Below, piece by piece: positions 1-63,810 of a DNA stretch of 63,810 nucleotides. The DNA comes from Fibrobacterales bacterium (GTDB lineage: Bacteria; Fibrobacterota; Fibrobacteria; Fibrobacterales; JAOPTW01), in the NCBI GenBank assembly GCA_051532055.1, contig JAOPTX010000021.1, positions 1 through 63,810 of the forward strand, read 5' to 3'. Numbering within the stretch: the first letter of the stretch is position 1; every line of letters starts with the position of its first letter. Both the position numbers and the translations under genes were made by a program. The notes beneath the pieces were generated by a model. The model saw only the letters and a list, made by a program, of their open reading frames with translations, had not been told where the DNA came from and searched no databases.

Positions 1-1
1 T

Positions 2-898
2 CCAGGTCAGGGGTCACAGTATATTGGAATGGGCAAGGTAATTGCCGAAGAGAATGCCGAGGCGGCTGCCCTGTTAAAACAGGCGGATGACGTACTCGGC
101 TTTTCACTTTCTAATATTTTGTTTAATGGCCCTGAAGAGGAACTTAAAAAAACAGAAAACACTCAACCTGCATTATTTGTTGTTTCACAAATGGTGATGA
201 CCTTGCTTAAGCAAGAAGGTGTGGCTTTTGATTATTTCGCCGGACACTCTCTAGGTGAATATTCTGCAATCTGTGCAGGTGGTGGAATATCTTTTGAAGA
301 TGGATTAAAGCTTGTACGCAAACGTGGTGAACTTATGGCTGCGGCCGGTGAAGTTCGTCCTGGTGCTATGGCAGCAGTTCTTGGGATGGAAGAGGCAGAC
401 CTTGTAGCTGCACTCAATGAAGTATCCCCAGACGGTAAGGTTGTTCCTGCTAATTTTAATTGTCCTGGTCAAATTGTGATTTCGGGAGAGGTTGATGCGG
501 TTACAGCAGCTGAAAAACATATCTCCGAACTGGGCAAACGGGTTGTAGTATTACCGGTGAGTGGCGCTTTTCACTCTCCATTAATGGAATATGCTAAAGA
601 TGACCTTGCCGAAGCTGTATCAGCTGTTACATTTAAAGAGATGAGTGCTCCTTTGATTGCAAACGTTACGTCAGAATTAGTAACCAGTCCAGAGAGTATG
701 AAAGAACTTCTGGTTCAGCAGTTGGTAAGCCCCGTAAAATGGAGCCAATCAATGAATTGTGCTGTAGAAGCAGGAGTTGAACAAGCTATTGAAGTTGGTG
801 CGGGTAAAGTTCTCATGGGTCTCATGAGAAAAATATCACGTGCGGTAAAGGTTTTTCCGGTGGAGTCTTCTACAGACTTTACCAAATTTAAAGGATAA
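2..898 (+). CDS. fabD: Malonyl-CoA:ACP transacylase (5'-truncated by window edge)
   Basis: Frame open from base 2 encoding PGQGSQ; GHSLGEY catalytic motif, NTQPAL, VSGAFHS; precedes fabG-acpP. Confidence 0.97.
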   Translation, partial: PGQGSQYIGMGKVIAEENAEAAALLKQADDVLGFSLSNILFNGPEEELKKTENTQPALFVVSQMVMTLLKQEGVAFDYFAGHSLGEYSAICAGGGISFEDGLKLVRKRGELMAAAGEVRPGAMAAVLGMEEADLVAALNEVSPDGKVVPANFNCPGQIVISGEVDAVTAAEKHISELGKRVVVLPVSGAFHSPLMEYAKDDLAEAVSAVTFKEMSAPLIANVTSELVTSPESMKELLVQQLVSPVKWSQSMNCAVEAGVEQAIEVGAGKVLMGLMRKISRAVKVFPVESSTDFTKFKG

Positions 899-901
899 TA
901 G

Positions 902-1645
902 ATGTTAGATTTTACAGGTAAAAATGCGATCGTAACCGGGGCAACTCGTGGTATCGGTCTTGAAGTTGCTCGTTCTCTTGCAGCACAAGGATGTAACATT
1001 GCAGTACTTGATATCAATCTTGGTGATAACTCATCAATTGAAGGTATTGTAAAAGACTTTGGCGTTAAAGCTAAGGGTTGGGTTTGCGATGTTTCTAATA
1101 CTGAAGCAGTAACTACAGTATTCAAAGAGATTATTGCTGAATTTGGCACTGTTGAAGTTCTTGTAAATAATGCGGGCATCACTCGTGATAACCTTCTCAT
1201 GAGAATGAAAGATGAAGATTTCGATTCAGTTATTGCAGTAAATCTCCGTTCAGTATTTGTTACTACTAAGGCAATTGTTCGTCAGATGATGAAACAGAAA
1301 TATGGGCGTATTGTGAACACTGCTTCAATCAATGGTCTCGTATGTCAGGCTGGCCAGGCAAACTATGCCGCTTCAAAATCTGGTGTAATTGGTATTACTA
1401 AATCAAATGCAAAAGAGTTTGCAGCAAAGGGTATTACCATTAATGCAGTAGCTCCTGGGTTTATCAGAACTGATATGACTGATAAATTGAGTGATGAACA
1501 AATTGCTGCTTTTAGCGAAGCAATTCCATCAAAAGCCCTTGGAACACCAAAAGATGTAGCAAACGCAGTATGTTTTCTTGCTTCTGAAGAAGCGGGCTAC
1601 ATAAATGGACACATTTTGAGCGTTGATGCCGGAATGAATGCTTGA
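902..1645 (+). CDS. fabG: 3-oxoacyl-ACP reductase
   Basis: SDR motifs TGATRGIG, NNAGITRD, YAASK; fab operon context. Confidence 0.96.
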   Translation: MLDFTGKNAIVTGATRGIGLEVARSLAAQGCNIAVLDINLGDNSSIEGIVKDFGVKAKGWVCDVSNTEAVTTVFKEIIAEFGTVEVLVNNAGITRDNLLMRMKDEDFDSVIAVNLRSVFVTTKAIVRQMMKQKYGRIVNTASINGLVCQAGQANYAASKSGVIGITKSNAKEFAAKGITINAVAPGFIRTDMTDKLSDEQIAAFSEAIPSKALGTPKDVANAVCFLASEEAGYINGHILSVDAGMNA

Positions 1646-1717
1646 TTTTGAAAATTTTATTACATTTTAACCCAATAAAACACGTATAAATAAGTTTGTT
1701 ATTAAAAAGGAAATGAG

Positions 1718-1957
1718 ATGACTCAAGAAGAACTAATGGAAAAAGTTATTGCAGTAGTTGTTGAAAAACTCGGCGTAAAAGAAGACCAGTGCAAAACTGA
1801 AGCGAAATTTGTTGAAGATCTTGGTGCAGACTCACTTGATCAAGTTGAACTCGTTATGGCTCTTGAAGATGAATTTGATCTTGAAATCCCTGACGAAGAT
1901 GCTCAAAAACTTTCAAGTGTTGGCACTGTTATCGAGTACGTACAGTCTAAAGTTTAA
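1718..1957 (+). CDS. acpP: Acyl carrier protein
   Basis: DLGADSLD phosphopantetheine site, acidic 79 aa. Confidence 0.98.
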
Positions 1958-1978
1958 TCACATTGAGTTGATTATAGG

Positions 1979-2010
1979 AAAGGCAATTGCTCAAGCAGTT
2001 GCCTTTTTTT
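1979..2010 (+). terminator. Intrinsic terminator after acpP
   Basis: AAAGGCAATTGC-TCAA-GCAGTTGCCTTTTTTT hairpin plus U-tract. Confidence 0.8.
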
Positions 2011-2013
2011 ATT

Positions 2014-2769
2014 ATGTTAAAAAGTTTAATAGAAAAGTTATCTGGTAAAAAAAGCTCCGAAGCTATTGGGCTCGAAGAGAGTATTGCCTATACTTTTACC
2101 AATCGTGATCACCTTAATCTTGCACTTATCCATTGTTCAATGGCAAAAGAGAAAGAAGAACAGGTTGTTAAATACAATAATGAGCGCATGGAATTTCTCG
2201 GCGACTCAATTCTCAATTTTCTTGTAACAGATCATCTCTATAAAAGTTATCCAGAACTGACTGAAGGCGAAATGTCTAAAATGAAGTCAGTGATTGTTTC
2301 TACCCGTGTTCTTGCACGCTGTGCTCTCAAGATTGAGCTGGGTAAGTATGTGGTCATGAGTAACTCTGAAGATAAAGCAGGTGGTCGCAATAGAGAGAGT
2401 ATTCTCGCAGATGCTTTTGAAGCTCTTCTTGCAGCGCTATATCTTGATAGTGGGATTAGTCAATGTTCTAAGCTCTTGACTCAGGTATTGTTCCCAGAAA
2501 TTGGAGCGGTAATGGCTGATGATAAATTGAAAAATTATAAAAGCATCCTCCTAGAGCTTTCACAAGGAAACGGCATGGGAGCTCCCACATATACCGTAAT
2601 TTCTGAAGAGGGGCCTGAACATGAAAAGCTTTTCAAGGTAGAAGCTATGGTCAATGGCGAATCAGTAGGTGGAGGCACAGGTCATTCAAAGAAGCGTGCC
2701 GAGCAAGAGGCTGCAAGAGAAGCCTTGAAAACTATCCAAAAAAAGATTGAAGAAGAGTCGAACTCTTAA
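2014..2769 (+). CDS. rnc: Ribonuclease III
   Basis: NERMEFLGDS signature, ADAFEALLAALYLD, C-terminal dsRBD; start set at the ATG after the terminator. Confidence 0.96.
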   Translation: MLKSLIEKLSGKKSSEAIGLEESIAYTFTNRDHLNLALIHCSMAKEKEEQVVKYNNERMEFLGDSILNFLVTDHLYKSYPELTEGEMSKMKSVIVSTRVLARCALKIELGKYVVMSNSEDKAGGRNRESILADAFEALLAALYLDSGISQCSKLLTQVLFPEIGAVMADDKLKNYKSILLELSQGNGMGAPTYTVISEEGPEHEKLFKVEAMVNGESVGGGTGHSKKRAEQEAAREALKTIQKKIEEESNS

Positions 2770-2779
2770 TATCTATACT

Positions 2780-3508
2780 ATGTCTCGCTGGAACCTCATA
2801 GAGTTTGCAATTGAAACTGGTGCCGAGAATATGATCATCGATCAAGCACTCCTCTCAAATATTGACACCTCAGAAAAGCCAACTCTTAGGCTCTATGGGT
2901 GGAAACCAGAAGCCATTTCACTTGGCTATTTCCAAAAGCCAGAAAGAGAACTGAATCTTGAGAAAGTAGCAGTTGATGGTATTGATGTGGTAAAGCGGGT
3001 TACTGGCGGCCGTGCAGTACTTCATGCTGAAGAACTAACGTATTCTGTTGTGGGGCCCTGTAGTTATCCAGGGTTTGAAACATTAGAGTCAACCTATACA
3101 CATATTTCAAATGCACTGGTACAAGGATTGCAAACAGTTGGGGTCTCAGCTCAATTGTCGCAAGGAGTTCTGACGCGTAATCAACTTACAGCAACGGTAC
3201 AAGGGGTTGCGAAGCCGTGCTTTGCTTCTACTTCGCGTAGTGAACTGACACTTAATAATAAGAAACTCGTGGGCTCCGCTCAGCGGCGATTAAAACGCTC
3301 ATTTATTCAACACGGATCTCTCATGATGGGGGAGCGGTTTAAAGCACTTGGTGAATACTTAAATATCGAAAGTGGCCCAGCATTTAACATGCTGCAGGAT
3401 GAACAAGCGACGTCTCTTGCTGGAGAAGGTGTTATTCTTGATGTTGTGTCGCTTAAGAATGCCTTAATTGAAGGATTTAGTTCTTATTTTGATATCTCTT
3501 TTGAGTAG
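2780..3508 (+). CDS. Lipoate-protein ligase family protein (LplA/LipM-like)
   Basis: NMIIDQALL, RVTGGRAVLH, KKLVGSAQ, QHGS motifs. Confidence 0.88.
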   Translation: MSRWNLIEFAIETGAENMIIDQALLSNIDTSEKPTLRLYGWKPEAISLGYFQKPERELNLEKVAVDGIDVVKRVTGGRAVLHAEELTYSVVGPCSYPGFETLESTYTHISNALVQGLQTVGVSAQLSQGVLTRNQLTATVQGVAKPCFASTSRSELTLNNKKLVGSAQRRLKRSFIQHGSLMMGERFKALGEYLNIESGPAFNMLQDEQATSLAGEGVILDVVSLKNALIEGFSSYFDISFE

Positions 3509-3591
3509 AGTGAGTCAGACGTAAAAACCTCAAAAACCTTTCTAATTTAGGTATATTTCCAAAAGTGCCATCAGTTCATTCAAGGATATTT

Positions 3592-5379
3592 ATGCGTCTG
3601 CTCTTACTTACTTTAGTACTGACTTTTTTTGCATGTAATCAAAATTCTCAGCCAAAAAATGATGAGAAAAATGGTCGTGCGACCAATGAAAAATCCATAG
3701 ACCTTACCCTTGAAACAGCCGGTGAAAAAGACCCTATAGCAAGTAATAAGGCAGTTGTAGGTGGTACCTTTACCACTTGGGGAAGTAGTTTTCCAAAATC
3801 TCTCAATGCATGGGTTGATTACAATAGTTTTTCATCAGAAATAATGGGGTATCTATTTGAATCATTAGTAACCTTGCATCCAACAAAAAATAAACCCGTG
3901 GGAGTACTCGCCGAAAAATGGGAAATTTCTGAAGATAAAAAGAGCTTTACCTTTACTATTCATCCAAAGGCCACATGGAGTGATGGTGTTCCCGTGACTG
4001 CCACTGATATTCAGTTCTATTTTGATGTGATGATGAATAAGAAAAACAAAACTTCACTCTTTAGAGTGTCTCTCTCACGATTTGAGCGACCTGAAGTATT
4101 GAGTGAAAAGGTTGTTAAGGTTACTGCAAAAGAAGTGCATTGGAATAATTTTTGGGATGCTGCCGGCCTGACTGCCTTTCCAAAACACATATGGGAAGGG
4201 AAGAATTTTAATAAACTCAATTTTGATTTCCCTGTAGTAAGTGGGCCCTATGCTATTAAAGAGATTAAGAAAAATAGGTTCCTTACTCTAAAGCGACGTG
4301 ACTATTGGTGGGGAAGAGTAAAGCAGTTCAATCTTAATAAGTTTAATTTTTCTGAATTGAAATACCGCTTTATTGCAGATCAGCTCAAAACATTAGAGAT
4401 GCTCAAAAAAGGTGAAATTGATGTCTATCCAGTCTACACTTCAAAAATTTGGAATAATCATCTCGACTTTGAGTCAATCGAAAAAAACTGGATAGTAAAG
4501 CAGAAGGTTTTTAATAAAGAACCAATGGGTTTTCAAGGAATGGCCTTTAATTTAAGGAGAACCAAGTTTAAAGACCCGAAAGTACGTGAAGCACTCTGTT
4601 TACTTCTCAATCGTGATAAGATTAATGAGAAGCTCATGTATAGTGCTTATTTAATGATAAACTCTTACTACCCCGATCTCTATGAAGGCAATGTCAACAG
4701 CGCGGTACCTGTACGAAAATTTGATCCAATTACTGCACGGTCTCTCCTTAAAAAGGCCGGATGGAAGGTTAATGACAAAGGAGTTCTTGAAAAAAATGGA
4801 GAAGAATTTTCCGTTAACTTTTTAATGCGCTCACCAGACCTACGGCACATCACCGTCTATGTGGAAGATTTAAAAGCAGTTGGAATAAAGGCAACCATAG
4901 AACAGGTTACGGGTTCAACGTTCTCTAAAAAGGTTGATGAGCATCAGTTTGATATGCTTTGGCTTGCCTGGGGGGCCTCTCGTCTTAGGGATCCTGAAGC
5001 GTCATGGCATTCAAAAACAGCAATGGAAGCATCAACCAATAATGTGCCAGGCTATCAAAATAACGTTGTGGATAGTTTGATAACACTTCAGAAAACAGAG
5101 ATGAATCTTGATCGTCGGAATGGGATTCTTAAAGAGATTGATGCCCAGCTCTATACTGATATGCCTTATGCACTTCTTTGGAATGCAGACTATCATCGTG
5201 TTCTTTATTGGAATAAGTTTGGTAAGCCGAAATCGGTGATGGATAAATACAATCGAGAAGATTGTATTGCTACCTACTGGTGGTACGATAGAGTAAAGGA
5301 TGCTGCTTTGAAAAAAGCGAAGAATACAGGAATTGCACTTCCTGCAGAACCAGCAGAAGTAACCTATACCGGGGAATAG
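3592..5379 (+). CDS. Peptide ABC transporter substrate-binding lipoprotein (family 5, YejA-like)
   Basis: Lipobox FFAC; LAEKWEISED, WSDGVPVTATD, SGPY motifs; upstream of permeases. Confidence 0.9.
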   Translation: MRLLLLTLVLTFFACNQNSQPKNDEKNGRATNEKSIDLTLETAGEKDPIASNKAVVGGTFTTWGSSFPKSLNAWVDYNSFSSEIMGYLFESLVTLHPTKNKPVGVLAEKWEISEDKKSFTFTIHPKATWSDGVPVTATDIQFYFDVMMNKKNKTSLFRVSLSRFERPEVLSEKVVKVTAKEVHWNNFWDAAGLTAFPKHIWEGKNFNKLNFDFPVVSGPYAIKEIKKNRFLTLKRRDYWWGRVKQFNLNKFNFSELKYRFIADQLKTLEMLKKGEIDVYPVYTSKIWNNHLDFESIEKNWIVKQKVFNKEPMGFQGMAFNLRRTKFKDPKVREALCLLLNRDKINEKLMYSAYLMINSYYPDLYEGNVNSAVPVRKFDPITARSLLKKAGWKVNDKGVLEKNGEEFSVNFLMRSPDLRHITVYVEDLKAVGIKATIEQVTGSTFSKKVDEHQFDMLWLAWGASRLRDPEASWHSKTAMEASTNNVPGYQNNVVDSLITLQKTEMNLDRRNGILKEIDAQLYTDMPYALLWNADYHRVLYWNKFGKPKSVMDKYNREDCIATYWWYDRVKDAALKKAKNTGIALPAEPAEVTYTGE

Positions 5380-5388
5380 TACCGCCTT

Positions 5389-6405
5389 TTGAAACAGTAT
5401 ATTCTCAGACGACTCCTCATTATGATTCCAACAATACTTGGAATCAGTATTATCTGTTTTGCGCTTATTCAATTTGTCCCCGGTGGACCTGTTGAACAAG
5501 AAATTGCCAAGATGCGTAACGTGGATAGCCAAAAAGGAATGAGTGCAAGTCAGACCATAACTGAAGAGGAAATAGAGAACCTCAAAGAGTACTATGGTTT
5601 TGACAAACCCGCTTATATTCGTTACTTCACTTGGATAGGCAATGTACTCACTCTCGATTTTGGCGACTCATATGCGTATGAAGAACCAGTGCTTGATGTG
5701 ATTGTGAGCAAATTTCCGGTCTCTATTTTTTTCGGTGTGACATCGTTTTTACTTTCTTATATCATCTGTATCCCGCTCGGTTTAGCAAAAGCAATGCGGC
5801 ATGGCTCTCTATTTGACCTGCTCTCGTCACTGGTGATATTTTCTGGCTATGTGGTACCAGGCTATGCATTGGGTATTGTACTTATTATATTTTTAGGGGG
5901 TGGTGAATTTTTTGACCTATTCCCAATTAGTGGAATGGTGTCAGATGATTTTGAGTCTATGGCATGGTACATGCAGGTACTTGATTTCTTACATCATATG
6001 ATTCTACCTCTGATTTGTTATATGGTCTCACAGTTTGCCTTTTTAACACTTCTTATGAAAAATGCTATTCTCGAAGAGATTAGTAAAGACTATATGAAAA
6101 CAGCAATGGTTAAAGGTGCTTCACATAGGGTTGCCGTTATAAAACACGCCCTGCGTAATGCACTTATACCATTGGCAACAGGGATGGGGGATATCTTTAT
6201 GCTCATCTTTTCAGGTGCAATACTTATCGAAAAAGTATTTGATATTGATGGTATGGGGCTTTTGATGTTTGACTCTATGGTAGGGCGAGACTATACGATT
6301 GTTATGGCAATGATCTTTATTATGAGTATTTTGACTCTATTAGGGCGACTCTTCTCTGACGTTCTTTATGTTATTATTGATCCACGAGTGAGTTTTAGTA
6401 AATAG
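5389..6405 (+). CDS. Peptide ABC transporter permease (YejB/DppB-like)
   Basis: YILRRLL, PGGPVE, GFDKP, EAA-like loop, HALRNA. Confidence 0.92.
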   Translation: MKQYILRRLLIMIPTILGISIICFALIQFVPGGPVEQEIAKMRNVDSQKGMSASQTITEEEIENLKEYYGFDKPAYIRYFTWIGNVLTLDFGDSYAYEEPVLDVIVSKFPVSIFFGVTSFLLSYIICIPLGLAKAMRHGSLFDLLSSLVIFSGYVVPGYALGIVLIIFLGGGEFFDLFPISGMVSDDFESMAWYMQVLDFLHHMILPLICYMVSQFAFLTLLMKNAILEEISKDYMKTAMVKGASHRVAVIKHALRNALIPLATGMGDIFMLIFSGAILIEKVFDIDGMGLLMFDSMVGRDYTIVMAMIFIMSILTLLGRLFSDVLYVIIDPRVSFSK

Positions 6406-6406
6406 T

Positions 6407-7432
6407 ATGCAAATATCCGAAATAACCAAAATGCGCTGGCGTAATTTTAAAAAGATTAAAAGGGCATACTACTCTTTGATCGTATTAACGCTTCTATTTG
6501 TTCTATCGTTGGGTAATGAGTTGTTGATAAATAATAAGCCATTGATCTTAAGCTATGAAGGGTCACTCTATTTTCCTATCGTGAGTTTTTATAGTGGTGA
6601 AACATTTGGGGGTGCCTTTAAAACAGAAGCAAATTACCCTAAGCTTGATACTAATCAGTTGTTTATTGAAAAGGGGTGGATGCTTTTCCCCATTATCCCT
6701 TATGATCCGCTGACACCACACCTCGACCTTGAGGGCATTCCTCCACACGCACCATCAACGGAGCACTGGCTCGGGACCGATGAAAATGGTCGTGACGTTC
6801 TTGCACGTCTAGCGTATGGTTTTAGAAATTGCATTCTCTTTGCCCTTGGTGTTTCGCTTTTTTCAACGGTTATGGGTATACTTATTGGTGCAATTCAAGG
6901 CTATCGTGGAGGGTGGTTTGATATAGTAGGTCAGCGTTTCATTGAGATATGGTCATCACTTCCTTTTCTCTATATTGTCATCCTGATTGGTGCAATCTAT
7001 GGTAGAAGCTTCATATTACTCCTTGTATTGATGTCGATTTTTTCGTGGGTATCACTCTCGTATTATATGCGGGGAGAATTCCTCAAATTAAAAAACATGA
7101 CATATGTAAAAATGGCCCGGGCGAGTGGACTTCCTACAAGGCATATTCTTTTTAAAGAGATACTTCCCAATGCACTCACTCCGGTTATTACTATACTCCC
7201 TTTCTCCATTATTGGTGGTATTGCAGGTCTTACATCATTAGACTTTTTGGGTTTTGGATTACAGCCTCCCACACCTTCATGGGGTGAGCTTATGCAACAA
7301 GGATTGAATAACTTAAATGCACCATGGATTGCTCTCTCAACACTGATTGCTCTCTTTGGTACCCTGCTTTTGACCACCTTTGTAGGTGAAGGGGTTCGTG
7401 AAGCCTTCGATCCTAAGGCGGAGGCTCGCTAA
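6407..7432 (+). CDS. Peptide ABC transporter permease (YejE/DppC-like)
   Basis: HWLGTDENGRDVLARL, ILPNA, LDFLGFGL..PSWGEL. Confidence 0.92.
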   Translation: MQISEITKMRWRNFKKIKRAYYSLIVLTLLFVLSLGNELLINNKPLILSYEGSLYFPIVSFYSGETFGGAFKTEANYPKLDTNQLFIEKGWMLFPIIPYDPLTPHLDLEGIPPHAPSTEHWLGTDENGRDVLARLAYGFRNCILFALGVSLFSTVMGILIGAIQGYRGGWFDIVGQRFIEIWSSLPFLYIVILIGAIYGRSFILLLVLMSIFSWVSLSYYMRGEFLKLKNMTYVKMARASGLPTRHILFKEILPNALTPVITILPFSIIGGIAGLTSLDFLGFGLQPPTPSWGELMQQGLNNLNAPWIALSTLIALFGTLLLTTFVGEGVREAFDPKAEAR

Positions 7433-8247
7433 TGGCTCAAAAAGAACCCATTTTAGAAGTTAAAAACTTGACAATTGATGTGCCTGCTCCCGAAGAATTA
7501 AGGGGACAGTTGGAGTCTGATAGACTCTCTATTGTGAAAGAGGTGAGCTTTAAGGTGCAGCATGGAGAAATATACTCTCTGGTTGGTGAATCGGGTTCAG
7601 GCAAAACGGTGTCATCACTTGCGGTTCTTGGTTTTTTACCACAGCCAGGTGGACGTATTGTGTCGGGTGATATTCTTTTTAATGGGAAGTCAATACCGAA
7701 TATGACTAAAGAGTCTCTTCGTGCAATTCGAGGTCGAGACATCTCCATGATTTTTCAAGAGCCCGGTGCTGCACTTAATCCTATTGTTAAAGTGTCTCAA
7801 CAACTAATGGAAGTTTTTTCTTATCACCCTTATAGTGGAAATGCGACGGATCGTATTCGTACAATATTACAGCGTGTAGGATTTCCTGAGCCTGACCGAG
7901 TGTTGCATTCATACCCCCACGAGCTCTCCGGTGGAATGCAGCAGCGGGTAATGATTGCAATGGCCCTCTTATTGAGGCCATCCCTCATTATTGCTGATGA
8001 ACCGACAACGGCTCTTGATGTGACTGTACAAAAACAAGTTATGGATCTTATTTTAGAACTGCAAAAAGAAGAAGGGTGTGCGGTGCTGTTTATTACCCAT
8101 AATCTTGCATTAGTTTCTCAGTATGCGGATAGCCTTTCAGTAATGAAAGATGGGCGCATAGTAGAGGCCAATACGATTGATCACTTTTTTGATGGACCAA
8201 CTCAAGAGTATAGCCGTCAACTACTGGCTGCAGTGCCACGGTTATAG
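7432..8247 (+). CDS. Peptide ABC transporter ATPase (DppD-like)
   Basis: GESGSGKT, LSGGMQQR, IIADEPTTALD. Confidence 0.93.
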   Translation: MAQKEPILEVKNLTIDVPAPEELRGQLESDRLSIVKEVSFKVQHGEIYSLVGESGSGKTVSSLAVLGFLPQPGGRIVSGDILFNGKSIPNMTKESLRAIRGRDISMIFQEPGAALNPIVKVSQQLMEVFSYHPYSGNATDRIRTILQRVGFPEPDRVLHSYPHELSGGMQQRVMIAMALLLRPSLIIADEPTTALDVTVQKQVMDLILELQKEEGCAVLFITHNLALVSQYADSLSVMKDGRIVEANTIDHFFDGPTQEYSRQLLAAVPRL

Positions 8248-8255
8248 GGGATAGT

Positions 8256-9080
8256 ATGCAAAAAGTTCTCATTGAAGCACGTAATCTCAAAACTTGGTTC
8301 CCCATTACTGGTGGTGTATTGGGCTCTGTAGTGAGTTATGTAAAAGCGGTAGATGGTGTATCGCTCTCTATTCGTGAAGGTGAAGTATTGTCTCTCGTTG
8401 GAGAATCGGGAAGTGGCAAAAGTACTTTGGGCTATACTCTCCTTGGTTTGACTCAAGCAACGTCTGGAGATATTCTCTTTGAGGGTACACCTGTTGCTAT
8501 TGATTCCATAAAAAATTGGAAACCATATCGAAGAGATTATCAGATTATATTTCAAGATTCTCATTCTTCACTCAATCCAAAACAAACGATTTTTGAAATC
8601 CTCTCTGCTCCAGTGTTATATCATAGTATTGTTGCGCCTAAAGATATTCGTGTCTATCTCATCGATGTATTAAAAAAGGTGGGCCTTGGGAGTGAAACTC
8701 TTGATAAATACCCCCATGCTTTTTCGGGTGGACAGCGGCAACGCATTAGTATTGCACGGACTATTGCACTCAAACCCAAGTTAATAATTTGTGATGAGGT
8801 TGTATCGGCTCTTGATGTCACTATACAGGCACAAATTTTAAAACTATTGATGGACTTAAAAAGAGAGATGCATCTTTCCCTTCTTTTTATTTCCCATGAT
8901 ATGGCGGTGGTTAAAGAAGTGAGTGATCGAGTTGCTGTTATGTATTTTGGTAAACTTGTGGAAGAAGGAACTGTAGAAGATGTTTTTTGTCAACCAACCC
9001 ATGAATATACAAAAGCACTACTCAGCGCTGTCCCTACACTTGACCCTAAAAGACGAAAATCTATTGCATCTTCTCAATAA
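8256..9080 (+). CDS. Peptide ABC transporter ATPase (DppF-like)
   Basis: [26 protein letters not shown]. Confidence 0.93.
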   Translation: MQKVLIEARNLKTWFPITGGVLGSVVSYVKAVDGVSLSIREGEVLSLVGESGSGKSTLGYTLLGLTQATSGDILFEGTPVAIDSIKNWKPYRRDYQIIFQDSHSSLNPKQTIFEILSAPVLYHSIVAPKDIRVYLIDVLKKVGLGSETLDKYPHAFSGGQRQRISIARTIALKPKLIICDEVVSALDVTIQAQILKLLMDLKREMHLSLLFISHDMAVVKEVSDRVAVMYFGKLVEEGTVEDVFCQPTHEYTKALLSAVPTLDPKRRKSIASSQ

Positions 9081-9109
9081 TCTCCTTATAATAAAGGAGA
9101 GGAGGGAGT

Positions 9110-10117
9110 GTGAAAAAAGCCATTTTATATACCCCATTAGAACATGATACCGTACGGTGTACTGCGTGCGCGCACTATTGTACCATTGCCGAAAGTAAAT
9201 GGGGGCGATGTAAGGTGCGCGGTAATCGAGAGGGAATCCTCTATCTTGATGTTTATGGTGAAGTAGTTGCAGAAAACGTTGACCCCATTGAGAAAAAACC
9301 ACTCTATCATTTTTTACCAGGGTCATCAGTTTTTTCTATTGGAACCTATGGTTGTAATTTTACCTGTGATTATTGTCAAAATTGGAGTATTTCACAAACC
9401 CATGATGATATACGGCATCATAGTGCTTCTCTCACTCCTGAACGTATTGTTGAATATTGTATTCAACATGAGTTACCTGCTATTGCCTTTACCTATAATG
9501 AGCCCACTATATTTAGTGAGTTTGTGTATGATATTGCGGTGCTCGCTCGGAAGGAAGGGATACGATCGGTTTTAGTTTCAAATGGGTATATGAGTAGTGA
9601 GGCGGTGACATTTCTTGCTCCAGTAATCGATGCTATAAACATCGACTTAAAAGCTGACTCTGACTTCTTTTATAAAAACTTTTGTCATGGTGGTTATACA
9701 CAGGTTCTTAAAACAATAGAGGCTTTTCGAAAACAGGGTGTATGGGTCGAAGTAACCACACTTGTGATACCTGGACGGAATGATGCTGATCAACAGTTGC
9801 GTAACATTGCAGATGCCTTAGTGCGCATTGATAGAGGGGTTCCTTGGCATCTTTCTGCTTTTCACCCTGACTACAAAGCACTTGATGTAGAGCCAACATC
9901 TCAGGAACGGTTAGAAAGTGCTTATACGATAGGTAAAGAACAAGGGCTGATTTTTGTATATCTGGGCAATGTGGCTGATGTAATACATCAAAGTACTTAT
10001 TGTTCTGAGTGTAATTCTCAGCTTATCGAGAGGAGTTGGAATAGTGCAGTACTTGGTGAATTTGAGTTGGGGAAATGTAATCATTGTGGGAAAAAATTAC
10101 CGGGAGTGTGGGAGTGA
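9110..10117 (+). CDS. amrS: AmmeMemoRadiSam system radical SAM enzyme
   Basis: CTACAHYC N-terminus, DPIEKKPLYHF, CNFTCDYCQNW (CxxxCxxC), C-terminal Cys pairs; adjacent Memo and AMMECR1 genes. Confidence 0.92.
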   Translation: MKKAILYTPLEHDTVRCTACAHYCTIAESKWGRCKVRGNREGILYLDVYGEVVAENVDPIEKKPLYHFLPGSSVFSIGTYGCNFTCDYCQNWSISQTHDDIRHHSASLTPERIVEYCIQHELPAIAFTYNEPTIFSEFVYDIAVLARKEGIRSVLVSNGYMSSEAVTFLAPVIDAINIDLKADSDFFYKNFCHGGYTQVLKTIEAFRKQGVWVEVTTLVIPGRNDADQQLRNIADALVRIDRGVPWHLSAFHPDYKALDVEPTSQERLESAYTIGKEQGLIFVYLGNVADVIHQSTYCSECNSQLIERSWNSAVLGEFELGKCNHCGKKLPGVWE

Positions 10118-10902
10118 TTCGAAGGTCGGAATATGCAGGGAGCTTCTATAGCGCAAACCAAATAACATTGGGGTGTGAAATAGAGCAATACCTTCAAAGT
10201 GCTGACCCTGTTGTTGTTCCAAGTTCTGTCCGTGCAATAGTGGTGCCGCATGCGGGGTACCTCTATTCTGGTGCTGTCGCGGCATATGCGTATACAGTGC
10301 TCTCTCGAAGTATAATTAAAAAGGTTGTAATCCTCGGCCCCTCACATCAATACTATTTTAAGGGGATAGGGCTTGATTCTGTAGAACAATGGGAATCACC
10401 TCTCGGTGTACAATCACTGTATTTACCGGATAGGGAGTGGTTAGCTGGTGAACATGTGTCAATGATAGATGACACACATCAGAAAGAACATAGTCTTGAA
10501 GTGCAACTCCCCTTTATTCAAAAGGTATTGCCAGGAATTCAACTTCTACCGATTATGATTGGTGAGGTTGAAGACCTTGATGCTGTAGCAAAACAGATCA
10601 ATAGTTTACTTGATGATCAAACGTTGTTAGTTGTCAGTACAGATCTCTCTCACTTTCTTACTTATGATACAGCGACTATACGAGATGCAGAAACCATTGA
10701 CATGGTTTTAAAGGGTGAGACTATAACTGACTCAGCAAGAGCATGCGGTAGAATCGGAGTAAATATTCTCACACGGATTGCACAGCAGCGGAATTGGGGG
10801 AGTTCTCTTCTCAAATATTTAAATTCAGGAGATACGGCCGGCGATCACTCACGGGTTGTTGGTTACAGTGCATTCGCATTTTATGATTCAGAGGAGGGGT
10901 AA
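10114..10902 (+). CDS. amrB: AmmeMemoRadiSam system protein B (Memo-like)
   Basis: AGSFY, PHAGYLYSG, GPSH, EHSLEVQLPF, STDLSH, NSGD..VVGY; GTG start overlaps amrS stop (GTGA). Confidence 0.92.
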   Translation: MIRRSEYAGSFYSANQITLGCEIEQYLQSADPVVVPSSVRAIVVPHAGYLYSGAVAAYAYTVLSRSIIKKVVILGPSHQYYFKGIGLDSVEQWESPLGVQSLYLPDREWLAGEHVSMIDDTHQKEHSLEVQLPFIQKVLPGIQLLPIMIGEVEDLDAVAKQINSLLDDQTLLVVSTDLSHFLTYDTATIRDAETIDMVLKGETITDSARACGRIGVNILTRIAQQRNWGSSLLKYLNSGDTAGDHSRVVGYSAFAFYDSEEG

Positions 10903-10903
10903 T

Positions 10904-11467
10904 ATGGAACGGTTATCGAGTGAGGCAGAACAGTACTTGATTGCTCTTGCCCACAAAGCGGTTTCAAGTTGGGTTGCTGATAATGTTGCACCTGATGTTG
11001 ATCGCGAATCAATGCCACATGAATTACTTGAATTGGGGGCTGTCTTTGTGACGTTGCACAAGCAAGGTGCGCTGCGCGGTTGCATTGGTCATACGGCTCC
11101 TATACAACCCCTCTATGAAGACGTTATTGAAAATGCTCGAAATGCTGCATTGGGTGATCCACGCTTTCCTCCAGTAGTAGCAAGTGAACTACCGGAGATT
11201 GCCATTGAGGTGTCGCACATGGCGCCATTTTCTTTATTTGAGTATACTACCATAGAGGGGCTTTGCACTTTTCTTGATGCAGAACATCCTGGTGTTATGA
11301 TCAGAGATGATGCAAAACGTGCTCTTTTTTTGCCACAGGTATGGGAACAACTTCCTAAATCGGACCAGTTCCTTGGGCAACTCTGTATAAAGGCTGGTCT
11401 TTCTCGTTTAGACTGGAAATTGGGTAAATTGGAAGTCTCTATTAATAGTGTAGTGAAATACCGGTAA
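10904..11467 (+). CDS. amrA: AmmeMemoRadiSam system protein A (AMMECR1-like)
   Basis: GAVFVTL, LRGCIG, DPRFPPV, LFLPQVW, LCIKAG; GAGGAGG RBS before ATG 10904. Confidence 0.92.
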   Translation: MERLSSEAEQYLIALAHKAVSSWVADNVAPDVDRESMPHELLELGAVFVTLHKQGALRGCIGHTAPIQPLYEDVIENARNAALGDPRFPPVVASELPEIAIEVSHMAPFSLFEYTTIEGLCTFLDAEHPGVMIRDDAKRALFLPQVWEQLPKSDQFLGQLCIKAGLSRLDWKLGKLEVSINSVVKYR

Positions 11468-11515
11468 GAGAAGAACCAATTTGTTATCTTTTTCTAAAAC
11501 TTTACCTCTGGATAC

Positions 11516-12481
11516 ATGTCGGATATCATACTTTCAGTAAACGAACTTTCAGTGAGCTTTACCAGTCATAACCATACCAAAACTGTTGTTGAGGCAATAT
11601 CTTTTGACCTCATAAGAGGGAAAACCTTGGGTGTTGTTGGAGAGTCTGGCTCGGGGAAGTCGGTTACTGCCAATGCGATAATGGGCTTTGTCCCCTTTAT
11701 GGGTGGTAAAGTCGATCAAGGGACCATTGAGTATTATGGTGACAATATGCTCGATTTTAATCAGGGTCAGTATCGCAAAATTCGTGGTGGAAAAATTGGT
11801 ATGGTGTTTCAAGATCCAATGACCGCTCTCAATCCCCTTATTAAAGTCGGGGAACAGGTGGCCGAAGTACTGCGTCAACACAAACCAAAATTATCAAAAT
11901 CAGAAGTTAAAAAGAGAGTTATTGATTTTTTTAATGAGGTGGATATCCCGTACGCCGAGCAACGGTATAGCGAGTTTCCTCATCAGCTGTCAGGAGGTAT
12001 GCGTCAACGGGTTGTTATTGCAATTGCAATGATCTGTGAACCGGATATTATCATTGCTGATGAGCCCACAACTGCACTTGATGTGACGGTACAATTACAA
12101 ATATTGAAATTACTCAAACGGTTGCAGGTTGAGAAAGGGGTAGCGGTACTATTTATATCCCATAGTCTTGATGTAATACGTGAAGTAGCAGATACTGTGC
12201 TGGTCATGTATGCAGGGAATGCCCTTGAAAAAGCTCCGGTCCATGAAATATTTGAAAACCCACAACATCCATATACTCGTGCGCTTTTAAAGTCGATACC
12301 CTGTCTCGAAACACCAGTTGAACGGCTTCCTACTATCAGTGATTCTATCCCGGCTTTAAAAATGGCCTCGGCATATGAACGTTCTGTAGTTATTGACCCA
12401 CATGATATGGTTGAAGTGGGTGAAGGTCATATCATTCATAATTATCACAATGATAAGAGGTTCGCCGATGTTAGATGTTAA
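11516..12481 (+). CDS. Second DppD/OppD-like ABC ATPase
   Basis: GESGSGKS, FQDPMTALNP, LSGGMRQR, HPYT. Confidence 0.93.
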   Translation: MSDIILSVNELSVSFTSHNHTKTVVEAISFDLIRGKTLGVVGESGSGKSVTANAIMGFVPFMGGKVDQGTIEYYGDNMLDFNQGQYRKIRGGKIGMVFQDPMTALNPLIKVGEQVAEVLRQHKPKLSKSEVKKRVIDFFNEVDIPYAEQRYSEFPHQLSGGMRQRVVIAIAMICEPDIIIADEPTTALDVTVQLQILKLLKRLQVEKGVAVLFISHSLDVIREVADTVLVMYAGNALEKAPVHEIFENPQHPYTRALLKSIPCLETPVERLPTISDSIPALKMASAYERSVVIDPHDMVEVGEGHIIHNYHNDKRFADVRC

Positions 12482-13343
12482 GAACCTTTATGTGAAGTAT
12501 GCAAGTGGAAATAAGGTCATTCGAGCAGTTGAAGATGTGAGCCTTAGTATCCGGCCCGGTGAGACTTTAGGACTTGTTGGTGAATCAGGTTGTGGTAAAA
12601 GTTCAGTTGGGCGCGCTGTCGTTAAGTTGGAAAAAATAGACTATGGAAAAATTATTTATAATGGTGTAGATCTTAATAAAATAAGTAGTGCAAAGCTAAA
12701 GAAATATAGGAATAAGATCCAGATTATTTTCCAAGATCCCTACTCCTCTCTAAATCCAAAAATGACTATTGGCTCTATATTAGCGGAAGCGGGTGATGCT
12801 TTTGAAAAAAAAGCAGATATAATGGGGTATGTCAGAATGCTCCTCCGGACTGTTGAATTACCTGAAGACTCCATTAATCGCTATCCCCATGAATTTTCTG
12901 GAGGGCAACGACAACGCATTGGTATTGCGCGGGCATTGGCTGTTAAACCAGAATTTATTGTATGTGATGAAGTGGTTTCTTCACTTGATGTCTCGGTGCA
13001 AGCACAGGTATTGAATCTACTCAAAGATCTTCAGCGCGATCGTGGGTTGAGCTACCTTTTTATATCCCATGATCTTGGCGTAGTACGCAATGTATCACAT
13101 CGCGTAGCAGTAATGTATTTTGGTAAGATTGTTGAAGTGGCCAATACTGAAGAGTTATTTACTAATCCGCTTCACCCATATACAAAGCTGCTGTTGAGTT
13201 CAATACCGGGTAAACATCACTATCGTGATATTGAGATTGGTCAAAAGGAATTTTTAGCGGGTCCTAAAGTATGGGAAGTCTATAAAGGTGATGTTCCTGC
13301 AATTAAAGAACAGTCACCTGGCCATTGGGTTCGTGAATTTTAG
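12468..13343 (+). CDS. Second DppF/OppF-like ABC ATPase
   Basis: [26 protein letters not shown]; start chosen at MLDVKNL. Confidence 0.92.
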
Positions 13344-13379
13344 TGGTGTTCTCTTGAATGAGGCCACTAAAAGATACTA

Positions 13380-13997
13380 TTAATTGCAGTTGTTATTCAT
13401 GAGGTGCATCAGGCGTTTATACATTTGAGTTGCATTGGTATTTAAATTGTCTCTTGAGTAGTCGCCCCAAGAACGGAGAAGTATCTGTCGATATTTTCTC
13501 TTTTTCGCATCCCAGTGATAGGCAAACCAGTTGAGGTCGCCCTGGTTATATGAAGTGTTTCTTGATTCTGATAAAGGGCCTACAGCTGAGAGAGCTATAT
13601 AAGGAAAGAGATCAGCTATATCCTCTTTTGGGATTCGGCAGAGGTGGTCTTTTGCTCTTCTAAAATTGTGAAAAAGTGCATCTTTACTGATGTATCCATT
13701 CTTTGGTTGTATTAAACCTTTCTCGCCTTTTTTGATATCATAGGTGAAAATGTTTCCAGAACTATCAATAAATTGTCCGGTGTTTTCATAGGCCCAGCTA
13801 TCGTTCTTGTAAGAAAAATGGAATAGTATTTTGTCGGTTATTACAATTTCATCATTAATAGATCTTTTAAGAAGAACATTAGGGTCTATATCAGGGTCTT
13901 TACATGCAAGGAGGCTCAAAATGAGGCCACAGCCAACGAGTATTTTTTTCAAAGGTGTTCCTTCTGTTGGTGTATTTTGCGAAATAGATGGTGCCAT
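13380..13997 (-). CDS. Hypothetical lipoprotein
   Basis: KK + hydrophobic stretch + LLAC lipobox; no recognised domain; start uncertain. Confidence 0.7.
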   Translation of the reverse strand: MAPSISQNTPTEGTPLKKILVGCGLILSLLACKDPDIDPNVLLKRSINDEIVITDKILFHFSYKNDSWAYENTGQFIDSSGNIFTYDIKKGEKGLIQPKNGYISKDALFHNFRRAKDHLCRIPKEDIADLFPYIALSAVGPLSESRNTSYNQGDLNWFAYHWDAKKRKYRQILLRSWGDYSRDNLNTNATQMYKRLMHLMNNNCN

Positions 13998-14112
13998 TTC
14001 GATTGTCTGCTAAATGTTGTTACCTGATAATTTAATCTTTATACAATTAAATCCTACTACTTTTTTCTAATATTATATGGCAACGACTTAAAATTTAACA
14101 TTCTAATAAAAA

Positions 14113-15255
14113 ATGACATTACTGAGGGATAAAATGGCTTCAACTTTTACAATTACTATAGATTCTGTAGCTACTGGAGGTGCGGGAGTTGGACGCCTTG
14201 ATGGCCGTGCTGTTTTTGTTCCTTATACTGTGCCAGGTGATGTGTGCCGAGTGTCGGCTGTTAAAACAAAAAAACGATTTATGATCGCTAAACTATTAGA
14301 GGTTATTGAGCCGTCGTCTCAAAGAATTACACCTCAGTGTAGACATTTTACCGTGTGTGGTGGTTGCGATTATCAGCATATTGCTTATGACGAACAGTGT
14401 CGGATTAAACAACAGCACATTCTAGACGCTCTTGAGCGCATCGGGAAAATCTCTCTCTCATTTGTGCCTGATGTTGTGCCTTCAGGTCCTTGGCACTATC
14501 GTAATAGGGCGCGGTTGCAAATAGCCAAGAAAAAAGGCAAGAGAGTTGCTGGGTTTAATAAGGATCAGTCCAATGAGATGGTACGTGTAGAGGAGTGCCC
14601 TGTTTTATGTGAGCCTCTTGAAAAACATGTATTGACCTATGATTGGGAAGAATATCCGAAGTCAAATGTAAGACTTTTTTCTGACGGTTCTGATGTGATT
14701 CAGCATGACGATCTATTCTCTATTTCTCTTTTGAATAAAGATGTGTTTCTATCAAATAGAGTCTTTTTTCAATCAAACTTAGAGCTTCTTCCTCAAATGA
14801 TATCCTATGCAATTGAGGGGGCGAGTGGTGCAGTTGCTATGGATCTATTTTCTGGAGTTGGTCTCTTTGCATTGTTTTTACAAGACCATTTTGAGCGGGT
14901 TATAGCGGTTGAGATTGATGACAAATGTCAGAAGATTGCAGAGAAGCATCTTGAAGAGCATGTAGAGCGGTATTACGAACCTGTTGAAAAATGGGTTAAA
15001 GACAATCGAGAAACGGCTGTGGATTTTCTGCTTGTTGATCCGCCTCGACAAGGGGTTGATGTGGAGACGGTCAATCATATTTTGTCAGTAAAGCCTCAAT
15101 TAATTGTCTACGTGTCGTGCGACCCCGTTACCATGGCAAGAGATCTTGCATTGCTTACTGAAAGTCAGTATGAAGTTACTGACATGAAGGGGTTTGATAT
15201 GTTTCCTCAAACGAGTCATATTGAGTGTGTTGCCAAATTAAAAAGAGTTAATTAG
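14113..15255 (+). CDS. TRAM-domain RNA (uracil-5)-methyltransferase, RlmD/TrmA family
   Basis: TRAM N-terminus, C..F..CGGC, FFQ.N, DLFSGVG, DPPR, YVSCDP, DMFPQTSHIE. Confidence 0.92.
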   Translation: MTLLRDKMASTFTITIDSVATGGAGVGRLDGRAVFVPYTVPGDVCRVSAVKTKKRFMIAKLLEVIEPSSQRITPQCRHFTVCGGCDYQHIAYDEQCRIKQQHILDALERIGKISLSFVPDVVPSGPWHYRNRARLQIAKKKGKRVAGFNKDQSNEMVRVEECPVLCEPLEKHVLTYDWEEYPKSNVRLFSDGSDVIQHDDLFSISLLNKDVFLSNRVFFQSNLELLPQMISYAIEGASGAVAMDLFSGVGLFALFLQDHFERVIAVEIDDKCQKIAEKHLEEHVERYYEPVEKWVKDNRETAVDFLLVDPPRQGVDVETVNHILSVKPQLIVYVSCDPVTMARDLALLTESQYEVTDMKGFDMFPQTSHIECVAKLKRVN

Positions 15256-15287
15256 CGCTTAGTATGTATGGAGTGTTCATTTGATGA

Positions 15288-16487
15288 TTAGGTTTCAACC
15301 TCTCTTGGCATTGAGGGGTCAATACCATCTCGCCAAATATTGAAGAGTCGTTGGTTCCATTGTCGTTCTTCGTTAGTGACGACTTGATCCTCTGGAAGAC
15401 TTGCATAATACTTCTCTAAATTGGTCTTCTCTTCATTTGCTTTCAGTGACTCACTGAGGACCATATGGAGAATTATGATGAAATAATAACATCGTGTAAT
15501 CATAGCACGGGTGTTGTTGGGGTCTTTGAGTTGATCTTTAAAGTTTTTAAGGGCAAGAGCGGCCATTTCTTGAAGCCGCTTGCGATCAAGTACTCCGATA
15601 TAAATTCGGACAAGTCCAATTTGCGCGTATACTCCTTTCTTATTACCTTGGGCGAGTCCATTGGCACATTTTTCTGCTATTTGTAGGGTGATGATTGTTT
15701 CTTCATGGGTTCTTGATGCTTTGTCGAAGTTGTGCACCATTTCATTGTGTTCTTTCTCAACCATTCTTTTTCGAGCAGCTATTCCTTGCCCCAGCACTTT
15801 TTTTGCATCTTGCTGGTAGGGAAAAATGGAATGTATCACTTTTTTTGAGAAGTCATTAGGGTCTGAGGAGGCAAAGAGACATGAAGGACATATGGATACA
15901 AGGTTTCGTAAAAAGTCCCATTGTTGAAATCCTGGCTTTGCATTATATTCAGGGTAAAAACCTGCGTTCCAGTCTTCTGTATAGGCTTCTAGTTTGGGTA
16001 CAAATACACGAACTTGGTCATATCCACAAATGTAGCACTTTTTAATGTGGACATCATAGGGTTGGTTCTTGGCGTGGGTAACGATTTCATCAGGGATGTC
16101 AGCTTGAGACTTAATAAGGATTTCTCTCTCGAGAATTTGTGTCTCTATAGATTTAATGAGCACACCTTTTACAATAGGCTTTTGTAGGTAGTCATCAGCC
16201 CCAAGGCGTATCATCTCTTGACGAGCGAGATTTTCGGGTTGTGATGATATTGCAATAATCTTCATGCCAGGGAATCGTTCTCGGATGTTGCGGATAGTTT
16301 GATACCCATCCATTTCGGGCATAATGAGGTCAACAAGGCAGAGTTGTGGTTCCCATGATCCAAGTTTTTGTAGTGCGTATCGGCCATTAGGGGCTGTATC
16401 GACCACATATCCAGCTTCTTCGAGAACTCTTGTGAAGCTCGTTAGAATAATTTGAGAATCATCTACTACAAGTATTTGAGAAGCCAT
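15288..16487 (-). CDS. Response regulator receiver fused to a DUF2225-like CxxC...CxxC/helical domain
   Basis: ILVVDD, DLIMPEMDG, YLQKP receiver motifs; then CYICG...ICPSCLFAS and helical C-terminus; no DNA-binding domain recognised. Confidence 0.75.
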   Translation of the reverse strand: MASQILVVDDSQIILTSFTRVLEEAGYVVDTAPNGRYALQKLGSWEPQLCLVDLIMPEMDGYQTIRNIRERFPGMKIIAISSQPENLARQEMIRLGADDYLQKPIVKGVLIKSIETQILEREILIKSQADIPDEIVTHAKNQPYDVHIKKCYICGYDQVRVFVPKLEAYTEDWNAGFYPEYNAKPGFQQWDFLRNLVSICPSCLFASSDPNDFSKKVIHSIFPYQQDAKKVLGQGIAARKRMVEKEHNEMVHNFDKASRTHEETIITLQIAEKCANGLAQGNKKGVYAQIGLVRIYIGVLDRKRLQEMAALALKNFKDQLKDPNNTRAMITRCYYFIIILHMVLSESLKANEEKTNLEKYYASLPEDQVVTNEERQWNQRLFNIWRDGIDPSMPREVET

Positions 16488-16595
16488 ATATCCGAAAAAG
16501 TTATTGTACCTACCCATTATATCGGATTAATTGGCTTGTGACATTAAAAAAATTTCATCTCACGATAAAATGTGCTTTTTTATGGAAAAAGAGGC

Positions 16596-17792
16596 CTAAT
16601 CGTCTCGTTGGGCCAGAATGATAATTGGGGTGTTGTTGTGGAGAGTGTAAAAGAGAATACCGTGACTATGGCTTCCTTTTTTAGGGGGCTTTGGAATTAT
16701 CTTTTTAATCTCTTGAGCGGGTTCAACACGAATCCCTCGCTTTTTTATGTCAAGAGTACCAATAGAGTGTTTTTTGACCATTTTTTTAACATGCTTGGTT
16801 CCGATCGGGCACGTGTCTATCACGCGATATCGCTTGAGCATTGAATGAGAAACGGGAGATTTTGATGTGCAGTAGGCAATGAGTGGGTCGATGAGTGTCA
16901 GATTAAGGTTTGTAATAAGTTGGTCAATTAGGTGGGCTCGGATAACCGATTTATAGGGTTCGTAAAGGTAGTTCTGTACGGTGGTGATGGGTGGTGCCTC
17001 TATTGAGCGGTCAATAGAGGCGCTCATGGTGTCGCCGGTGAGCACATTGACCGCAGTGACCGTTTTCTGAGGGGCTAAGGTGCCGGTCAAAAGGAGCATT
17101 TCGCGACATTCATCTCCTTCTCCTAGGTATTCGACTGCACAGTCAAAAGGGATTAATTCTAATGGTGTTGCGGGAGGCATTTTTACCATCGCACCAGAGT
17201 ATCGCGCTACAATATCTGCAATCTGTGGTATGGTGGGGACCAGGTCTTCAGGGTTCCAATTGCGACGACTGTTCTCTTTTGAGCGCCTGGAAGGGTCAAG
17301 AAACACGATATCGGCTTCAAGGGTAATGGTAGTGACATCGTCTTGAGTCACAGTGTAATTGGGGTGGAGTATGCTCATGTTGTGCTGATACATCGTTACT
17401 CGCTCGGGGCTGAGGTCAACTCCATGGACTGCTATTGATGGAGCAAGAAAGTAAGAATCACCGCCCATGCCACAACAAAAATCTGCAATGGATGTGGCGT
17501 CTTTACACTTGTCTGCTTTATACGATGCGGTTGCTTTGGAGGTTGATTGTTCGAGTGCTAGTTGATCGCAGAGGAGGAGTTCTTGTGTCTCATATTTTTT
17601 CCGAAACTTTGGAATTATTTTTAAGTATGATATTAGGGCGCTGCGTTCTTCGATAGAGAAGGTTTTGGCGAGTTTCGAAGCGAGGGTCAGGGCGTCTGAT
17701 TCTTTAAAATTTTTACTATATTCCTCGGCAGTTACTTTAGTCTGCTCTCGTTTGAGAAATTCGAGTTCTGAGAGTGAAAATTGGTGGGCCAT
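16596..17792 (-). CDS. Class I SAM-dependent methyltransferase with THUMP-like C-terminus
   Basis: LEQST, IADFCCGMGGD, FLDPSRR, YLYEP, IKKRG. Confidence 0.85.
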   Translation of the reverse strand: MAHQFSLSELEFLKREQTKVTAEEYSKNFKESDALTLASKLAKTFSIEERSALISYLKIIPKFRKKYETQELLLCDQLALEQSTSKATASYKADKCKDATSIADFCCGMGGDSYFLAPSIAVHGVDLSPERVTMYQHNMSILHPNYTVTQDDVTTITLEADIVFLDPSRRSKENSRRNWNPEDLVPTIPQIADIVARYSGAMVKMPPATPLELIPFDCAVEYLGEGDECREMLLLTGTLAPQKTVTAVNVLTGDTMSASIDRSIEAPPITTVQNYLYEPYKSVIRAHLIDQLITNLNLTLIDPLIAYCTSKSPVSHSMLKRYRVIDTCPIGTKHVKKMVKKHSIGTLDIKKRGIRVEPAQEIKKIIPKPPKKGSHSHGILFYTLHNNTPIIILAQRDD

Positions 17793-18176
17793 ATGACGTT
17801 CAAAGATGGGTGCAAGGTACTGGGTGTTGGTATTGACATCTCTTCAATTGCAAGAGTAGAAAAATCAGGTGATAAAACCATCGAAAAAATATTGACCCTA
17901 CCAGAGCGTGAGTATTGTGGTGACGGCCCCAAAAAATGGGAGCGCACTGCAGGAAGGTTCTCTGCTAAAGAGGCGATTTTGAAGGCACTCGGGACTGGCT
18001 GGGCCGAAGGAATTCAATGGAGTGATATTGAGATTCTTCCGGATGAGAAGGGGGCACCTCAGGCGGTTCTTACAGGCAAGGCTCAAGAGATTGCGACTTT
18101 AAAAGGTGGAACTGAAGTGCTCGTCAGTATTTCTCATGATGCAGGAATGGCGACTGCTATTGCGCTGTTACAATAA
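17793..18176 (+). CDS. acpS: Holo-ACP synthase
   Basis: GVGIDI, AGRFSAKEAILKALGTG, VSISHD. Confidence 0.95.
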   Translation: MTFKDGCKVLGVGIDISSIARVEKSGDKTIEKILTLPEREYCGDGPKKWERTAGRFSAKEAILKALGTGWAEGIQWSDIEILPDEKGAPQAVLTGKAQEIATLKGGTEVLVSISHDAGMATAIALLQ

Positions 18177-18247
18177 TATGACACGAATGTGGATTATTTT
18201 TTGCAAAATATATACATTAAGAACAGAATAATTTGTATTCTAGGTTT

Positions 18248-18628
18248 ATGGAATTGAAAAAAATAACCTGCCCTAAGTGCCAGCAGGAGGTCAAACTCAA
18301 GGAAGAAAATGAGAGTGACCTCATGATATTGGCCTGTAAATGTTGTGGATCATTCATGATGTATTACATGGGTGAAACCTTTGAAGTAGATGAAGTTGAA
18401 ATGCGCGATATGGCAGCCTCAAAAATGAAAGAGGTGACCTATACTATTCAACAGAACCCAGAAGGCGCTCACGTAGATTCTGAAGGTCGTAAAAATCAGC
18501 AAACCCTCCATAGTGTTGGGAGCCCTGTTCGAGACGACTATTTTAATCAAAGTGATATCAGTGATTTGCGTATAGAGTTGGAGTCTGCAACTGACTGTTT
18601 GGACTTTATTAAATCTCTCGAAGAATAA
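18248..18628 (+). CDS. Hypothetical protein with N-terminal Zn-ribbon
   Basis: CPKC-X18-CKCC, acidic C-terminus. Confidence 0.65.
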   Translation: MELKKITCPKCQQEVKLKEENESDLMILACKCCGSFMMYYMGETFEVDEVEMRDMAASKMKEVTYTIQQNPEGAHVDSEGRKNQQTLHSVGSPVRDDYFNQSDISDLRIELESATDCLDFIKSLEE

Positions 18629-18633
18629 GGCTT

Positions 18634-19356
18634 CTATTCAAACAGATCCAATGGAGCCTCTAGGCTTTTTGATGCGTTGGGTAACTGCCAATTAATTTCA
18701 CTTTTGCCATGCTCTTTTAAATAACTATTACACAGTGAAAAGTGATTTGACCCTAAGAAACCTCTATGTGCAGAAAAGGGAGAGGGGTGAGTCGTTTTGA
18801 GAATGCAGTGCTTTGATGCATCAATCAGGCTTTCTTTGCTGTGAGCATGACTTCCCCACAGTAGAAATACTACATCCTCTTTTTTTTGGTTGATCAATGA
18901 GATAATCGCGTCAGTAAAGGTTTCCCACCCATGGCCTGCATGAGATTTTGGGTCACTTTCGCGGACGGTCAGAGTGGTATTGAGGAGGAGCACCCCTTGG
19001 GTGGCCCAATTGGTAAGATCTCCATGAGTCACATGCGGGAATCCGAAATCTCGTTCAAGTTCTTTATAAATATTTTTTAAGGAAGGCGGAGGGCGTACAC
19101 CTGTTTGTACCGAAAACGCAAGACCATGTGCTTGCCCTGGTCCATGGTAGGGGTCTTGCCCAAGAATTACCACAGAGAGTTCATCGAAGTTAGTGTATTC
19201 AAATGCACTGCATACCATCTCTTTGGGAGGGTATGTTTTTTGGTGTGAACGCTCTGTAGCCATAAAAGATTCAAGGGTTTTAATGTAGGGCTTTTGGAGC
19301 TCATCTGTAAGTTTTGTTTGCCACGATTCAGGGAGGTTAATTTCACAATGTTTCAT
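18634..19356 (-). CDS. ung: Uracil-DNA glycosylase (family 1)
   Basis: GQDPYH, PPSLKNI, LLLN, HPSPFS. Confidence 0.97.
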   Translation of the reverse strand: MKHCEINLPESWQTKLTDELQKPYIKTLESFMATERSHQKTYPPKEMVCSAFEYTNFDELSVVILGQDPYHGPGQAHGLAFSVQTGVRPPPSLKNIYKELERDFGFPHVTHGDLTNWATQGVLLLNTTLTVRESDPKSHAGHGWETFTDAIISLINQKKEDVVFLLWGSHAHSKESLIDASKHCILKTTHPSPFSAHRGFLGSNHFSLCNSYLKEHGKSEINWQLPNASKSLEAPLDLFE

Positions 19357-19441
19357 GACCTAAGTATAGAAAAGCTCTCGAGTAATCGGTAGTCAATGAA
19401 CAAAGAGGATTGTAAGATGCCTCTCCTTTAGGGGGAGGGCG

Positions 19442-20083
19442 TTAGGCGATCCTGTGCATTTTTTTGTACTGCTCCCAGTTCTTTTTAAAATCATAAAAGG
19501 AGTCAAAGTCTGTTTGAGCAAGAAATGGATTTGCAGTTATTGCATCTTCGATAGTGGTGCTCGCCAGTTCGCCATAATGATGTCCCGGGAAAACTCGGGT
19601 CTGAGGAGGGAGGCGCATCAATATTGAATGTATTGAGTTGAACTCTTCTCGTGCGCTTTCTTCAGTAAAAGTGGGGCCTACACGGTCGGTAAAGAGTGTG
19701 TCGCCGGTAAATACTGCATCTCCTACAAATATGGATATAGACTCAGGAGTATGGCCGGGGGTGTGGAGAATGTGTAGTGTGAGGTTGCCCAAAGGAAGTT
19801 CGGTATTGTGAACAATTTTTTTGGTAGTGAGGAGCTCAGTATCTCCAAATGCGACAGGCTTAATAGCGGTATATTGTTCAATGAGTCCGTTGCCATTGGT
19901 GTGATCTTCATGGCCATGAGTGTTTAGAATGTACTCTATGGAAAATGAGTACTTTCGGGCGGTCTCGACAATAAGGAGTGGTGAAAATGACGGGTCAATA
20001 ACGCATGCCTTTCTACTCACCTCATCTGCTACAAGATAGCCGAGGTTTTTATCCCCACCCATCTCAAATTGTTTTACAAACAT
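19442..20083 (-). CDS. MBL-fold metallo-hydrolase (glyoxalase II/ETHE1-like)
   Basis: THGHEDH, HTPGHT, FTGDTLF, FPGH; GGAGG RBS before ATG 20083. Confidence 0.88.
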   Translation of the reverse strand: MFVKQFEMGGDKNLGYLVADEVSRKACVIDPSFSPLLIVETARKYSFSIEYILNTHGHEDHTNGNGLIEQYTAIKPVAFGDTELLTTKKIVHNTELPLGNLTLHILHTPGHTPESISIFVGDAVFTGDTLFTDRVGPTFTEESAREEFNSIHSILMRLPPQTRVFPGHHYGELASTTIEDAITANPFLAQTDFDSFYDFKKNWEQYKKMHRIA

Positions 20084-20224
20084 AAAACCTCCCATTAGGC
20101 TATTGTATCATAATCTATATTCGTTTTTGGTGAAATAGATGGTGGGGAAGTGTTTTTTGGGATTATTTAGGGGGTTTTTGAGGATTTGTTTTCAAATGAT
20201 GGACGCTGGTAATGTGTGGCTATT

Positions 20225-20264
20225 GCATCTCCTTAATATTTTAGATTTATTATTGAGGAGATGT
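20225..20264. terminator. Hairpin just downstream of the GH12-tipped lipoprotein gene
   Basis: GCATCTCCTTAATA...TATTGAGGAGATGT inverted repeat 13 nt past the stop. Confidence 0.55.
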
Positions 20265-20277
20265 TTTAATAGAAAGA

Positions 20278-23200
20278 TTATTGCACTATGCTGTGACTAA
20301 TTTCTGAATTGATCAATAGATCCAAACGACCATGGTTATCATTTACGTGTACTGAAATATTGTCAAGTGAGACACTACCACTTGCGTTGTTATTAATTTC
20401 ACTTTTAAGTTCTATTGCTGATAGCCAAAGGGAGTCCGGGAACCCTGCGGTATTAATGGCGTAGTTTATAAATGGCTGAATGCTAAATGCACCGGTATAG
20501 GTGTTTAAGGTGTCATTACTGTGTCGAAATTGAAAATATCGATATCCATCCTCATATTGGTGGCAAAGATCAAAAGTAATTTGATTAGACTTTATTTCTT
20601 CAATCAAACTGGGGTTTATCGCATTTAGATCACATGCCCAGCGGCCAGGATTCCAGTTTAAGAATATCGGCATTTCAGAATATATTATACCGTGGCTATG
20701 AGGTGATGGTATTTCTGTGGTGAATACCAGATTAATCATATGGGCAAAGAACTCGTCATTTTCTGAAGTGATCTCTAGATTTTCAATATCTAACATTAAA
20801 GAGTTGATGTTGGATATTTGAATAGGGAGTATGGTTGTTGAAGAGGTATTTGGGAGTAGAAAGACTGGATTATCTCCGTATCCATGGGTTCCTAATTGAA
20901 TGCCAACGTGGTCTGGTCTATCGCTACCTCCAAGACAAATATCTCTACTAAAATTCCATAGGAGGGTACCACTGGTTTCTATTGACGTTTGATAAATGGC
21001 TTGGTCGCATGCTAACTCTCTGCTCCCCCATGCCTCATTAAATAGTCTGAAATCACCCAGTTCAAAGCTATGAGCAGATTCAAAAGAGGTTGAATCGTGA
21101 TACGTGTCAATGTGAGCATATATATGGAGGCCTGGTTGCGTCACACGTATGGATAATAGAGTGTCTATGATACTGCCTGATTCAATGAGAATACCAGCAT
21201 CAAAACTCCAAGTGTTGAACCCTAAACGTGGTGTTGATACTTGAATAATATGGTTAGGTGAAACTGAAATAGTGTCTGGTTTAGTACAGCTTTCAAGTGG
21301 ATTACATTGGATGATTAGTGATCCGGTCACACTGGGTGATTCTTCGGATATCAATGAAATACCATTACAGGTGACAAGGGCGTAGAGGTAATAGCCAAAA
21401 TCATTTGTTGTGATTGTATAGGTGTTAGCGTTTGCTCCTTGTAAGGCGATTCCACCAAAGCTTGAGTTGGGGGTGCGATACCACTGATACTCTATTGTAA
21501 TATCTGAATCTATATCGTTACACCCAAGATTATTGATTGTTAAAGTGCTGTCAATATGTGAATTGCCAGAGAGGATGGGTTGTTGTGTAAAAACGGAAGG
21601 GTCATCGACAGGAGTAATATCGAGATATATAGATATGGTGTCACCGAAAAGTGGTGTGTCTTGATAATTGATGGAGAGGAGCACAGAATCAAGACCCGTT
21701 GCATTGGTATCTGATTTGTAAGAGAGTATACCATTTTGAGAGAGTAAAATGTTTCCTTTTGAGGATTGCTTTTGGATGTTCCAGATTAGAGGTGAGCTTT
21801 CGTTGGTATCTATTTTTAGTTTTACAAGATCTGTTAGCTGTTGGTCTTCTTGAATGATGATAGAGGAGAGTGGTTTGTTGAGAATAGTTAACGGAGTATC
21901 GTTGGTATTTTGAATTGAGAGAGTAATTGAATCAGCGGTGCTTTCAAGGGAGTCATGAACCGAGATGAGACACTTTATTTCTGAGGCTTGTTCAAAGTCG
22001 AATGATTCTAGTGGGGTGATCATTCCCGTTATAGAATCAATAATGAAACGATCATCGTGGATTGTAAATCGAAGAGCATCATTGTCTGTATCGCTCGCTA
22101 TAACCGGGCCAAATGATGTTAATGAGTTCTCGGATATCATAAATTGTTGAGGAAGTATTACGGGTGGAGTATTTATTTTAACTGTGATTGAATCAATAGC
22201 TGTGTTTGAGTCATTGTCTATTATCATTATAGAAATTGGTAAAAGTGCTCCTGGTGTATTGGGTACGATTAACTGTACTGGATTACCAATAACCTGAAAT
22301 TGTGTTGCCATGCCATGCTTTAGCCAAATAGACTCCACTGTTCCACTGTTAAGGGTGTCTGTGGCTAAAAAGTCAATCTGAATAGTATCATTTGCTTTGA
22401 CGGCTTTATGGGGTTGAAGGGTCAGTGATGGCTTTGTGTTCCATGGGTTTATTGCTGTAAAGTTGATTATGGGGGTTGTTATGTTGAACCCTTTTTCCAT
22501 AAACCCTGTTCGATTGTTTAATGGATTGTAAATGTGAACTTCAGCGTTATAGTATTCACTTGTACTCGATGTTTCCCATAATCCATTGAATTCTCCGGTG
22601 AGTGGATCATAGGACGTAGGTCTGAGTATGGTGTCTTGAAGAGAGTCCCCTGTTATGATTATGTTGATACTTGAAACATCAGATTTGTTGTCTGCAATTG
22701 AGCCATTAAATGTAAAGTTTTTAGTGGGGTTTGTTGGCTCTGTTGGCTTTGCGTATTGGGGGAGTGATGCGATGAGTTGAGAAAGGGTATCTGTTGAGGG
22801 GAGTAATTTGGAAAATAGCAATTCAATAGGATGATTATGGAGAACTGCAGAGTCTTTAAGTGCAGTTAAAAACCGTATTGTATCTGGAGTTTGGGCTATG
22901 GTATACGAGTGTATATTGTGGTCTTTGAAGGCTTGGTATATAAAATGCAGATTGGTGTCACTTGATGTGAATACAATTGCAATAGCACTATTTGTTAATA
23001 GTGCTATGTTGTTTTCGACGGTATTTTTAAAATTGAGGGAGTCATTCAATGAATCGGGTAATGGGTGCCTTACGTTGTTGTATTTGTTAATCAACGTGCT
23101 TGATAATGTATCCATCAATGTAGGTGGCATTATGTTGGGTTGATCTATTATAAAATCTGCGTGCTTATGGGCTATAACTACACCATCAGAATAGCACGAA

Positions 23201-23484
23201 TATTTAATGGTGATGTTTGATTTGCGAGTGCTTTGTATTGGGATTGTGATTATGGATTTGTTTGTTATTGAGTCTATAAGAGTGGATTCAATATCATTAT
23301 TGTTATATAAGTAACGAGTAGATTCTTGGTCAGATATTTTATGAACAATAACACTATCTAGTATCGTTTCAGGAGAAGTCATTATGGTAATAGTGTATTC
23401 TCTTTCATAGGAAGTGTTACTTGGGAGTTGACATGAAGAGATTATAAAAAGTAGAGAAAGAAGTAAATATTTATGAAAAGACAT
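20278..23484 (-). CDS. Surface lipoprotein: Ig-like base, cadherin/Ig-like stalk, C-terminal GH12-like domain
   Basis: Start reassigned to MSFHKY with lipobox ISSC; cadherin motifs (ISEN, ASDTD, FDFEQ, NTNDTP); last ~250 aa align by eye with the neighbouring GH12-like genes. Confidence 0.75.
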   Translation of the reverse strand: MSFHKYLLLSLLFIISSCQLPSNTSYEREYTITIMTSPETILDSVIVHKISDQESTRYLYNNNDIESTLIDSITNKSIITIPIQSTRKSNITIKYSCYSDGVVIAHKHADFIIDQPNIMPPTLMDTLSSTLINKYNNVRHPLPDSLNDSLNFKNTVENNIALLTNSAIAIVFTSSDTNLHFIYQAFKDHNIHSYTIAQTPDTIRFLTALKDSAVLHNHPIELLFSKLLPSTDTLSQLIASLPQYAKPTEPTNPTKNFTFNGSIADNKSDVSSINIIITGDSLQDTILRPTSYDPLTGEFNGLWETSSTSEYYNAEVHIYNPLNNRTGFMEKGFNITTPIINFTAINPWNTKPSLTLQPHKAVKANDTIQIDFLATDTLNSGTVESIWLKHGMATQFQVIGNPVQLIVPNTPGALLPISIMIIDNDSNTAIDSITVKINTPPVILPQQFMISENSLTSFGPVIASDTDNDALRFTIHDDRFIIDSITGMITPLESFDFEQASEIKCLISVHDSLESTADSITLSIQNTNDTPLTILNKPLSSIIIQEDQQLTDLVKLKIDTNESSPLIWNIQKQSSKGNILLSQNGILSYKSDTNATGLDSVLLSINYQDTPLFGDTISIYLDITPVDDPSVFTQQPILSGNSHIDSTLTINNLGCNDIDSDITIEYQWYRTPNSSFGGIALQGANANTYTITTNDFGYYLYALVTCNGISLISEESPSVTGSLIIQCNPLESCTKPDTISVSPNHIIQVSTPRLGFNTWSFDAGILIESGSIIDTLLSIRVTQPGLHIYAHIDTYHDSTSFESAHSFELGDFRLFNEAWGSRELACDQAIYQTSIETSGTLLWNFSRDICLGGSDRPDHVGIQLGTHGYGDNPVFLLPNTSSTTILPIQISNINSLMLDIENLEITSENDEFFAHMINLVFTTEIPSPHSHGIIYSEMPIFLNWNPGRWACDLNAINPSLIEEIKSNQITFDLCHQYEDGYRYFQFRHSNDTLNTYTGAFSIQPFINYAINTAGFPDSLWLSAIELKSEINNNASGSVSLDNISVHVNDNHGRLDLLINSEISHSIVQ

Positions 23485-23542
23485 AGGTTGCTCGTATGTG
23501 TACGTAAAGAAAAAGTATGATTTTAAAGGTAGAAAAATTTTA

Positions 23543-23560
23543 TGTAAATAAATCTTTACA
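23543..23560. promoter_or_regulatory. Palindromic operator TGTAAA-N6-TTTACA (TyrR-box-like)
   Basis: TGTAAA TAAATC TTTACA about 60 nt upstream of the lipoprotein start; recurs at 38971 and, with one mismatch, at 31184. Confidence 0.6.
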
Positions 23561-23632
23561 GTTGAACGGGTAGTTTGTGGAATATGGCCGATAGGTAAAT
23601 ACTGTAAACTGATAATTGTTTTATTTCCAAAT

Positions 23633-23660
23633 AAAAAAGCACCCCAGGGTGAGGTGCTTT
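23633..23660 (-). terminator. Intrinsic terminator of GH12-like gene 1
   Basis: AAAGCACCTCACCCTGGGGTGCTTTTTT on minus strand. Confidence 0.8.
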
Positions 23661-23685
23661 GAAAATGTGACAATAGTGTGGAAGA

Positions 23686-25047
23686 TTACTGAATCTTAAC
23701 TGCTTTCATGATATAGAGCCCTTCAGATGTCTCTTTTGATGAGTGCAATAAGATGTTTTTTGATTCAGACTGTGCTTCGAATTGTGTAACGACATTACCA
23801 AGTGCGTCAAAGAGTGATACCGAATAACGGCCTTCTTCTTTTACTTTGATTGCTGTGGCTGATTGCGTTGGAGATACTCGATACATGAGTGATGTACCGC
23901 TGTTGGTATTGGTGTTATTGAACAATGCACTTGTTTCTGAGCTTTCTTCTTGTTTCTCTTCAGAAGATTCAGCTTGTGAAGACTCTTCTCCCACTTCTTC
24001 ATCACTGGATGATTCGCTCGAAGATTGTGTGGCAGATGAAGGTTCAATACTTGAGCTCGAGCTTGAGACTGTTTCGCTTGAGCTTGAAACGGCTTCACTT
24101 GATGATTCTGGTTCTGAACTTGATGATACTATTTCAGTAGGATCAAAGAATTCAACACCTCGTGATTCGCCATTAACTTCAAAAGTCAGGTCTTTCCAGC
24201 TTACAGTGCCACTGGTCCCGTCGTCAATTTCAGTGCCGAGCTCCAGTCGAGACACCCATAAGTCTCCAGAGAATCCAGCATTGTCAACAAGCCATTGGAT
24301 AGTTTTTTTGACATCTAAAACCCCGGTATAGTTATCGACACTTTTCCAATCTGCGCCATCGCCAGTTCTAAATTGATAATATCTCCATTGAGGGCTTTGG
24401 TTTGGAGGCCAGTTGTCATCTTGGTGGCAGAGGCGGTAGTTTTGACCACTCAAATCGAAGCCGCCACCTTTGTTACATTCCCATCGCCCACCATTCCATC
24501 CAAAAAAGATCATGAGTTCTGCGTAAGCCTTATCGTGATTTCCCGTAATTGGGTGTTCCTCTGTAAACCACATCTCAAAATTTAAGTTCCATGATCCGCC
24601 ATCACCCAATGAAATTCTGTAATCATTGATGTCGATACTCATTGAATTAATATTTTTAATTTGAATGGGGAGTAAATCAGTTGAAGAGTAGTCGGGGGTT
24701 GTTACTAAATTTTTTGCTGTTCCAAAAGGGTGGACGCCAAACTCAATTTCAGGATAATCTGGTTTTCCACCACCTCCTCCACAACCATATCGATGGAAGT
24801 CATAACCAAAACTTCCATCGTCACGTACAAAGCTGGTGTACTCTGAATTGCCGCATCCGAGCTCTTTTGAGCCCCAGTTGTTGTTTATGAGTCTCATATC
24901 CCCTAATTTAAACCAATCAAGTGGTTCGCTTGTCTCTACTCCTTTTTTGGTGTTCTCTACGCCCATTTCATCGGGTGCGCCAATCGCAGTAGATGAAATT
25001 ACAGCAATTGCACCTAAAAAGGCGCATAACTTGGTATGTCCAATCAT
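23686..25047 (-). CDS. Secreted GH12-like glycoside hydrolase with Ser/Glu-rich linker and T9SS-like C-terminal tail
   Basis: Signal peptide; INNNWG, YPEIEFG, AELMIFF, LGTEI match the GH12 pattern with both catalytic Glu; tail VSLFDALGNVV...EGLYIMK; GGAG RBS favours ATG 25047. Confidence 0.75.
   Translation of the reverse strand: MIGHTKLCAFLGAIAVISSTAIGAPDEMGVENTKKGVETSEPLDWFKLGDMRLINNNWGSKELGCGNSEYTSFVRDDGSFGYDFHRYGCGGGGGKPDYPEIEFGVHPFGTAKNLVTTPDYSSTDLLPIQIKNINSMSIDINDYRISLGDGGSWNLNFEMWFTEEHPITGNHDKAYAELMIFFGWNGGRWECNKGGGFDLSGQNYRLCHQDDNWPPNQSPQWRYYQFRTGDGADWKSVDNYTGVLDVKKTIQWLVDNAGFSGDLWVSRLELGTEIDDGTSGTVSWKDLTFEVNGESRGVEFFDPTEIVSSSSEPESSSEAVSSSSETVSSSSSSIEPSSATQSSSESSSDEEVGEESSQAESSEEKQEESSETSALFNNTNTNSGTSLMYRVSPTQSATAIKVKEEGRYSVSLFDALGNVVTQFEAQSESKNILLHSSKETSEGLYIMKAVKIQ
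23756..23992. repeat. Direct repeat copy 1 (~235 nt identical to 25415-25651)
   Basis: Base-by-base comparison; near-identity extends over the whole linker and tail. Confidence 0.95.
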
Positions 25048-25288
25048 TATTTTCTCCATGTAGTATGTTCGAGTTGTGTGAGCTCGAATGAGTATTGAGT
25101 GTTGTGTACTCGATTTGTTGTGTTGACAATTAATCTACACTTAAATTGGGGGAGTGTGGATGCTGTAAATATTACTTTTAGGAAGGTAATAGGGTAATTA
25201 GTGTTTTTTGTAAAATAATGTGGGTATACTCGATCTAGATGTCTTTCATATTTGCAGGACAGTAGACACGCATTCGGGGTTAAATGAT

Positions 25289-25315
25289 AAAAAAGCACCT
25301 CATAATGAGGTGCTT
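25289..25315 (-). terminator. Intrinsic terminator of GH12-like gene 2
   Basis: AAGCACCTCATTATGAGGTGCTTTTTT on minus strand; same outer stem as 23633-23660. Confidence 0.8.
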
Positions 25316-25344
25316 ATACAATGTAACGATTTTGTGCTAAAAAT

Positions 25345-26685
25345 TTACTGAATCTTAACTGCTTTCATAATATAGAGCCCTTCAGCGGTCTCTTTTGATG
25401 GGTGCAACATAATATTTTTTGATTCAGACTGTGCTTCGAATTGTGTAACGACATTACCAAGTGCGTCAAAGAGTGATACCGAATAACGGCCTTCTTCTTT
25501 TACTTTGATTGCTGTGGCTGATTGCGTTGGAGATACTCGATACATGAGTGATGTACCGCTGTTGGTATTGGTGTTATTGAACAATGCACTTGTTTCTGAG
25601 CTTTCTTCTTGTTTCTCTTCAGAAGATTCAGCTTGTGAAGACTCTTCTCCCTCTTCTTCATCACTAGATGATTCGCTCGAAGACTGTGTGGCAGATGAAG
25701 ACTCAATACTTGAGCTTGAGACTGCTTCGCTCGAGCTTGAAACAGCTTCACTTGATGATTCTGGTTCTGAGCTTGATGATACTACTGCTGTAGGATCAAA
25801 AAATTCAACACCACGAGACTCCCCATTCACATTAAAGGTAACATCGTCAAAGGTGACTGTTCCAGATGTCCCATCATCAATTTCAGTGCCGAGTTCGAGA
25901 CGTGCAACCCATAGGTCCTCAGAAAACCCTGCATTAGCAACAAGCCATTGAAGTGCTTCTTTGACATCTAATGTGCCATTAAAACTAGTGTTCCTGGCGG
26001 CATCATTGCCCCCGTCGCCAGAACGAAACTGATAATATCTCCACCCACCCCAGTCATCTCTTTGATGGCAGAGTCTATATGTTTGGAAGTATTGATCTGT
26101 TTCACAGGGTACCCATCTATTTTGATTCCACCCCCAGAAAATCATGAGTTCTGCATAGGCATTCTCATGAGAGCCTGTTACGGGGTCCTGGTCAGTTAAC
26201 CACATTTCGAAGTTTAGGTTCCAGCTTGCATCGTTTGTTAAGTCGATACGGTAATTGGTAATGTCAATTGTTAAGTTATCAATGTCTTTGATTTGTAGAG
26301 GGAGTAGATCTGTTGATGAGTAGTCTGGTGTGGTTACGAGCCCTTTATTTACTCCAAATGGATGAATACCAAATTCTATTTCGGGATAATCTGGTTTCCC
26401 TTTGTCGCCACCATTACAGTTGAATCTTGAAAAATTCCATCCAAAAGACCCATCATCGTTTACAAAAATTGAGTAATCATTGTTGCATCCTAGTTCTCTT
26501 GTGCCCCAGTCATTATTAATAAGACGCATATCGCCAAGCTTAAACCATGCTAGTGACTCATTGTCTGTTGTGTCTTTTTGGGGTACATTCTCAACTCCCA
26601 TTACATCTGGTGCAGCAAGAGCGGATGTCGCCATGCAACCAGTAACAGCCAAGAGAGTAAAAACCCTTTTGAATTCAATCATCAT
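25345..26685 (-). CDS. Secreted GH12-like glycoside hydrolase paralog 2
   Basis: INNDWG, YPEIEFG, AELMIFW, LGTEI; same linker and tail as paralog 1. Confidence 0.75.
   Translation of the reverse strand: MMIEFKRVFTLLAVTGCMATSALAAPDVMGVENVPQKDTTDNESLAWFKLGDMRLINNDWGTRELGCNNDYSIFVNDDGSFGWNFSRFNCNGGDKGKPDYPEIEFGIHPFGVNKGLVTTPDYSSTDLLPLQIKDIDNLTIDITNYRIDLTNDASWNLNFEMWLTDQDPVTGSHENAYAELMIFWGWNQNRWVPCETDQYFQTYRLCHQRDDWGGWRYYQFRSGDGGNDAARNTSFNGTLDVKEALQWLVANAGFSEDLWVARLELGTEIDDGTSGTVTFDDVTFNVNGESRGVEFFDPTAVVSSSSEPESSSEAVSSSSEAVSSSSIESSSATQSSSESSSDEEEGEESSQAESSEEKQEESSETSALFNNTNTNSGTSLMYRVSPTQSATAIKVKEEGRYSVSLFDALGNVVTQFEAQSESKNIMLHPSKETAEGLYIMKAVKIQ
25415..25651. repeat. Direct repeat copy 2
   Basis: Identical to 23756-23992 (offset 1659). 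Confidence 0.95.
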
Positions 26686-26918
26686 TTCTCCATTTGTGTG
26701 CGCAAAATCACGCTATATTCCCGATACTAATCTATATAAAAACGGGGGTCTGTGGATTGAATTTTCAATGAATTTGTGCTTTATACACTAACTTGAGGGG
26801 GTGAAGATAATACATTGCAGATTGAAGGGTGCTAGATTGCATCGAGCTTGTAACTTTTGCCTAAGTGCTCAACAAAAGTTGCAGTGCGCAAATTGATGTA
26901 ATATGAGTTTTTGGTAAT

Positions 26919-26946
26919 AAAAAAGGGGCTCTAATAGAGCCTCTTT
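26919..26946 (-). terminator. Intrinsic terminator of 1359-aa adhesin gene
   Basis: AAAGAGGCTCTATTAGAGCCCCTTTTTT on minus strand. Confidence 0.8.
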
Positions 26947-26972
26947 GAATTAAAAACTATTATGGTTTGCAA

Positions 26973-29900
26973 TTAGTCCATTACACACCGTATTGAGAAC
27001 CATAATGCAGATGGTGAAACAGATGTAGGTCTAATTACTGCAGTTGTATTAAAATACAAATAGTAGTTTGGGCTTCCATTTGATGTCCAGAAATTAGCTT
27101 GACCTAAATTTCCATGATGACCACCCTGGGAATGATACATGCCATGTGGTTTGATGTTAAGCCCTGAATTATTGTTGCCTGCACCACTAGACCACAGATC
27201 AGTAGATTTAAGTTCCTGTGCATTTCCGCTAACAGCAGTTGAAAGCTCATCCCATTCTAGTTTGCTTGGAATATGCCAATTTTCTGGGCATGCTCCTTGA
27301 GTCGTACTTGGGTTAGCATTACTTGTAGCATCACCATTAAGTGCGCCACTGTGGTAGTAAAATCTGCCGTAGGTCGAACAGTTCATTAATGAGCTATCAA
27401 CACACCGAGAAGATCCAATTGGCGAATCAAAATCAAGGTTTTCAGACATCCACACCTGATTACTAATACGGACCATACTGTATGTTTTACCGTAGCCTCT
27501 TTTGTCTCTAAATTGTGAAATAGTAAGAGTGATTGAGGCGGTGGTACCACTACCATCTTGTGCGGTGGCAGTTAAGCTGGTAGTGCCAGGGCCTGTCATT
27601 GTTATTACTCCGGTTTGTGTAATTGTTGCAACAAGTGTGTTACTTGAACTCCAAGTAATCCCTCTATTGTGCGCGTTAGACGGGGTGGCTGTAGCAGCAA
27701 GAGTTGCAGCATCTTCGTACATTATCATTGAGAAGCTACTTCTATTAATAGTAATACCACTCACAGGTATTGGCGTCCATTTGGCATAGAGGGCAAGGTT
27801 AGAGGCTGGCATTGTGATTCCTTGACTCAATGTATAGGCTTGCACTCCATTTGCTGAAAGAGCCCATCCAGAAAGGGTATACCCGTTTTTAGTAAAAGCA
27901 GATCCTGAATTCAGTGTTACAGAAGCCCCTGTTGCTGTTGTTAAACCCGCTATAGAACCACTGCCTCCATTATTATTATATGAAACGGCTTGTGTGTTTG
28001 CAGTCCACATAGAATACAGACTCAAATTCCCTGTAGCAGGGCAGTTAATAACAGCGTCATTGGAATATGCCAAAGTGGTGCTTCCACCTGTAAGTGACCA
28101 CCCGGTAAATGTATATCCAGCCCTGGTATACCCATTGGATCTCAGAGTGAGTTGTGTGTCTGTATCACATGATTGACCGTTCGTAGATCCACCAACTCCT
28201 GTTGATGGATATTTATGAAAGGTAACAGTATGGCTTTCTGCAGTCCAGATGGCATAGAGCGAGCTCCCAACAGTTGGCCATTGAATATCTTGTTGGTTTG
28301 TGTAAATAATAGGGCCATTTACTGTGGTTGCCCATCCAGAAAAGGTATATCCTACTTTGCTAAATGGAGTGCTATTTAGGCGCGTTGATACTTGCTCGGC
28401 AGGGGCGATTTGTGATTCAATTGAGCCATCGCCACTATTGGGGTAATAGGTAATGGTAATGGCATTAGCAGACCAAACCGCAAATAATGTTAAATTAGTA
28501 GGGGGTACTTCAATAATAGCTTGGTCAGTATATTCTACAGACCCTTGAGCTGTTGTAGACCAGCCTTCAAAGGTGTATCCTTGACGAGAAACTGAGCCAC
28601 CATTTGGTGTCAGGGAAATGTGATTTCCTGTTTGGACGTACATGGCGGATAAAGACCCTGACCCACCATTGTTATTAAATACTATCAACTGAGTAAGGGC
28701 ATTCCAAACTGCATAAAAAATTACAGGGCCAGCCTCTTTTATATAGGTGGCGCCTTCCGTAAGTTCTGCAGTCTGAGCTGATGTTGATCGTGCCCAACCG
28801 AGAAATTCATAGCCGGGACGGCTGTACTGATTCGCGGGGAGTGTAGTGTGTTCACCAGTCAGTGCTGTCTTCGCGGGAATAGTCCCTGAGCCTCCGTTAG
28901 CATTATAGGTAATACTACTAGAATTTGCTGACCACTTAGCGTATAGATTGAGAGATGTTGTACCCATTGTAAAGGTAGCGGTATTTGCATAAAGTACATC
29001 ATCAGTTTCAGAGAGTGCCCAACCATCAAAGGTATATCCATTATGAGTAAAACTACAAGATGGAATTTCGTATTCAGAGTCGGTATTGGCACCTGATTGA
29101 GGCATGGTACCCGCTGCACCATTTGCGTGAAAAGTGATAGTGTTGAGGTTGGGTGCCCACTGTGCAAATAATGTTACTGGATTGGGGGGCATAGAATATT
29201 CAGCTTCATTCTGTATAGTTGCGACACCATTTTGTGTTTCAGACCAACCAGTGAAATGGTATCCGGTTTTAGTAAAAGTATGAGCAGGGAGGGTAACTAT
29301 TGATTCAGTCGTTGCATTTATGGGGCTCATTGAGCCGACACTGCTGTTTGCATTGAAGGTAAGGGTGTTCTCGTGTGCCGACCAGCGAGCAATGAGTAGT
29401 GTATCTTGTGTGATAGGACTGTCTAAGAAGTTCCAATAGGTCGTTGCCGTGTCATGAGTTATCCAGCCGGTAAATGAATATCCACTTTTAGCAGGAGTGG
29501 CAGGTGCGTTTGCTCGTCCATTCAGTTTTATAATTTGGGTTGGTACCGATGCGCTTGCGCCATTATGATTAAATGTTACTCCATAATGCGGGATGTGAAG
29601 AGTGTCAAGAACAGAATTACTATCATCATCGATAGCTTTTAAAATAAAGATATGAGTACCAGCTTGTTGAAGCGTAGGGACGGCTGTTGATGTTTGAGTT
29701 CCAAGGTCAGTCCATGAGGTGTCATTGGGGAGTTGTAAAAGATAGCGCGATATAGATCCATACTGATCGGTCCCTGACCATGATAGGTAGAGAGAATCAA
29801 CAGCAGGCTTGACAGTGTTGTCATAGTGCATTGAAATTACAGGTAGAGCGATAAGTACATCAATGAATAGCATTTGTTCTACTACATTGCCATCATTGTC

Positions 29901-31052
29901 GGTGATGCGAATCGATACAGGGAATTTTTCTTGAGCGGTTTTTGGAAGGACTATTGCAAAGGTGGTATCAGTACTTTCATGATATGAGTCAGTGCCACTT
30001 TTCCACTCCATAAGGGTAATAGTGCCATTGTTGAGAGTATCTAAGGCAGTGAATGAAATTGAGATAAGATCATTTATTGAACCCTCATTTGGAGCAGTAA
30101 CTGATAAAAGAGGTTTTGCGTTCCATGGATTAAAATTATTTACCTGAATGCTGAGGGATGTGAGGTTGAATAATTGTGTTTGAAGCCCTGTGAGGCGTTC
30201 TTGAGCATCAAAGGCTTGCGTTGTAAGCGAATAGTTGTCTCCAGGATTGAGAATATCGAGGAAGCTTGTGAAATTACCTGAAGTAGGGTCGTACTGTGCA
30301 ATGGTTGTGTCGGCCTGGATTAGATTGCCACCAGTAACAATAAAGGTTACACGGGTTACGGCATCTAGATTCTCTTTAAATGAGCCTGAAAAAGTAATGC
30401 GTTTTGTTTGGCTTGGGGTAATAGTGACAAAAGTGGTGTCTGAAACTGTGTGAAATGCGTCAATAATTGAGTACGTAAGTTGGTATGTTCCAGGGGTAGG
30501 GTAGATACAAGTCATGGATGTGATATTTTGTTGTATAGGGGCACTGTCTCTACATTTTGATGAGAACGTAATAGATGGGTCATCATCTGTCCAGACTGGG
30601 GTAATTGATACAGGGGTATTTATTGAGAGCGTAGCACTATCTTGGATAGTTATTGTAGGTACTTCATTGATTGGTTTTGCTGAAATTGAATAATCAGTAC
30701 CAGTGTGAGTGACGCCAACAGTATCTACGGTAAGTACTTCCAATTGGGTCCCTATAAGTATCCCTTGGTTGAACGCGGCATAAGTAATAGAAACCTCATT
30801 GAGGAAATAGCCTTCTAAAGGGATTGCGCTTGATGAGCCGTGAGTCGCAATAGTGTCTATGATATTGTTAGGACTGGTGATAGTGGCGAAAATAGAGTCA
30901 GTAGTGGCTCCTGCTTCAATAGTATAGTTAAGTGAGAATGTGGTAATGGCAGACGAAGACAGTTGCTCATTATCAGAATTTTGATCTTCAAATATACAAG
31001 AAGAAAAAATGAGAGTAAAAATGGTCAGTAAAATCAGTTTAAAGTGTGACAT
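26973..31052 (-). CDS. Surface lipoprotein: PKD/Ig-like base, 8 InlB-B (Flg_new) repeats, Big_2, FISUMP (Fib_succ_major) domain
   Basis: Lipobox FSSC; 8 GY.F.GW...LYA.W repeats; QVWMSENL, YGRFY, CPENWHIPS..EW, FSIRCVMD. Confidence 0.85.
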   Translation of the reverse strand: MSHFKLILLTIFTLIFSSCIFEDQNSDNEQLSSSAITTFSLNYTIEAGATTDSIFATITSPNNIIDTIATHGSSSAIPLEGYFLNEVSITYAAFNQGILIGTQLEVLTVDTVGVTHTGTDYSISAKPINEVPTITIQDSATLSINTPVSITPVWTDDDPSITFSSKCRDSAPIQQNITSMTCIYPTPGTYQLTYSIIDAFHTVSDTTFVTITPSQTKRITFSGSFKENLDAVTRVTFIVTGGNLIQADTTIAQYDPTSGNFTSFLDILNPGDNYSLTTQAFDAQERLTGLQTQLFNLTSLSIQVNNFNPWNAKPLLSVTAPNEGSINDLISISFTALDTLNNGTITLMEWKSGTDSYHESTDTTFAIVLPKTAQEKFPVSIRITDNDGNVVEQMLFIDVLIALPVISMHYDNTVKPAVDSLYLSWSGTDQYGSISRYLLQLPNDTSWTDLGTQTSTAVPTLQQAGTHIFILKAIDDDSNSVLDTLHIPHYGVTFNHNGASASVPTQIIKLNGRANAPATPAKSGYSFTGWITHDTATTYWNFLDSPITQDTLLIARWSAHENTLTFNANSSVGSMSPINATTESIVTLPAHTFTKTGYHFTGWSETQNGVATIQNEAEYSMPPNPVTLFAQWAPNLNTITFHANGAAGTMPQSGANTDSEYEIPSCSFTHNGYTFDGWALSETDDVLYANTATFTMGTTSLNLYAKWSANSSSITYNANGGSGTIPAKTALTGEHTTLPANQYSRPGYEFLGWARSTSAQTAELTEGATYIKEAGPVIFYAVWNALTQLIVFNNNGGSGSLSAMYVQTGNHISLTPNGGSVSRQGYTFEGWSTTAQGSVEYTDQAIIEVPPTNLTLFAVWSANAITITYYPNSGDGSIESQIAPAEQVSTRLNSTPFSKVGYTFSGWATTVNGPIIYTNQQDIQWPTVGSSLYAIWTAESHTVTFHKYPSTGVGGSTNGQSCDTDTQLTLRSNGYTRAGYTFTGWSLTGGSTTLAYSNDAVINCPATGNLSLYSMWTANTQAVSYNNNGGSGSIAGLTTATGASVTLNSGSAFTKNGYTLSGWALSANGVQAYTLSQGITMPASNLALYAKWTPIPVSGITINRSSFSMIMYEDAATLAATATPSNAHNRGITWSSSNTLVATITQTGVITMTGPGTTSLTATAQDGSGTTASITLTISQFRDKRGYGKTYSMVRISNQVWMSENLDFDSPIGSSRCVDSSLMNCSTYGRFYYHSGALNGDATSNANPSTTQGACPENWHIPSKLEWDELSTAVSGNAQELKSTDLWSSGAGNNNSGLNIKPHGMYHSQGGHHGNLGQANFWTSNGSPNYYLYFNTTAVIRPTSVSPSALWFSIRCVMD

Positions 31053-31085
31053 GTGTACCCCAATTGTTATGTGCCGTGTTATGAC

Positions 31086-31201
31086 GCTTACAAATTCAAT
31101 TATGTGATTTGAATGTAAAGATAGGAATCACATGGGGGGTGTCAATGTTGAGGTGATGGAGATCACATAATGGGGTTATGTGTTGTAAATAGTGCTTAAC
31201 A
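31086..31201 (-). promoter_or_regulatory. Putative promoter with CRP-like and TyrR-like boxes and TTGTAAGC
   Basis: TTGACA (31145-31140)-N16-TATCTT; GGTGA-N6-TCACA at 31152-31167; TGTAAA-N6-TTAACA at 31184-31201; GCTTACAA at 31086-31093. Confidence 0.6.
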
Positions 31202-31289
31202 TTTCTTTAGGTGTGAGATAAGGTTTGGTTGTTTGGGTTGTGCCTTTTTGGGGTACATCACTCACAACTGGGTATTGAATAAATAAAAT

Positions 31290-31317
31290 AAAAAAGGGGC
31301 TCTAATAGAGCCCCTTT
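31290..31317 (-). terminator. Intrinsic terminator of the giant adhesin gene
   Basis: AAAGGGGCTCTATTAGAGCCCCTTTTTT; near-identical to 26919-26946. Confidence 0.82.
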
Positions 31318-31342
31318 GAATTAAAACTATTATAGTCTGCAA

Positions 31343-34300
31343 TTAGTCCATTACGCAGCGAATACTGAATGCCTCTGCTAAAGGTGAAATTGAAACAATA
31401 TTTGTGGTACTGGAATTGTAAAATCTAGTTTCATAACTCGGACTTTCATTGGAACTCCATAATTCTGAGCTAGTATCACTATTCCCTTGGTATCCGCCTC
31501 TTGAATGATACATACCATTTGGAAGTAAGTTGAACCCATAGTCATCAGTTCCAGGAGATGTAGACCAGCGAGTAGTTGATTTTAATTTGTTCGCATTGTT
31601 GTTAACAAATGTAAATAGTTGTTCCCATTCAGATTTACTGGGTATGTGCCAATGGTCTGGACAGGCACCTTGAGTAGTACTTGGATTAGCGCTACTCGCT
31701 TGGTCACCATTTAAAGCTCCAGAAAACCAGTAGAATCGACCATATTCTTCTTCGCAGTTATAATCTGAACCGTCTCGACATATGGAAGAGCCCGTGGTAG
31801 GATTATATGTTAAGTTGCTAGCCATCCATACTTGATCACCTATTCTTACCATTTTGTATAGGAGGTTAAATTCCCTATTGTCTTTAAATTGAGATACTGT
31901 AATTGTTATAGACGCTGACACGCCACTATCGTCATCAGCTGTTGCAGAAATAGTTGTTACACCTGGACCAGTTACTGTAATAATTCCACTTGTAATAGTT
32001 GCAACATTCGGTGCACTTGAGTTCCAAGTAAAATCTGTATTGTGGGCATGTGTTGGGTAAGCTATGGCAGATAGTGTGCTTGTGTCTCGATACATTATCA
32101 TTGAGAAACTAGTTCTATTAATAATAATACTCGTTACTTTTATTTCCGCCCACTTGGCGTAGAGAATCAAATTGTTTGCTGGCATAGTAATAGCTTGTGA
32201 TAATGTATAGGCAATAGCGCCATTTGCTGATGTTGCCCAACCAGAAAGAGCATAGCCGCTTTTCGTGAAAGTAGATCCTGAATTTAGTGTTACAGAAGCC
32301 CCTGTTGTCGTTGTTAAACTCGAAATGGAGCCGCTGCCCCCATTACTATTATAGGTTATAGTTTGAGTATTTGCAGACCACATAGAATACAGACTCAAAG
32401 TTCCTGTAGTAGGGCAGTTAATAACAGCGCCATTGGAGTATGCCACAGTGGTTCCCCCACTTGCGAGAGACCACCCAGAGAATGTATATCCAACTCTGGT
32501 ATACCCATTGGAGCTAAGAGTCAGTTGTGTACCTGTATTACATGACTGAGCGTTTGTAGCGCCTCCAACACCCGTTGTTGGGTACTTATTGAACGTAACT
32601 GCATGACTTTGGGCGTTCCACACTGCATAGAGAGTAATTGTCGCTGTAGGCCAGGTGATTGTTGCCCCATTTTGATGTGTGACTGTACCACCTTGAGTTG
32701 TTGCCCAGCCAGAAAAGGTGTACCCTGATCTGCTGAATGGAGTTGTTTTGAGTGCTGTTGCTTGGTCGGCAGTACTGGTTTGAGTTTGATCAGGGCTTCC
32801 TGCTCCATCTGAATTTAATCGAATAGTGATAGAAGCGGCATCCCAAATAGCATAGAGCGCCCGCGGAGCTGTAGGCCAAGTAATTTCATCACCGGTCTGA
32901 TAATCCGCTGTTCCATTTGTTGTCCATGACCAACCACTTAATGTGTAACCAGTGCGAGTAATAGTATGGTTTGGAGCAAGTGCAGTTTGAGAGCCTGCCA
33001 GGGCACTTTGAGTTGCAGAACCACTACCGAGGTTGGGAAGGAATTGTAATGCAATAGTGTTTGGCGTCCAGACTGCATAGAGAGTTGTAGCAGAGGTAGG
33101 CCAAGTTATTTCTTGGCCACCTATGAAGTCCGCTGTTTGTGCTGTTGTAGAATAAGCCCAGCCGCCAAATTGATATCCCGTTCTAGAAAAGGTATTAGGA
33201 ATAATTGAAATTCGACTATCAGCAGTGCCTGTTTGTGTACGGTTATTTCCTAAGCCACCATTAGCATTGAGAGTAATATCAATACTACCAGCGGTCCACA
33301 CAGCATAGAGCGTTGTTGTGTGGGTGGGCCATTGGATCTCGGCTGTATTAAGATAGTCTACTGAGCCTCCGCGTGATAAAGACCATCCAGAGAACGTATA
33401 GCCTGTTTTAGCAAATGTATGAGAGTCAAGTTTTGTATCGCTGTCAGCAAGTGCAGATTGTGAAAACACCGTTCCAGAACCAGAATGTGGGTTAAAGTGG
33501 ATAGTAACGAGGCTCTGTGTCCATTTGGCAAATAAGGTGAATTGTGTTGTCGGCCAAGTAATTTCCTGTTGCTCAGCATACTGAACTGATCCATTGGCAC
33601 TTGTAGACCACCCTTGAAAAGCATATCCCTCTTTGGTAAAAGAGTTTGACTGGATATTTTTTTGTTGATCTGCTGTACCTTGTTGGGTGGACACATCACC
33701 ACTACCATTATTGGCTTCAAAGCGTATCGGTACTAGCCCGGCACCCCAGACCGCATAGAGACTCAAATCTGTTGTAGGCCAGGTGATTGTTTCCTCATCA
33801 GTGTACTCAACAGCTCCTCCTTGGCTCAAGGCCCATCCTGCGAGGCTATAGCCTGCTTTGGTAAAAGAATTAGATTGTAGGGCGACGTCTGAATCGGCAG
33901 CTTCTGTTTGCGTTCTGTCGGTTCCTACGCCACTATTTGCGTTGTAGGTAATGATGGTATTCCCCGCAGACCATTGTGCATAGAGGGTTGTATTAACCGT
34001 AGGCCACACTATTGATGCTCCAGGACTAAATTCAACTGAACCATTGAGTGTTAAAGACCATCCAATAAAGGTGTATCCTTGTTTGGAAAACGGATGAGTA
34101 TCTAATGTAGTCTGTGATTCTGCTAAAGCATTTTGAGAGGTATTTGCTCCGAGTCCTGCACCTGAATTGTAGGTAATAAGAATAGAGTTTTGTGACCAGA
34201 TTGCTTTTAGGTTGAGTCCACCAGCTGAGATAGTCACTCGAGCTCTGGAATTGTATTGAATACCACTAATCACTTCTTCCCATTTTACAAAAGTAAATCC

Positions 34301-37300
34301 TTCACGGGTAAAGGTGTGAGGAGGTAAAGAAAAGCTAGCGCCAGTTTCAGTTACTATATCAGCCATAGATCCCGATCCACCATTTGCAGTAAAGGTAACC
34401 GATTGCTCTACAGGTGTCCAAAGAGCATAGAATGTTTTATCTGCTGGTCCCATTATATACGTTTCACCAGGGTTATACTCTACCGATGTAGCGGTAGGGT
34501 ACGATGCCCAGCCTTTGAAAGTATAGCCACTTCGTGCTATATTGCCTTTTGGTGGCATAGGGTTAGGGTCATCGGTTGATGCAATTATTGATGAAACAGA
34601 TCCGGTACCCTGATTACTATTGAAACTAAGAGTATGGGATTGAGCTTCCCATTTGGCCCAGAGATTAATGTCGGTAATACCAACTGAAAGCTGATCTCCG
34701 GTATTGTATTCTACAGGCCCTTGGCTTGAAGTAGCCCAGCCTCTATAGGTATATCCATCTCTGACATAATCACAAGTGGGAACCGTAAATGAGGAATTCG
34801 ACGCTGCAGAGCTCGATGGCATGGTGCCACTCCCGCCATTTTCATGATACGTAATAGTATTCATATCTGCCTTCCATCGGGCAAATAATTCGAGGTCTTC
34901 TGCGGGCATGGTGATCTGCTGCTTATCTTGATAAGCGAGTGATCCATTGAGTGAAATGGACCAGCCATCAAAGAGATAGCCATCTTTTTCAAAGAGATTG
35001 GTAGAGAGTGATAGCGGGTGAGAAGTATAGGCTCTTTGCTCAGGCATAGTGCCACTCGTATTATCATTGCCATTGAATTCTACTGAGTTCTCGATTGCAC
35101 TCCAGACGCTATACAGTGTAAAGCTTTGAGCGCGGATTGAAATTTGAGCACCATCATTGTGATCAACATTTCCGCCTGAAGTTTCTGACCAGCCTGAAAA
35201 AGTGTATCCAGTTCGGCTAAAGGTACTGAGAGGGATCGTTACCACGTCATCGGTATTACCAGTTATTGAGGTCATTGACCCACTACCACCACCACTATTA
35301 AAGTCGATTGCATTTTCATTAGCACCCCATTGGGCATAGAGGTTAAGGTTGCTGTGTCCAAAATCAAAGTCAGCATTATCATCGTACACAACTTGACCTT
35401 GTGAGCTTGTTGACCATCCAAGGAAACGGTACCCGCTTTTAGTGAATATATTACCATCAAGTGCAATGTATTCGTCTGAAAGTACTGTTCTATCACTCAT
35501 TGAACCATTGGTAGCACCATTTCTATAGTATTTGAGTGTGTGTTGTTTCGGGCTCCAAAGAGCATAGAGTGAAACATCTTTAGCTTCCATGGTAAATAGT
35601 TCACCATCAGTTTTACTTATATTTCCTTTAGGGCTGAGCGACCAGCCTGCAAAAGTATAGCCATCTTTTTCAAAAAGGTTGGGAGAGAGTGAAGATGTTT
35701 GGTTCATTAATAGTGCTTGTTGATTCATTGCGTTCTGACCAGAATTAGCTTCAAACGTAATTCTATAAGTGTTAGGGTTCCATTGAGCCCAGAGTGTTAC
35801 ATTAGATGTTGGCATAGTAATTGAAGCCTCATCATCAAACTCAATAGCGCCTTGTGCAGACCGTGCCCATCCAGCAAATGAGTGGCCGGATAACGTAAAC
35901 TCATTGTTTTTTAGGGTCACCTGTGCGTCTGATACAGCCTTCTGTGGAAGCATACTATTGGTGCCACCATTCGGATTAAAGTAGATGTTGTTTGTTGTTG
36001 GCGTCCAGGTCGCATAGAGAGCAATATTTTGAGTCCCCACCTGAATGTCATCTTCATCAGAATAGAGTGCTGTGCCGTTTTTGCTCGTTGCCCATCCATC
36101 AAAGCGATAGCCTACTTTAGTGAAAGTATTTGTAGGGAGTACGGCAATATGGTCTGAGAGAACGTTCAGTGAAGGCATTAATTCTGAACCACCATTTGCG
36201 TTAAAGCTAATAGTATTTGCAGTTGCGCTCCACACTGCGAAAAGAACAGTATTTGATATGCCCATTGTAAAATTTGTGGCGCCATCAGAATATATGACTG
36301 AGCCATTTTGAGTAGTAGCCCAACCCAAAAATGCATACCCTGCTCGAGTAAATCTGTTTGGATTCAGTGTGATTGTTTCATCTGATGATGCGTATTGAGT
36401 ATCCATAGTGCCATGAGTAGCTCCGTTTCCGTCAAAATCGAGGCTATTTTCATTTGGCTGCCAAACAGCATAGAGAGTAATGCCATTAGGATCCATTGTG
36501 TAATCAGCTTCATTAGTTAGGGATACGGCACCGGTTGGCGTAACTGCCCAACCCGTAAAGTGGTATCCTGCTTTAACAAAAGCACTGACTGGTAGCGTAA
36601 CTACATCGCCTGTGGCAGCAGTGACCGGTTGCATGGTACCTGCTCCACCGTTTTCATTAAAAACGACAGTATTATTAAGAGGTTGCCAAATTGCATAGAT
36701 TGTTTGTGTAGCGACACCCATGGTAAATTCTGCAGCGTTATTATAAATAACACTTCCTGTAGGCTCAGTTGACCAACCGAGAAATGCATATCCCGCTTTT
36801 GCAAAAACATTAGATGGAATTGAAATAGTGCTATCAGTTGGTATCTCCAATGCGCCCATGATACCACTTCCGGTATTGGGGCTAAAGATAAGACGGTTTC
36901 TGTTAGGCATCCACGTAGCATAGAGGGTTGCACCCGTTGTTCCCATTGTGTAAGGGGTGTTATTTGCAATAGTGTATGCATCGGTGGCAGAAATGGCCCA
37001 TCCAGTAAAGTGATATCCTGCTTTAGTAAAGGTGTTTGGAGGGAGTGTTGTTGTTGAACCTGTTGATGTTTCAATAGAGCTCATAGTTCCTGTTCCACTA
37101 TTGGGATCAAATTGAATAGTGTTGTTAATAGGATTCCATTTGGCAAAAACTACAGTATCTTGTGAAAGGTGATCGGCAGTGAAATTCCATTCTGTAGCCG
37201 TATTAGATTCTTTGTACCATCCACCAAAGGCATATCCCTGTTTGGTCGGTGCTGTTGAAGGTTCAGGTATGATTCCCCCCTGCTTTACCATTTGATCAGT

Positions 37301-38821
37301 AAAAATTCCATCCCCGCCATTAAGGTTATAAGAGGCTAAGTAGTGTGAAACGGTTATGGTGTCAGAGACTGTGTTATGGTCATCATCTATAGCTTGTAGA
37401 ATATACTTGAATGAGCCTGTTGTGTAATTAAAGGCTAATGATCCCGTTGTTTCTGTGTTAAAAAGAGTCCAGGTTGTGTCTGATTCTTCTTTAAGTGAGT
37501 AAGAGGTGATTGATCCAAATTGATCCGTGCCACTCCAAGTGAAAAAGAGGGAGTCGATTTCAGGGGATGTTGCTTCTGAATAAGTGAGTGAGACGACTGG
37601 TGCATCTTGAAGAATAGTAACCAGGGTGGTTGACTCAACAATGTTGCCATCATTATCAGTCACTTTAATTGTTACGGGGTAGTTGCTTTGTGCTGTACTT
37701 GGAAGTTGTAGTGAAAGGGTGGGCGAAGATGTTTCAATATAATCACCGGTGCCATGCTTCCATTCAGTAAGAGTGATGGAGCCTTGGTTGAGTGAATCAC
37801 CAGAGTTAAAATACAGAGGAATAATGTCGTGTATAGATGCATTGGGAAGGGGGGTAATGGAAATCCATGGCTTGGCATTCCAGGCATCAATTGGAGGTAC
37901 TGTTATGTTGAGAGATTGCAAGGTAAATGATTGTGTTGCTATTCCTGTAAGGCGCTCTTTTGCATCAAAGGCATTCATCTCAATAGCATAGTTTTGGCCT
38001 GGTCTACGAATATCAAAAAAGCCTTTGTAGGTGCTGTTAGCAATGTCATAGCTGATAGGGACATTTGTTGGAGCAAGGAGGCTGTCTCCTGTGATAATAA
38101 TTGAGACACTATCGATAGATCCTCCGTTGGCAGAAAAAGAGCCAGAGAAGTTAACGCGCTTTGTTGGGTCGGGGTATGCTATAACAGTAGTTGTTGCTAA
38201 GCTACTATGAAACGCATCGGTTACCGTAAAGGTGGCGCTGTATGTTCCGGGAGAAGAATAAGAACATTCGAAGCTTGTAGAAGATGCTGCTGAAGGAGTA
38301 GCTGTTTCACTACAGAGAGAGGAGAATGTTACTGCAGCATCATCATCACTCCATGTAGGAGTGAGTGTTGCAGCGTCCCCAACCATTACTTTCAGAGTAT
38401 CTGGGAGCGATACTATTGGCTTGAGATTTACAGGCTTTGCATCTAAAGTATAATGAGTCCCTACTGGAGTAAGGCTGGCTGTGTCAACCACAAAGGTTTC
38501 AACCTGTTTGCCTATATAGGTGTGTGCAGTATACAGCTGATACTCAATGGAAATAGATTGACCCAAAAATTGTTCAATAGCAATGTGCTGTTGATTGGAT
38601 TTGACCTTTAGGGTATCACTCGTTGTTCCGGTAGTAGTAATAGAAACTATTGAGTCGGCATTGGTGTTCATCGACTGTGTTTCAATGATGTATGCAAGGG
38701 TAAATGAAGAGTTTTGTGAAGATGATGCTGAGTCTTCTGCTTTTTCTGGATCATCAAATATACATGATGTCGAAAGGAGAGCCATCATGGCTAATATAGT
38801 AAAAAGAATATATCGAAACAT
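31343..38821 (-). CDS. Giant surface lipoprotein (~2490 aa): PKD/Ig-like base, 23 InlB-B repeats, Big_2, FISUMP domain
   Basis: Start reassigned to MFRYIL (AGGAG RBS), lipobox-like STSC; 23 G(Y/H/F)...W repeats counted; QVWMASNL...FSIRCVMD. Confidence 0.85.
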   Translation of the reverse strand: MFRYILFTILAMMALLSTSCIFDDPEKAEDSASSSQNSSFTLAYIIETQSMNTNADSIVSITTTGTTSDTLKVKSNQQHIAIEQFLGQSISIEYQLYTAHTYIGKQVETFVVDTASLTPVGTHYTLDAKPVNLKPIVSLPDTLKVMVGDAATLTPTWSDDDAAVTFSSLCSETATPSAASSTSFECSYSSPGTYSATFTVTDAFHSSLATTTVIAYPDPTKRVNFSGSFSANGGSIDSVSIIITGDSLLAPTNVPISYDIANSTYKGFFDIRRPGQNYAIEMNAFDAKERLTGIATQSFTLQSLNITVPPIDAWNAKPWISITPLPNASIHDIIPLYFNSGDSLNQGSITLTEWKHGTGDYIETSSPTLSLQLPSTAQSNYPVTIKVTDNDGNIVESTTLVTILQDAPVVSLTYSEATSPEIDSLFFTWSGTDQFGSITSYSLKEESDTTWTLFNTETTGSLAFNYTTGSFKYILQAIDDDHNTVSDTITVSHYLASYNLNGGDGIFTDQMVKQGGIIPEPSTAPTKQGYAFGGWYKESNTATEWNFTADHLSQDTVVFAKWNPINNTIQFDPNSGTGTMSSIETSTGSTTTLPPNTFTKAGYHFTGWAISATDAYTIANNTPYTMGTTGATLYATWMPNRNRLIFSPNTGSGIMGALEIPTDSTISIPSNVFAKAGYAFLGWSTEPTGSVIYNNAAEFTMGVATQTIYAIWQPLNNTVVFNENGGAGTMQPVTAATGDVVTLPVSAFVKAGYHFTGWAVTPTGAVSLTNEADYTMDPNGITLYAVWQPNENSLDFDGNGATHGTMDTQYASSDETITLNPNRFTRAGYAFLGWATTQNGSVIYSDGATNFTMGISNTVLFAVWSATANTISFNANGGSELMPSLNVLSDHIAVLPTNTFTKVGYRFDGWATSKNGTALYSDEDDIQVGTQNIALYATWTPTTNNIYFNPNGGTNSMLPQKAVSDAQVTLKNNEFTLSGHSFAGWARSAQGAIEFDDEASITMPTSNVTLWAQWNPNTYRITFEANSGQNAMNQQALLMNQTSSLSPNLFEKDGYTFAGWSLSPKGNISKTDGELFTMEAKDVSLYALWSPKQHTLKYYRNGATNGSMSDRTVLSDEYIALDGNIFTKSGYRFLGWSTSSQGQVVYDDNADFDFGHSNLNLYAQWGANENAIDFNSGGGSGSMTSITGNTDDVVTIPLSTFSRTGYTFSGWSETSGGNVDHNDGAQISIRAQSFTLYSVWSAIENSVEFNGNDNTSGTMPEQRAYTSHPLSLSTNLFEKDGYLFDGWSISLNGSLAYQDKQQITMPAEDLELFARWKADMNTITYHENGGSGTMPSSSAASNSSFTVPTCDYVRDGYTYRGWATSSQGPVEYNTGDQLSVGITDINLWAKWEAQSHTLSFNSNQGTGSVSSIIASTDDPNPMPPKGNIARSGYTFKGWASYPTATSVEYNPGETYIMGPADKTFYALWTPVEQSVTFTANGGSGSMADIVTETGASFSLPPHTFTREGFTFVKWEEVISGIQYNSRARVTISAGGLNLKAIWSQNSILITYNSGAGLGANTSQNALAESQTTLDTHPFSKQGYTFIGWSLTLNGSVEFSPGASIVWPTVNTTLYAQWSAGNTIITYNANSGVGTDRTQTEAADSDVALQSNSFTKAGYSLAGWALSQGGAVEYTDEETITWPTTDLSLYAVWGAGLVPIRFEANNGSGDVSTQQGTADQQKNIQSNSFTKEGYAFQGWSTSANGSVQYAEQQEITWPTTQFTLFAKWTQSLVTIHFNPHSGSGTVFSQSALADSDTKLDSHTFAKTGYTFSGWSLSRGGSVDYLNTAEIQWPTHTTTLYAVWTAGSIDITLNANGGLGNNRTQTGTADSRISIIPNTFSRTGYQFGGWAYSTTAQTADFIGGQEITWPTSATTLYAVWTPNTIALQFLPNLGSGSATQSALAGSQTALAPNHTITRTGYTLSGWSWTTNGTADYQTGDEITWPTAPRALYAIWDAASITIRLNSDGAGSPDQTQTSTADQATALKTTPFSRSGYTFSGWATTQGGTVTHQNGATITWPTATITLYAVWNAQSHAVTFNKYPTTGVGGATNAQSCNTGTQLTLSSNGYTRVGYTFSGWSLASGGTTVAYSNGAVINCPTTGTLSLYSMWSANTQTITYNSNGGSGSISSLTTTTGASVTLNSGSTFTKSGYALSGWATSANGAIAYTLSQAITMPANNLILYAKWAEIKVTSIIINRTSFSMIMYRDTSTLSAIAYPTHAHNTDFTWNSSAPNVATITSGIITVTGPGVTTISATADDDSGVSASITITVSQFKDNREFNLLYKMVRIGDQVWMASNLTYNPTTGSSICRDGSDYNCEEEYGRFYWFSGALNGDQASSANPSTTQGACPDHWHIPSKSEWEQLFTFVNNNANKLKSTTRWSTSPGTDDYGFNLLPNGMYHSRGGYQGNSDTSSELWSSNESPSYETRFYNSSTTNIVSISPLAEAFSIRCVMD

Positions 38822-38863
38822 ATTACTCCTGTTTGTTAGTGTGTGTTTTAAAGTCCCAATTGT

Positions 38864-38988
38864 GCTTACAATGCATAGAGAATATTCAGGGTTAAATGTA
38901 GCAAGGGCTCGATGAGTGTCAATTGGAATATTGGTGTATGTGAAAATGCTCACATTGGTGAACAGTTGTTTGTAAATAATCGTTTACA
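38864..38988 (-). promoter_or_regulatory. Putative promoter with perfect CRP-like and TyrR-like boxes
   Basis: TTGACA (38922-38917)-N16-TACATT; TGTGA-AAATGC-TCACA at 38939-38954; TGTAAA-TAATCG-TTTACA at 38971-38988; GCTTACAA at 38864-38871. Confidence 0.7.
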
Positions 38989-39036
38989 TTGATGCTGATA
39001 TTAAAAAAGTGGTGTATACAAATGGTGCCAAAAAAG

Positions 39037-39063
39037 AAAAGCCACCTCGAACGAGGTGGCTTT
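39037..39063 (-). terminator. Intrinsic terminator of 667-aa gene
   Basis: AAAAGCCACCTCG-AA-CGAGGTGGCTTT. Confidence 0.8.
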
Positions 39064-39090
39064 GAGATGTTTTTTAGTTAATTTAGATTG

Positions 39091-41094
39091 TTAATTCTTA
39101 ACGCACCGTATACTGAATGCCTCTGCAACAGGTGACCAATCATTAAATGTCATTTCATTATTGGCACTTGAAATGCCTACATAGTGATTAAGGCTGTGGT
39201 TTGAGGTTAGAAAATATGCGCCCCTATTGTCATACAGATGCCCGCCACGTCCATGATACATACCATATGGCGTTAAGTTTAAGCTGGACTCATTGTTTCC
39301 TGTATTGTCGAGCCACAAGTCGGTAGATTTGAGGGGTAGTGTACTGTTGCCTACTGTGGTATAAAGTTCTTGCCATTCGAGTTTGCTTGGAAGATGCCAG
39401 TTGTCAGGACAGGCGCCTTGGGTAGTACTTGGATTGGTATTGCTGGGAAAGTCACCATTTAAAGCCCCACTAATATAATAGTACCTACCAAATTCTTCAC
39501 AATCTACATCTGGTGCACATACGCTACTGCCAGTTGGTGAATCATATACGAGGTTTTCCGACATCCAGACTTGACTGCCAATTCGAGTCATGTCATAGGT
39601 GCGCCCAAAGCCCCGAGTGTCTCTAAATTGAGAAACTGAAGCGATTGCTGACGCTGATGCCCCCCCTCCATCTGCTGCGGTGGCAGTGATTATTGCTTCT
39701 CCAGGTCCTGTTGCAGTTACGACACCTTGTTGATTGATGGTTGCAACGAGGGGGTTATTAGAAGACCAGATTATTTCTTTATTTGGTGCATCTGTTGGAA
39801 GTGCTGTTGCTGTTAATGTCATCATGTCACGACCCATGATCATAGAAAAATGAGTGATGCTAATCTCAATACTGGTTACGAAGGCGGCTTCCCATACTGC
39901 ATATAATGTTGTGGGTGATGATGGCCAAATAATTCTTTCGTTGTCAAGATAGGTAACAACTCCACCTGGAGATGTACTCCAGCCAAGGAAGATATGGCCA
40001 TTTTTTTGAAATTCATTTGATATGAGATTGGTAGAAACGTGAGCAGGTTCTGATTGTGAAGGCGTATTTCCTGTGCCACCATTAGGGTCAAAGGTCGTAG
40101 TATATAACTGTAAGCAATGAGTAGTATTTACACCGCCATCACGTGTCATAAGTTCCCAAGAATCACCATCATAGAGACAGGAAATTCCTGAACCTATCCA
40201 ATAAAAAGCTTGATTTTTTGTTGGGTTTAGAGGTTGTTGAGTAAATGCACCAAGCCATTCAATACCCAGGCCATCAGTACCGTTGTGGCCGTCAGTACCA
40301 TTGGCACCATTGGTACCATTTATTCCGGCTTGTCCTTGTGGTCCCATATGGCCCATAGGTCCTTGTTCGCCACGGGCACCTGTATTGCCTATTGCGCCAG
40401 GGAGTCCTTGATCACCAGTGTCACCTTTAGTTCCTGGAAGACCGAGCTCTCCTTGTTCTCCTTTGGGGCCCGTTGCACCAGTTTCACCAAGTGCAAAGGT
40501 TTCCCATGAACCATTTTTAAATACAAAGCTCTGCCCTTCTGAGCTATGGTGAAATGCTTCACCTTCAACGGGGGCGTCAGGGTATTGGTCGAGCTCTCCA
40601 AGCCATGATACAGTAATGCCGCGTTCGGGGGCTTCGACTGTATACACTTCAAACTCATAGAGTGAAAAGCCATATTGAGTTGCTCGTGAAATGAGTTCAA
40701 TATTAATATAACGGTATGATCCATATGAATCGGTGTATGTATCGATGCCGCCATTACTATTGGATGTTGATTTTAATTGAGTCCAAGTGCTATTGTCATT
40801 GGAACCATGGATTTTGTATGAGTTTCCATAGGCAGCTTCCCATATAAGAACTATTTTTTCGATGGGGTAAGACTTGCCAAGATCGAGCTTATACCACTGG
40901 TTGTTGTAGAAGTTTGATGACCAACGCGTAGTCATGTTGCCATCAACAGCCTTGGAGGGGCTTAATGAGCTTGACTCACTACTAGAGGCGGTTGCTGATT
41001 TATTACCCGACACTTTAATAAATGTTTGTGCGGATAGAAGTGATGTTAATATACATAAAAAGAATAGAAGGGTTCTAAACTTAGGTTTGAACAT
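39091..41094 (-). CDS. Secreted protein: F5/8 type C (CBM32/discoidin) domain, collagen-like repeat, 1 InlB-B repeat, Big_2, FISUMP domain
   Basis: SPI-type signal; ATASS, AVDGNMTTRWSS, YGFSLYEFEVY; ~24 Gly-X-Y triplets; QVWMSENL...FSIRCVKN. Confidence 0.85.
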   Translation of the reverse strand: MFKPKFRTLLFFLCILTSLLSAQTFIKVSGNKSATASSSESSSLSPSKAVDGNMTTRWSSNFYNNQWYKLDLGKSYPIEKIVLIWEAAYGNSYKIHGSNDNSTWTQLKSTSNSNGGIDTYTDSYGSYRYINIELISRATQYGFSLYEFEVYTVEAPERGITVSWLGELDQYPDAPVEGEAFHHSSEGQSFVFKNGSWETFALGETGATGPKGEQGELGLPGTKGDTGDQGLPGAIGNTGARGEQGPMGHMGPQGQAGINGTNGANGTDGHNGTDGLGIEWLGAFTQQPLNPTKNQAFYWIGSGISCLYDGDSWELMTRDGGVNTTHCLQLYTTTFDPNGGTGNTPSQSEPAHVSTNLISNEFQKNGHIFLGWSTSPGGVVTYLDNERIIWPSSPTTLYAVWEAAFVTSIEISITHFSMIMGRDMMTLTATALPTDAPNKEIIWSSNNPLVATINQQGVVTATGPGEAIITATAADGGGASASAIASVSQFRDTRGFGRTYDMTRIGSQVWMSENLVYDSPTGSSVCAPDVDCEEFGRYYYISGALNGDFPSNTNPSTTQGACPDNWHLPSKLEWQELYTTVGNSTLPLKSTDLWLDNTGNNESSLNLTPYGMYHGRGGHLYDNRGAYFLTSNHSLNHYVGISSANNEMTFNDWSPVAEAFSIRCVKN

Positions 41095-41123
41095 AGGGTT
41101 CTCCTGATAAGTGAAATGTTTAA

Positions 41124-41232
41124 GGATGCAGTGTAATGATATTAAAAGATAATGCTTACAAACTGCATCCCAAAATTAGTAATAGATGGCGAGATGTCAA
41201 ATGGCCTGTCAGGTGATGTGATGAGGCTCACT
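41124..41232 (-). promoter_or_regulatory. Putative promoter with CRP-like box and leader inverted repeat
   Basis: TTGACA (41200-41195)-N16-TAATTT; TGTGA-TGAGGC-TCACT at 41217-41232; GCTTACAA at 41154-41161 inside inverted repeat 41124-41170. Confidence 0.6.
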
Positions 41233-41273
41233 TTGTGAGTGATCTAATAGAACAATAGGTTCACCCAGATATC

Positions 41274-42752
41274 TTAAGGAGAATAGACAATTCTCAAGCC
41301 AACATATGGATACCGGGTATTCATATCCACATCTAAATAACTCTTCATGTCATGTTGGTCAATATCCGCAGATGACCCACCTTTTCCGCGGACTACAGTA
41401 GGAATTGTTATTCCACTTTCAGTTGCATGGGTCATTTCTGCAACATTACTCGCAATATCGTAAAGCCCTGCGAGGTTGGGGTTGAGAATGCCTCCAGGTT
41501 GAATGATTCCTGAATTATGAGCATATGAAAGAGATTGAGTACTGAGTGAATCTCCCCAAAAATAGTAGATGTCTTCGTAGGGAAGGTTGTAGGCATAGGC
41601 GGCCTCCCATTCTGATTGGGTAGGAAGTCTAAATCCGTTTGCGGTAGTATCGATAATAAGACCTTGAGTGATGCCGTCAGCTTGAAGGAATACTTTTTCC
41701 CCATCAAGTTCTTCTACTGATTTATAAATATAGACAGGGGATCTGGATGTTTTAGTGTCAGTAAATGTGAGTAGATTACAGTACTGAATTACTTCAATAA
41801 ATGTGATATTAGTAACAGGGTATTGTGCTAGAGAAACATCAAGTCTACTTGGGTCAAGTTTTCCCCAAAAATCAGCATGGGTTACTTCAAGGCGAGCGAC
41901 ATAGAGTGAGTCACCAGCAATAACGAGAGGTGCATACGGAGTTTGACTTGATTGTTGGCGTTTGAGTTCTTTCGATGCTTCGATAACAAGAGTATCTGGG
42001 TTTGGTTTAATGAGGCGCCCTGAAAATAGTGGGTTTTTAAAATCATATTTATTCTCATAAAAGCGTGAGAGGTAGATGGAGTCATAGTTCATTGAGGGGA
42101 GGACTTTAATGTAATTATTGTAGTTTTGAACGGTAATAGGTTTGAGAAAAAATGAGTCAAGTACTTGATTGATTATTTCTGATTTTTCAGTTTCTGAAAC
42201 ATAACTACTGAATGCATGCTGGGTAGTGAGCATGGTGTAAAATTTTTGTGATTCCGTTGTAGGGTTAGCGCTTAAGCTGTCTATAATATACTGCTTAAAA
42301 AGATCATAGGTTATAGTGGGCTCATTTACATTGTCGCTGAGAAATTGTTTTAGGGGAGTTACCGTAAGCGTAGGGTCATCAGTTGTATTATCTGTCTGGC
42401 CCGCAATAAATGTTTTTCCAGCATTGACCAAGGCTAGCCCTTTTGAATAACTTGTGTGGAGTACGGATATCTTGTCATCCTTACGAGCCTCAAAAGAGAA
42501 TGTAAGAGAATTCACTCCCGTTGAAGTATTGTAGGCCAAATGGGGAGGTGCTGATTTACTGGTATTGGAATAATATGTTTTTTGAGGTTGTTGAGTGCCA
42601 TTAATAGTGATGATAAATTGAACGCTATCTAGTTGAATATTGCCGGCAATTGTTTGAGAGAATACATATTCTTGTGTGGCACTTGTATCAGAGTTTAAAA
42701 GATCACATCCAAAGAGGGTGATAAGAAGTGGAATAAATAGTCGTAGTATCAT
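41274..42752 (-). CDS. Lipoprotein with C-terminal FGE-sulfatase (SUMF1)-like domain
   Basis: Lipobox LFGC; EVT, PVTNIT, YCN.L, FRLPTQSEWE, PNLAGLYDIASNV, GGS, GLRIV. Confidence 0.8.
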   Translation of the reverse strand: MILRLFIPLLITLFGCDLLNSDTSATQEYVFSQTIAGNIQLDSVQFIITINGTQQPQKTYYSNTSKSAPPHLAYNTSTGVNSLTFSFEARKDDKISVLHTSYSKGLALVNAGKTFIAGQTDNTTDDPTLTVTPLKQFLSDNVNEPTITYDLFKQYIIDSLSANPTTESQKFYTMLTTQHAFSSYVSETEKSEIINQVLDSFFLKPITVQNYNNYIKVLPSMNYDSIYLSRFYENKYDFKNPLFSGRLIKPNPDTLVIEASKELKRQQSSQTPYAPLVIAGDSLYVARLEVTHADFWGKLDPSRLDVSLAQYPVTNITFIEVIQYCNLLTFTDTKTSRSPVYIYKSVEELDGEKVFLQADGITQGLIIDTTANGFRLPTQSEWEAAYAYNLPYEDIYYFWGDSLSTQSLSYAHNSGIIQPGGILNPNLAGLYDIASNVAEMTHATESGITIPTVVRGKGGSSADIDQHDMKSYLDVDMNTRYPYVGLRIVYSP

Positions 42753-42893
42753 AATATCTCCTGCTTACAAAAGGCTTATAGCATGGGTTTACTGAGTAGT
42801 CAAATAAAAACAGAGTGAAATGTAAAAAAGAAAAAGAGTAAAATCAGCCCCTTAAGAGAGATTGGCTATTTAAAATCAGGAATTGGAGTACCC

Positions 42894-44672
42894 CTAAAGC
42901 TTCTTCAAAATGTCATTATAAGCGTTAATAATGTCTTTTTGCTTGATGGTCGAAATAATTTTTCCTTCACTGTCTACGACGGGGAGCTCACCAATTCCAT
43001 GGCGTAAAAATGCCTGAAGTGTTGTATGGAGGTCCATATGCTCGTAGAGGAGTTGGACTTTGTCCATCATATCGTCGACAATAACGAGCTCTGACGCTGA
43101 CTCTTCGAAAATGACCTTTCTGATGGTATGGGTGTCTACGAGCCCGATAATAGTGTCATCATTGTTCACTACGAGGAAGAGATCTTCATCGGTGTTTGCC
43201 ATGACTCGTTCAAGTTTTTTAAGACTGTCCATTCGGTTGACCCGAACAATGGGTCGAGAAGGATCTATGACATCTTTTACCATGAGGTTTTTGAGTACAT
43301 CAATATTCATGTCATTGCGGTGTGCGCGAGATGAAAACTTATTGTGTACTTGGTTTTCGTAAATCGACCATTTATGAGCAAAATAGATGTGTATTGCTGA
43401 TGCAATCATAAGAGGGGCAAGCAGGTTGTAGTTACCAGTAAGTTCACACACCATTACAACTGTGGCAACCGGTGCGTTAGCTGCTCCCGCAAAGAAGGCT
43501 CCCATACCTACTATCACAAAGGCGCCGGGTTGTGTAACGATTTCGGGGAAGAGTGCATGACACGTATAGCCAAGAGCGCCGCCAAACATACCGCCAATAA
43601 AAAGCGATGGACCAAATACGCCCCCTGAACCACCGGATGCTACAGTGAAGGATGTCGCGAGGATTTTAACAACAGATATGGCAAGGAGTGTAAGGACGAG
43701 CATGGTTGTTGAACTGCCAACAGCAAGGTCACCTTGCATGGCATCAATAAGATAGTCCCAGCCGCCAGAGATGACTTCGGGGCGAATATAAAAAATGATT
43801 CCTACGGCTAAACCACCCACAGCAGGTTTAAACATGTTAGGGATGGGAAGTTTGGCGAAAAAATCTCTAATTGCATAAAAGGTTTTTATATAGACCCAAG
43901 AAAAGGGGGCGCAGAGCACACCAAGAAGGCAGTAGAAAACAAGTTCTTTAGGGCCGGTAAAAGTGAACTCCATTAGATCGCCAAACACAGCGCCATACCC
44001 AACAATACTTGCGTATGTAGTATAGGCTACAACAGAGGCGATAATAGAAGAGAGAAAACCATCGGATTCAAAGTCTTCTTTATAGAGGATTTCAACACTG
44101 GTAAGTGCGCCACCCAGAGGGGCTTTAAATATTGCACCAAGGCCAGCTGCGGTGCCCGAAAGCATGATGAGCCGTCTCATCTTAGTGGTAACGGTGAAAA
44201 GTCTGGAAAAAAGAGAGCCAATACCCGAACCAATTTGTGCTGTGGGGCCTTCGATACCTGCTGATCCACCAGAAGCAATTGTGATAATAGAGGTTATTGC
44301 TTTAACAAAAGGGACTCGTTTACGTACGCGCCCACCTTTGTTATGAAAATTGTCAATCATAGCATCGGTGCCGTGGCCGGCAGTTTCTGGTGCGAGCTTA
44401 TAGACTAATATACCTGAAAGGAGGCCTCCCAGAGTGGGGATGATAAAAAAGAGATAGCGGGGAATAAGGGCGGTCACATCAGAGCCCCAAGGGGCGACTC
44501 CTGCAAATGTTCCGAGAATATGCTCCACTGACTGGTCGAGAATAAAATGAAATACTACAGCTGCGAGTCCAGTTATTACACCAACTCCTGCACTAAATAA
44601 AAGCAGAGGGCCAGTATTAGAAATGATCCTCGCCTTTTTAATTGCTTTACTTACATCGAATGGTTGTTTCAT
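42894..44672 (-). CDS. CLC-family chloride channel/antiporter with CBS domains
   Basis: GHGTD, GSAGIEGP, GGSGGVFGP, C-terminal CBS pair. Confidence 0.92.
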   Translation of the reverse strand: MKQPFDVSKAIKKARIISNTGPLLLFSAGVGVITGLAAVVFHFILDQSVEHILGTFAGVAPWGSDVTALIPRYLFFIIPTLGGLLSGILVYKLAPETAGHGTDAMIDNFHNKGGRVRKRVPFVKAITSIITIASGGSAGIEGPTAQIGSGIGSLFSRLFTVTTKMRRLIMLSGTAAGLGAIFKAPLGGALTSVEILYKEDFESDGFLSSIIASVVAYTTYASIVGYGAVFGDLMEFTFTGPKELVFYCLLGVLCAPFSWVYIKTFYAIRDFFAKLPIPNMFKPAVGGLAVGIIFYIRPEVISGGWDYLIDAMQGDLAVGSSTTMLVLTLLAISVVKILATSFTVASGGSGGVFGPSLFIGGMFGGALGYTCHALFPEIVTQPGAFVIVGMGAFFAGAANAPVATVVMVCELTGNYNLLAPLMIASAIHIYFAHKWSIYENQVHNKFSSRAHRNDMNIDVLKNLMVKDVIDPSRPIVRVNRMDSLKKLERVMANTDEDLFLVVNNDDTIIGLVDTHTIRKVIFEESASELVIVDDMMDKVQLLYEHMDLHTTLQAFLRHGIGELPVVDSEGKIISTIKQKDIINAYNDILKKL

Positions 44673-46823
44673 TTATCCGTTCTTTTCGGCATCCTCAAAC
44701 TGTTGTGCCTGGATTGCAGTGAGGGCAATAGTAAATACAATATCCTCTACTAGTGCACCTCGTGAAAGGTCGTTCACTGGTTTTGCGAGTCCTTGGAGCA
44801 TAGGTCCAATTGCTACAACATTTGCAGAACGCTGTACTGCTTTATAGGTAGTGTTTCCAGTATTGAGGTCAGGGAAGATAACAACGGTCGCTTCTCCTGC
44901 AACTTTACTGTCTGGTGCTTTTTTCTTACCCACAGATTTAACCATTGCAGCGTCATATTGCAATGGACCATCAACAAAGATTTCTGGGCTGTTCTCTTTT
45001 ATGAGACGCGTCGCTTCAGTGACAAGCTCTACATCGACGCCTACTCCTGAAGAACCTGTAGAATAACTAATCATGGCAACACGTGGATCAATGCCAAAAA
45101 ACTCTGCTGATTGAGCACTGAGTGTTGCAATCTCTGAAAGCTGTTGTGATGATGGGTTTGGGTTGATTGCGCAGTCGCCAAATACTACTACTTGATTGGG
45201 GAGACACATGAAAAAGATTGAGCTTACCATGTTTGCATTAGGTGCAGTTTTAATAAGTTGGAACGCTGGTCTTATGGTGTCGGCAGTAGTGTGTACTGCA
45301 CCAGAAACAAGGCCATCGACATGACCTTGTTGGAGCATCATCGTACCAAGTACTACAGTGTCTTGGAGTTGTATTCGTGCTTCGAGTGGAGAAAGCCCTT
45401 TCTTTTTACGGAGCTCTACCATAGGTGCTACATAGTCATCGATAATAGTGTTTGGTTCGATGATCTCCATTTCTTGCGGAAGTACTAGGCCTTGCATTTC
45501 TGCAACCTCTTTAATTTCTGCAGGATTACCAAGAAGTACACAACGAGCAATTTTTCTTTTGGTACAAATAATAGCGGCTTCAATAGTGCGTGGTTCGTGG
45601 CCCTCAGGTAACACAATACGTTTCTGATATTCACGAGCCATCTTGATAAGATTGTTTCTGAAAGCAGGTGGAGTAATACCAGTGCTTTTTTCTGTGCTAA
45701 GAAGTTGTTTCAGCCATGATGGATTGATGTGTTTAGCCATGGTATTCATTGCTTTTTCGGCACGTTCAATATCGTCATTAGGTAATTGAGAGTTTTTGCG
45801 TGCAACGGATTCAACAACACTAAATAATTTTTTAGAGCTCCACATTACAGGGAGACCTAACTTAAAGGCTGCTTGACAAAGCTTGAGTACACCTTTGCTT
45901 GGATAATTTTTACCGCATAACGCAATACCTGCGAGTTTTATTTCATTTTGCTCTGCCATACAGGCAGCCAATAGGTCTCCACATCGTTCATCAGACGTCA
46001 TAATAAGGGTATGTTCTTTAAAAAGAGAAGTTAATTCACCTATAGAACTTGCCCCTACTTCAATATGTTCAATTCGGCGATTTGTCCAGTCGCCTTCATT
46101 AATTATTTCACCGGAAAGGGACTCAAATATGTCTTTTGTTCTTGGTGTGGCAATGGTATTGTCCCAGCAAAGAACGCCAGAAAGGGGGACTGCGCTTTTT
46201 TCGAATGCGCTGTAGAGAGACTCTATTCTGTCTGAAGTGTTGTGTGCTGTGTGATCTTTATTGATAAGATAACTATAATTTGTAGCGCTTTTTTCTGCGC
46301 CAACTTTATTCACAATACAGCCAACAACATAATCAGTGGAATCACCAGTAAATTGTCTGTTCGTAATATTCACAGATTCAACAATTTCTTCTGGGGAGTT
46401 TCTTTCTTCTGCAATGACGAGGATAACTTTAGCCTTGAGAGCTCTACAAATGAGGTTATTAAGACGTTGGGTATAAAAAAGAGTTGCACTAGAAGCGATG
46501 CCCTCAATGACAACGGCTTGGGAGTTTTGAGATATCTGATCGAACCGTTCAACAACCATCTCCATGAGTGTTTCTTCATCACCATTACTAAGGTATTGCT
46601 CTGCTTCAATGAGACTTATAGGTGAAGGGGTATTTGCCTTTTCAATTGAGTTGAGTAATGTAATTGAACGGTCGTTCATTGCATCATCTTTTGTGTGCTC
46701 AGTAAAAGGTTTAAAATAACTGACTGAAACGCCTTCGTTTTCAATTGCGCGGTAGAGGGCGGTAGTAGTAGACATGAGGCCAACATTGTGGCCCGATGGC
46801 ATAGTAAAAAGTATCTGCTCCAT
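44673..46823 (-). CDS. pta: Phosphate acetyltransferase (long form)
   Basis: N-terminal BioD-like/DRTGG region; IVLPEG, DGPLQYDAA, PVNDLSRG. Confidence 0.96.
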   Translation of the reverse strand: MEQILFTMPSGHNVGLMSTTTALYRAIENEGVSVSYFKPFTEHTKDDAMNDRSITLLNSIEKANTPSPISLIEAEQYLSNGDEETLMEMVVERFDQISQNSQAVVIEGIASSATLFYTQRLNNLICRALKAKVILVIAEERNSPEEIVESVNITNRQFTGDSTDYVVGCIVNKVGAEKSATNYSYLINKDHTAHNTSDRIESLYSAFEKSAVPLSGVLCWDNTIATPRTKDIFESLSGEIINEGDWTNRRIEHIEVGASSIGELTSLFKEHTLIMTSDERCGDLLAACMAEQNEIKLAGIALCGKNYPSKGVLKLCQAAFKLGLPVMWSSKKLFSVVESVARKNSQLPNDDIERAEKAMNTMAKHINPSWLKQLLSTEKSTGITPPAFRNNLIKMAREYQKRIVLPEGHEPRTIEAAIICTKRKIARCVLLGNPAEIKEVAEMQGLVLPQEMEIIEPNTIIDDYVAPMVELRKKKGLSPLEARIQLQDTVVLGTMMLQQGHVDGLVSGAVHTTADTIRPAFQLIKTAPNANMVSSIFFMCLPNQVVVFGDCAINPNPSSQQLSEIATLSAQSAEFFGIDPRVAMISYSTGSSGVGVDVELVTEATRLIKENSPEIFVDGPLQYDAAMVKSVGKKKAPDSKVAGEATVVIFPDLNTGNTTYKAVQRSANVVAIGPMLQGLAKPVNDLSRGALVEDIVFTIALTAIQAQQFEDAEKNG

Positions 46824-46854
46824 GAAATCGTATCCTTGTTAGAGAGGGGGTGGA

Positions 46855-48054
46855 CTAGCTGTTTTCGATCACTTCGATAGTGTCCATTGTAATCATCAGT
46901 TCTTCATTAGTTGGGAGCACATAGGCAATAGTACTTCCTTCTTTGGTAATTATACCCGTATCAGTTGAGCCACCGTATCCGGTCGTTTCATTCTTTTCTG
47001 AATCTAATTGGAACCCTAATATTTTAAGCTGTGCAATAGTAAGTTCCCGTACAACACGTGAGTTTTCGCCAATACCGCCAGTAAAAACGAGTGCATCAAG
47101 TCTGTCGAGTGATGCACTGAGGGCGAAAATATGTTTTGCAAGGTTATAGCAGTAGATGTCAAGGGTGAGTTCGGCTGCTTTATTTCCTTTCTCACGTTCA
47201 CTGGTAATAGTTCTCATATCGCTATCAATACCAGAAAGTCCAAGGAGTCCACTTTTCTTATTCAGGACATTAGTGATTTTATCGAGGTCCCATCCTTTGG
47301 TCTTTTGGATAAACTGGTGGATTGATGGGTCGATATCACCTGAGCGGGTGCCCATTACGAGACCGGCAAGTGGGGTTAAACCCATGGTGGTGTCGACACT
47401 TTTTCCATTTTTTATTGCAGTTGCAGAACAGCCGTTACCCATGTGGGCAACAATAACACCGCTGTTTTCTGGGTCAAGTCCAAGTTCTTTAATAGCATTA
47501 ATAGAGACAAATTTATGTGAGGTTCCGTGGAAACCATATTTACGAATACCGTGATCTTCGTAGAGCTCTTTTGGTATCGCATACATAAATGCTTTTTGCG
47601 GAATGGTTTGATGGAACGCAGTATCGAATACCGCAACCTGTGGTACACCAGGGAATACTTTTTGAGAAAACTTAATACCATCAAGGTTCGCAGGGTTGTG
47701 GAGTGGTGCCAAGTCGCTTATTTTTTCAAGTTCACTAAAGTTGGCTTCAGTGATTTGTGCAGAGGCAAAGAATTTCTCACCACCATGCACTACGCGGTGC
47801 CCGACACCATAAATGTCTTTGGCGTCAATATTGTTAGCTTCGAGAACTGCAACGATTTTCTCAAATGCAGCACCTTCTTTATTTGGCAGGGTTTCAGAAA
47901 ATTTTTCACCCGTTTGCTCAAGTTTCCAGCCAATCTCCGGTGTTTCAGAAATGAGTTTTTCGGCTAAGCCACTCATGATGACCTGTTTGCTCTCTTTTTC
48001 GAAGAGAGAGAATTTTACTGATGAACTGCCACAGTTGAGGACAAGAATATACAT
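46855..48054 (-). CDS. ackA: Acetate kinase
   Basis: LNCGSSSVK, GHRVVHGG, DTAFHQT, FTGGIGEN, TNEE. Confidence 0.97.
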   Translation of the reverse strand: MYILVLNCGSSSVKFSLFEKESKQVIMSGLAEKLISETPEIGWKLEQTGEKFSETLPNKEGAAFEKIVAVLEANNIDAKDIYGVGHRVVHGGEKFFASAQITEANFSELEKISDLAPLHNPANLDGIKFSQKVFPGVPQVAVFDTAFHQTIPQKAFMYAIPKELYEDHGIRKYGFHGTSHKFVSINAIKELGLDPENSGVIVAHMGNGCSATAIKNGKSVDTTMGLTPLAGLVMGTRSGDIDPSIHQFIQKTKGWDLDKITNVLNKKSGLLGLSGIDSDMRTITSEREKGNKAAELTLDIYCYNLAKHIFALSASLDRLDALVFTGGIGENSRVVRELTIAQLKILGFQLDSEKNETTGYGGSTDTGIITKEGSTIAYVLPTNEELMITMDTIEVIENS

Positions 48055-48334
48055 GAAGGCTCCGGGTATTAAGTTTGATGCAAATATAGGTTTCTGTGTT
48101 GATTTACAAACTAGTAACTGGTTATTTGTTAAGAAAAATTGTTGTTTTTTTGCTGTTTTCGCGTTATTCCTTCACACATGTAGGAAATGAATTGTGCACC
48201 TTTTTAGAGTACTTTAATGGCAGATAGTATATCGATTTTGATTGGTATCTGCAATGAATTTTCTATTATTGGAAAAAAATGTCATTGGTCTCACTGGAGT
48301 GACCCTGGCGAGCACTATTAAAAAAGAGAGTACT

Positions 48335-49768
48335 ATGAGAGACCAGTTCGAAAGTCCCCTAATTAAGCGTTATGCATCTAAAGAGATGAGCTTTATCTTT
48401 TCTCCACAGTGTAAATTTCAGACATGGAGAAAGCTCTGGATAGCACTTGCTGAATCTGAACAAGAGCTTGGTCTTGATATTACGGATGTACAGGTTGCAG
48501 AACTTAAGAAGTATGAAACCGATATTAATTTTGATGTTGCCGAAGAGGAAGAGAAAAAGCGTCGTCACGATGTAATGTCTCATGTACATGCTTATGGTGT
48601 TCAGTGCCCTACAGCAAAACCAATTATACACCTTGGGGCAACTTCTGCCTATGTCGGTGATAATACTGACTTGGTACAGATGAAGCAAGCACTCATTTTA
48701 GTGCGTCAAAAGCTTTCTGTTGTGATTGAGAATATGTCTACATTTGCTATGAAGTATAAAGACCTTCCACAATTGGGGGCTACTCACTTTCAAGCGGCAC
48801 AATTGACTACTGTTGGAAAACGTACTTGTCTTTGGGTGCAAGATCTTATCATCGATTTTGAAGAGATTGATTTTCTTATAAAACAGCTTCCATTTCGCGG
48901 TGTTAAAGGGACTACTGGTACACAAGCAAGTTTCATGAAGCTATTTAATGATGATGGTGCAAAAGTAAAATCTCTAGATGCAAAAGTAACAGAGAAGATG
49001 GGTTTTGAAAAATGCCTCACTATTACGGGGCAAACTTATACTCGTAAATGGGATGCTCGTGCTAATGCGGTTCTTTCAAGTATTGCACAGTCGCTCTCTA
49101 AATTCTCGACAGATGTGCGCCTTATGCAGGGAGTTAAAGAGCTTGAAGAACCATTTGAAAAAGATCAGATTGGTTCATCAGCAATGGCTTACAAGCGTAA
49201 CCCAATGCGCTCTGAGAGAATTGGTTCACTTGCACGCTTTGTAATGGCGCAAGTACAAGCAACAACTTTTACTCAAGCGACTCAATGGTTTGAGCGTACT
49301 CTTGATGATTCGGCTAATAAACGTCTTGCAATTCCAGAGGCTTTTCTTGCGATAGATGCTATGCTTATTATCTCAGAGAACGTTACTTCAAATATGGTAG
49401 TGTATCCTAAGATTTTAGACAAACGTATTCAGGCTGAACTTCCATTTATGGCGACAGAGAACATCATAATGGCGCAAGTGCAAAAAGGTGGTGATCGTCA
49501 AGAGCTTCACGAAGATATTCGTGTACTCTCTATGGAGGCAGGTGCTAATGTGAAAGTTGAAGGTGGCGAGAACGATCTTTTAGAACGTATTTTGAATAGC
49601 CCTAAATTTGATCTTACTCAAGCAGATCTCGATGAAATTCTTGATACTAAGAAATTCGTTGGCCGTGCTCCAGAGCAAGTAGAAGAATTTGTTTCTGAAG
49701 AGGTGCTTCCTCTAATTAACAAATACTCTGACTGGAAAAGTGTCGTTGATACTGAAATAATTGTGTAA
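48335..49768 (+). CDS. purB: Adenylosuccinate lyase
   Basis: RHDVMSH, HLGATS, GSSAMAYKRNP signature; start set at MRDQF. Confidence 0.96.
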   Translation: MRDQFESPLIKRYASKEMSFIFSPQCKFQTWRKLWIALAESEQELGLDITDVQVAELKKYETDINFDVAEEEEKKRRHDVMSHVHAYGVQCPTAKPIIHLGATSAYVGDNTDLVQMKQALILVRQKLSVVIENMSTFAMKYKDLPQLGATHFQAAQLTTVGKRTCLWVQDLIIDFEEIDFLIKQLPFRGVKGTTGTQASFMKLFNDDGAKVKSLDAKVTEKMGFEKCLTITGQTYTRKWDARANAVLSSIAQSLSKFSTDVRLMQGVKELEEPFEKDQIGSSAMAYKRNPMRSERIGSLARFVMAQVQATTFTQATQWFERTLDDSANKRLAIPEAFLAIDAMLIISENVTSNMVVYPKILDKRIQAELPFMATENIIMAQVQKGGDRQELHEDIRVLSMEAGANVKVEGGENDLLERILNSPKFDLTQADLDEILDTKKFVGRAPEQVEEFVSEEVLPLINKYSDWKSVVDTEIIV

Positions 49769-49790
49769 TTGGCCAAAATAGTGTAATTTC

Positions 49791-49823
49791 AAAGCCTCAC
49801 CTTTATTGGGTGAGGCTTTTTTT
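49791..49823 (+). terminator. Intrinsic terminator after purB
   Basis: AAAGCCTCACC-loop-GGTGAGGCTTTTTTT. Confidence 0.85.
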
Positions 49824-49943
49824 GTACTTGGTTCATAAAACATTAGCAGAATTGTAATCATTCAGAGGGGTTGGGTTAAAATCTCCTCAAAACTCAAAAA
49901 TTACATGTATATTTTTAAAGATCGACTTAATAACACACCCCTT

Positions 49944-50546
49944 ATGTCAAGATCAAGAAACATAACCAATATTGCGATTATCCTACTGCTCCTTATAGGG
50001 GTAGTGTTGTTTGCGGTGACTAAAATTCTTGAACAATCAAATAATGAGGCAATGGAATATTCAGATTTTCAATTGGAAAACATTGAGACAATTGATACTT
50101 CTGCAGTATTGGATTATACCTTTTTAGGGGAAACTTCTGATGTTGTCACCACAATTTATAGTTTTCTTATAGAACCCCAAAGTCATGATGAAAAGTCAAT
50201 TCTTAGATTAGCGCAGGTAGTCAATAAGAAGCATTGTACTACAGGCCGTTGTACGATGAACATTTTTGATAATAAGCGTGCGTATTCTCTTTATGCAAAG
50301 CGATTAGAATTGATCAAGAATGATTTTGGGCAGGACTATGGAACAGATGCTCATAAATGGGCCCAACGGAAATGGGATAAGCAGAACTATGTGTTTATTG
50401 CTGATCATCTTGTGGGTGTCTACTATTTCGGTGGTGATATATTTTATTTTCCCTATCGAGATGACTACTATATTAGTCTAAAAGGGCGAAAAGCTGCAAA
50501 AAAGAAGCCTGTAGTAGTGACTGATTCTATTACTACAAATATCTAG
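49944..50546 (+). CDS. Hypothetical membrane-anchored protein
   Basis: Single N-terminal hydrophobic helix; start could be 49905. Confidence 0.65.
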   Translation: MSRSRNITNIAIILLLLIGVVLFAVTKILEQSNNEAMEYSDFQLENIETIDTSAVLDYTFLGETSDVVTTIYSFLIEPQSHDEKSILRLAQVVNKKHCTTGRCTMNIFDNKRAYSLYAKRLELIKNDFGQDYGTDAHKWAQRKWDKQNYVFIADHLVGVYYFGGDIFYFPYRDDYYISLKGRKAAKKKPVVVTDSITTNI

Positions 50547-50601
50547 TATTCGTACTATCGTAAAAATCATACTTGTTTTATAAAAATAATCATAAGTGCT
50601 C

Positions 50602-50633
50602 TTGACTCTGTACTATGGTACGGAGTGTATATT
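50602..50633 (+). promoter_or_regulatory. MerR-type operator/promoter
   Basis: TTGACT-20 nt-TATATT with dyad CTCTGTAC-TATG-GTACGGAG overlapping the long spacer. Confidence 0.88.
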
Positions 50634-50667
50634 TTATAGAGAAGAATAAAATGTAAAGAGGCGCTTG

Positions 50668-51069
50668 ATGCTCATTAGTGAGACTGCTAAACTGGCAGGG
50701 GTAAATATTGAAACTATCCGATACTATGAACGGCAAGGTATTTTAGAGGTCCCTCATAAGCGGGAGTCGGGCTATCGAGAGTATACTCAAGAAGCAGTTG
50801 CTCTCATTCAATTTGTTAAAAATGCACAAAATTTAGGTTTTTCCCTGAAAGAGATTAAAGGGTTACTTGCCGTTAAAGTTGACCCTCAATCTGATTGTGG
50901 TGATGTGAAGCAAAGAGCTCTTGAAAAAATTCTAGAGATAGAAGAGAAGATTACTGCACTTGAAGCCATGAAAGGCTCTTTAGAGATTATAACAAAGAGG
51001 TGCAGCGGTAAAGGCCCCGTTTCAGGTTGCACTATTTTAAATGCTATGGAGCATGAGGAGACACGATAA
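50668..51069 (+). CDS. MerR-family heavy-metal-responsive regulator
   Basis: ETIRYYE, GYREY, LGFSLKEI; three Cys spaced 35 and 9 residues apart. Confidence 0.93.
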   Translation: MLISETAKLAGVNIETIRYYERQGILEVPHKRESGYREYTQEAVALIQFVKNAQNLGFSLKEIKGLLAVKVDPQSDCGDVKQRALEKILEIEEKITALEAMKGSLEIITKRCSGKGPVSGCTILNAMEHEETR

Positions 51070-52193
51070 TGGATTTGTTAAAAGAGATTGTATTGGTATT
51101 TGTTGAAATGGCGCCCTACTTGGTGTTTGGGTTTCTATTTGCAGGAGTCCTCCATGTCTTTGTCAAAAAAGAGGTGATATTAAAGCACTTGGGCGCATCC
51201 TCTGTGGGTTCAGTAATTAAGGCGTCGCTTTTTGGAGTGCCCCTCCCGCTTTGTTCCTGTAGTGTGATTCCTACAGCCATATCCCTTAAGAAAAGTGGTG
51301 CTTCTAATGCGTCAGTACTCTCATTTCTACTATCAACTCCTCTTACTGGTGTGGATAGTATTGTTGCAACCTATGGTGTACTGGGGCCAGTATTTGCTAT
51401 TTTTCGACCAATCGCTGCTTTTCTTATCGGAATTATCGGTGGGATAGTTGCCCTTTTTGTTAAGACGGATGAGACAATTGTGGTAAAAGGTGAAGAGAGT
51501 AGTTGTTATAGTGGTGATGACGCTCAAAAAAATACTTCAATTGAAAGCTGTTGTAGTAATGAGCCTGAGACCGGAGAGGTTAAAGAGGGGGACTCTATTC
51601 CATGGCTTTTACGAGTTGTCGAGTCTATTAAAGAGATATGGACCTATGCATTTAAAACTCTTCTTGATGATATTGCCTTACCACTCATAGTAGGGGTAGT
51701 GATATCTGGAGTAATATCGTGGGCTTTGCCAGATAACTTTTTTGGAGATTTGGCTCTCCCCACTATGGTGCAGATGCTTATAATGATTGTTGTTGGTGTT
51801 CCAATTTATATATGTGCTACAGCCTCACTCCCTATTGGGGCAGCCCTTCTTCTTAAAGGACTCTCTCCTGGCGTCATTTTTGTGTTTCTTGCTGCGGGCC
51901 CCGTTACCAATAGTGCTACTATAGCATTGATTATTAAACAATTTGGCAAAAAGTTTTTTGCTCTCTATTTTGGAGTGATCGCAGTATTGTCGATTGCCTT
52001 TGGCTTATTGCTCGATGGCATTATAGAAACTTTTGGGTATGTGATTGAACCTATGATGGGGCATCATGGAGAGCATGGGCCGAGTGTTCTTTTTGTTGCC
52101 ATTGCTGTAGGGTTTGTAGTCCTGCTGATGGGCTCTCTAAAACGTAAATTTATTCCTAAAAAGCGTGAGAATGGTAGTTGCTGCAGCCAATAG
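51069..52193 (+). CDS. SO_0444/ArsP (DUF318) family metal permease
   Basis: GVPLPLCSCSVIP, TGVDS, PIYICATAS; Cys-rich loop and tail. Confidence 0.88.
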   Translation: MDLLKEIVLVFVEMAPYLVFGFLFAGVLHVFVKKEVILKHLGASSVGSVIKASLFGVPLPLCSCSVIPTAISLKKSGASNASVLSFLLSTPLTGVDSIVATYGVLGPVFAIFRPIAAFLIGIIGGIVALFVKTDETIVVKGEESSCYSGDDAQKNTSIESCCSNEPETGEVKEGDSIPWLLRVVESIKEIWTYAFKTLLDDIALPLIVGVVISGVISWALPDNFFGDLALPTMVQMLIMIVVGVPIYICATASLPIGAALLLKGLSPGVIFVFLAAGPVTNSATIALIIKQFGKKFFALYFGVIAVLSIAFGLLLDGIIETFGYVIEPMMGHHGEHGPSVLFVAIAVGFVVLLMGSLKRKFIPKKRENGSCCSQ

Positions 52194-52416
52194 TTTATTA
52201 GTTTGACCTCAATGAATAAAAACGGATTACCATTGCAGAGGAAATAATTATTTAATTCTATTGAATTTAAGGTTTAAGAAAGGCTTGCTGGTAAATTAGT
52301 GAGTTCAATGTAAATTATGTAAACTTTTGGCGCTATTTTATGTAATTATCTCTATACTTATATCTGTAATAGAAACCGAACATTGCTAATAGTGTTGTAA
52401 AACAAAGGAGGCTATG

Positions 52417-52560
52417 ATGGAGGCATGGAATATTACTGGAAGGTACTGCAGCTTAGAGATTAACAGCGAGCAGGAGTCAGTTTGGTATAATACTCAAATT
52501 GAACCCGAAAATGAGATAGGGAACCAAACTGATACAGTAAATCACGATTCAATTAACTAA
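52417..52560 (+). CDS. Putative 47-aa small protein (below ORF-track cutoff)
   Basis: AAGGAGG RBS 5 nt before ATG; MEAWNITGRYCSLEINSEQESVWYNTQIEPENEIGNQTDTVNHDSIN; terminator follows. Confidence 0.55.
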   Translation: MEAWNITGRYCSLEINSEQESVWYNTQIEPENEIGNQTDTVNHDSIN

Positions 52561-52586
52561 CAAGCATTCATTATATAGAACATGAG

Positions 52587-52608
52587 AAGTGGCCCAGCCA
52601 CTTTTTTT
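52587..52608 (+). terminator. Intrinsic terminator
   Basis: AAGTGGC-CCA-GCCACTTTTTTT. Confidence 0.75.
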
Positions 52609-52642
52609 GTGCCTATACTTTACTCGTGCTTTAAAAGGGTGG

Positions 52643-54847
52643 TTAGAATCTGAGAAGAAGAGAGAATCTACCTTGATTGTTACGGACATTATTACCTGAT
52701 AGGTCTTGTATACGGCCATAATCAACTTGAAAAAAGTCTGAAATCATAACGCCAATACCAATATCAAGTTCTTCACGGTCACCAGAAGGGTCAACCATAT
52801 ATCCACTGCGCACTGCAAACATATTTTGATAGGTATATTCAACGCCCGTTTTAAAAATCCCCTCTTTGACAGATTGCTTAAATGTGTCCCAATTTGAGTT
52901 CTCTAATTGAGTATTGGTGACATTATCAAACTGATCAGGGTAAAACCAAGCTTTCCAGGCTGAAATGTAGAATGGATCAGGTTCGCCTGTGTCATTATAA
53001 GAAAGAGTGGTACGGTCATAATCCATGGTCGCTTGAAGCCTATGTTCAGCAATATTGATTATTTCGTAGGCGAGACCAATTCTCCATGTGAGGGGGAGTG
53101 GGTCAGTATTGTTGGGTTTGTTGTAGTATACTGCAGGGCCCATATTAAAAAGCCCAAGTCCAAAATTGAGGGTTGGGATCAAGAGGTCTTTTGCGAGATA
53201 ACTGATGTCAACAGCATATCCGGCACTGGTAGCAGCATTGCCTACTTCATTGGCACCAGACGAGAGGTCTGAGTAGAATGTTTTGAAGTTGAGTCCGAGG
53301 GATGTGAGAGCTGATAATTTGGTTCCATATGAAAGCCCGAGAACTGATTCAGTACTTTTATAGCTGCTTCTCACCGAGTTAAACCCGTCTGTTGTCTCTG
53401 TAACACCTAAAGAAGCATGATGGAGTGAAACGCCAAGAGTGCCCCAGTCGCCAAGAGGGATAGTAGCCGTGGTATAGACATGCCATAGGTCAGCGATGCC
53501 GAGAGCCTGTAAAAGCTGTTCGTAGTAAAAACCGACTTGAATTTCTGAAGTTTGAAATTGTTCAACACCAGCACCTGTTATCAGCCAAAGCTCTTTCCCC
53601 TCAGAGATAATATCGTATACTTGATTGCTATGAAGGCCATTAAATGCATGGTAGTGTTTCCAGTCGCCATTGGATTCAGGTTTAAGGAGTGATTTCTTTT
53701 TAACCAAAAACCGTTCTGGGAAATGTTGCCATACCCCTTTGTCTGTTCCGATCCATATACTGTTATGAGGGCCGATGGTAACAGTGTGGACTTTGTTTTT
53801 TTCAAATAGAATCTGTTCCCATTTTTTTAGAGTAAAGCGGGAGACACCACTTTCATGAGCAACCCATACTTCACCGAGGCTATCAATTGCAATTTGTCGA
53901 GGATCGAGATCGATAAGGCCGTCTTCAAGGTTATACAAATTCCATTTGTGCTTGACTTTAGGGGCAGCCCTTCCCCGTGAAACTTTTTGTTCGGTGAGTC
54001 GTGCAACTCCTGCCCCTTTTACGGATGCATACAGTTCGTTGCGTTCAGGAGAGTAGGCGAGTGCAGTTATATCCTGTGAAGGAAGTACCTTTCCCATGCG
54101 CTTAAATTTGCTATAGCGAAGTTTGTAGAGACCGTTATGAGTGCCTACCCAGGTCGAGTATTCATGTACCGAGAGGGCGGTTATTTTAAGTTTACCCAGT
54201 GATGTTTCGTAGTTTTGCCACTTATTACCATCAAATTTAAATAGGCCCTGAGTTGTACCCACCCATACTGTACTTTTTTTAGAGTTAAAATGTATTGCTG
54301 TGACGGAATCTTTAATCACTAAACTCCAAGGGAGCTTAACTTGAGTGAGGAGACGCTCCTCTTCGGGTGAGTAAATATTGTTGATTTCTCTTACTTTGAG
54401 AAGGATCTGGCTGAGGTCGTTGTTCGTTCCAATGAAGTCCCTCACAACTTTGCGAAGTGTATTGCCTTGGTGGAGCTCTTGTACATGGTAATCGACCCAT
54501 TGCATACCATTGAAATGCTTGAGACCTTCGGGGCCTCCAAGCCATAACTCGGAGTGTTGAAAAAAGCCTGTATTAATGTTACTGGTGATGTGTGATGCGG
54601 CATTTATGGCAAGGGGTTGATCTAATGAGACTTTCCATTCGTCTGCAAGAGGGGCAAATGCGAGCCCTGCCGGATTCCAGTATGTGGCAAATGCATCATC
54701 AGGTAATGCAATACCTGATTCTCCCATGCCGAGTTGACGTGCACCAACAGGAAGGCTGAGAGTTATAATTGCAGAACCTTGCCCGGCTGCATGAATGAGA
54801 GAAGTTAAAAATAGAAGTGAAGCAATGATTTTTTTTATAAGTATCAT
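52643..54847 (-). CDS. PorV/PorQ-family outer-membrane barrel with inserted beta-propeller
   Basis: GARQLGMGE...DDAFATYWNPAGLAF motif; internal W(V/I)GT..G(L/V) propeller blades; amphipathic barrel strands ending in F. Confidence 0.78.
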   Translation of the reverse strand: MILIKKIIASLLFLTSLIHAAGQGSAIITLSLPVGARQLGMGESGIALPDDAFATYWNPAGLAFAPLADEWKVSLDQPLAINAASHITSNINTGFFQHSELWLGGPEGLKHFNGMQWVDYHVQELHQGNTLRKVVRDFIGTNNDLSQILLKVREINNIYSPEEERLLTQVKLPWSLVIKDSVTAIHFNSKKSTVWVGTTQGLFKFDGNKWQNYETSLGKLKITALSVHEYSTWVGTHNGLYKLRYSKFKRMGKVLPSQDITALAYSPERNELYASVKGAGVARLTEQKVSRGRAAPKVKHKWNLYNLEDGLIDLDPRQIAIDSLGEVWVAHESGVSRFTLKKWEQILFEKNKVHTVTIGPHNSIWIGTDKGVWQHFPERFLVKKKSLLKPESNGDWKHYHAFNGLHSNQVYDIISEGKELWLITGAGVEQFQTSEIQVGFYYEQLLQALGIADLWHVYTTATIPLGDWGTLGVSLHHASLGVTETTDGFNSVRSSYKSTESVLGLSYGTKLSALTSLGLNFKTFYSDLSSGANEVGNAATSAGYAVDISYLAKDLLIPTLNFGLGLFNMGPAVYYNKPNNTDPLPLTWRIGLAYEIINIAEHRLQATMDYDRTTLSYNDTGEPDPFYISAWKAWFYPDQFDNVTNTQLENSNWDTFKQSVKEGIFKTGVEYTYQNMFAVRSGYMVDPSGDREELDIGIGVMISDFFQVDYGRIQDLSGNNVRNNQGRFSLLLRF

Positions 54848-54854
54848 CAAGAAA

Positions 54855-55412
54855 TTACGCGAGTTGATTCCACTCAGGAATGCCGTATTGTCCATCCTGA
54901 GGGAGTAGTGGCTGCCAATCTGATTTGTCCTGATCTTCCCATGCTTCTTTACTAATTAGACGACAGGTACATCCAGGGTAATAGGGAGGGAGGAGTTCGG
55001 GGTTGTTGAATACTTGTTCACGTGTTACGTATGAACTTCGATTAAGAAAGGTACATATCGAGAGGTCTTTATCGGTCATTTCAAATTTATATGTTTGAAT
55101 ACCATTCTGGTCTCCTTCTTCAATAGTTTGAATAGAGAGATTAAGACTGTTTTGCCACATTTGAGCAATAGTCTCGATTTCTTCTGCAGGGAGCTCTTGA
55201 TTCTCAAGGAATTGAACAATCTCTTTTGGGGATGGTTTGACCTTTTCAAGATCTTCACGTGGCGACTTGCGAATAAGTGAAAAAACACCGGACGTGTGGA
55301 GCGATGCAATACTTGATTCATCATCACCATCTTTTTGCATAACAATATATGACCCTATCCCAACAAGGATGATAGAGAGGATGATAATAAGTATGATAAA
55401 TCCGATTTCCAT
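54855..55412 (-). CDS. Hypothetical membrane protein with PPYYPGCTC motif
   Basis: N-terminal TM helix, acidic body, C...LPPYYPGCTC. Confidence 0.7.
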   Translation of the reverse strand: MEIGFIILIIILSIILVGIGSYIVMQKDGDDESSIASLHTSGVFSLIRKSPREDLEKVKPSPKEIVQFLENQELPAEEIETIAQMWQNSLNLSIQTIEEGDQNGIQTYKFEMTDKDLSICTFLNRSSYVTREQVFNNPELLPPYYPGCTCRLISKEAWEDQDKSDWQPLLPQDGQYGIPEWNQLA

Positions 55413-55655
55413 TATTTCTCATTCATGTGAAGTTCAGCTTAAAATCTAACATTTTTAGTGGGAAATTCCTCTAGTCTTCTTAATTTTATAATCAATTAAG
55501 GAGGAATACCCTTAAGTGAAATATAAGTACCATTCCATGTATGAATAGGAAAAAAGGCGCTCCAAGTATGCGGTAATTGGTACATTTATGCGAGATATTG
55601 AAAAGTAACCAGAATAGGCAGTAGTTATTGACCTCTTCTTGATACAGGATACACT

Positions 55656-56798
55656 ATGAAAAAAACGTTTATTTTAGGGGCTATTATTGCTCTTTGTGGC
55701 ATTGCATTTCCAAAATCACCTACCCAAACTTTTCCTGATGGACTTACAGTAAAAACCCTTACTGTTGGCAAGGGCGAGACTGTGACCTCAGGGAGCTTGA
55801 TTAAAGTGTTGTATGTTGGACGATTACAAGCAACCGGTGCAGCTTTTGATTCAACGATGAACACCCCCTTTGAATTTGTTTTGGGTGCTGGTACCGTTAT
55901 AAAAGGGTGGGATTTGGGAATTATTGGTATGAAGCAGGGTGAGAAACGCCAACTTATTATTAACCCAAAACTAGGGTATGGAACACGAAATCTTGGGGTC
56001 ATTCCTCCGAGTTCTACTCTTGACTATACTATAGAGTTAGTGTCATTTAAAAAGCCGCTCCCTAAGGACGCTTTTCCAGAACTATCATCCCTCGGCTGGA
56101 AGAAACAGGTTCCTGGTGTAAAAGTTGCCACTCTGACCGAAGGTACAGGAACGTCAATCTCTGCAGGTGCAAAAGTAAGTGTTCATTATACTGGTTGGTT
56201 AAAAGGAGGAACTCGATTTGATTCTTCTAAAGATATTATGAAACCACTTGAATTTGAAGTGGGGACCGGTAAAGCAATTAAAGCGTGGGACCTCGGACTT
56301 ATTGGGCTTCGTGAGGGAGGAACGTATATCTTACATACCGAGCCACAAATGGCATATGGAGCAACTGCTCAAGCAATGATTCCTTCAAATTCTGAACTGG
56401 TATTTAAATTAGAGGTACTTTCTGTTGAAAGTGTTAAGCTTCCTTTTGCTGATGTTGTTTGGAGTAAAGCGCCAGAGGGCTTTGAGTATGCGATTCTCGA
56501 AAAGGGGAATGGTACGAAGGCGACTGTAGGAAAAACAGTTGTCGTGCATTATACTGGTTGGCTTCCCAATGGAACAAAATTTGATTCATCAGTTGATCGC
56601 GGGCAACCCTTCTCATTTCCTTTAGGGAGTGGCCGAGTTATTCGTGGTTGGGATTTGGGTGTAGCAGGGATGAGCCCTGGAGAAAAACGCATGCTTAAAA
56701 TACCGGGTCATCTTGCCTATGGTGAGCGCGGTGCAGGAGCACTTATCCCACCTAACGCAACACTTATTTTTCAAGTTGAGCTTATAGACGTAAAATAG
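55656..56798 (+). CDS. Exported FKBP-type peptidyl-prolyl isomerase with three FKBP domains
   Basis: Three V.Y.G.L...FDS...I..WDLG...YG units; signal peptide. Confidence 0.92.
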   Translation: MKKTFILGAIIALCGIAFPKSPTQTFPDGLTVKTLTVGKGETVTSGSLIKVLYVGRLQATGAAFDSTMNTPFEFVLGAGTVIKGWDLGIIGMKQGEKRQLIINPKLGYGTRNLGVIPPSSTLDYTIELVSFKKPLPKDAFPELSSLGWKKQVPGVKVATLTEGTGTSISAGAKVSVHYTGWLKGGTRFDSSKDIMKPLEFEVGTGKAIKAWDLGLIGLREGGTYILHTEPQMAYGATAQAMIPSNSELVFKLEVLSVESVKLPFADVVWSKAPEGFEYAILEKGNGTKATVGKTVVVHYTGWLPNGTKFDSSVDRGQPFSFPLGSGRVIRGWDLGVAGMSPGEKRMLKIPGHLAYGERGAGALIPPNATLIFQVELIDVK

Positions 56799-56807
56799 GA
56801 TTATACG

Positions 56808-58022
56808 ATGGAACAGGTATTTGAGCAGATCAATAGAATTATTACCAACGTCTCTTATGAAAAGTTGGGATTCAATGTAATGTACTTTGCTATTGCACTT
56901 CTTGTTGCCTGGTTGGCCAACACCCTTACAAAGCGCATTCTATTAAAGGTAATGGAGAATATTGCCAAGAAAAGTAAAATTACCTGGGATGATGTTCTTA
57001 TTGAACAACAGGTCTTTAAGCGTCTTTCTCATATTGTACCAGCGGCGATAATTTATGGAAGTGCATCATTTGCATTCTCTGATTTTTATGAAATAGCTCA
57101 TTGGATAGAGAAGATCGCAGTCATGTATATGGTGACAATTGGGGTAGGGGTCATTGATGCTCTTCTCAATACTGTATTGGTACTGTATCGTAAGGCAAAT
57201 ACTGAAACGCGTAAAGTACCTATTCGTAGTGTTATACAGATGATCAAGCTCATTAGTTGGTTCTTTAGTGGTGTCATTATACTTGCAGTGCTCCTTGATA
57301 AGTCTCCGATGTTTTTTATTGGGGGTATGGGTGCTATTGCAGCAGTTCTGATGTTGGTCTTTAAAGATGCTATTCTCGGTTTGGTTGCCGGCATTCAGCT
57401 TGCAACAAACCGTATGATCCAACTGGGTGATTGGGTAGAGATGCCTTCACACGGTGCAGATGGTGAAGTGATTGATATTTCACTGACTACTATCAAAATT
57501 CAAAATTGGGATAAAACCATAACAACGGTTCCTGCATATGCAATGGTTTCTGAGTCATTCATAAATTGGCGCGGTATGGAAGAGTCGACAGGGCGGCGTA
57601 TAAAGCGCTCAATTAATATTGATGTTACTTCTGTAACTTTTTGTACAGATGTTATGCTGCAAAAATTTCGAAAGTATGCCTGCATCGCAGATCAACTCCC
57701 TAAAAAGATTGATGAGATACAGGTACATAATCAATCAATACCTGCAGACACCACAGAGATTGTAAATGGACGACGCCTAACCAATATTGGTATTTTTCGA
57801 ATGTACCTCAATGCGTATCTTGCTGAACACCCTGCAATTGAAACGTCTCTGACACATATGGTGCGTCAGTTACAACCAACTGAATATGGAATACCAGTTC
57901 AGGTGTATGCATTTTCTAAGATTAAAGAGTGGAAATTGTATGAGGAAGTACAGTCAGATATATTTGATCACATATTTGCCATAGCCAAGGAATTTCATCT
58001 AAACATATACCAACGCCCTTAA
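56808..58022 (+). CDS. Mechanosensitive channel, MscS family (YbdG-like)
   Basis: LVFKDAILGLVAGIQ, GDWVEMP, QNWDKT, GRRIKRS, MVRQL. Confidence 0.92.
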   Translation: MEQVFEQINRIITNVSYEKLGFNVMYFAIALLVAWLANTLTKRILLKVMENIAKKSKITWDDVLIEQQVFKRLSHIVPAAIIYGSASFAFSDFYEIAHWIEKIAVMYMVTIGVGVIDALLNTVLVLYRKANTETRKVPIRSVIQMIKLISWFFSGVIILAVLLDKSPMFFIGGMGAIAAVLMLVFKDAILGLVAGIQLATNRMIQLGDWVEMPSHGADGEVIDISLTTIKIQNWDKTITTVPAYAMVSESFINWRGMEESTGRRIKRSINIDVTSVTFCTDVMLQKFRKYACIADQLPKKIDEIQVHNQSIPADTTEIVNGRRLTNIGIFRMYLNAYLAEHPAIETSLTHMVRQLQPTEYGIPVQVYAFSKIKEWKLYEEVQSDIFDHIFAIAKEFHLNIYQRP

Positions 58023-58121
58023 TTTCAACTTTAAACGAAGTACTTCTACGTTTTTTCCTCCTTGCGTACAAATGTACGCGGCGTCAAAAAATGCATTGAA
58101 TTACTCCATTTAAAATTGAAA
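58023..58121 (-). repeat. Structured palindromic element, copy A (reverse orientation)
   Basis: TTTCAACTTTAAA...TTTAAAATTGAAA arms around central GCGTAC-AAAT-GTACGC. Confidence 0.65.
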
Positions 58122-58239
58122 CTTGCTGCTTCGACGCTACGCGTCATCAATCTCACCTTTTCACAACTGAGTCTTCAGGTATCTAGCACAGATTTCCAAA
58201 GGAAATCCAACGGTCTGAAAACCATCAAACATCCATATA

Positions 58240-58345
58240 AATTAGGGGCAGAGAGTGTTTAGATCCGAGACGCAGACGGTGAAGACGTACAATGGTACGT
58301 CGAATTGGCTGCAACGAAGGGGATGAGTACTCTCTTCGCCTAATT
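58240..58345 (+). repeat. Structured palindromic element, copy B
   Basis: AATTAGG..GAGAGT / ACTCTC..CCTAATT outer arms, GCAG/CTGC middle stem, central GACGTAC-AATG-GTACGTC. Confidence 0.7.
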
Positions 58346-59560
58346 TCGGTGAAGCTTTTTGCGGGTTCCCAGCGGCGTCGGGAAGAAATTGATTATAGTG
58401 TATGAAGATATAACCATGGTCAGAACAGTGACAATCTGAATAAACTGCGATGCTTTACCAGATATGAGTCCATATTCGAGGGCAAAGAAAGCCATAATGA
58501 GTGAAAACTCACTGGATTGGCCGAGACGGTAGGAGATCTCTTTAGCGACTTTCTTGCGTTCGTTTATTGAACGGAAAAGGATGAGATATATTTGTGGCTT
58601 TAGGGCACAGAGAATCACGCCCAAGAAAATTGCGGGAAATATGATTGTTTGGGCTAAGACAAAATCGATTTTTGCACCAATAGTGAAAAAGAAAATAGCG
58701 AGGAAAAAGTCACGGAAAAACTTGAGTCCTTCTGCCAAAAAACGAGAAATTGGGTTATTTGCTAAGGTCACTCCGGCAATAAAGGCACCAATTTCATATG
58801 AAAACCCAAGGTAATGAGCAAGGAACGCAAGTGCAAAACACCAAGCGATAGTCCCAAGATACAGGACTTCATGATACTGGTCAACTTCGGCAATAATTTT
58901 TCGAATGACATAGCGTTCAAAGAGAAATGCGAGGACTACACCGACAATAAGAACAAAGGGGAGGAGATAGTAAGGGTAGAGTGATTGGGTATCGCTGCTT
59001 TTAATGAAGGTAATGACACTAACGGCGATGATATCTTGGATGATGAGGATAGAGATCGAAAGTGCACCCATGTGCTGTTGATGGAGGGTGGTTGTAGGGA
59101 GAAGTTTTACTACAAGAATGGTACTAGAAAACATGAGGGCCACCCCAATGACCATGGATTCAATAAAGGTAAAATCGATAATATATGAGAAGCTAAATAT
59201 GATACACGAGAAGATGAGTCCCGAAAAGAGGGTGATATAGAGCATCTGTTTGTATATGTCTTTCAACTTGTGGGGTTGTAGGCCAAGACCCGCTAAAAAA
59301 AGAAGGAGAGTAACGCCGATTTGTGAAATCCCATTTAGGAAGTCCATCCCTTTTACTACGGCAAGTCCAGAGGGACCGAGAATAACGCCTGCGAGAATAT
59401 ACCCAATAAGAATAGGCTGTTTCATAAAAATAGCCATAACCGAAAGAATGCCACTTACAATAATGATGATTGAAAGTTCTGAAAAAATGAGGTCAATTGC
59501 TTGAGCCGCAGTTGGTGTTGCAATCGCTGTGGCCACAGCTGTAAGAGTGTCTGCTCCCAT
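58340..59560 (-). CDS. Cation:proton antiporter (CPA2/KefB-like, no C-terminal KTN domain)
   Basis: QPILIGYILAG, SSTILVVK, ILIIQD, GAFIAG, SEFSL; start set at MGADT. Confidence 0.88.
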   Translation of the reverse strand: MGADTLTAVATAIATPTAAQAIDLIFSELSIIIIVSGILSVMAIFMKQPILIGYILAGVILGPSGLAVVKGMDFLNGISQIGVTLLLFLAGLGLQPHKLKDIYKQMLYITLFSGLIFSCIIFSFSYIIDFTFIESMVIGVALMFSSTILVVKLLPTTTLHQQHMGALSISILIIQDIIAVSVITFIKSSDTQSLYPYYLLPFVLIVGVVLAFLFERYVIRKIIAEVDQYHEVLYLGTIAWCFALAFLAHYLGFSYEIGAFIAGVTLANNPISRFLAEGLKFFRDFFLAIFFFTIGAKIDFVLAQTIIFPAIFLGVILCALKPQIYLILFRSINERKKVAKEISYRLGQSSEFSLIMAFFALEYGLISGKASQFIQIVTVLTMVISSYTIINFFPTPLGTRKKLHRN

Positions 59561-59669
59561 TGTGTTCAATTCCTTGGATCCTATGGGTCTATTGTACCAT
59601 TTATTCACAAATTGTGAAAGAATAAGTACCTTTAGAGTTAAGATGCAATGATTTTTTAAATGGGGTATT

Positions 59670-60452
59670 GTGAGAAATAAGTTACATGAAATAATCTATG
59701 AAGCAGATACCCCTGCTGGTAAGATTTTTGATGAAATCCTATTGTGGAGTATTATAGTCAGTGTTCTCGCTGTAGTGCTTGAGAGTGTCGAATCAGTGAG
59801 TACCAATTATTATGAGTTACTTAAAGCTGTAGAGTGGTTCTTTACTATTCTATTTTCAATTGAATACATACTCAGACTGGTGGCAGTAAGAAACCCCTTC
59901 TCTTATGTCTTTAGTTTTTATGGCATTGTTGATTTTCTGGCCATTGTACCAACGTACCTGAGTTTCATAATTGCCGGTCCTCAATATTTTATGGCTATTA
60001 GAATACTCAGGCTTCTCAGAGTCTATCGCATTTTTAAACTGGTGCGCTATACTAATGAAGCTCGAAATTTAATGGCTGCACTGAGGAACGCCCGCAGAAA
60101 AATGACGGTATTTGTCTCGGCAGTCTGCCTTGTGGTCATTGTCATTGGGTCAATAATGTATGTTGTTGAGCAGGATACTCCAGGTTTTGAAAGTATACCT
60201 TCAAGTATTTACTGGGCTGTAGTAACAATGACTACAGTGGGCTATGGTGATGTGGTGCCCTACACTCTTTTGGGGAAATTTTTTACATCACTTATGATGA
60301 TTGTAGGATATGGCATGATTGCGGTTCCAACGGGTATTATGTCGGTAGAGCTTTCACGAGTAGTGACCAATACTCAAGCGTGCCCTCGTTGTGGTGTTGA
60401 AGATCATTCAGACGATGCGAAATTTTGTAGAAAATGCGGAGCGACAATATGA
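59670..60452 (+). CDS. Voltage-gated-type potassium channel
   Basis: S4-like RILRLLRVYRIFK; TTVGYGD filter; C-terminal double CxxC. Confidence 0.93.
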   Translation: MRNKLHEIIYEADTPAGKIFDEILLWSIIVSVLAVVLESVESVSTNYYELLKAVEWFFTILFSIEYILRLVAVRNPFSYVFSFYGIVDFLAIVPTYLSFIIAGPQYFMAIRILRLLRVYRIFKLVRYTNEARNLMAALRNARRKMTVFVSAVCLVVIVIGSIMYVVEQDTPGFESIPSSIYWAVVTMTTVGYGDVVPYTLLGKFFTSLMMIVGYGMIAVPTGIMSVELSRVVTNTQACPRCGVEDHSDDAKFCRKCGATI

Positions 60453-62008
60453 AAGAGTTAGAAATGGCCGAAGTGGTAACGGTAAGCGAGATGCAGGGTA
60501 TTGATGCCGCTGCAATCGATGGTGATTATGCCGTAGGCTATCATTATATGAAGCGTGCAGGGGAAGCTCTGTATGCGAAGTCATTAGAAATTATTGCTGA
60601 TAATGGCCTTGAGGGTACCGTGGATATTTTCTGCGGAAAAGGTAATAATGGTGGTGATGGATTTGTACTCGCTGCCCTTCTGAAAGAGAAGGGAGTTGGG
60701 GTGCGCTGTTACAGTGTTGCCGCTGGCGGGAAGTTGATGGGTGAGGCTGCTCAGGCATTTAAGGATGCTATTGACGTGGGAGTTGATGTACTTCCTATGG
60801 ATCCTGAAGTTATTGTCGAGTCATTTGTCGATACCTGCCTGATTATTGATGCACTTCTTGGAACAGGTATGAAGGGTAATCCTAAGGCTCCTCTTGATCA
60901 GGTCATTGGATACATTAATAATTCGGGAATATTAATTCTCTCTGTTGACTCTCCTTCAGGAGTTAATAATGAAAGGGGAATTCCGGGTGATCCTTGTGTT
61001 GAAGCTGATTACACAGTAACTATGGGTTTTGCAAAAGTGGGAAGTCTTTTTTATCCTCTGCGGGATTACTATGGTGAACTTACCATTGCGGACCTTACAT
61101 ATCCTGAAGATATTGTTGAGCAAGAGTCGGCGGCTCGTTATGTGATTGATGATACCATCCTAGAGATGGTGCCGTTACGAACTCCTTGGGGTGATAAAGT
61201 CGATCATGGTGTTGTATTAGTGTTAGCAGGGTCAAAAGGGATGCTTGGGGCTGCAACATTAGCATCACAAGCTGCTTTACGTACCGGCTGTGGAATGGTC
61301 CATCTTGCTGCGCCAGATTCTGCAATTGATACGCTTTCAATCAAACTTACCGAGCCAGTTCTCCATGGGTTACCGCAGACGGAAGCGGGAACACTATCTT
61401 TGAAAGGATTGAGTACTATTCGTGAATATGCTGAAAAGGCATCAGCACTCTGTATTGGGCCAGGTCTATCGACTCATCCTGAGACGGCTCAACTGGTAAA
61501 GGCTTTAGTTAAAACCGTTAACATTGGCTTGGTTATTGATGCTGATGGGCTCAATGCTCTTGCAGATTCGGTTGATGTTCTTAAAGAAGCGAGGGCAGAT
61601 ATTGTACTGACTCCTCATGCTGAAGAATACAGACGTCTTTTTGGGAAACTTCCTATTGGTATCGAAGAGAAAGTTGATGCTATTCAAGCAACCGCTGAAA
61701 AATATGATATTACGATCGTTTATAAAGGATACCCTACAATAGTGGCAACACCAGATTCGGTTTATTTTAATCCCTATGGCAACTCTGGAATGGCAACCGC
61801 AGGTTCAGGTGATGTTTTAAGTGGTGTAATAACCTCACTTATTGCTCAAGGGTGTAGTGTCAAAGAAGCTGCTCTTTTAGGAACCTATATACACACAACA
61901 GCGGGTGATGTAGCCGCTGAAGAACTTTCAGAATATTCCATGATTGCGAGTGATATTGTTGATGCAATTTCACAGGTCATGGTAAATAGTACAGGAATAT
62001 ATGGCTGA
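60449..62008 (+). CDS. nnr: Bifunctional NAD(P)H-hydrate epimerase/dehydratase
   Basis: GKGNNGGDG, DALLGTG, IGPGL, DADGLN, TPH, MATAGSGDVLSG; ATGA overlap with channel stop. Confidence 0.94.
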   Translation: MKELEMAEVVTVSEMQGIDAAAIDGDYAVGYHYMKRAGEALYAKSLEIIADNGLEGTVDIFCGKGNNGGDGFVLAALLKEKGVGVRCYSVAAGGKLMGEAAQAFKDAIDVGVDVLPMDPEVIVESFVDTCLIIDALLGTGMKGNPKAPLDQVIGYINNSGILILSVDSPSGVNNERGIPGDPCVEADYTVTMGFAKVGSLFYPLRDYYGELTIADLTYPEDIVEQESAARYVIDDTILEMVPLRTPWGDKVDHGVVLVLAGSKGMLGAATLASQAALRTGCGMVHLAAPDSAIDTLSIKLTEPVLHGLPQTEAGTLSLKGLSTIREYAEKASALCIGPGLSTHPETAQLVKALVKTVNIGLVIDADGLNALADSVDVLKEARADIVLTPHAEEYRRLFGKLPIGIEEKVDAIQATAEKYDITIVYKGYPTIVATPDSVYFNPYGNSGMATAGSGDVLSGVITSLIAQGCSVKEAALLGTYIHTTAGDVAAEELSEYSMIASDIVDAISQVMVNSTGIYG

Positions 62009-62579
62009 TACAGTAATTGATGATAATGACATAAAACCGGTAATTATACTGCAACCCTTTTGGCATTTTTTCACGCTCTCACTGGTGAGTTGTGGTCTCT
62101 ATCCCATGATATGGGCATACGGAATATGGGTGCAACTACGCAATGATAATGAGATGTATCACGATAAGTTTTTGAACATTATCTTACATCCTATTGTACG
62201 GGTACTATTTGACTGGCTTTTCTCATTTAGCCTCTTTAGGCATGTAACTAGCGCTGCAGTGAAACAAAAAGTTCTGGTAGATTACTCGCCTTTTCTTTTC
62301 GCAGCGGCCTTTAGTTTTCTCAGAATATTCAGCCAGCAGCTGGCCTTTCCGTGGCTTATGCTCATATTTATTTTTTGGGTACCTTACATTCCACTCTTCT
62401 TTACTTATAGAAAGTATCTTGAGGCAAAAGAGGCCGTTTGTGTATACCGATCGCGCCTCAGACTTTGGGAAATTATAATTTTGGTGTTAGGAGTCTATGG
62501 TAGTATGGGTATTCTCACCATGGCATTCAATCCCGAGCTTCTAAAGCAGGTACAAGAGATGTACGGTATAGTAAACTAA
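62001..62579 (+). CDS. Hypothetical multi-pass membrane protein
   Basis: Hydrophobic helices; LSLVSCGLY..IW resembles a DUF4234-type start; overlaps nnr stop. Confidence 0.7.
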   Translation: MADTVIDDNDIKPVIILQPFWHFFTLSLVSCGLYPMIWAYGIWVQLRNDNEMYHDKFLNIILHPIVRVLFDWLFSFSLFRHVTSAAVKQKVLVDYSPFLFAAAFSFLRIFSQQLAFPWLMLIFIFWVPYIPLFFTYRKYLEAKEAVCVYRSRLRLWEIIILVLGVYGSMGILTMAFNPELLKQVQEMYGIVN

Positions 62580-62600
62580 ATCCCCAAAAAACATCAAAAC

Positions 62601-62638
62601 AAAAAAGTCCCATTCTGCAAAGCAGTAGTGGGACTTTT
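62601..62638. terminator. Bidirectional terminator-like hairpin
   Basis: AAAAAAGTCCCATT...AGTGGGACTTTT between convergent genes. Confidence 0.75.
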
Positions 62639-62660
62639 ATATATCATGTGAATTTTGTGG

Positions 62661-62747
62661 GAGGGTGGTGCTTATGCAAGGCGCTGAATCACAGGCATAC
62701 TTATGAGTATGTCAAGGAGTCAGCAACGCCGCAATAGTATCGCCATC
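62661..62747 (+). repeat. Structured palindromic element, copy C
   Basis: GGTGGTGCT/AGTATCGCC outer, GCTGA/TCAGC middle, central GGCATACT-TATG-AGTATGTC. Confidence 0.7.
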
Positions 62748-62833
62748 GCGCCTGCCCTCTCGGTCACTCAAAAATGCTGTCGCATTTATTGAATAACCTG
62801 CCGGGGTACTTGACACTATTCGTGTCAAGTTAA

Positions 62834-63810
62834 TTAATAGCGGTAATGGTCAGGTTTATACGGCCCATCAACCGGTATTCCAAGATAGTCAGATTGCTCT
62901 TTAGAAAGAGTCGTTAATTTCACACCGAGTTTATCAAGGTGAAGGCGCGCAACTTTCTCATCAAGGAATTTAGGCAGAGTGTATACTTCATTTTTATATG
63001 AGTCATTGTTTTTATGAAGCTCAATCTGTGCTAATACTTGGTTAGTAAATGACGCAGACATAACAAATGATGGGTGGCCTGTAGCACAACCAAGATTGAG
63101 TAGACGGCCTTCAGCGAGAATAAGAACTGAGTGTCCATCTTTGAATGTCCATTTGTCGTATTGTGGTTTGATATTTGTTCTAACAATACCATCAAGTTTA
63201 GCCATTTGAGCCATTTCGATCTCATTGTCAAAGTGACCAATGTTACCAACGATAGCCATGTTTTTCATGCCTTCCATATGTTTTGCAGTAATGATATCTT
63301 TATTACCAGTTGTAGTAATGTAGATGTCTGCAGTTGCGAGTGCATCTTCAACAGTAGTAACTTCATATCCTTCCATTGCGGCTTGAAGCGCACAGATTGG
63401 ATCGATTTCAGTTACAAGAACACGTGCGCCTTGACCTTTGAGTGATTGAGCACAGCCTTTACCAACATCACCGTATCCACAGATAACTGCGATTTTACCG
63501 GCAAGCATGACGTCAGATGCACGCATGATTCCATCAGTAAGTGAGTGACGACAGCCGTAGAGGTTGTCAAATTTAGATTTAGTTACTGCATCATTTACAT
63601 TGATAGCTGGGAATGGAAGTTTTCCTTCTTCAGCAATCTGGTATAAACGGTGAACACCAGTAGTTGTCTCTTCAGAAACACCACGGATTGCATCACGCAT
63701 TGTAGTCCAGCGACCTGGAGCTTCAGCAATAGTTGTTCTACAAAGCTCAAGGAATACACCCCACTCTTCTGAATCTGTTGCTTGAGTAGCTGGAACTGCA
63801 CCAGCAGCTT
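62834..63810 (-). CDS. ahcY: Adenosylhomocysteinase (5'-truncated by window edge)
   Basis: [42 protein letters not shown]; frame stays open to the window end. Confidence 0.98.

Follow-up and report, generated by a model that had tools for sequence, protein, structure and literature searches.

The window analysed here is a 63,810-nucleotide stretch from a marine Fibrobacterales bacterium (contig JAOPTX010000021.1), an organism known here from a metagenome assembly alone (genome 94% complete). Seven open reading frames, A to G, span positions 20278–42752 and lie on the minus strand throughout, as described in the initial annotation, where the genes were named by the coordinates of their 3′ ends. 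The co-orientation is unremarkable, since ung, MBL, ClC, pta and ackA, which flank the seven genes, also lie on that strand.

Four of the genes encode predicted lipoproteins. Gene A (ORF 20278–23673; likely start at Met 23484, i.e. 20278–23484, 1068 aa) has the lipobox IISS-C and consists of an N-terminal domain N1a, a helical bundle, a domain M1, a PKD domain, a stalk of cadherin, Big_9 and Ig domains and a degenerate GH12-like tip. Gene D (26973–31052) has a related N-terminal domain (N1b), PKD, M1, a second PKD and an Ig domain, followed by eight InlB B-repeats, Big_2 and a FISUMP tip; gene E (ORF 31343–38953; likely start at 38821, i.e. 31343–38821, 2492 aa) has the same base as D, 22–23 InlB B-repeats, Big_2 and a FISUMP tip. 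Gene G (41274–42752) is composed of N1a, a likely helical segment and an FGE-like tip, without M1 and without a stalk. The non-lipidated neighbours carry two of the same tip types. Gene B (23686–25059) is a secreted GH12-family protein with a Ser/Glu-rich linker and a T9SS-like C-terminal domain, and gene C (25345–26685) is its paralogue (69% aa identity) with the same architecture; the C-terminal domains of B and C score 21.9 and 19.4 bits against TIGR04183 (the type A C-terminal sorting domain; cut-off 23) and 17–18 bits against PF18962 (cut-off 27), below both cut-offs. Gene F (39091–41094) encodes a secreted protein with F5/8C and collagen segments, a single InlB repeat, Big_2 and FISUMP, and lacks both a lipobox and a T9SS-like tail. 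The differing stalks and tips of the lipoproteins, and the presence of GH12 and FISUMP tips on the neighbours, are as originally described.

The arrangement of the genes does not support a dedicated island system. In the sister genome G001 it corresponds to two blocks on different contigs, and five of the seven genes have their own terminator-like hairpin directly 3′ of the stop codon, namely B (23636–23660), C (25293–25315), D (26927–26941), E (31293–31317) and F (39038–39063), all on the minus strand. Counts of such sites over the region are at chance level (52 promoter-like sites vs 49.8; 16 terminator-like sites vs 13.9) and only the position of the hairpins was used. The 3′ UTR and terminator of D are near-identical to those of E. 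D is spanned by an RNA contig of the same sample (26976–31085), a weak observation from one sample. RNA contigs cannot rank genes, and their absence over part of A and B carries no weight as evidence.

Domains of the lipoprotein base

Genes A, D and E share a module of ∼190 aa (22165–22722, 29847–30407 and 37604–38164, respectively), as had been proposed. It is made up of two domains, an unnamed beta-sandwich of ∼100 aa, M1 (A, 22432–22722; D, 30114–30407; E, 37871–38164), and a PKD-type Ig domain, M2 (A, 22165–22443; D, 29847–30125; E, 37604–37882). The M1 halves match one another with E-values between 2e-11 and 1e-22, and among the 9,698 ORFs of the genome none outside the family does better than 0.7. 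M2 superposes on PKD domains with VIA Z scores of 11.6 and 11.4 (rmsd 1.7 and 1.8 Å over 87 and 85 residues) and has a phmmer match to 9kvu at E 7e-4; PKD-type domains number 44 in 21 ORFs genome-wide. The similarity of the module is far above chance; the generic PKD/Ig character raised as an objection holds for its second half, an ordinary PKD domain.

Residues G, G, N and P of M1 are near-invariant, and the domain occurs once per protein in 141 of 144 proteins. Of 102 proteins tested, 98 carry a CarboxypepD-like domain ahead of M1, and in 126 of 134 a PKD-like domain comes after it; M1 is also found in non-lipidated proteins and behind other N-termini. It has no Pfam or NCBIfam match, its comparisons with the CarboxypepD_reg and PKD profiles give probabilities below 7% (no profile-level homology), and hhalign relates it to N1 with a probability of 0.2%; neither the M1 nor the N1 profile matches PDB sequences at E <0.1. 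Structurally, M1 comes closest to the pilotin ExsB (Z 8.5, rmsd 2.9 Å, 98/108 residues) and a second pilotin scores Z 7.4, but CBM20, a pilin domain, DUF4876 and FnIII (7.5) all fall within 1 Z of ExsB, at identities of 3–13%. ExsB, CBM20, DUF4876 and CarboxypepD_reg are grouped in SCOP as prealbumin/transthyretin-like sandwiches, and M1 superposes on such sandwiches (ExsB, CBM20, DUF4876) with Z 7.3–8.5 over 85–98 residues. In the Atlas, the best leads for M1 with a named family are CarboxypepD_reg clusters (0.78–0.79, leads only); all M1 leads are below 0.9 and N1 with the helices has no usable match, from which neither novelty nor absence follows.

In gene A, N1a (23149–23412) is modelled as a seven-strand beta-sandwich right after the predicted lipidated Cys, with FnIII/Ig-like fold matches at Z ∼7 and a conserved Arg near the N-terminus, before strand 1. 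It is followed by ∼115 residues of helices (22765–23109, boundaries approximate), assigned by DSSP on the models and similar to segments of paralogues, whereas a PKD-type domain comes after N1b in D and E. The two AlphaFold models of N1a and the base of A have mean pLDDT values of 87 and 91; Foldseek searches with both returned multi-domain or weak matches only and barely probed the helical bundle. An N-terminal likeness had been suggested for all four lipoproteins. Against an N1 profile built without rows from the locus, A (E 1e-23) and G (E 4e-14) score strongly, and D (E 2.2) and E (E 3.6) show a remote likeness; N1b of the latter two constitutes a sister subfamily that joins A on iteration only (E 9e-5).

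A profile search of the genome found N1 in 25 ORFs, every one with a lipobox-type Cys, and M1 in 11; M1 is missing from 15 of the 25 N1 genes, G among them. There were 23 N1 matches in G001 and none in a further genome, G002. Among 201 genomes of the phylum, N1 occurs in four and M1 in 31; the largest family sampled, with 78 genomes, gave no M1 match. Looking for longer N1 homologues among 8000 scored candidates yielded four proteins, a weak sign of rarity. Thus, with at least 25 dispersed N1 lipoproteins, the family is genome-wide rather than the dedicated island system initially envisaged, and its base consists of N1 (with a helical bundle or PKD), M1 and PKD. N1 and M1 are two unnamed domain families, of which M1 occurs across the phylum and N1 is expanded in one genus.

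Stalks, tips and their exchange

The stalks differ in type and length, and the tips differ between related bases. The 25 N1 genes carry FISUMP (8), FGE-like (3), GH16-like (2), GH12-like (1), RCC1 (1) and DUF285 (1) tips, the other nine having none or an unassigned one. The FGE-like tip of G matched two PDB sequences, one of which is the binding protein TvpA (available text of PMC5758913).

FISUMP is present genome-wide on 45 ORFs as 50 domains, and in a quick tree of these 50 domains the tips of D, E and F formed one clade (SH-aLRT 99) despite the fact that the N-terminus of F is unrelated to those of D and E. In G001, an E-like gene (base 50% identical to that of E, same clade at 99) and an F-like gene (first 400 aa 51% identical to F) both end in PKD and Kelch domains, with 55% mutual identity across the last 658 aa. 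F and its G001 homologue are 47–63% identical up to approximately residue 360 and 11–25% beyond the InlB B-repeat (39886–40104, minus strand), so that F resembles its homologue upstream of the repeat and D and E downstream of it. Neighbours in one genome thus carry a common tip, and in the sister genome this common tip is a different one, with the switch in the InlB repeat; two ancestral clusters with differential loss could also account for the contrast. At the position of A, G001 has a 2068-aa lipoprotein with a base of A's kind and a BspA-LRR tip. Its base is 28% identical to that of A and 40% to that of another paralogue, and the gene may therefore be a replacement rather than the product of a tip swap.

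Of 16 reciprocal base pairs across the two genomes, 12 keep their tip, which makes tip exchange occasional. Mapped onto the base tree, the eight tip classes require eight changes (minimum seven, mean of shuffled sets 12.5), i.e. tips mostly track the bases. What stands of the proposed modular evolution by domain swapping is therefore the base–stalk–tip architecture and real tip exchange, not free mix-and-match.

The GH12-like tips fall into two kinds. Of 42 columns near-invariant among 117 homologues, B retains 41 and C all 42, with the conserved substrate-cleft pattern, whereas the tip of A (20335–21099) retains 24 without this pattern, having lost 18 residues that include the third acid and two Trp. 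A, B and C all keep both catalytic glutamates, the nucleophile in ELM and the acid/base in GTE, so that residual activity of A is possible. B matches Rhodothermus Cel12A (PDB 2bw8) at E 0.004 with the AELMI nucleophile motif aligned; PF01670 is assigned to 29 of the 120 homologues listed and B and C miss the Pfam threshold of E 0.01. The tips of A, B and C represent a divergent, uncharacterised GH12 subfamily, of which A's copy is degenerate.

Genes B and C probably encode secreted GH12 glucanases of an ordinary kind; the polysaccharide attack suggested initially fits them but is a poor fit for the degenerate tip of A. The tip of A grouped with B and C (seven-row set, FastTree, support 95), and the B/C clade is its likely donor, but A's tip is 35% identical to C vs 33–34% to unrelated homologues, and this placement is uncertain as both the tip and the base of A are long branches. 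Elsewhere in the genome the two GH16-like tips are without the catalytic motif ExDxxE; in G001, another N1 lipoprotein has a better-kept GH12-like tip (33/42). Enzyme-fold tips on N1 bases are degenerate and, given the loss of conserved residues, would serve to bind polysaccharide instead of cleaving it.

Function of the family and its relation to known systems

The lipoproteins of the locus belong to a genus-wide family, and we consider it probable that they act as single-chain surface adhesins, in which a base and a repeat stalk hold a variable, putative glycan-binding tip off the cell. The Cys would be lipidated and the protein placed on the external side of the outer membrane, where N1, the helices, M1 and PKD may serve as structural spacers beside the membrane. 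Acidic residues follow the Cys in 20 of the 25 N1 genes (A itself has a net charge of 0), for which the p-value of 0.023 is overstated because it applies a Bacteroidota rule with a crude background to non-independent paralogues. At an assumed 3 nm each, the 22–23 repeats of E would measure ∼70 nm, beyond the periplasm if extended. The tips (FISUMP, FGE-like, GH12- and GH16-derived pseudo-enzymes, Kelch, LRR, RCC1) may bind polysaccharide or other cells; no ligand of FISUMP is demonstrated in the literature consulted. New members would arise by tandem duplication with occasional unequal recombination between the stalk repeats of adjacent genes, whereby a lipoprotein could take over the 3′ end of its neighbour.

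Several other explanations were weighed. The lipoproteins might display active hydrolases on stalks, attacking polysaccharide along with B and C. The intact appearance of B and C, the two glutamates of A and the 33/42 tip in G001 are consistent with this, but we find it rather unlikely given the 18 residues gone from A, the GH16-like tips lacking their motif, the restriction of glycoside-hydrolase folds to 3 of the 25 N1 genes and the prevalence of FISUMP, the commonest tip, which has no known catalytic role. Tip variation that is mostly neutral duplication debris, on periplasmic or released scaffolds, would agree with several tipless N1 genes and with F having neither a lipobox nor a T9SS-like tail; intact frames of up to 7.5 kb, the retention of base and tip in the reciprocal pairs, the very long repeat stalks and the acidic residues after the Cys make it quite improbable. 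The FISUMP-like and FGE-like tips belong to the C-type-lectin-type target classes of diversity-generating retroelements (available text of PMC5758913). Diversification of the tips by such an element is nevertheless rejected as having next to no probability: the 94%-complete genome yielded three reverse transcriptases, assigned to DRT3a, DRT3b and UG5-nitrilase and none of the retroelement type, and G001 has none; no template repeat with adenine-biased mismatches was detected at any of 49 gene ends, nor were there variant letters in the DNA run over 16000–35999.

Two further explanations concern the base. M1, or N1 with the helices, might be dedicated to docking or export and bind a partner that is secreted or sits in the outer membrane. 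The single copy of M1, its fixed context, its near-invariant residues and the pilotin matches point in this direction; other folds score nearly as well as ExsB, though, M1 is missing from most N1 genes, including G, and it occurs on non-lipidated proteins and after other N-termini, so that a role as spacer is preferred and docking appears improbable. The polymerisation module of the initial annotation would imply bases joined by donor-strand exchange in a type V pilus-like polymer with differing tips. Like the FimA/Mfa pilins of Bacteroidia, which are made as lipoprotein precursors (available part of PMC13655056), the proteins start with a beta-sandwich of similar fold (Z 7–8) and a conserved Arg; the fold searches also returned single pilin domains (5cag, Z 7.8 to M1; 3r4r, Z 7.1 to N1), and FISUMP-like domains occur together with BF2867-like domains on retroelement targets (PMC5758913, available text). 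However, what comes after N1 is, according to the models, a helical bundle or PKD and not a second pilin domain; the Arg precedes strand 1, but the cleavage site of pilins lies behind the anchor strand (PMC13655056, available part). The cluster has no short shaft pilin or recognisable pilus operon, and its genes have separate terminator-like hairpins. The families PF13149 and PF08842 (Mfa_like_1, Mfa2) had no match in the 94%-complete genome, with a positive Bacteroides control, and no pilin Pfam matched the seven genes or their paralogues. Pilin identity was rejected since the models of A lack the tandem transthyretin-like NTD and CTD, and such a polymer is very improbable.

The preferred explanation, single-chain adhesins, places the family close to the fibrillar adhesin-like proteins, which in the accessible text of PMC8286594 and PMC10952558 combine an anchor, a tandem stalk and a terminal domain in one long chain in variable combinations; the present proteins have a similar layout with a predicted anchor, and tandem stalk repeats in one chain are found in A, D and E. 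The best reading is that they are fibrillar-adhesin-like proteins with a lipid anchor and lectin-like tips, of a kind already known but with domains that are new. They differ in the N-terminal predicted lipid anchor, the unnamed N1 and M1, the helical bundle, tips that include degenerate glycoside-hydrolase folds and the concerted sharing of tips by neighbours, and their adhesion is putative. The origin of new adhesins by domain shuffling is known (Monzon et al., 2021, PMC8286594, which lists 27 adhesive domains; Barringer et al., 2023, PMC10952558; available parts of both), and this kind of system is not new. Accordingly, of the claim that the architecture was undescribed, variable combination of stalk and adhesive domain does not stand (PMC8286594, available part), but we found no description of N1, M1 or the lipoprotein family in the largely open-access literature searched. 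FISUMP (TIGR02145, PF09603) is reported in Fibrobacterota in 17–119 copies per genome, is absent in one and has been suggested as a cohesin analogue (PMC4704652, available part); D, E and F end in this domain, which here tops stalks of as many as 23 InlB repeats above a base with N1 and M1.

How Fibrobacterota adhere to insoluble polysaccharide in the absence of cellulosomes continues to be debated. A bolder scheme, which we regard as unlikely, has a new, lineage-specific lipoprotein base capturing adjacent 3′ ends through recombination in the stalk repeats and repeatedly turning captured GH12 and GH16 hydrolases into non-catalytic glycan-binding tips, with M1 as a phylum-wide docking module in a scaffold that replaces the cellulosome; if this were true, M1 would tie the stalks to an outer-membrane or secreted partner as a cellulosome substitute in Fibrobacterota. 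The proteins of this family make up a natural construct set in which one base bears different tips, a recombination joint is directly visible and probable enzymes (B, C) adjoin a putative pseudo-enzyme (A).

The gene cluster and its products

The seven minus-strand ORFs in 20278–42752, lettered from the low coordinate up by their 3′ ends (A, 20278; B, 23686; C, 25345; D, 26973; E, 31343; F, 39091; G, 41274), are transcribed in the order G to A. ORF calls and domain scans bore out the orientation, stalk types and tips (C-terminal domains) of the initial annotation. A lipobox-type Cys opens A, D, E and G. The stalk of A is of the cadherin/Big_9 type and its end is GH12-like; D and E contain 8 and 22–23 InlB B-repeats, respectively, followed by Big_2 and FISUMP; and G ends in an FGE-like domain. 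The other products are F (signal peptide, F5/8C, collagen, one InlB B-repeat, Big_2 and FISUMP) and B and C (signal peptide, GH12-like domain, Ser/Glu linker and a T9SS-like tail that scores below the cut-off); the available text of PMC6851124 describes Fibrobacter enzymes with T9SS-type tails. The cluster has an unremarkable GC content (0.37–0.45) and lies among same-strand housekeeping genes, flanked at one end by ung and an MBL-fold gene and at the other by ClC, pta and ackA.

A hairpin with a T-run directly follows the stop codon of each of F, E, D, C and B, the 3′ UTR is near-identical between D and E, and sigma-70-like sites are found just 5′ of A, D and E, total site counts being those expected by chance. 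One RNA contig (26976–31085) covers almost exactly D, a weak hint of a separate transcript from one sample; the two runs that contain D are marine metagenome records of one and the same sample. The genes of the cluster appear to be individual units rather than a pilus operon. In a DNA run, loose contig ends at 23899 (255 letters) and 26742 (187 letters), in the B linker/tail region and upstream of C, are possibly B/C strain variants.

Elsewhere in the window, 52643–54895 (minus strand) encodes a 750-aa protein with a PorV-like domain (above the cut-off) and a Reg_prop propeller match; the usual PorV is much shorter, and the protein would fit the genome having a T9SS. Radical SAM, Memo and AMMECR1 genes lie within an oligopeptide ABC transporter cluster at 9110–11467 (plus strand), and the ORFs at 13380–13997, 18233–18628, 49905–50546, 54855–55412 and 62001–62579 had no Pfam match at the thresholds used.

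Composition and distribution of the predicted lipoprotein base

The module shared by A, D and E was found where it had been placed (about 22170–22720, 29850–30405 and 37610–38160). In AlphaFold models of the A base (mean pLDDT 87 and 91), a seven-stranded N-terminal domain (N1) and a helical bundle of ~115 residues precede its two parts, a beta-sandwich (M1) and M2. The refuting case named initially, that the module is a generic PKD/Ig domain, holds for one half, because M2 is a PKD domain (structure match, Z 11.4–11.6) and the genome has 44 domains like it, spread over 21 ORFs. M1 is not generic: the A, D and E copies match one another at E 2e-11 or better and non-family ORFs at 0.7 or worse, and a broad M1 profile finds exactly 11 ORFs in the genome, with a single copy in each. 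The tied fold matches of the modelled M1 (ExsB, Z 8.5; CBM20, 7.3–7.9; pilin domain, 7.8; DUF4876, 7.6; FnIII, 7.5) show a common sandwich and indicate no function.

A search of 201 genomes of the phylum found M1 in 31 of them, with 1–4 copies each outside this genus, and in none of the 78 genomes searched of the largest family sampled. Its profile matched 270 proteins in a 50%-identity library; among the best 150 of these, 144 contain the full M1 (single copy in 141), 98 of 102 proteins lacking N1 share homology in the segment that precedes M1, and the following segment is PKD-like in 126 of 134. Pfam calls the preceding segment CarboxypepD_reg in many of the 55 proteins scanned. Many distant M1 proteins have a short Gly/Ser/Thr/acidic tag after the Cys. 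A locus in a further genome (L044:5671–11070) and some 15 library representatives (among them P0034, P0061 and P0099) encode secreted, non-lipidated proteins with a CarboxypepD-like domain, an internal ~100-aa segment which, by eye, we take to resemble a T9SS tail, M1 and PKD repeats; the L044 protein contains M1 twice and ends in FISUMP. In the sister genome, G001, L042:7125–16627 encodes four tandem lipoproteins (CarboxypepD-like domain, M1, PKD repeats) with near-identical N-termini and different ends. A single conserved ~1770–1830-aa protein of many family f4 genomes (L045:4596–10082, L046:3609–8897) matches only the PKD half, not M1.

N1 marks 25 ORFs here and 23 in G001, and a search of 201 genomes of the phylum recovered it in 4. 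One family member has a close homologue labelled Fibrobacterales bacterium. The N-terminal segment proposed as common to all four lipoproteins is strongly supported for A and G, which a control profile built without the cluster sequences still recovered (E 1e-23 and 4e-14), but not directly for D (E 2.2) and E (E 3.6), which it missed. These two seed a second subfamily, N1b, with PKD in place of the helices; its profile found seven more ORFs in the genome and reached A (E 9e-5) on iteration, the only link between the pairs. Since M1 accompanies N1 in 10 of 25 genes and occurs once in a gene without N1, the base is itself modular and the family dispersed over the genome. The literature searched yielded no description of N1 or M1.

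Enzyme-fold tips and evidence of tip exchange

The 25 N1 genes carry FISUMP (8), FGE-like (3), GH16-like (2), GH12-like (1), RCC1 (1) and DUF285 (1) tips, with none or unassigned in 9; FISUMP expansions in the phylum have been described (PMC4704652, available text). B aligns weakly with Rhodothermus Cel12A (E 0.004), and among its 120 listed homologues are 29 with PF01670. In an alignment of 117 homologues, 42 columns are conserved at 95% or more, of which C keeps 42, B 41 and A 24; the A tip, on a very long branch within the set holding B and C, retains both catalytic Glu and has lost the third acid and two Trp. ExDxxE is absent from both GH16-like tips (contig C42), one having its Glu residues replaced by Tyr and Gln in a PDB alignment and the other reading E-V-Y-F-D. 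The G tip has a match in TvpA, which is a binding protein with an FGE fold and not an enzyme (PMC5758913, available text). Because a GH12-like tip on a G001 N1 gene, from a different clade, keeps 33 of 42 columns, the apparent decay of enzyme tips is a trend, not a rule. Two further GH12-like lipoproteins without N1 (C28:25702–27033, C8:55173–56699) belong to a clade separate from B/C.

The cluster flanks are collinear and 82–86% identical in G001, where B and C are kept, directly adjoining ClC. D–G are missing from that locus, and in place of A are a 2068-aa lipoprotein (N1, helices, M1, PKD + Big_9 stalk, BspA-LRR tip) and an 811-aa InlB-FISUMP lipoprotein. A second G001 contig brings together homologues of G (79%), E and F, arranged in another order. 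The E-like and F-like genes there both have PKD + Kelch ends (55% identical over the last 658 aa), whereas D, E and F here share a Big_2 + FISUMP end, their FISUMP tips forming one clade (support 99; quick tree of 50 domains from 45 ORFs). In the base tree, D, E and the Kelch-tipped gene also form one clade (support 99). As far as the InlB repeat F resembles its G001 homologue, and from the repeat onward it resembles D/E; the only portion of the Kelch tip with a homologue in this genome is its PKD part, and the D tip has no G001 match above 48%. This contrast is the best evidence of tip exchange, with the putative joint in the stalk repeat, although it may reflect differential loss of ancestral clusters. 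The domain swapping initially envisaged is supported as tip exchange and not as free mix-and-match, against which tip retention speaks: a comparison of 22 G001 N1 genes gave 16 reciprocal best pairs, with the tip conserved in 12, different in 3 and concealed by an assembly gap in 1, and tip classes need 8 changes on the base tree (minimum 7; shuffled 12.5; 25 rows, 2 unlabelled).

Alternatives and a proposed mechanism

The build of the family resembles that of fibrillar adhesins (Monzon et al., PMC8286594), in which stalks and tips are combined variably and shuffled (PMC10952558), as far as the available texts go. The literature searched gave no description of neighbours' common tips differing between genomes, or of degenerate hydrolase tips. 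Tethering of active enzymes, to which the intact catalytic Glu of A and the 33 columns of the G001 tip might be referred, is improbable given the trend to decay, and M1 as a docking or export module is slightly more so. We infer that the family is surface-exposed; acidic residues follow the Cys, a Bacteroidota rule, in 20 of 25 N1 genes vs 311 of 548 lipoproteins of a crude background (in D, E and G, not in A), and non-exposed proteins or neutral variation seem quite unlikely.

The polymerization module suggested by analogy to type V pilins fares worse: the family shows neither the tandem domains nor the Pfam matches of such pilins, whose features are taken from the available text of PMC13655056, and a type V-like polymer is very unlikely. 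Least likely is diversification of the tips by a DGR, as the family also fails the tests for DGR targets. The genome encodes adjoining DRT3a and DRT3b reverse transcriptases (C39:1827–5019; L062, L063) and a UG5-nitrilase one (C57:9129–12038; L064), all of anti-phage types; a reverse transcriptase search of G001 found none.

Each protein is probably a lipid-anchored single-chain adhesin with a spacer base, a variable-length stalk and a binding tip. Tandem duplication would yield new versions of the family, with occasional recombination between the stalk repeats of neighbours, and sometimes an enzyme domain may be captured and then decay into a binder.
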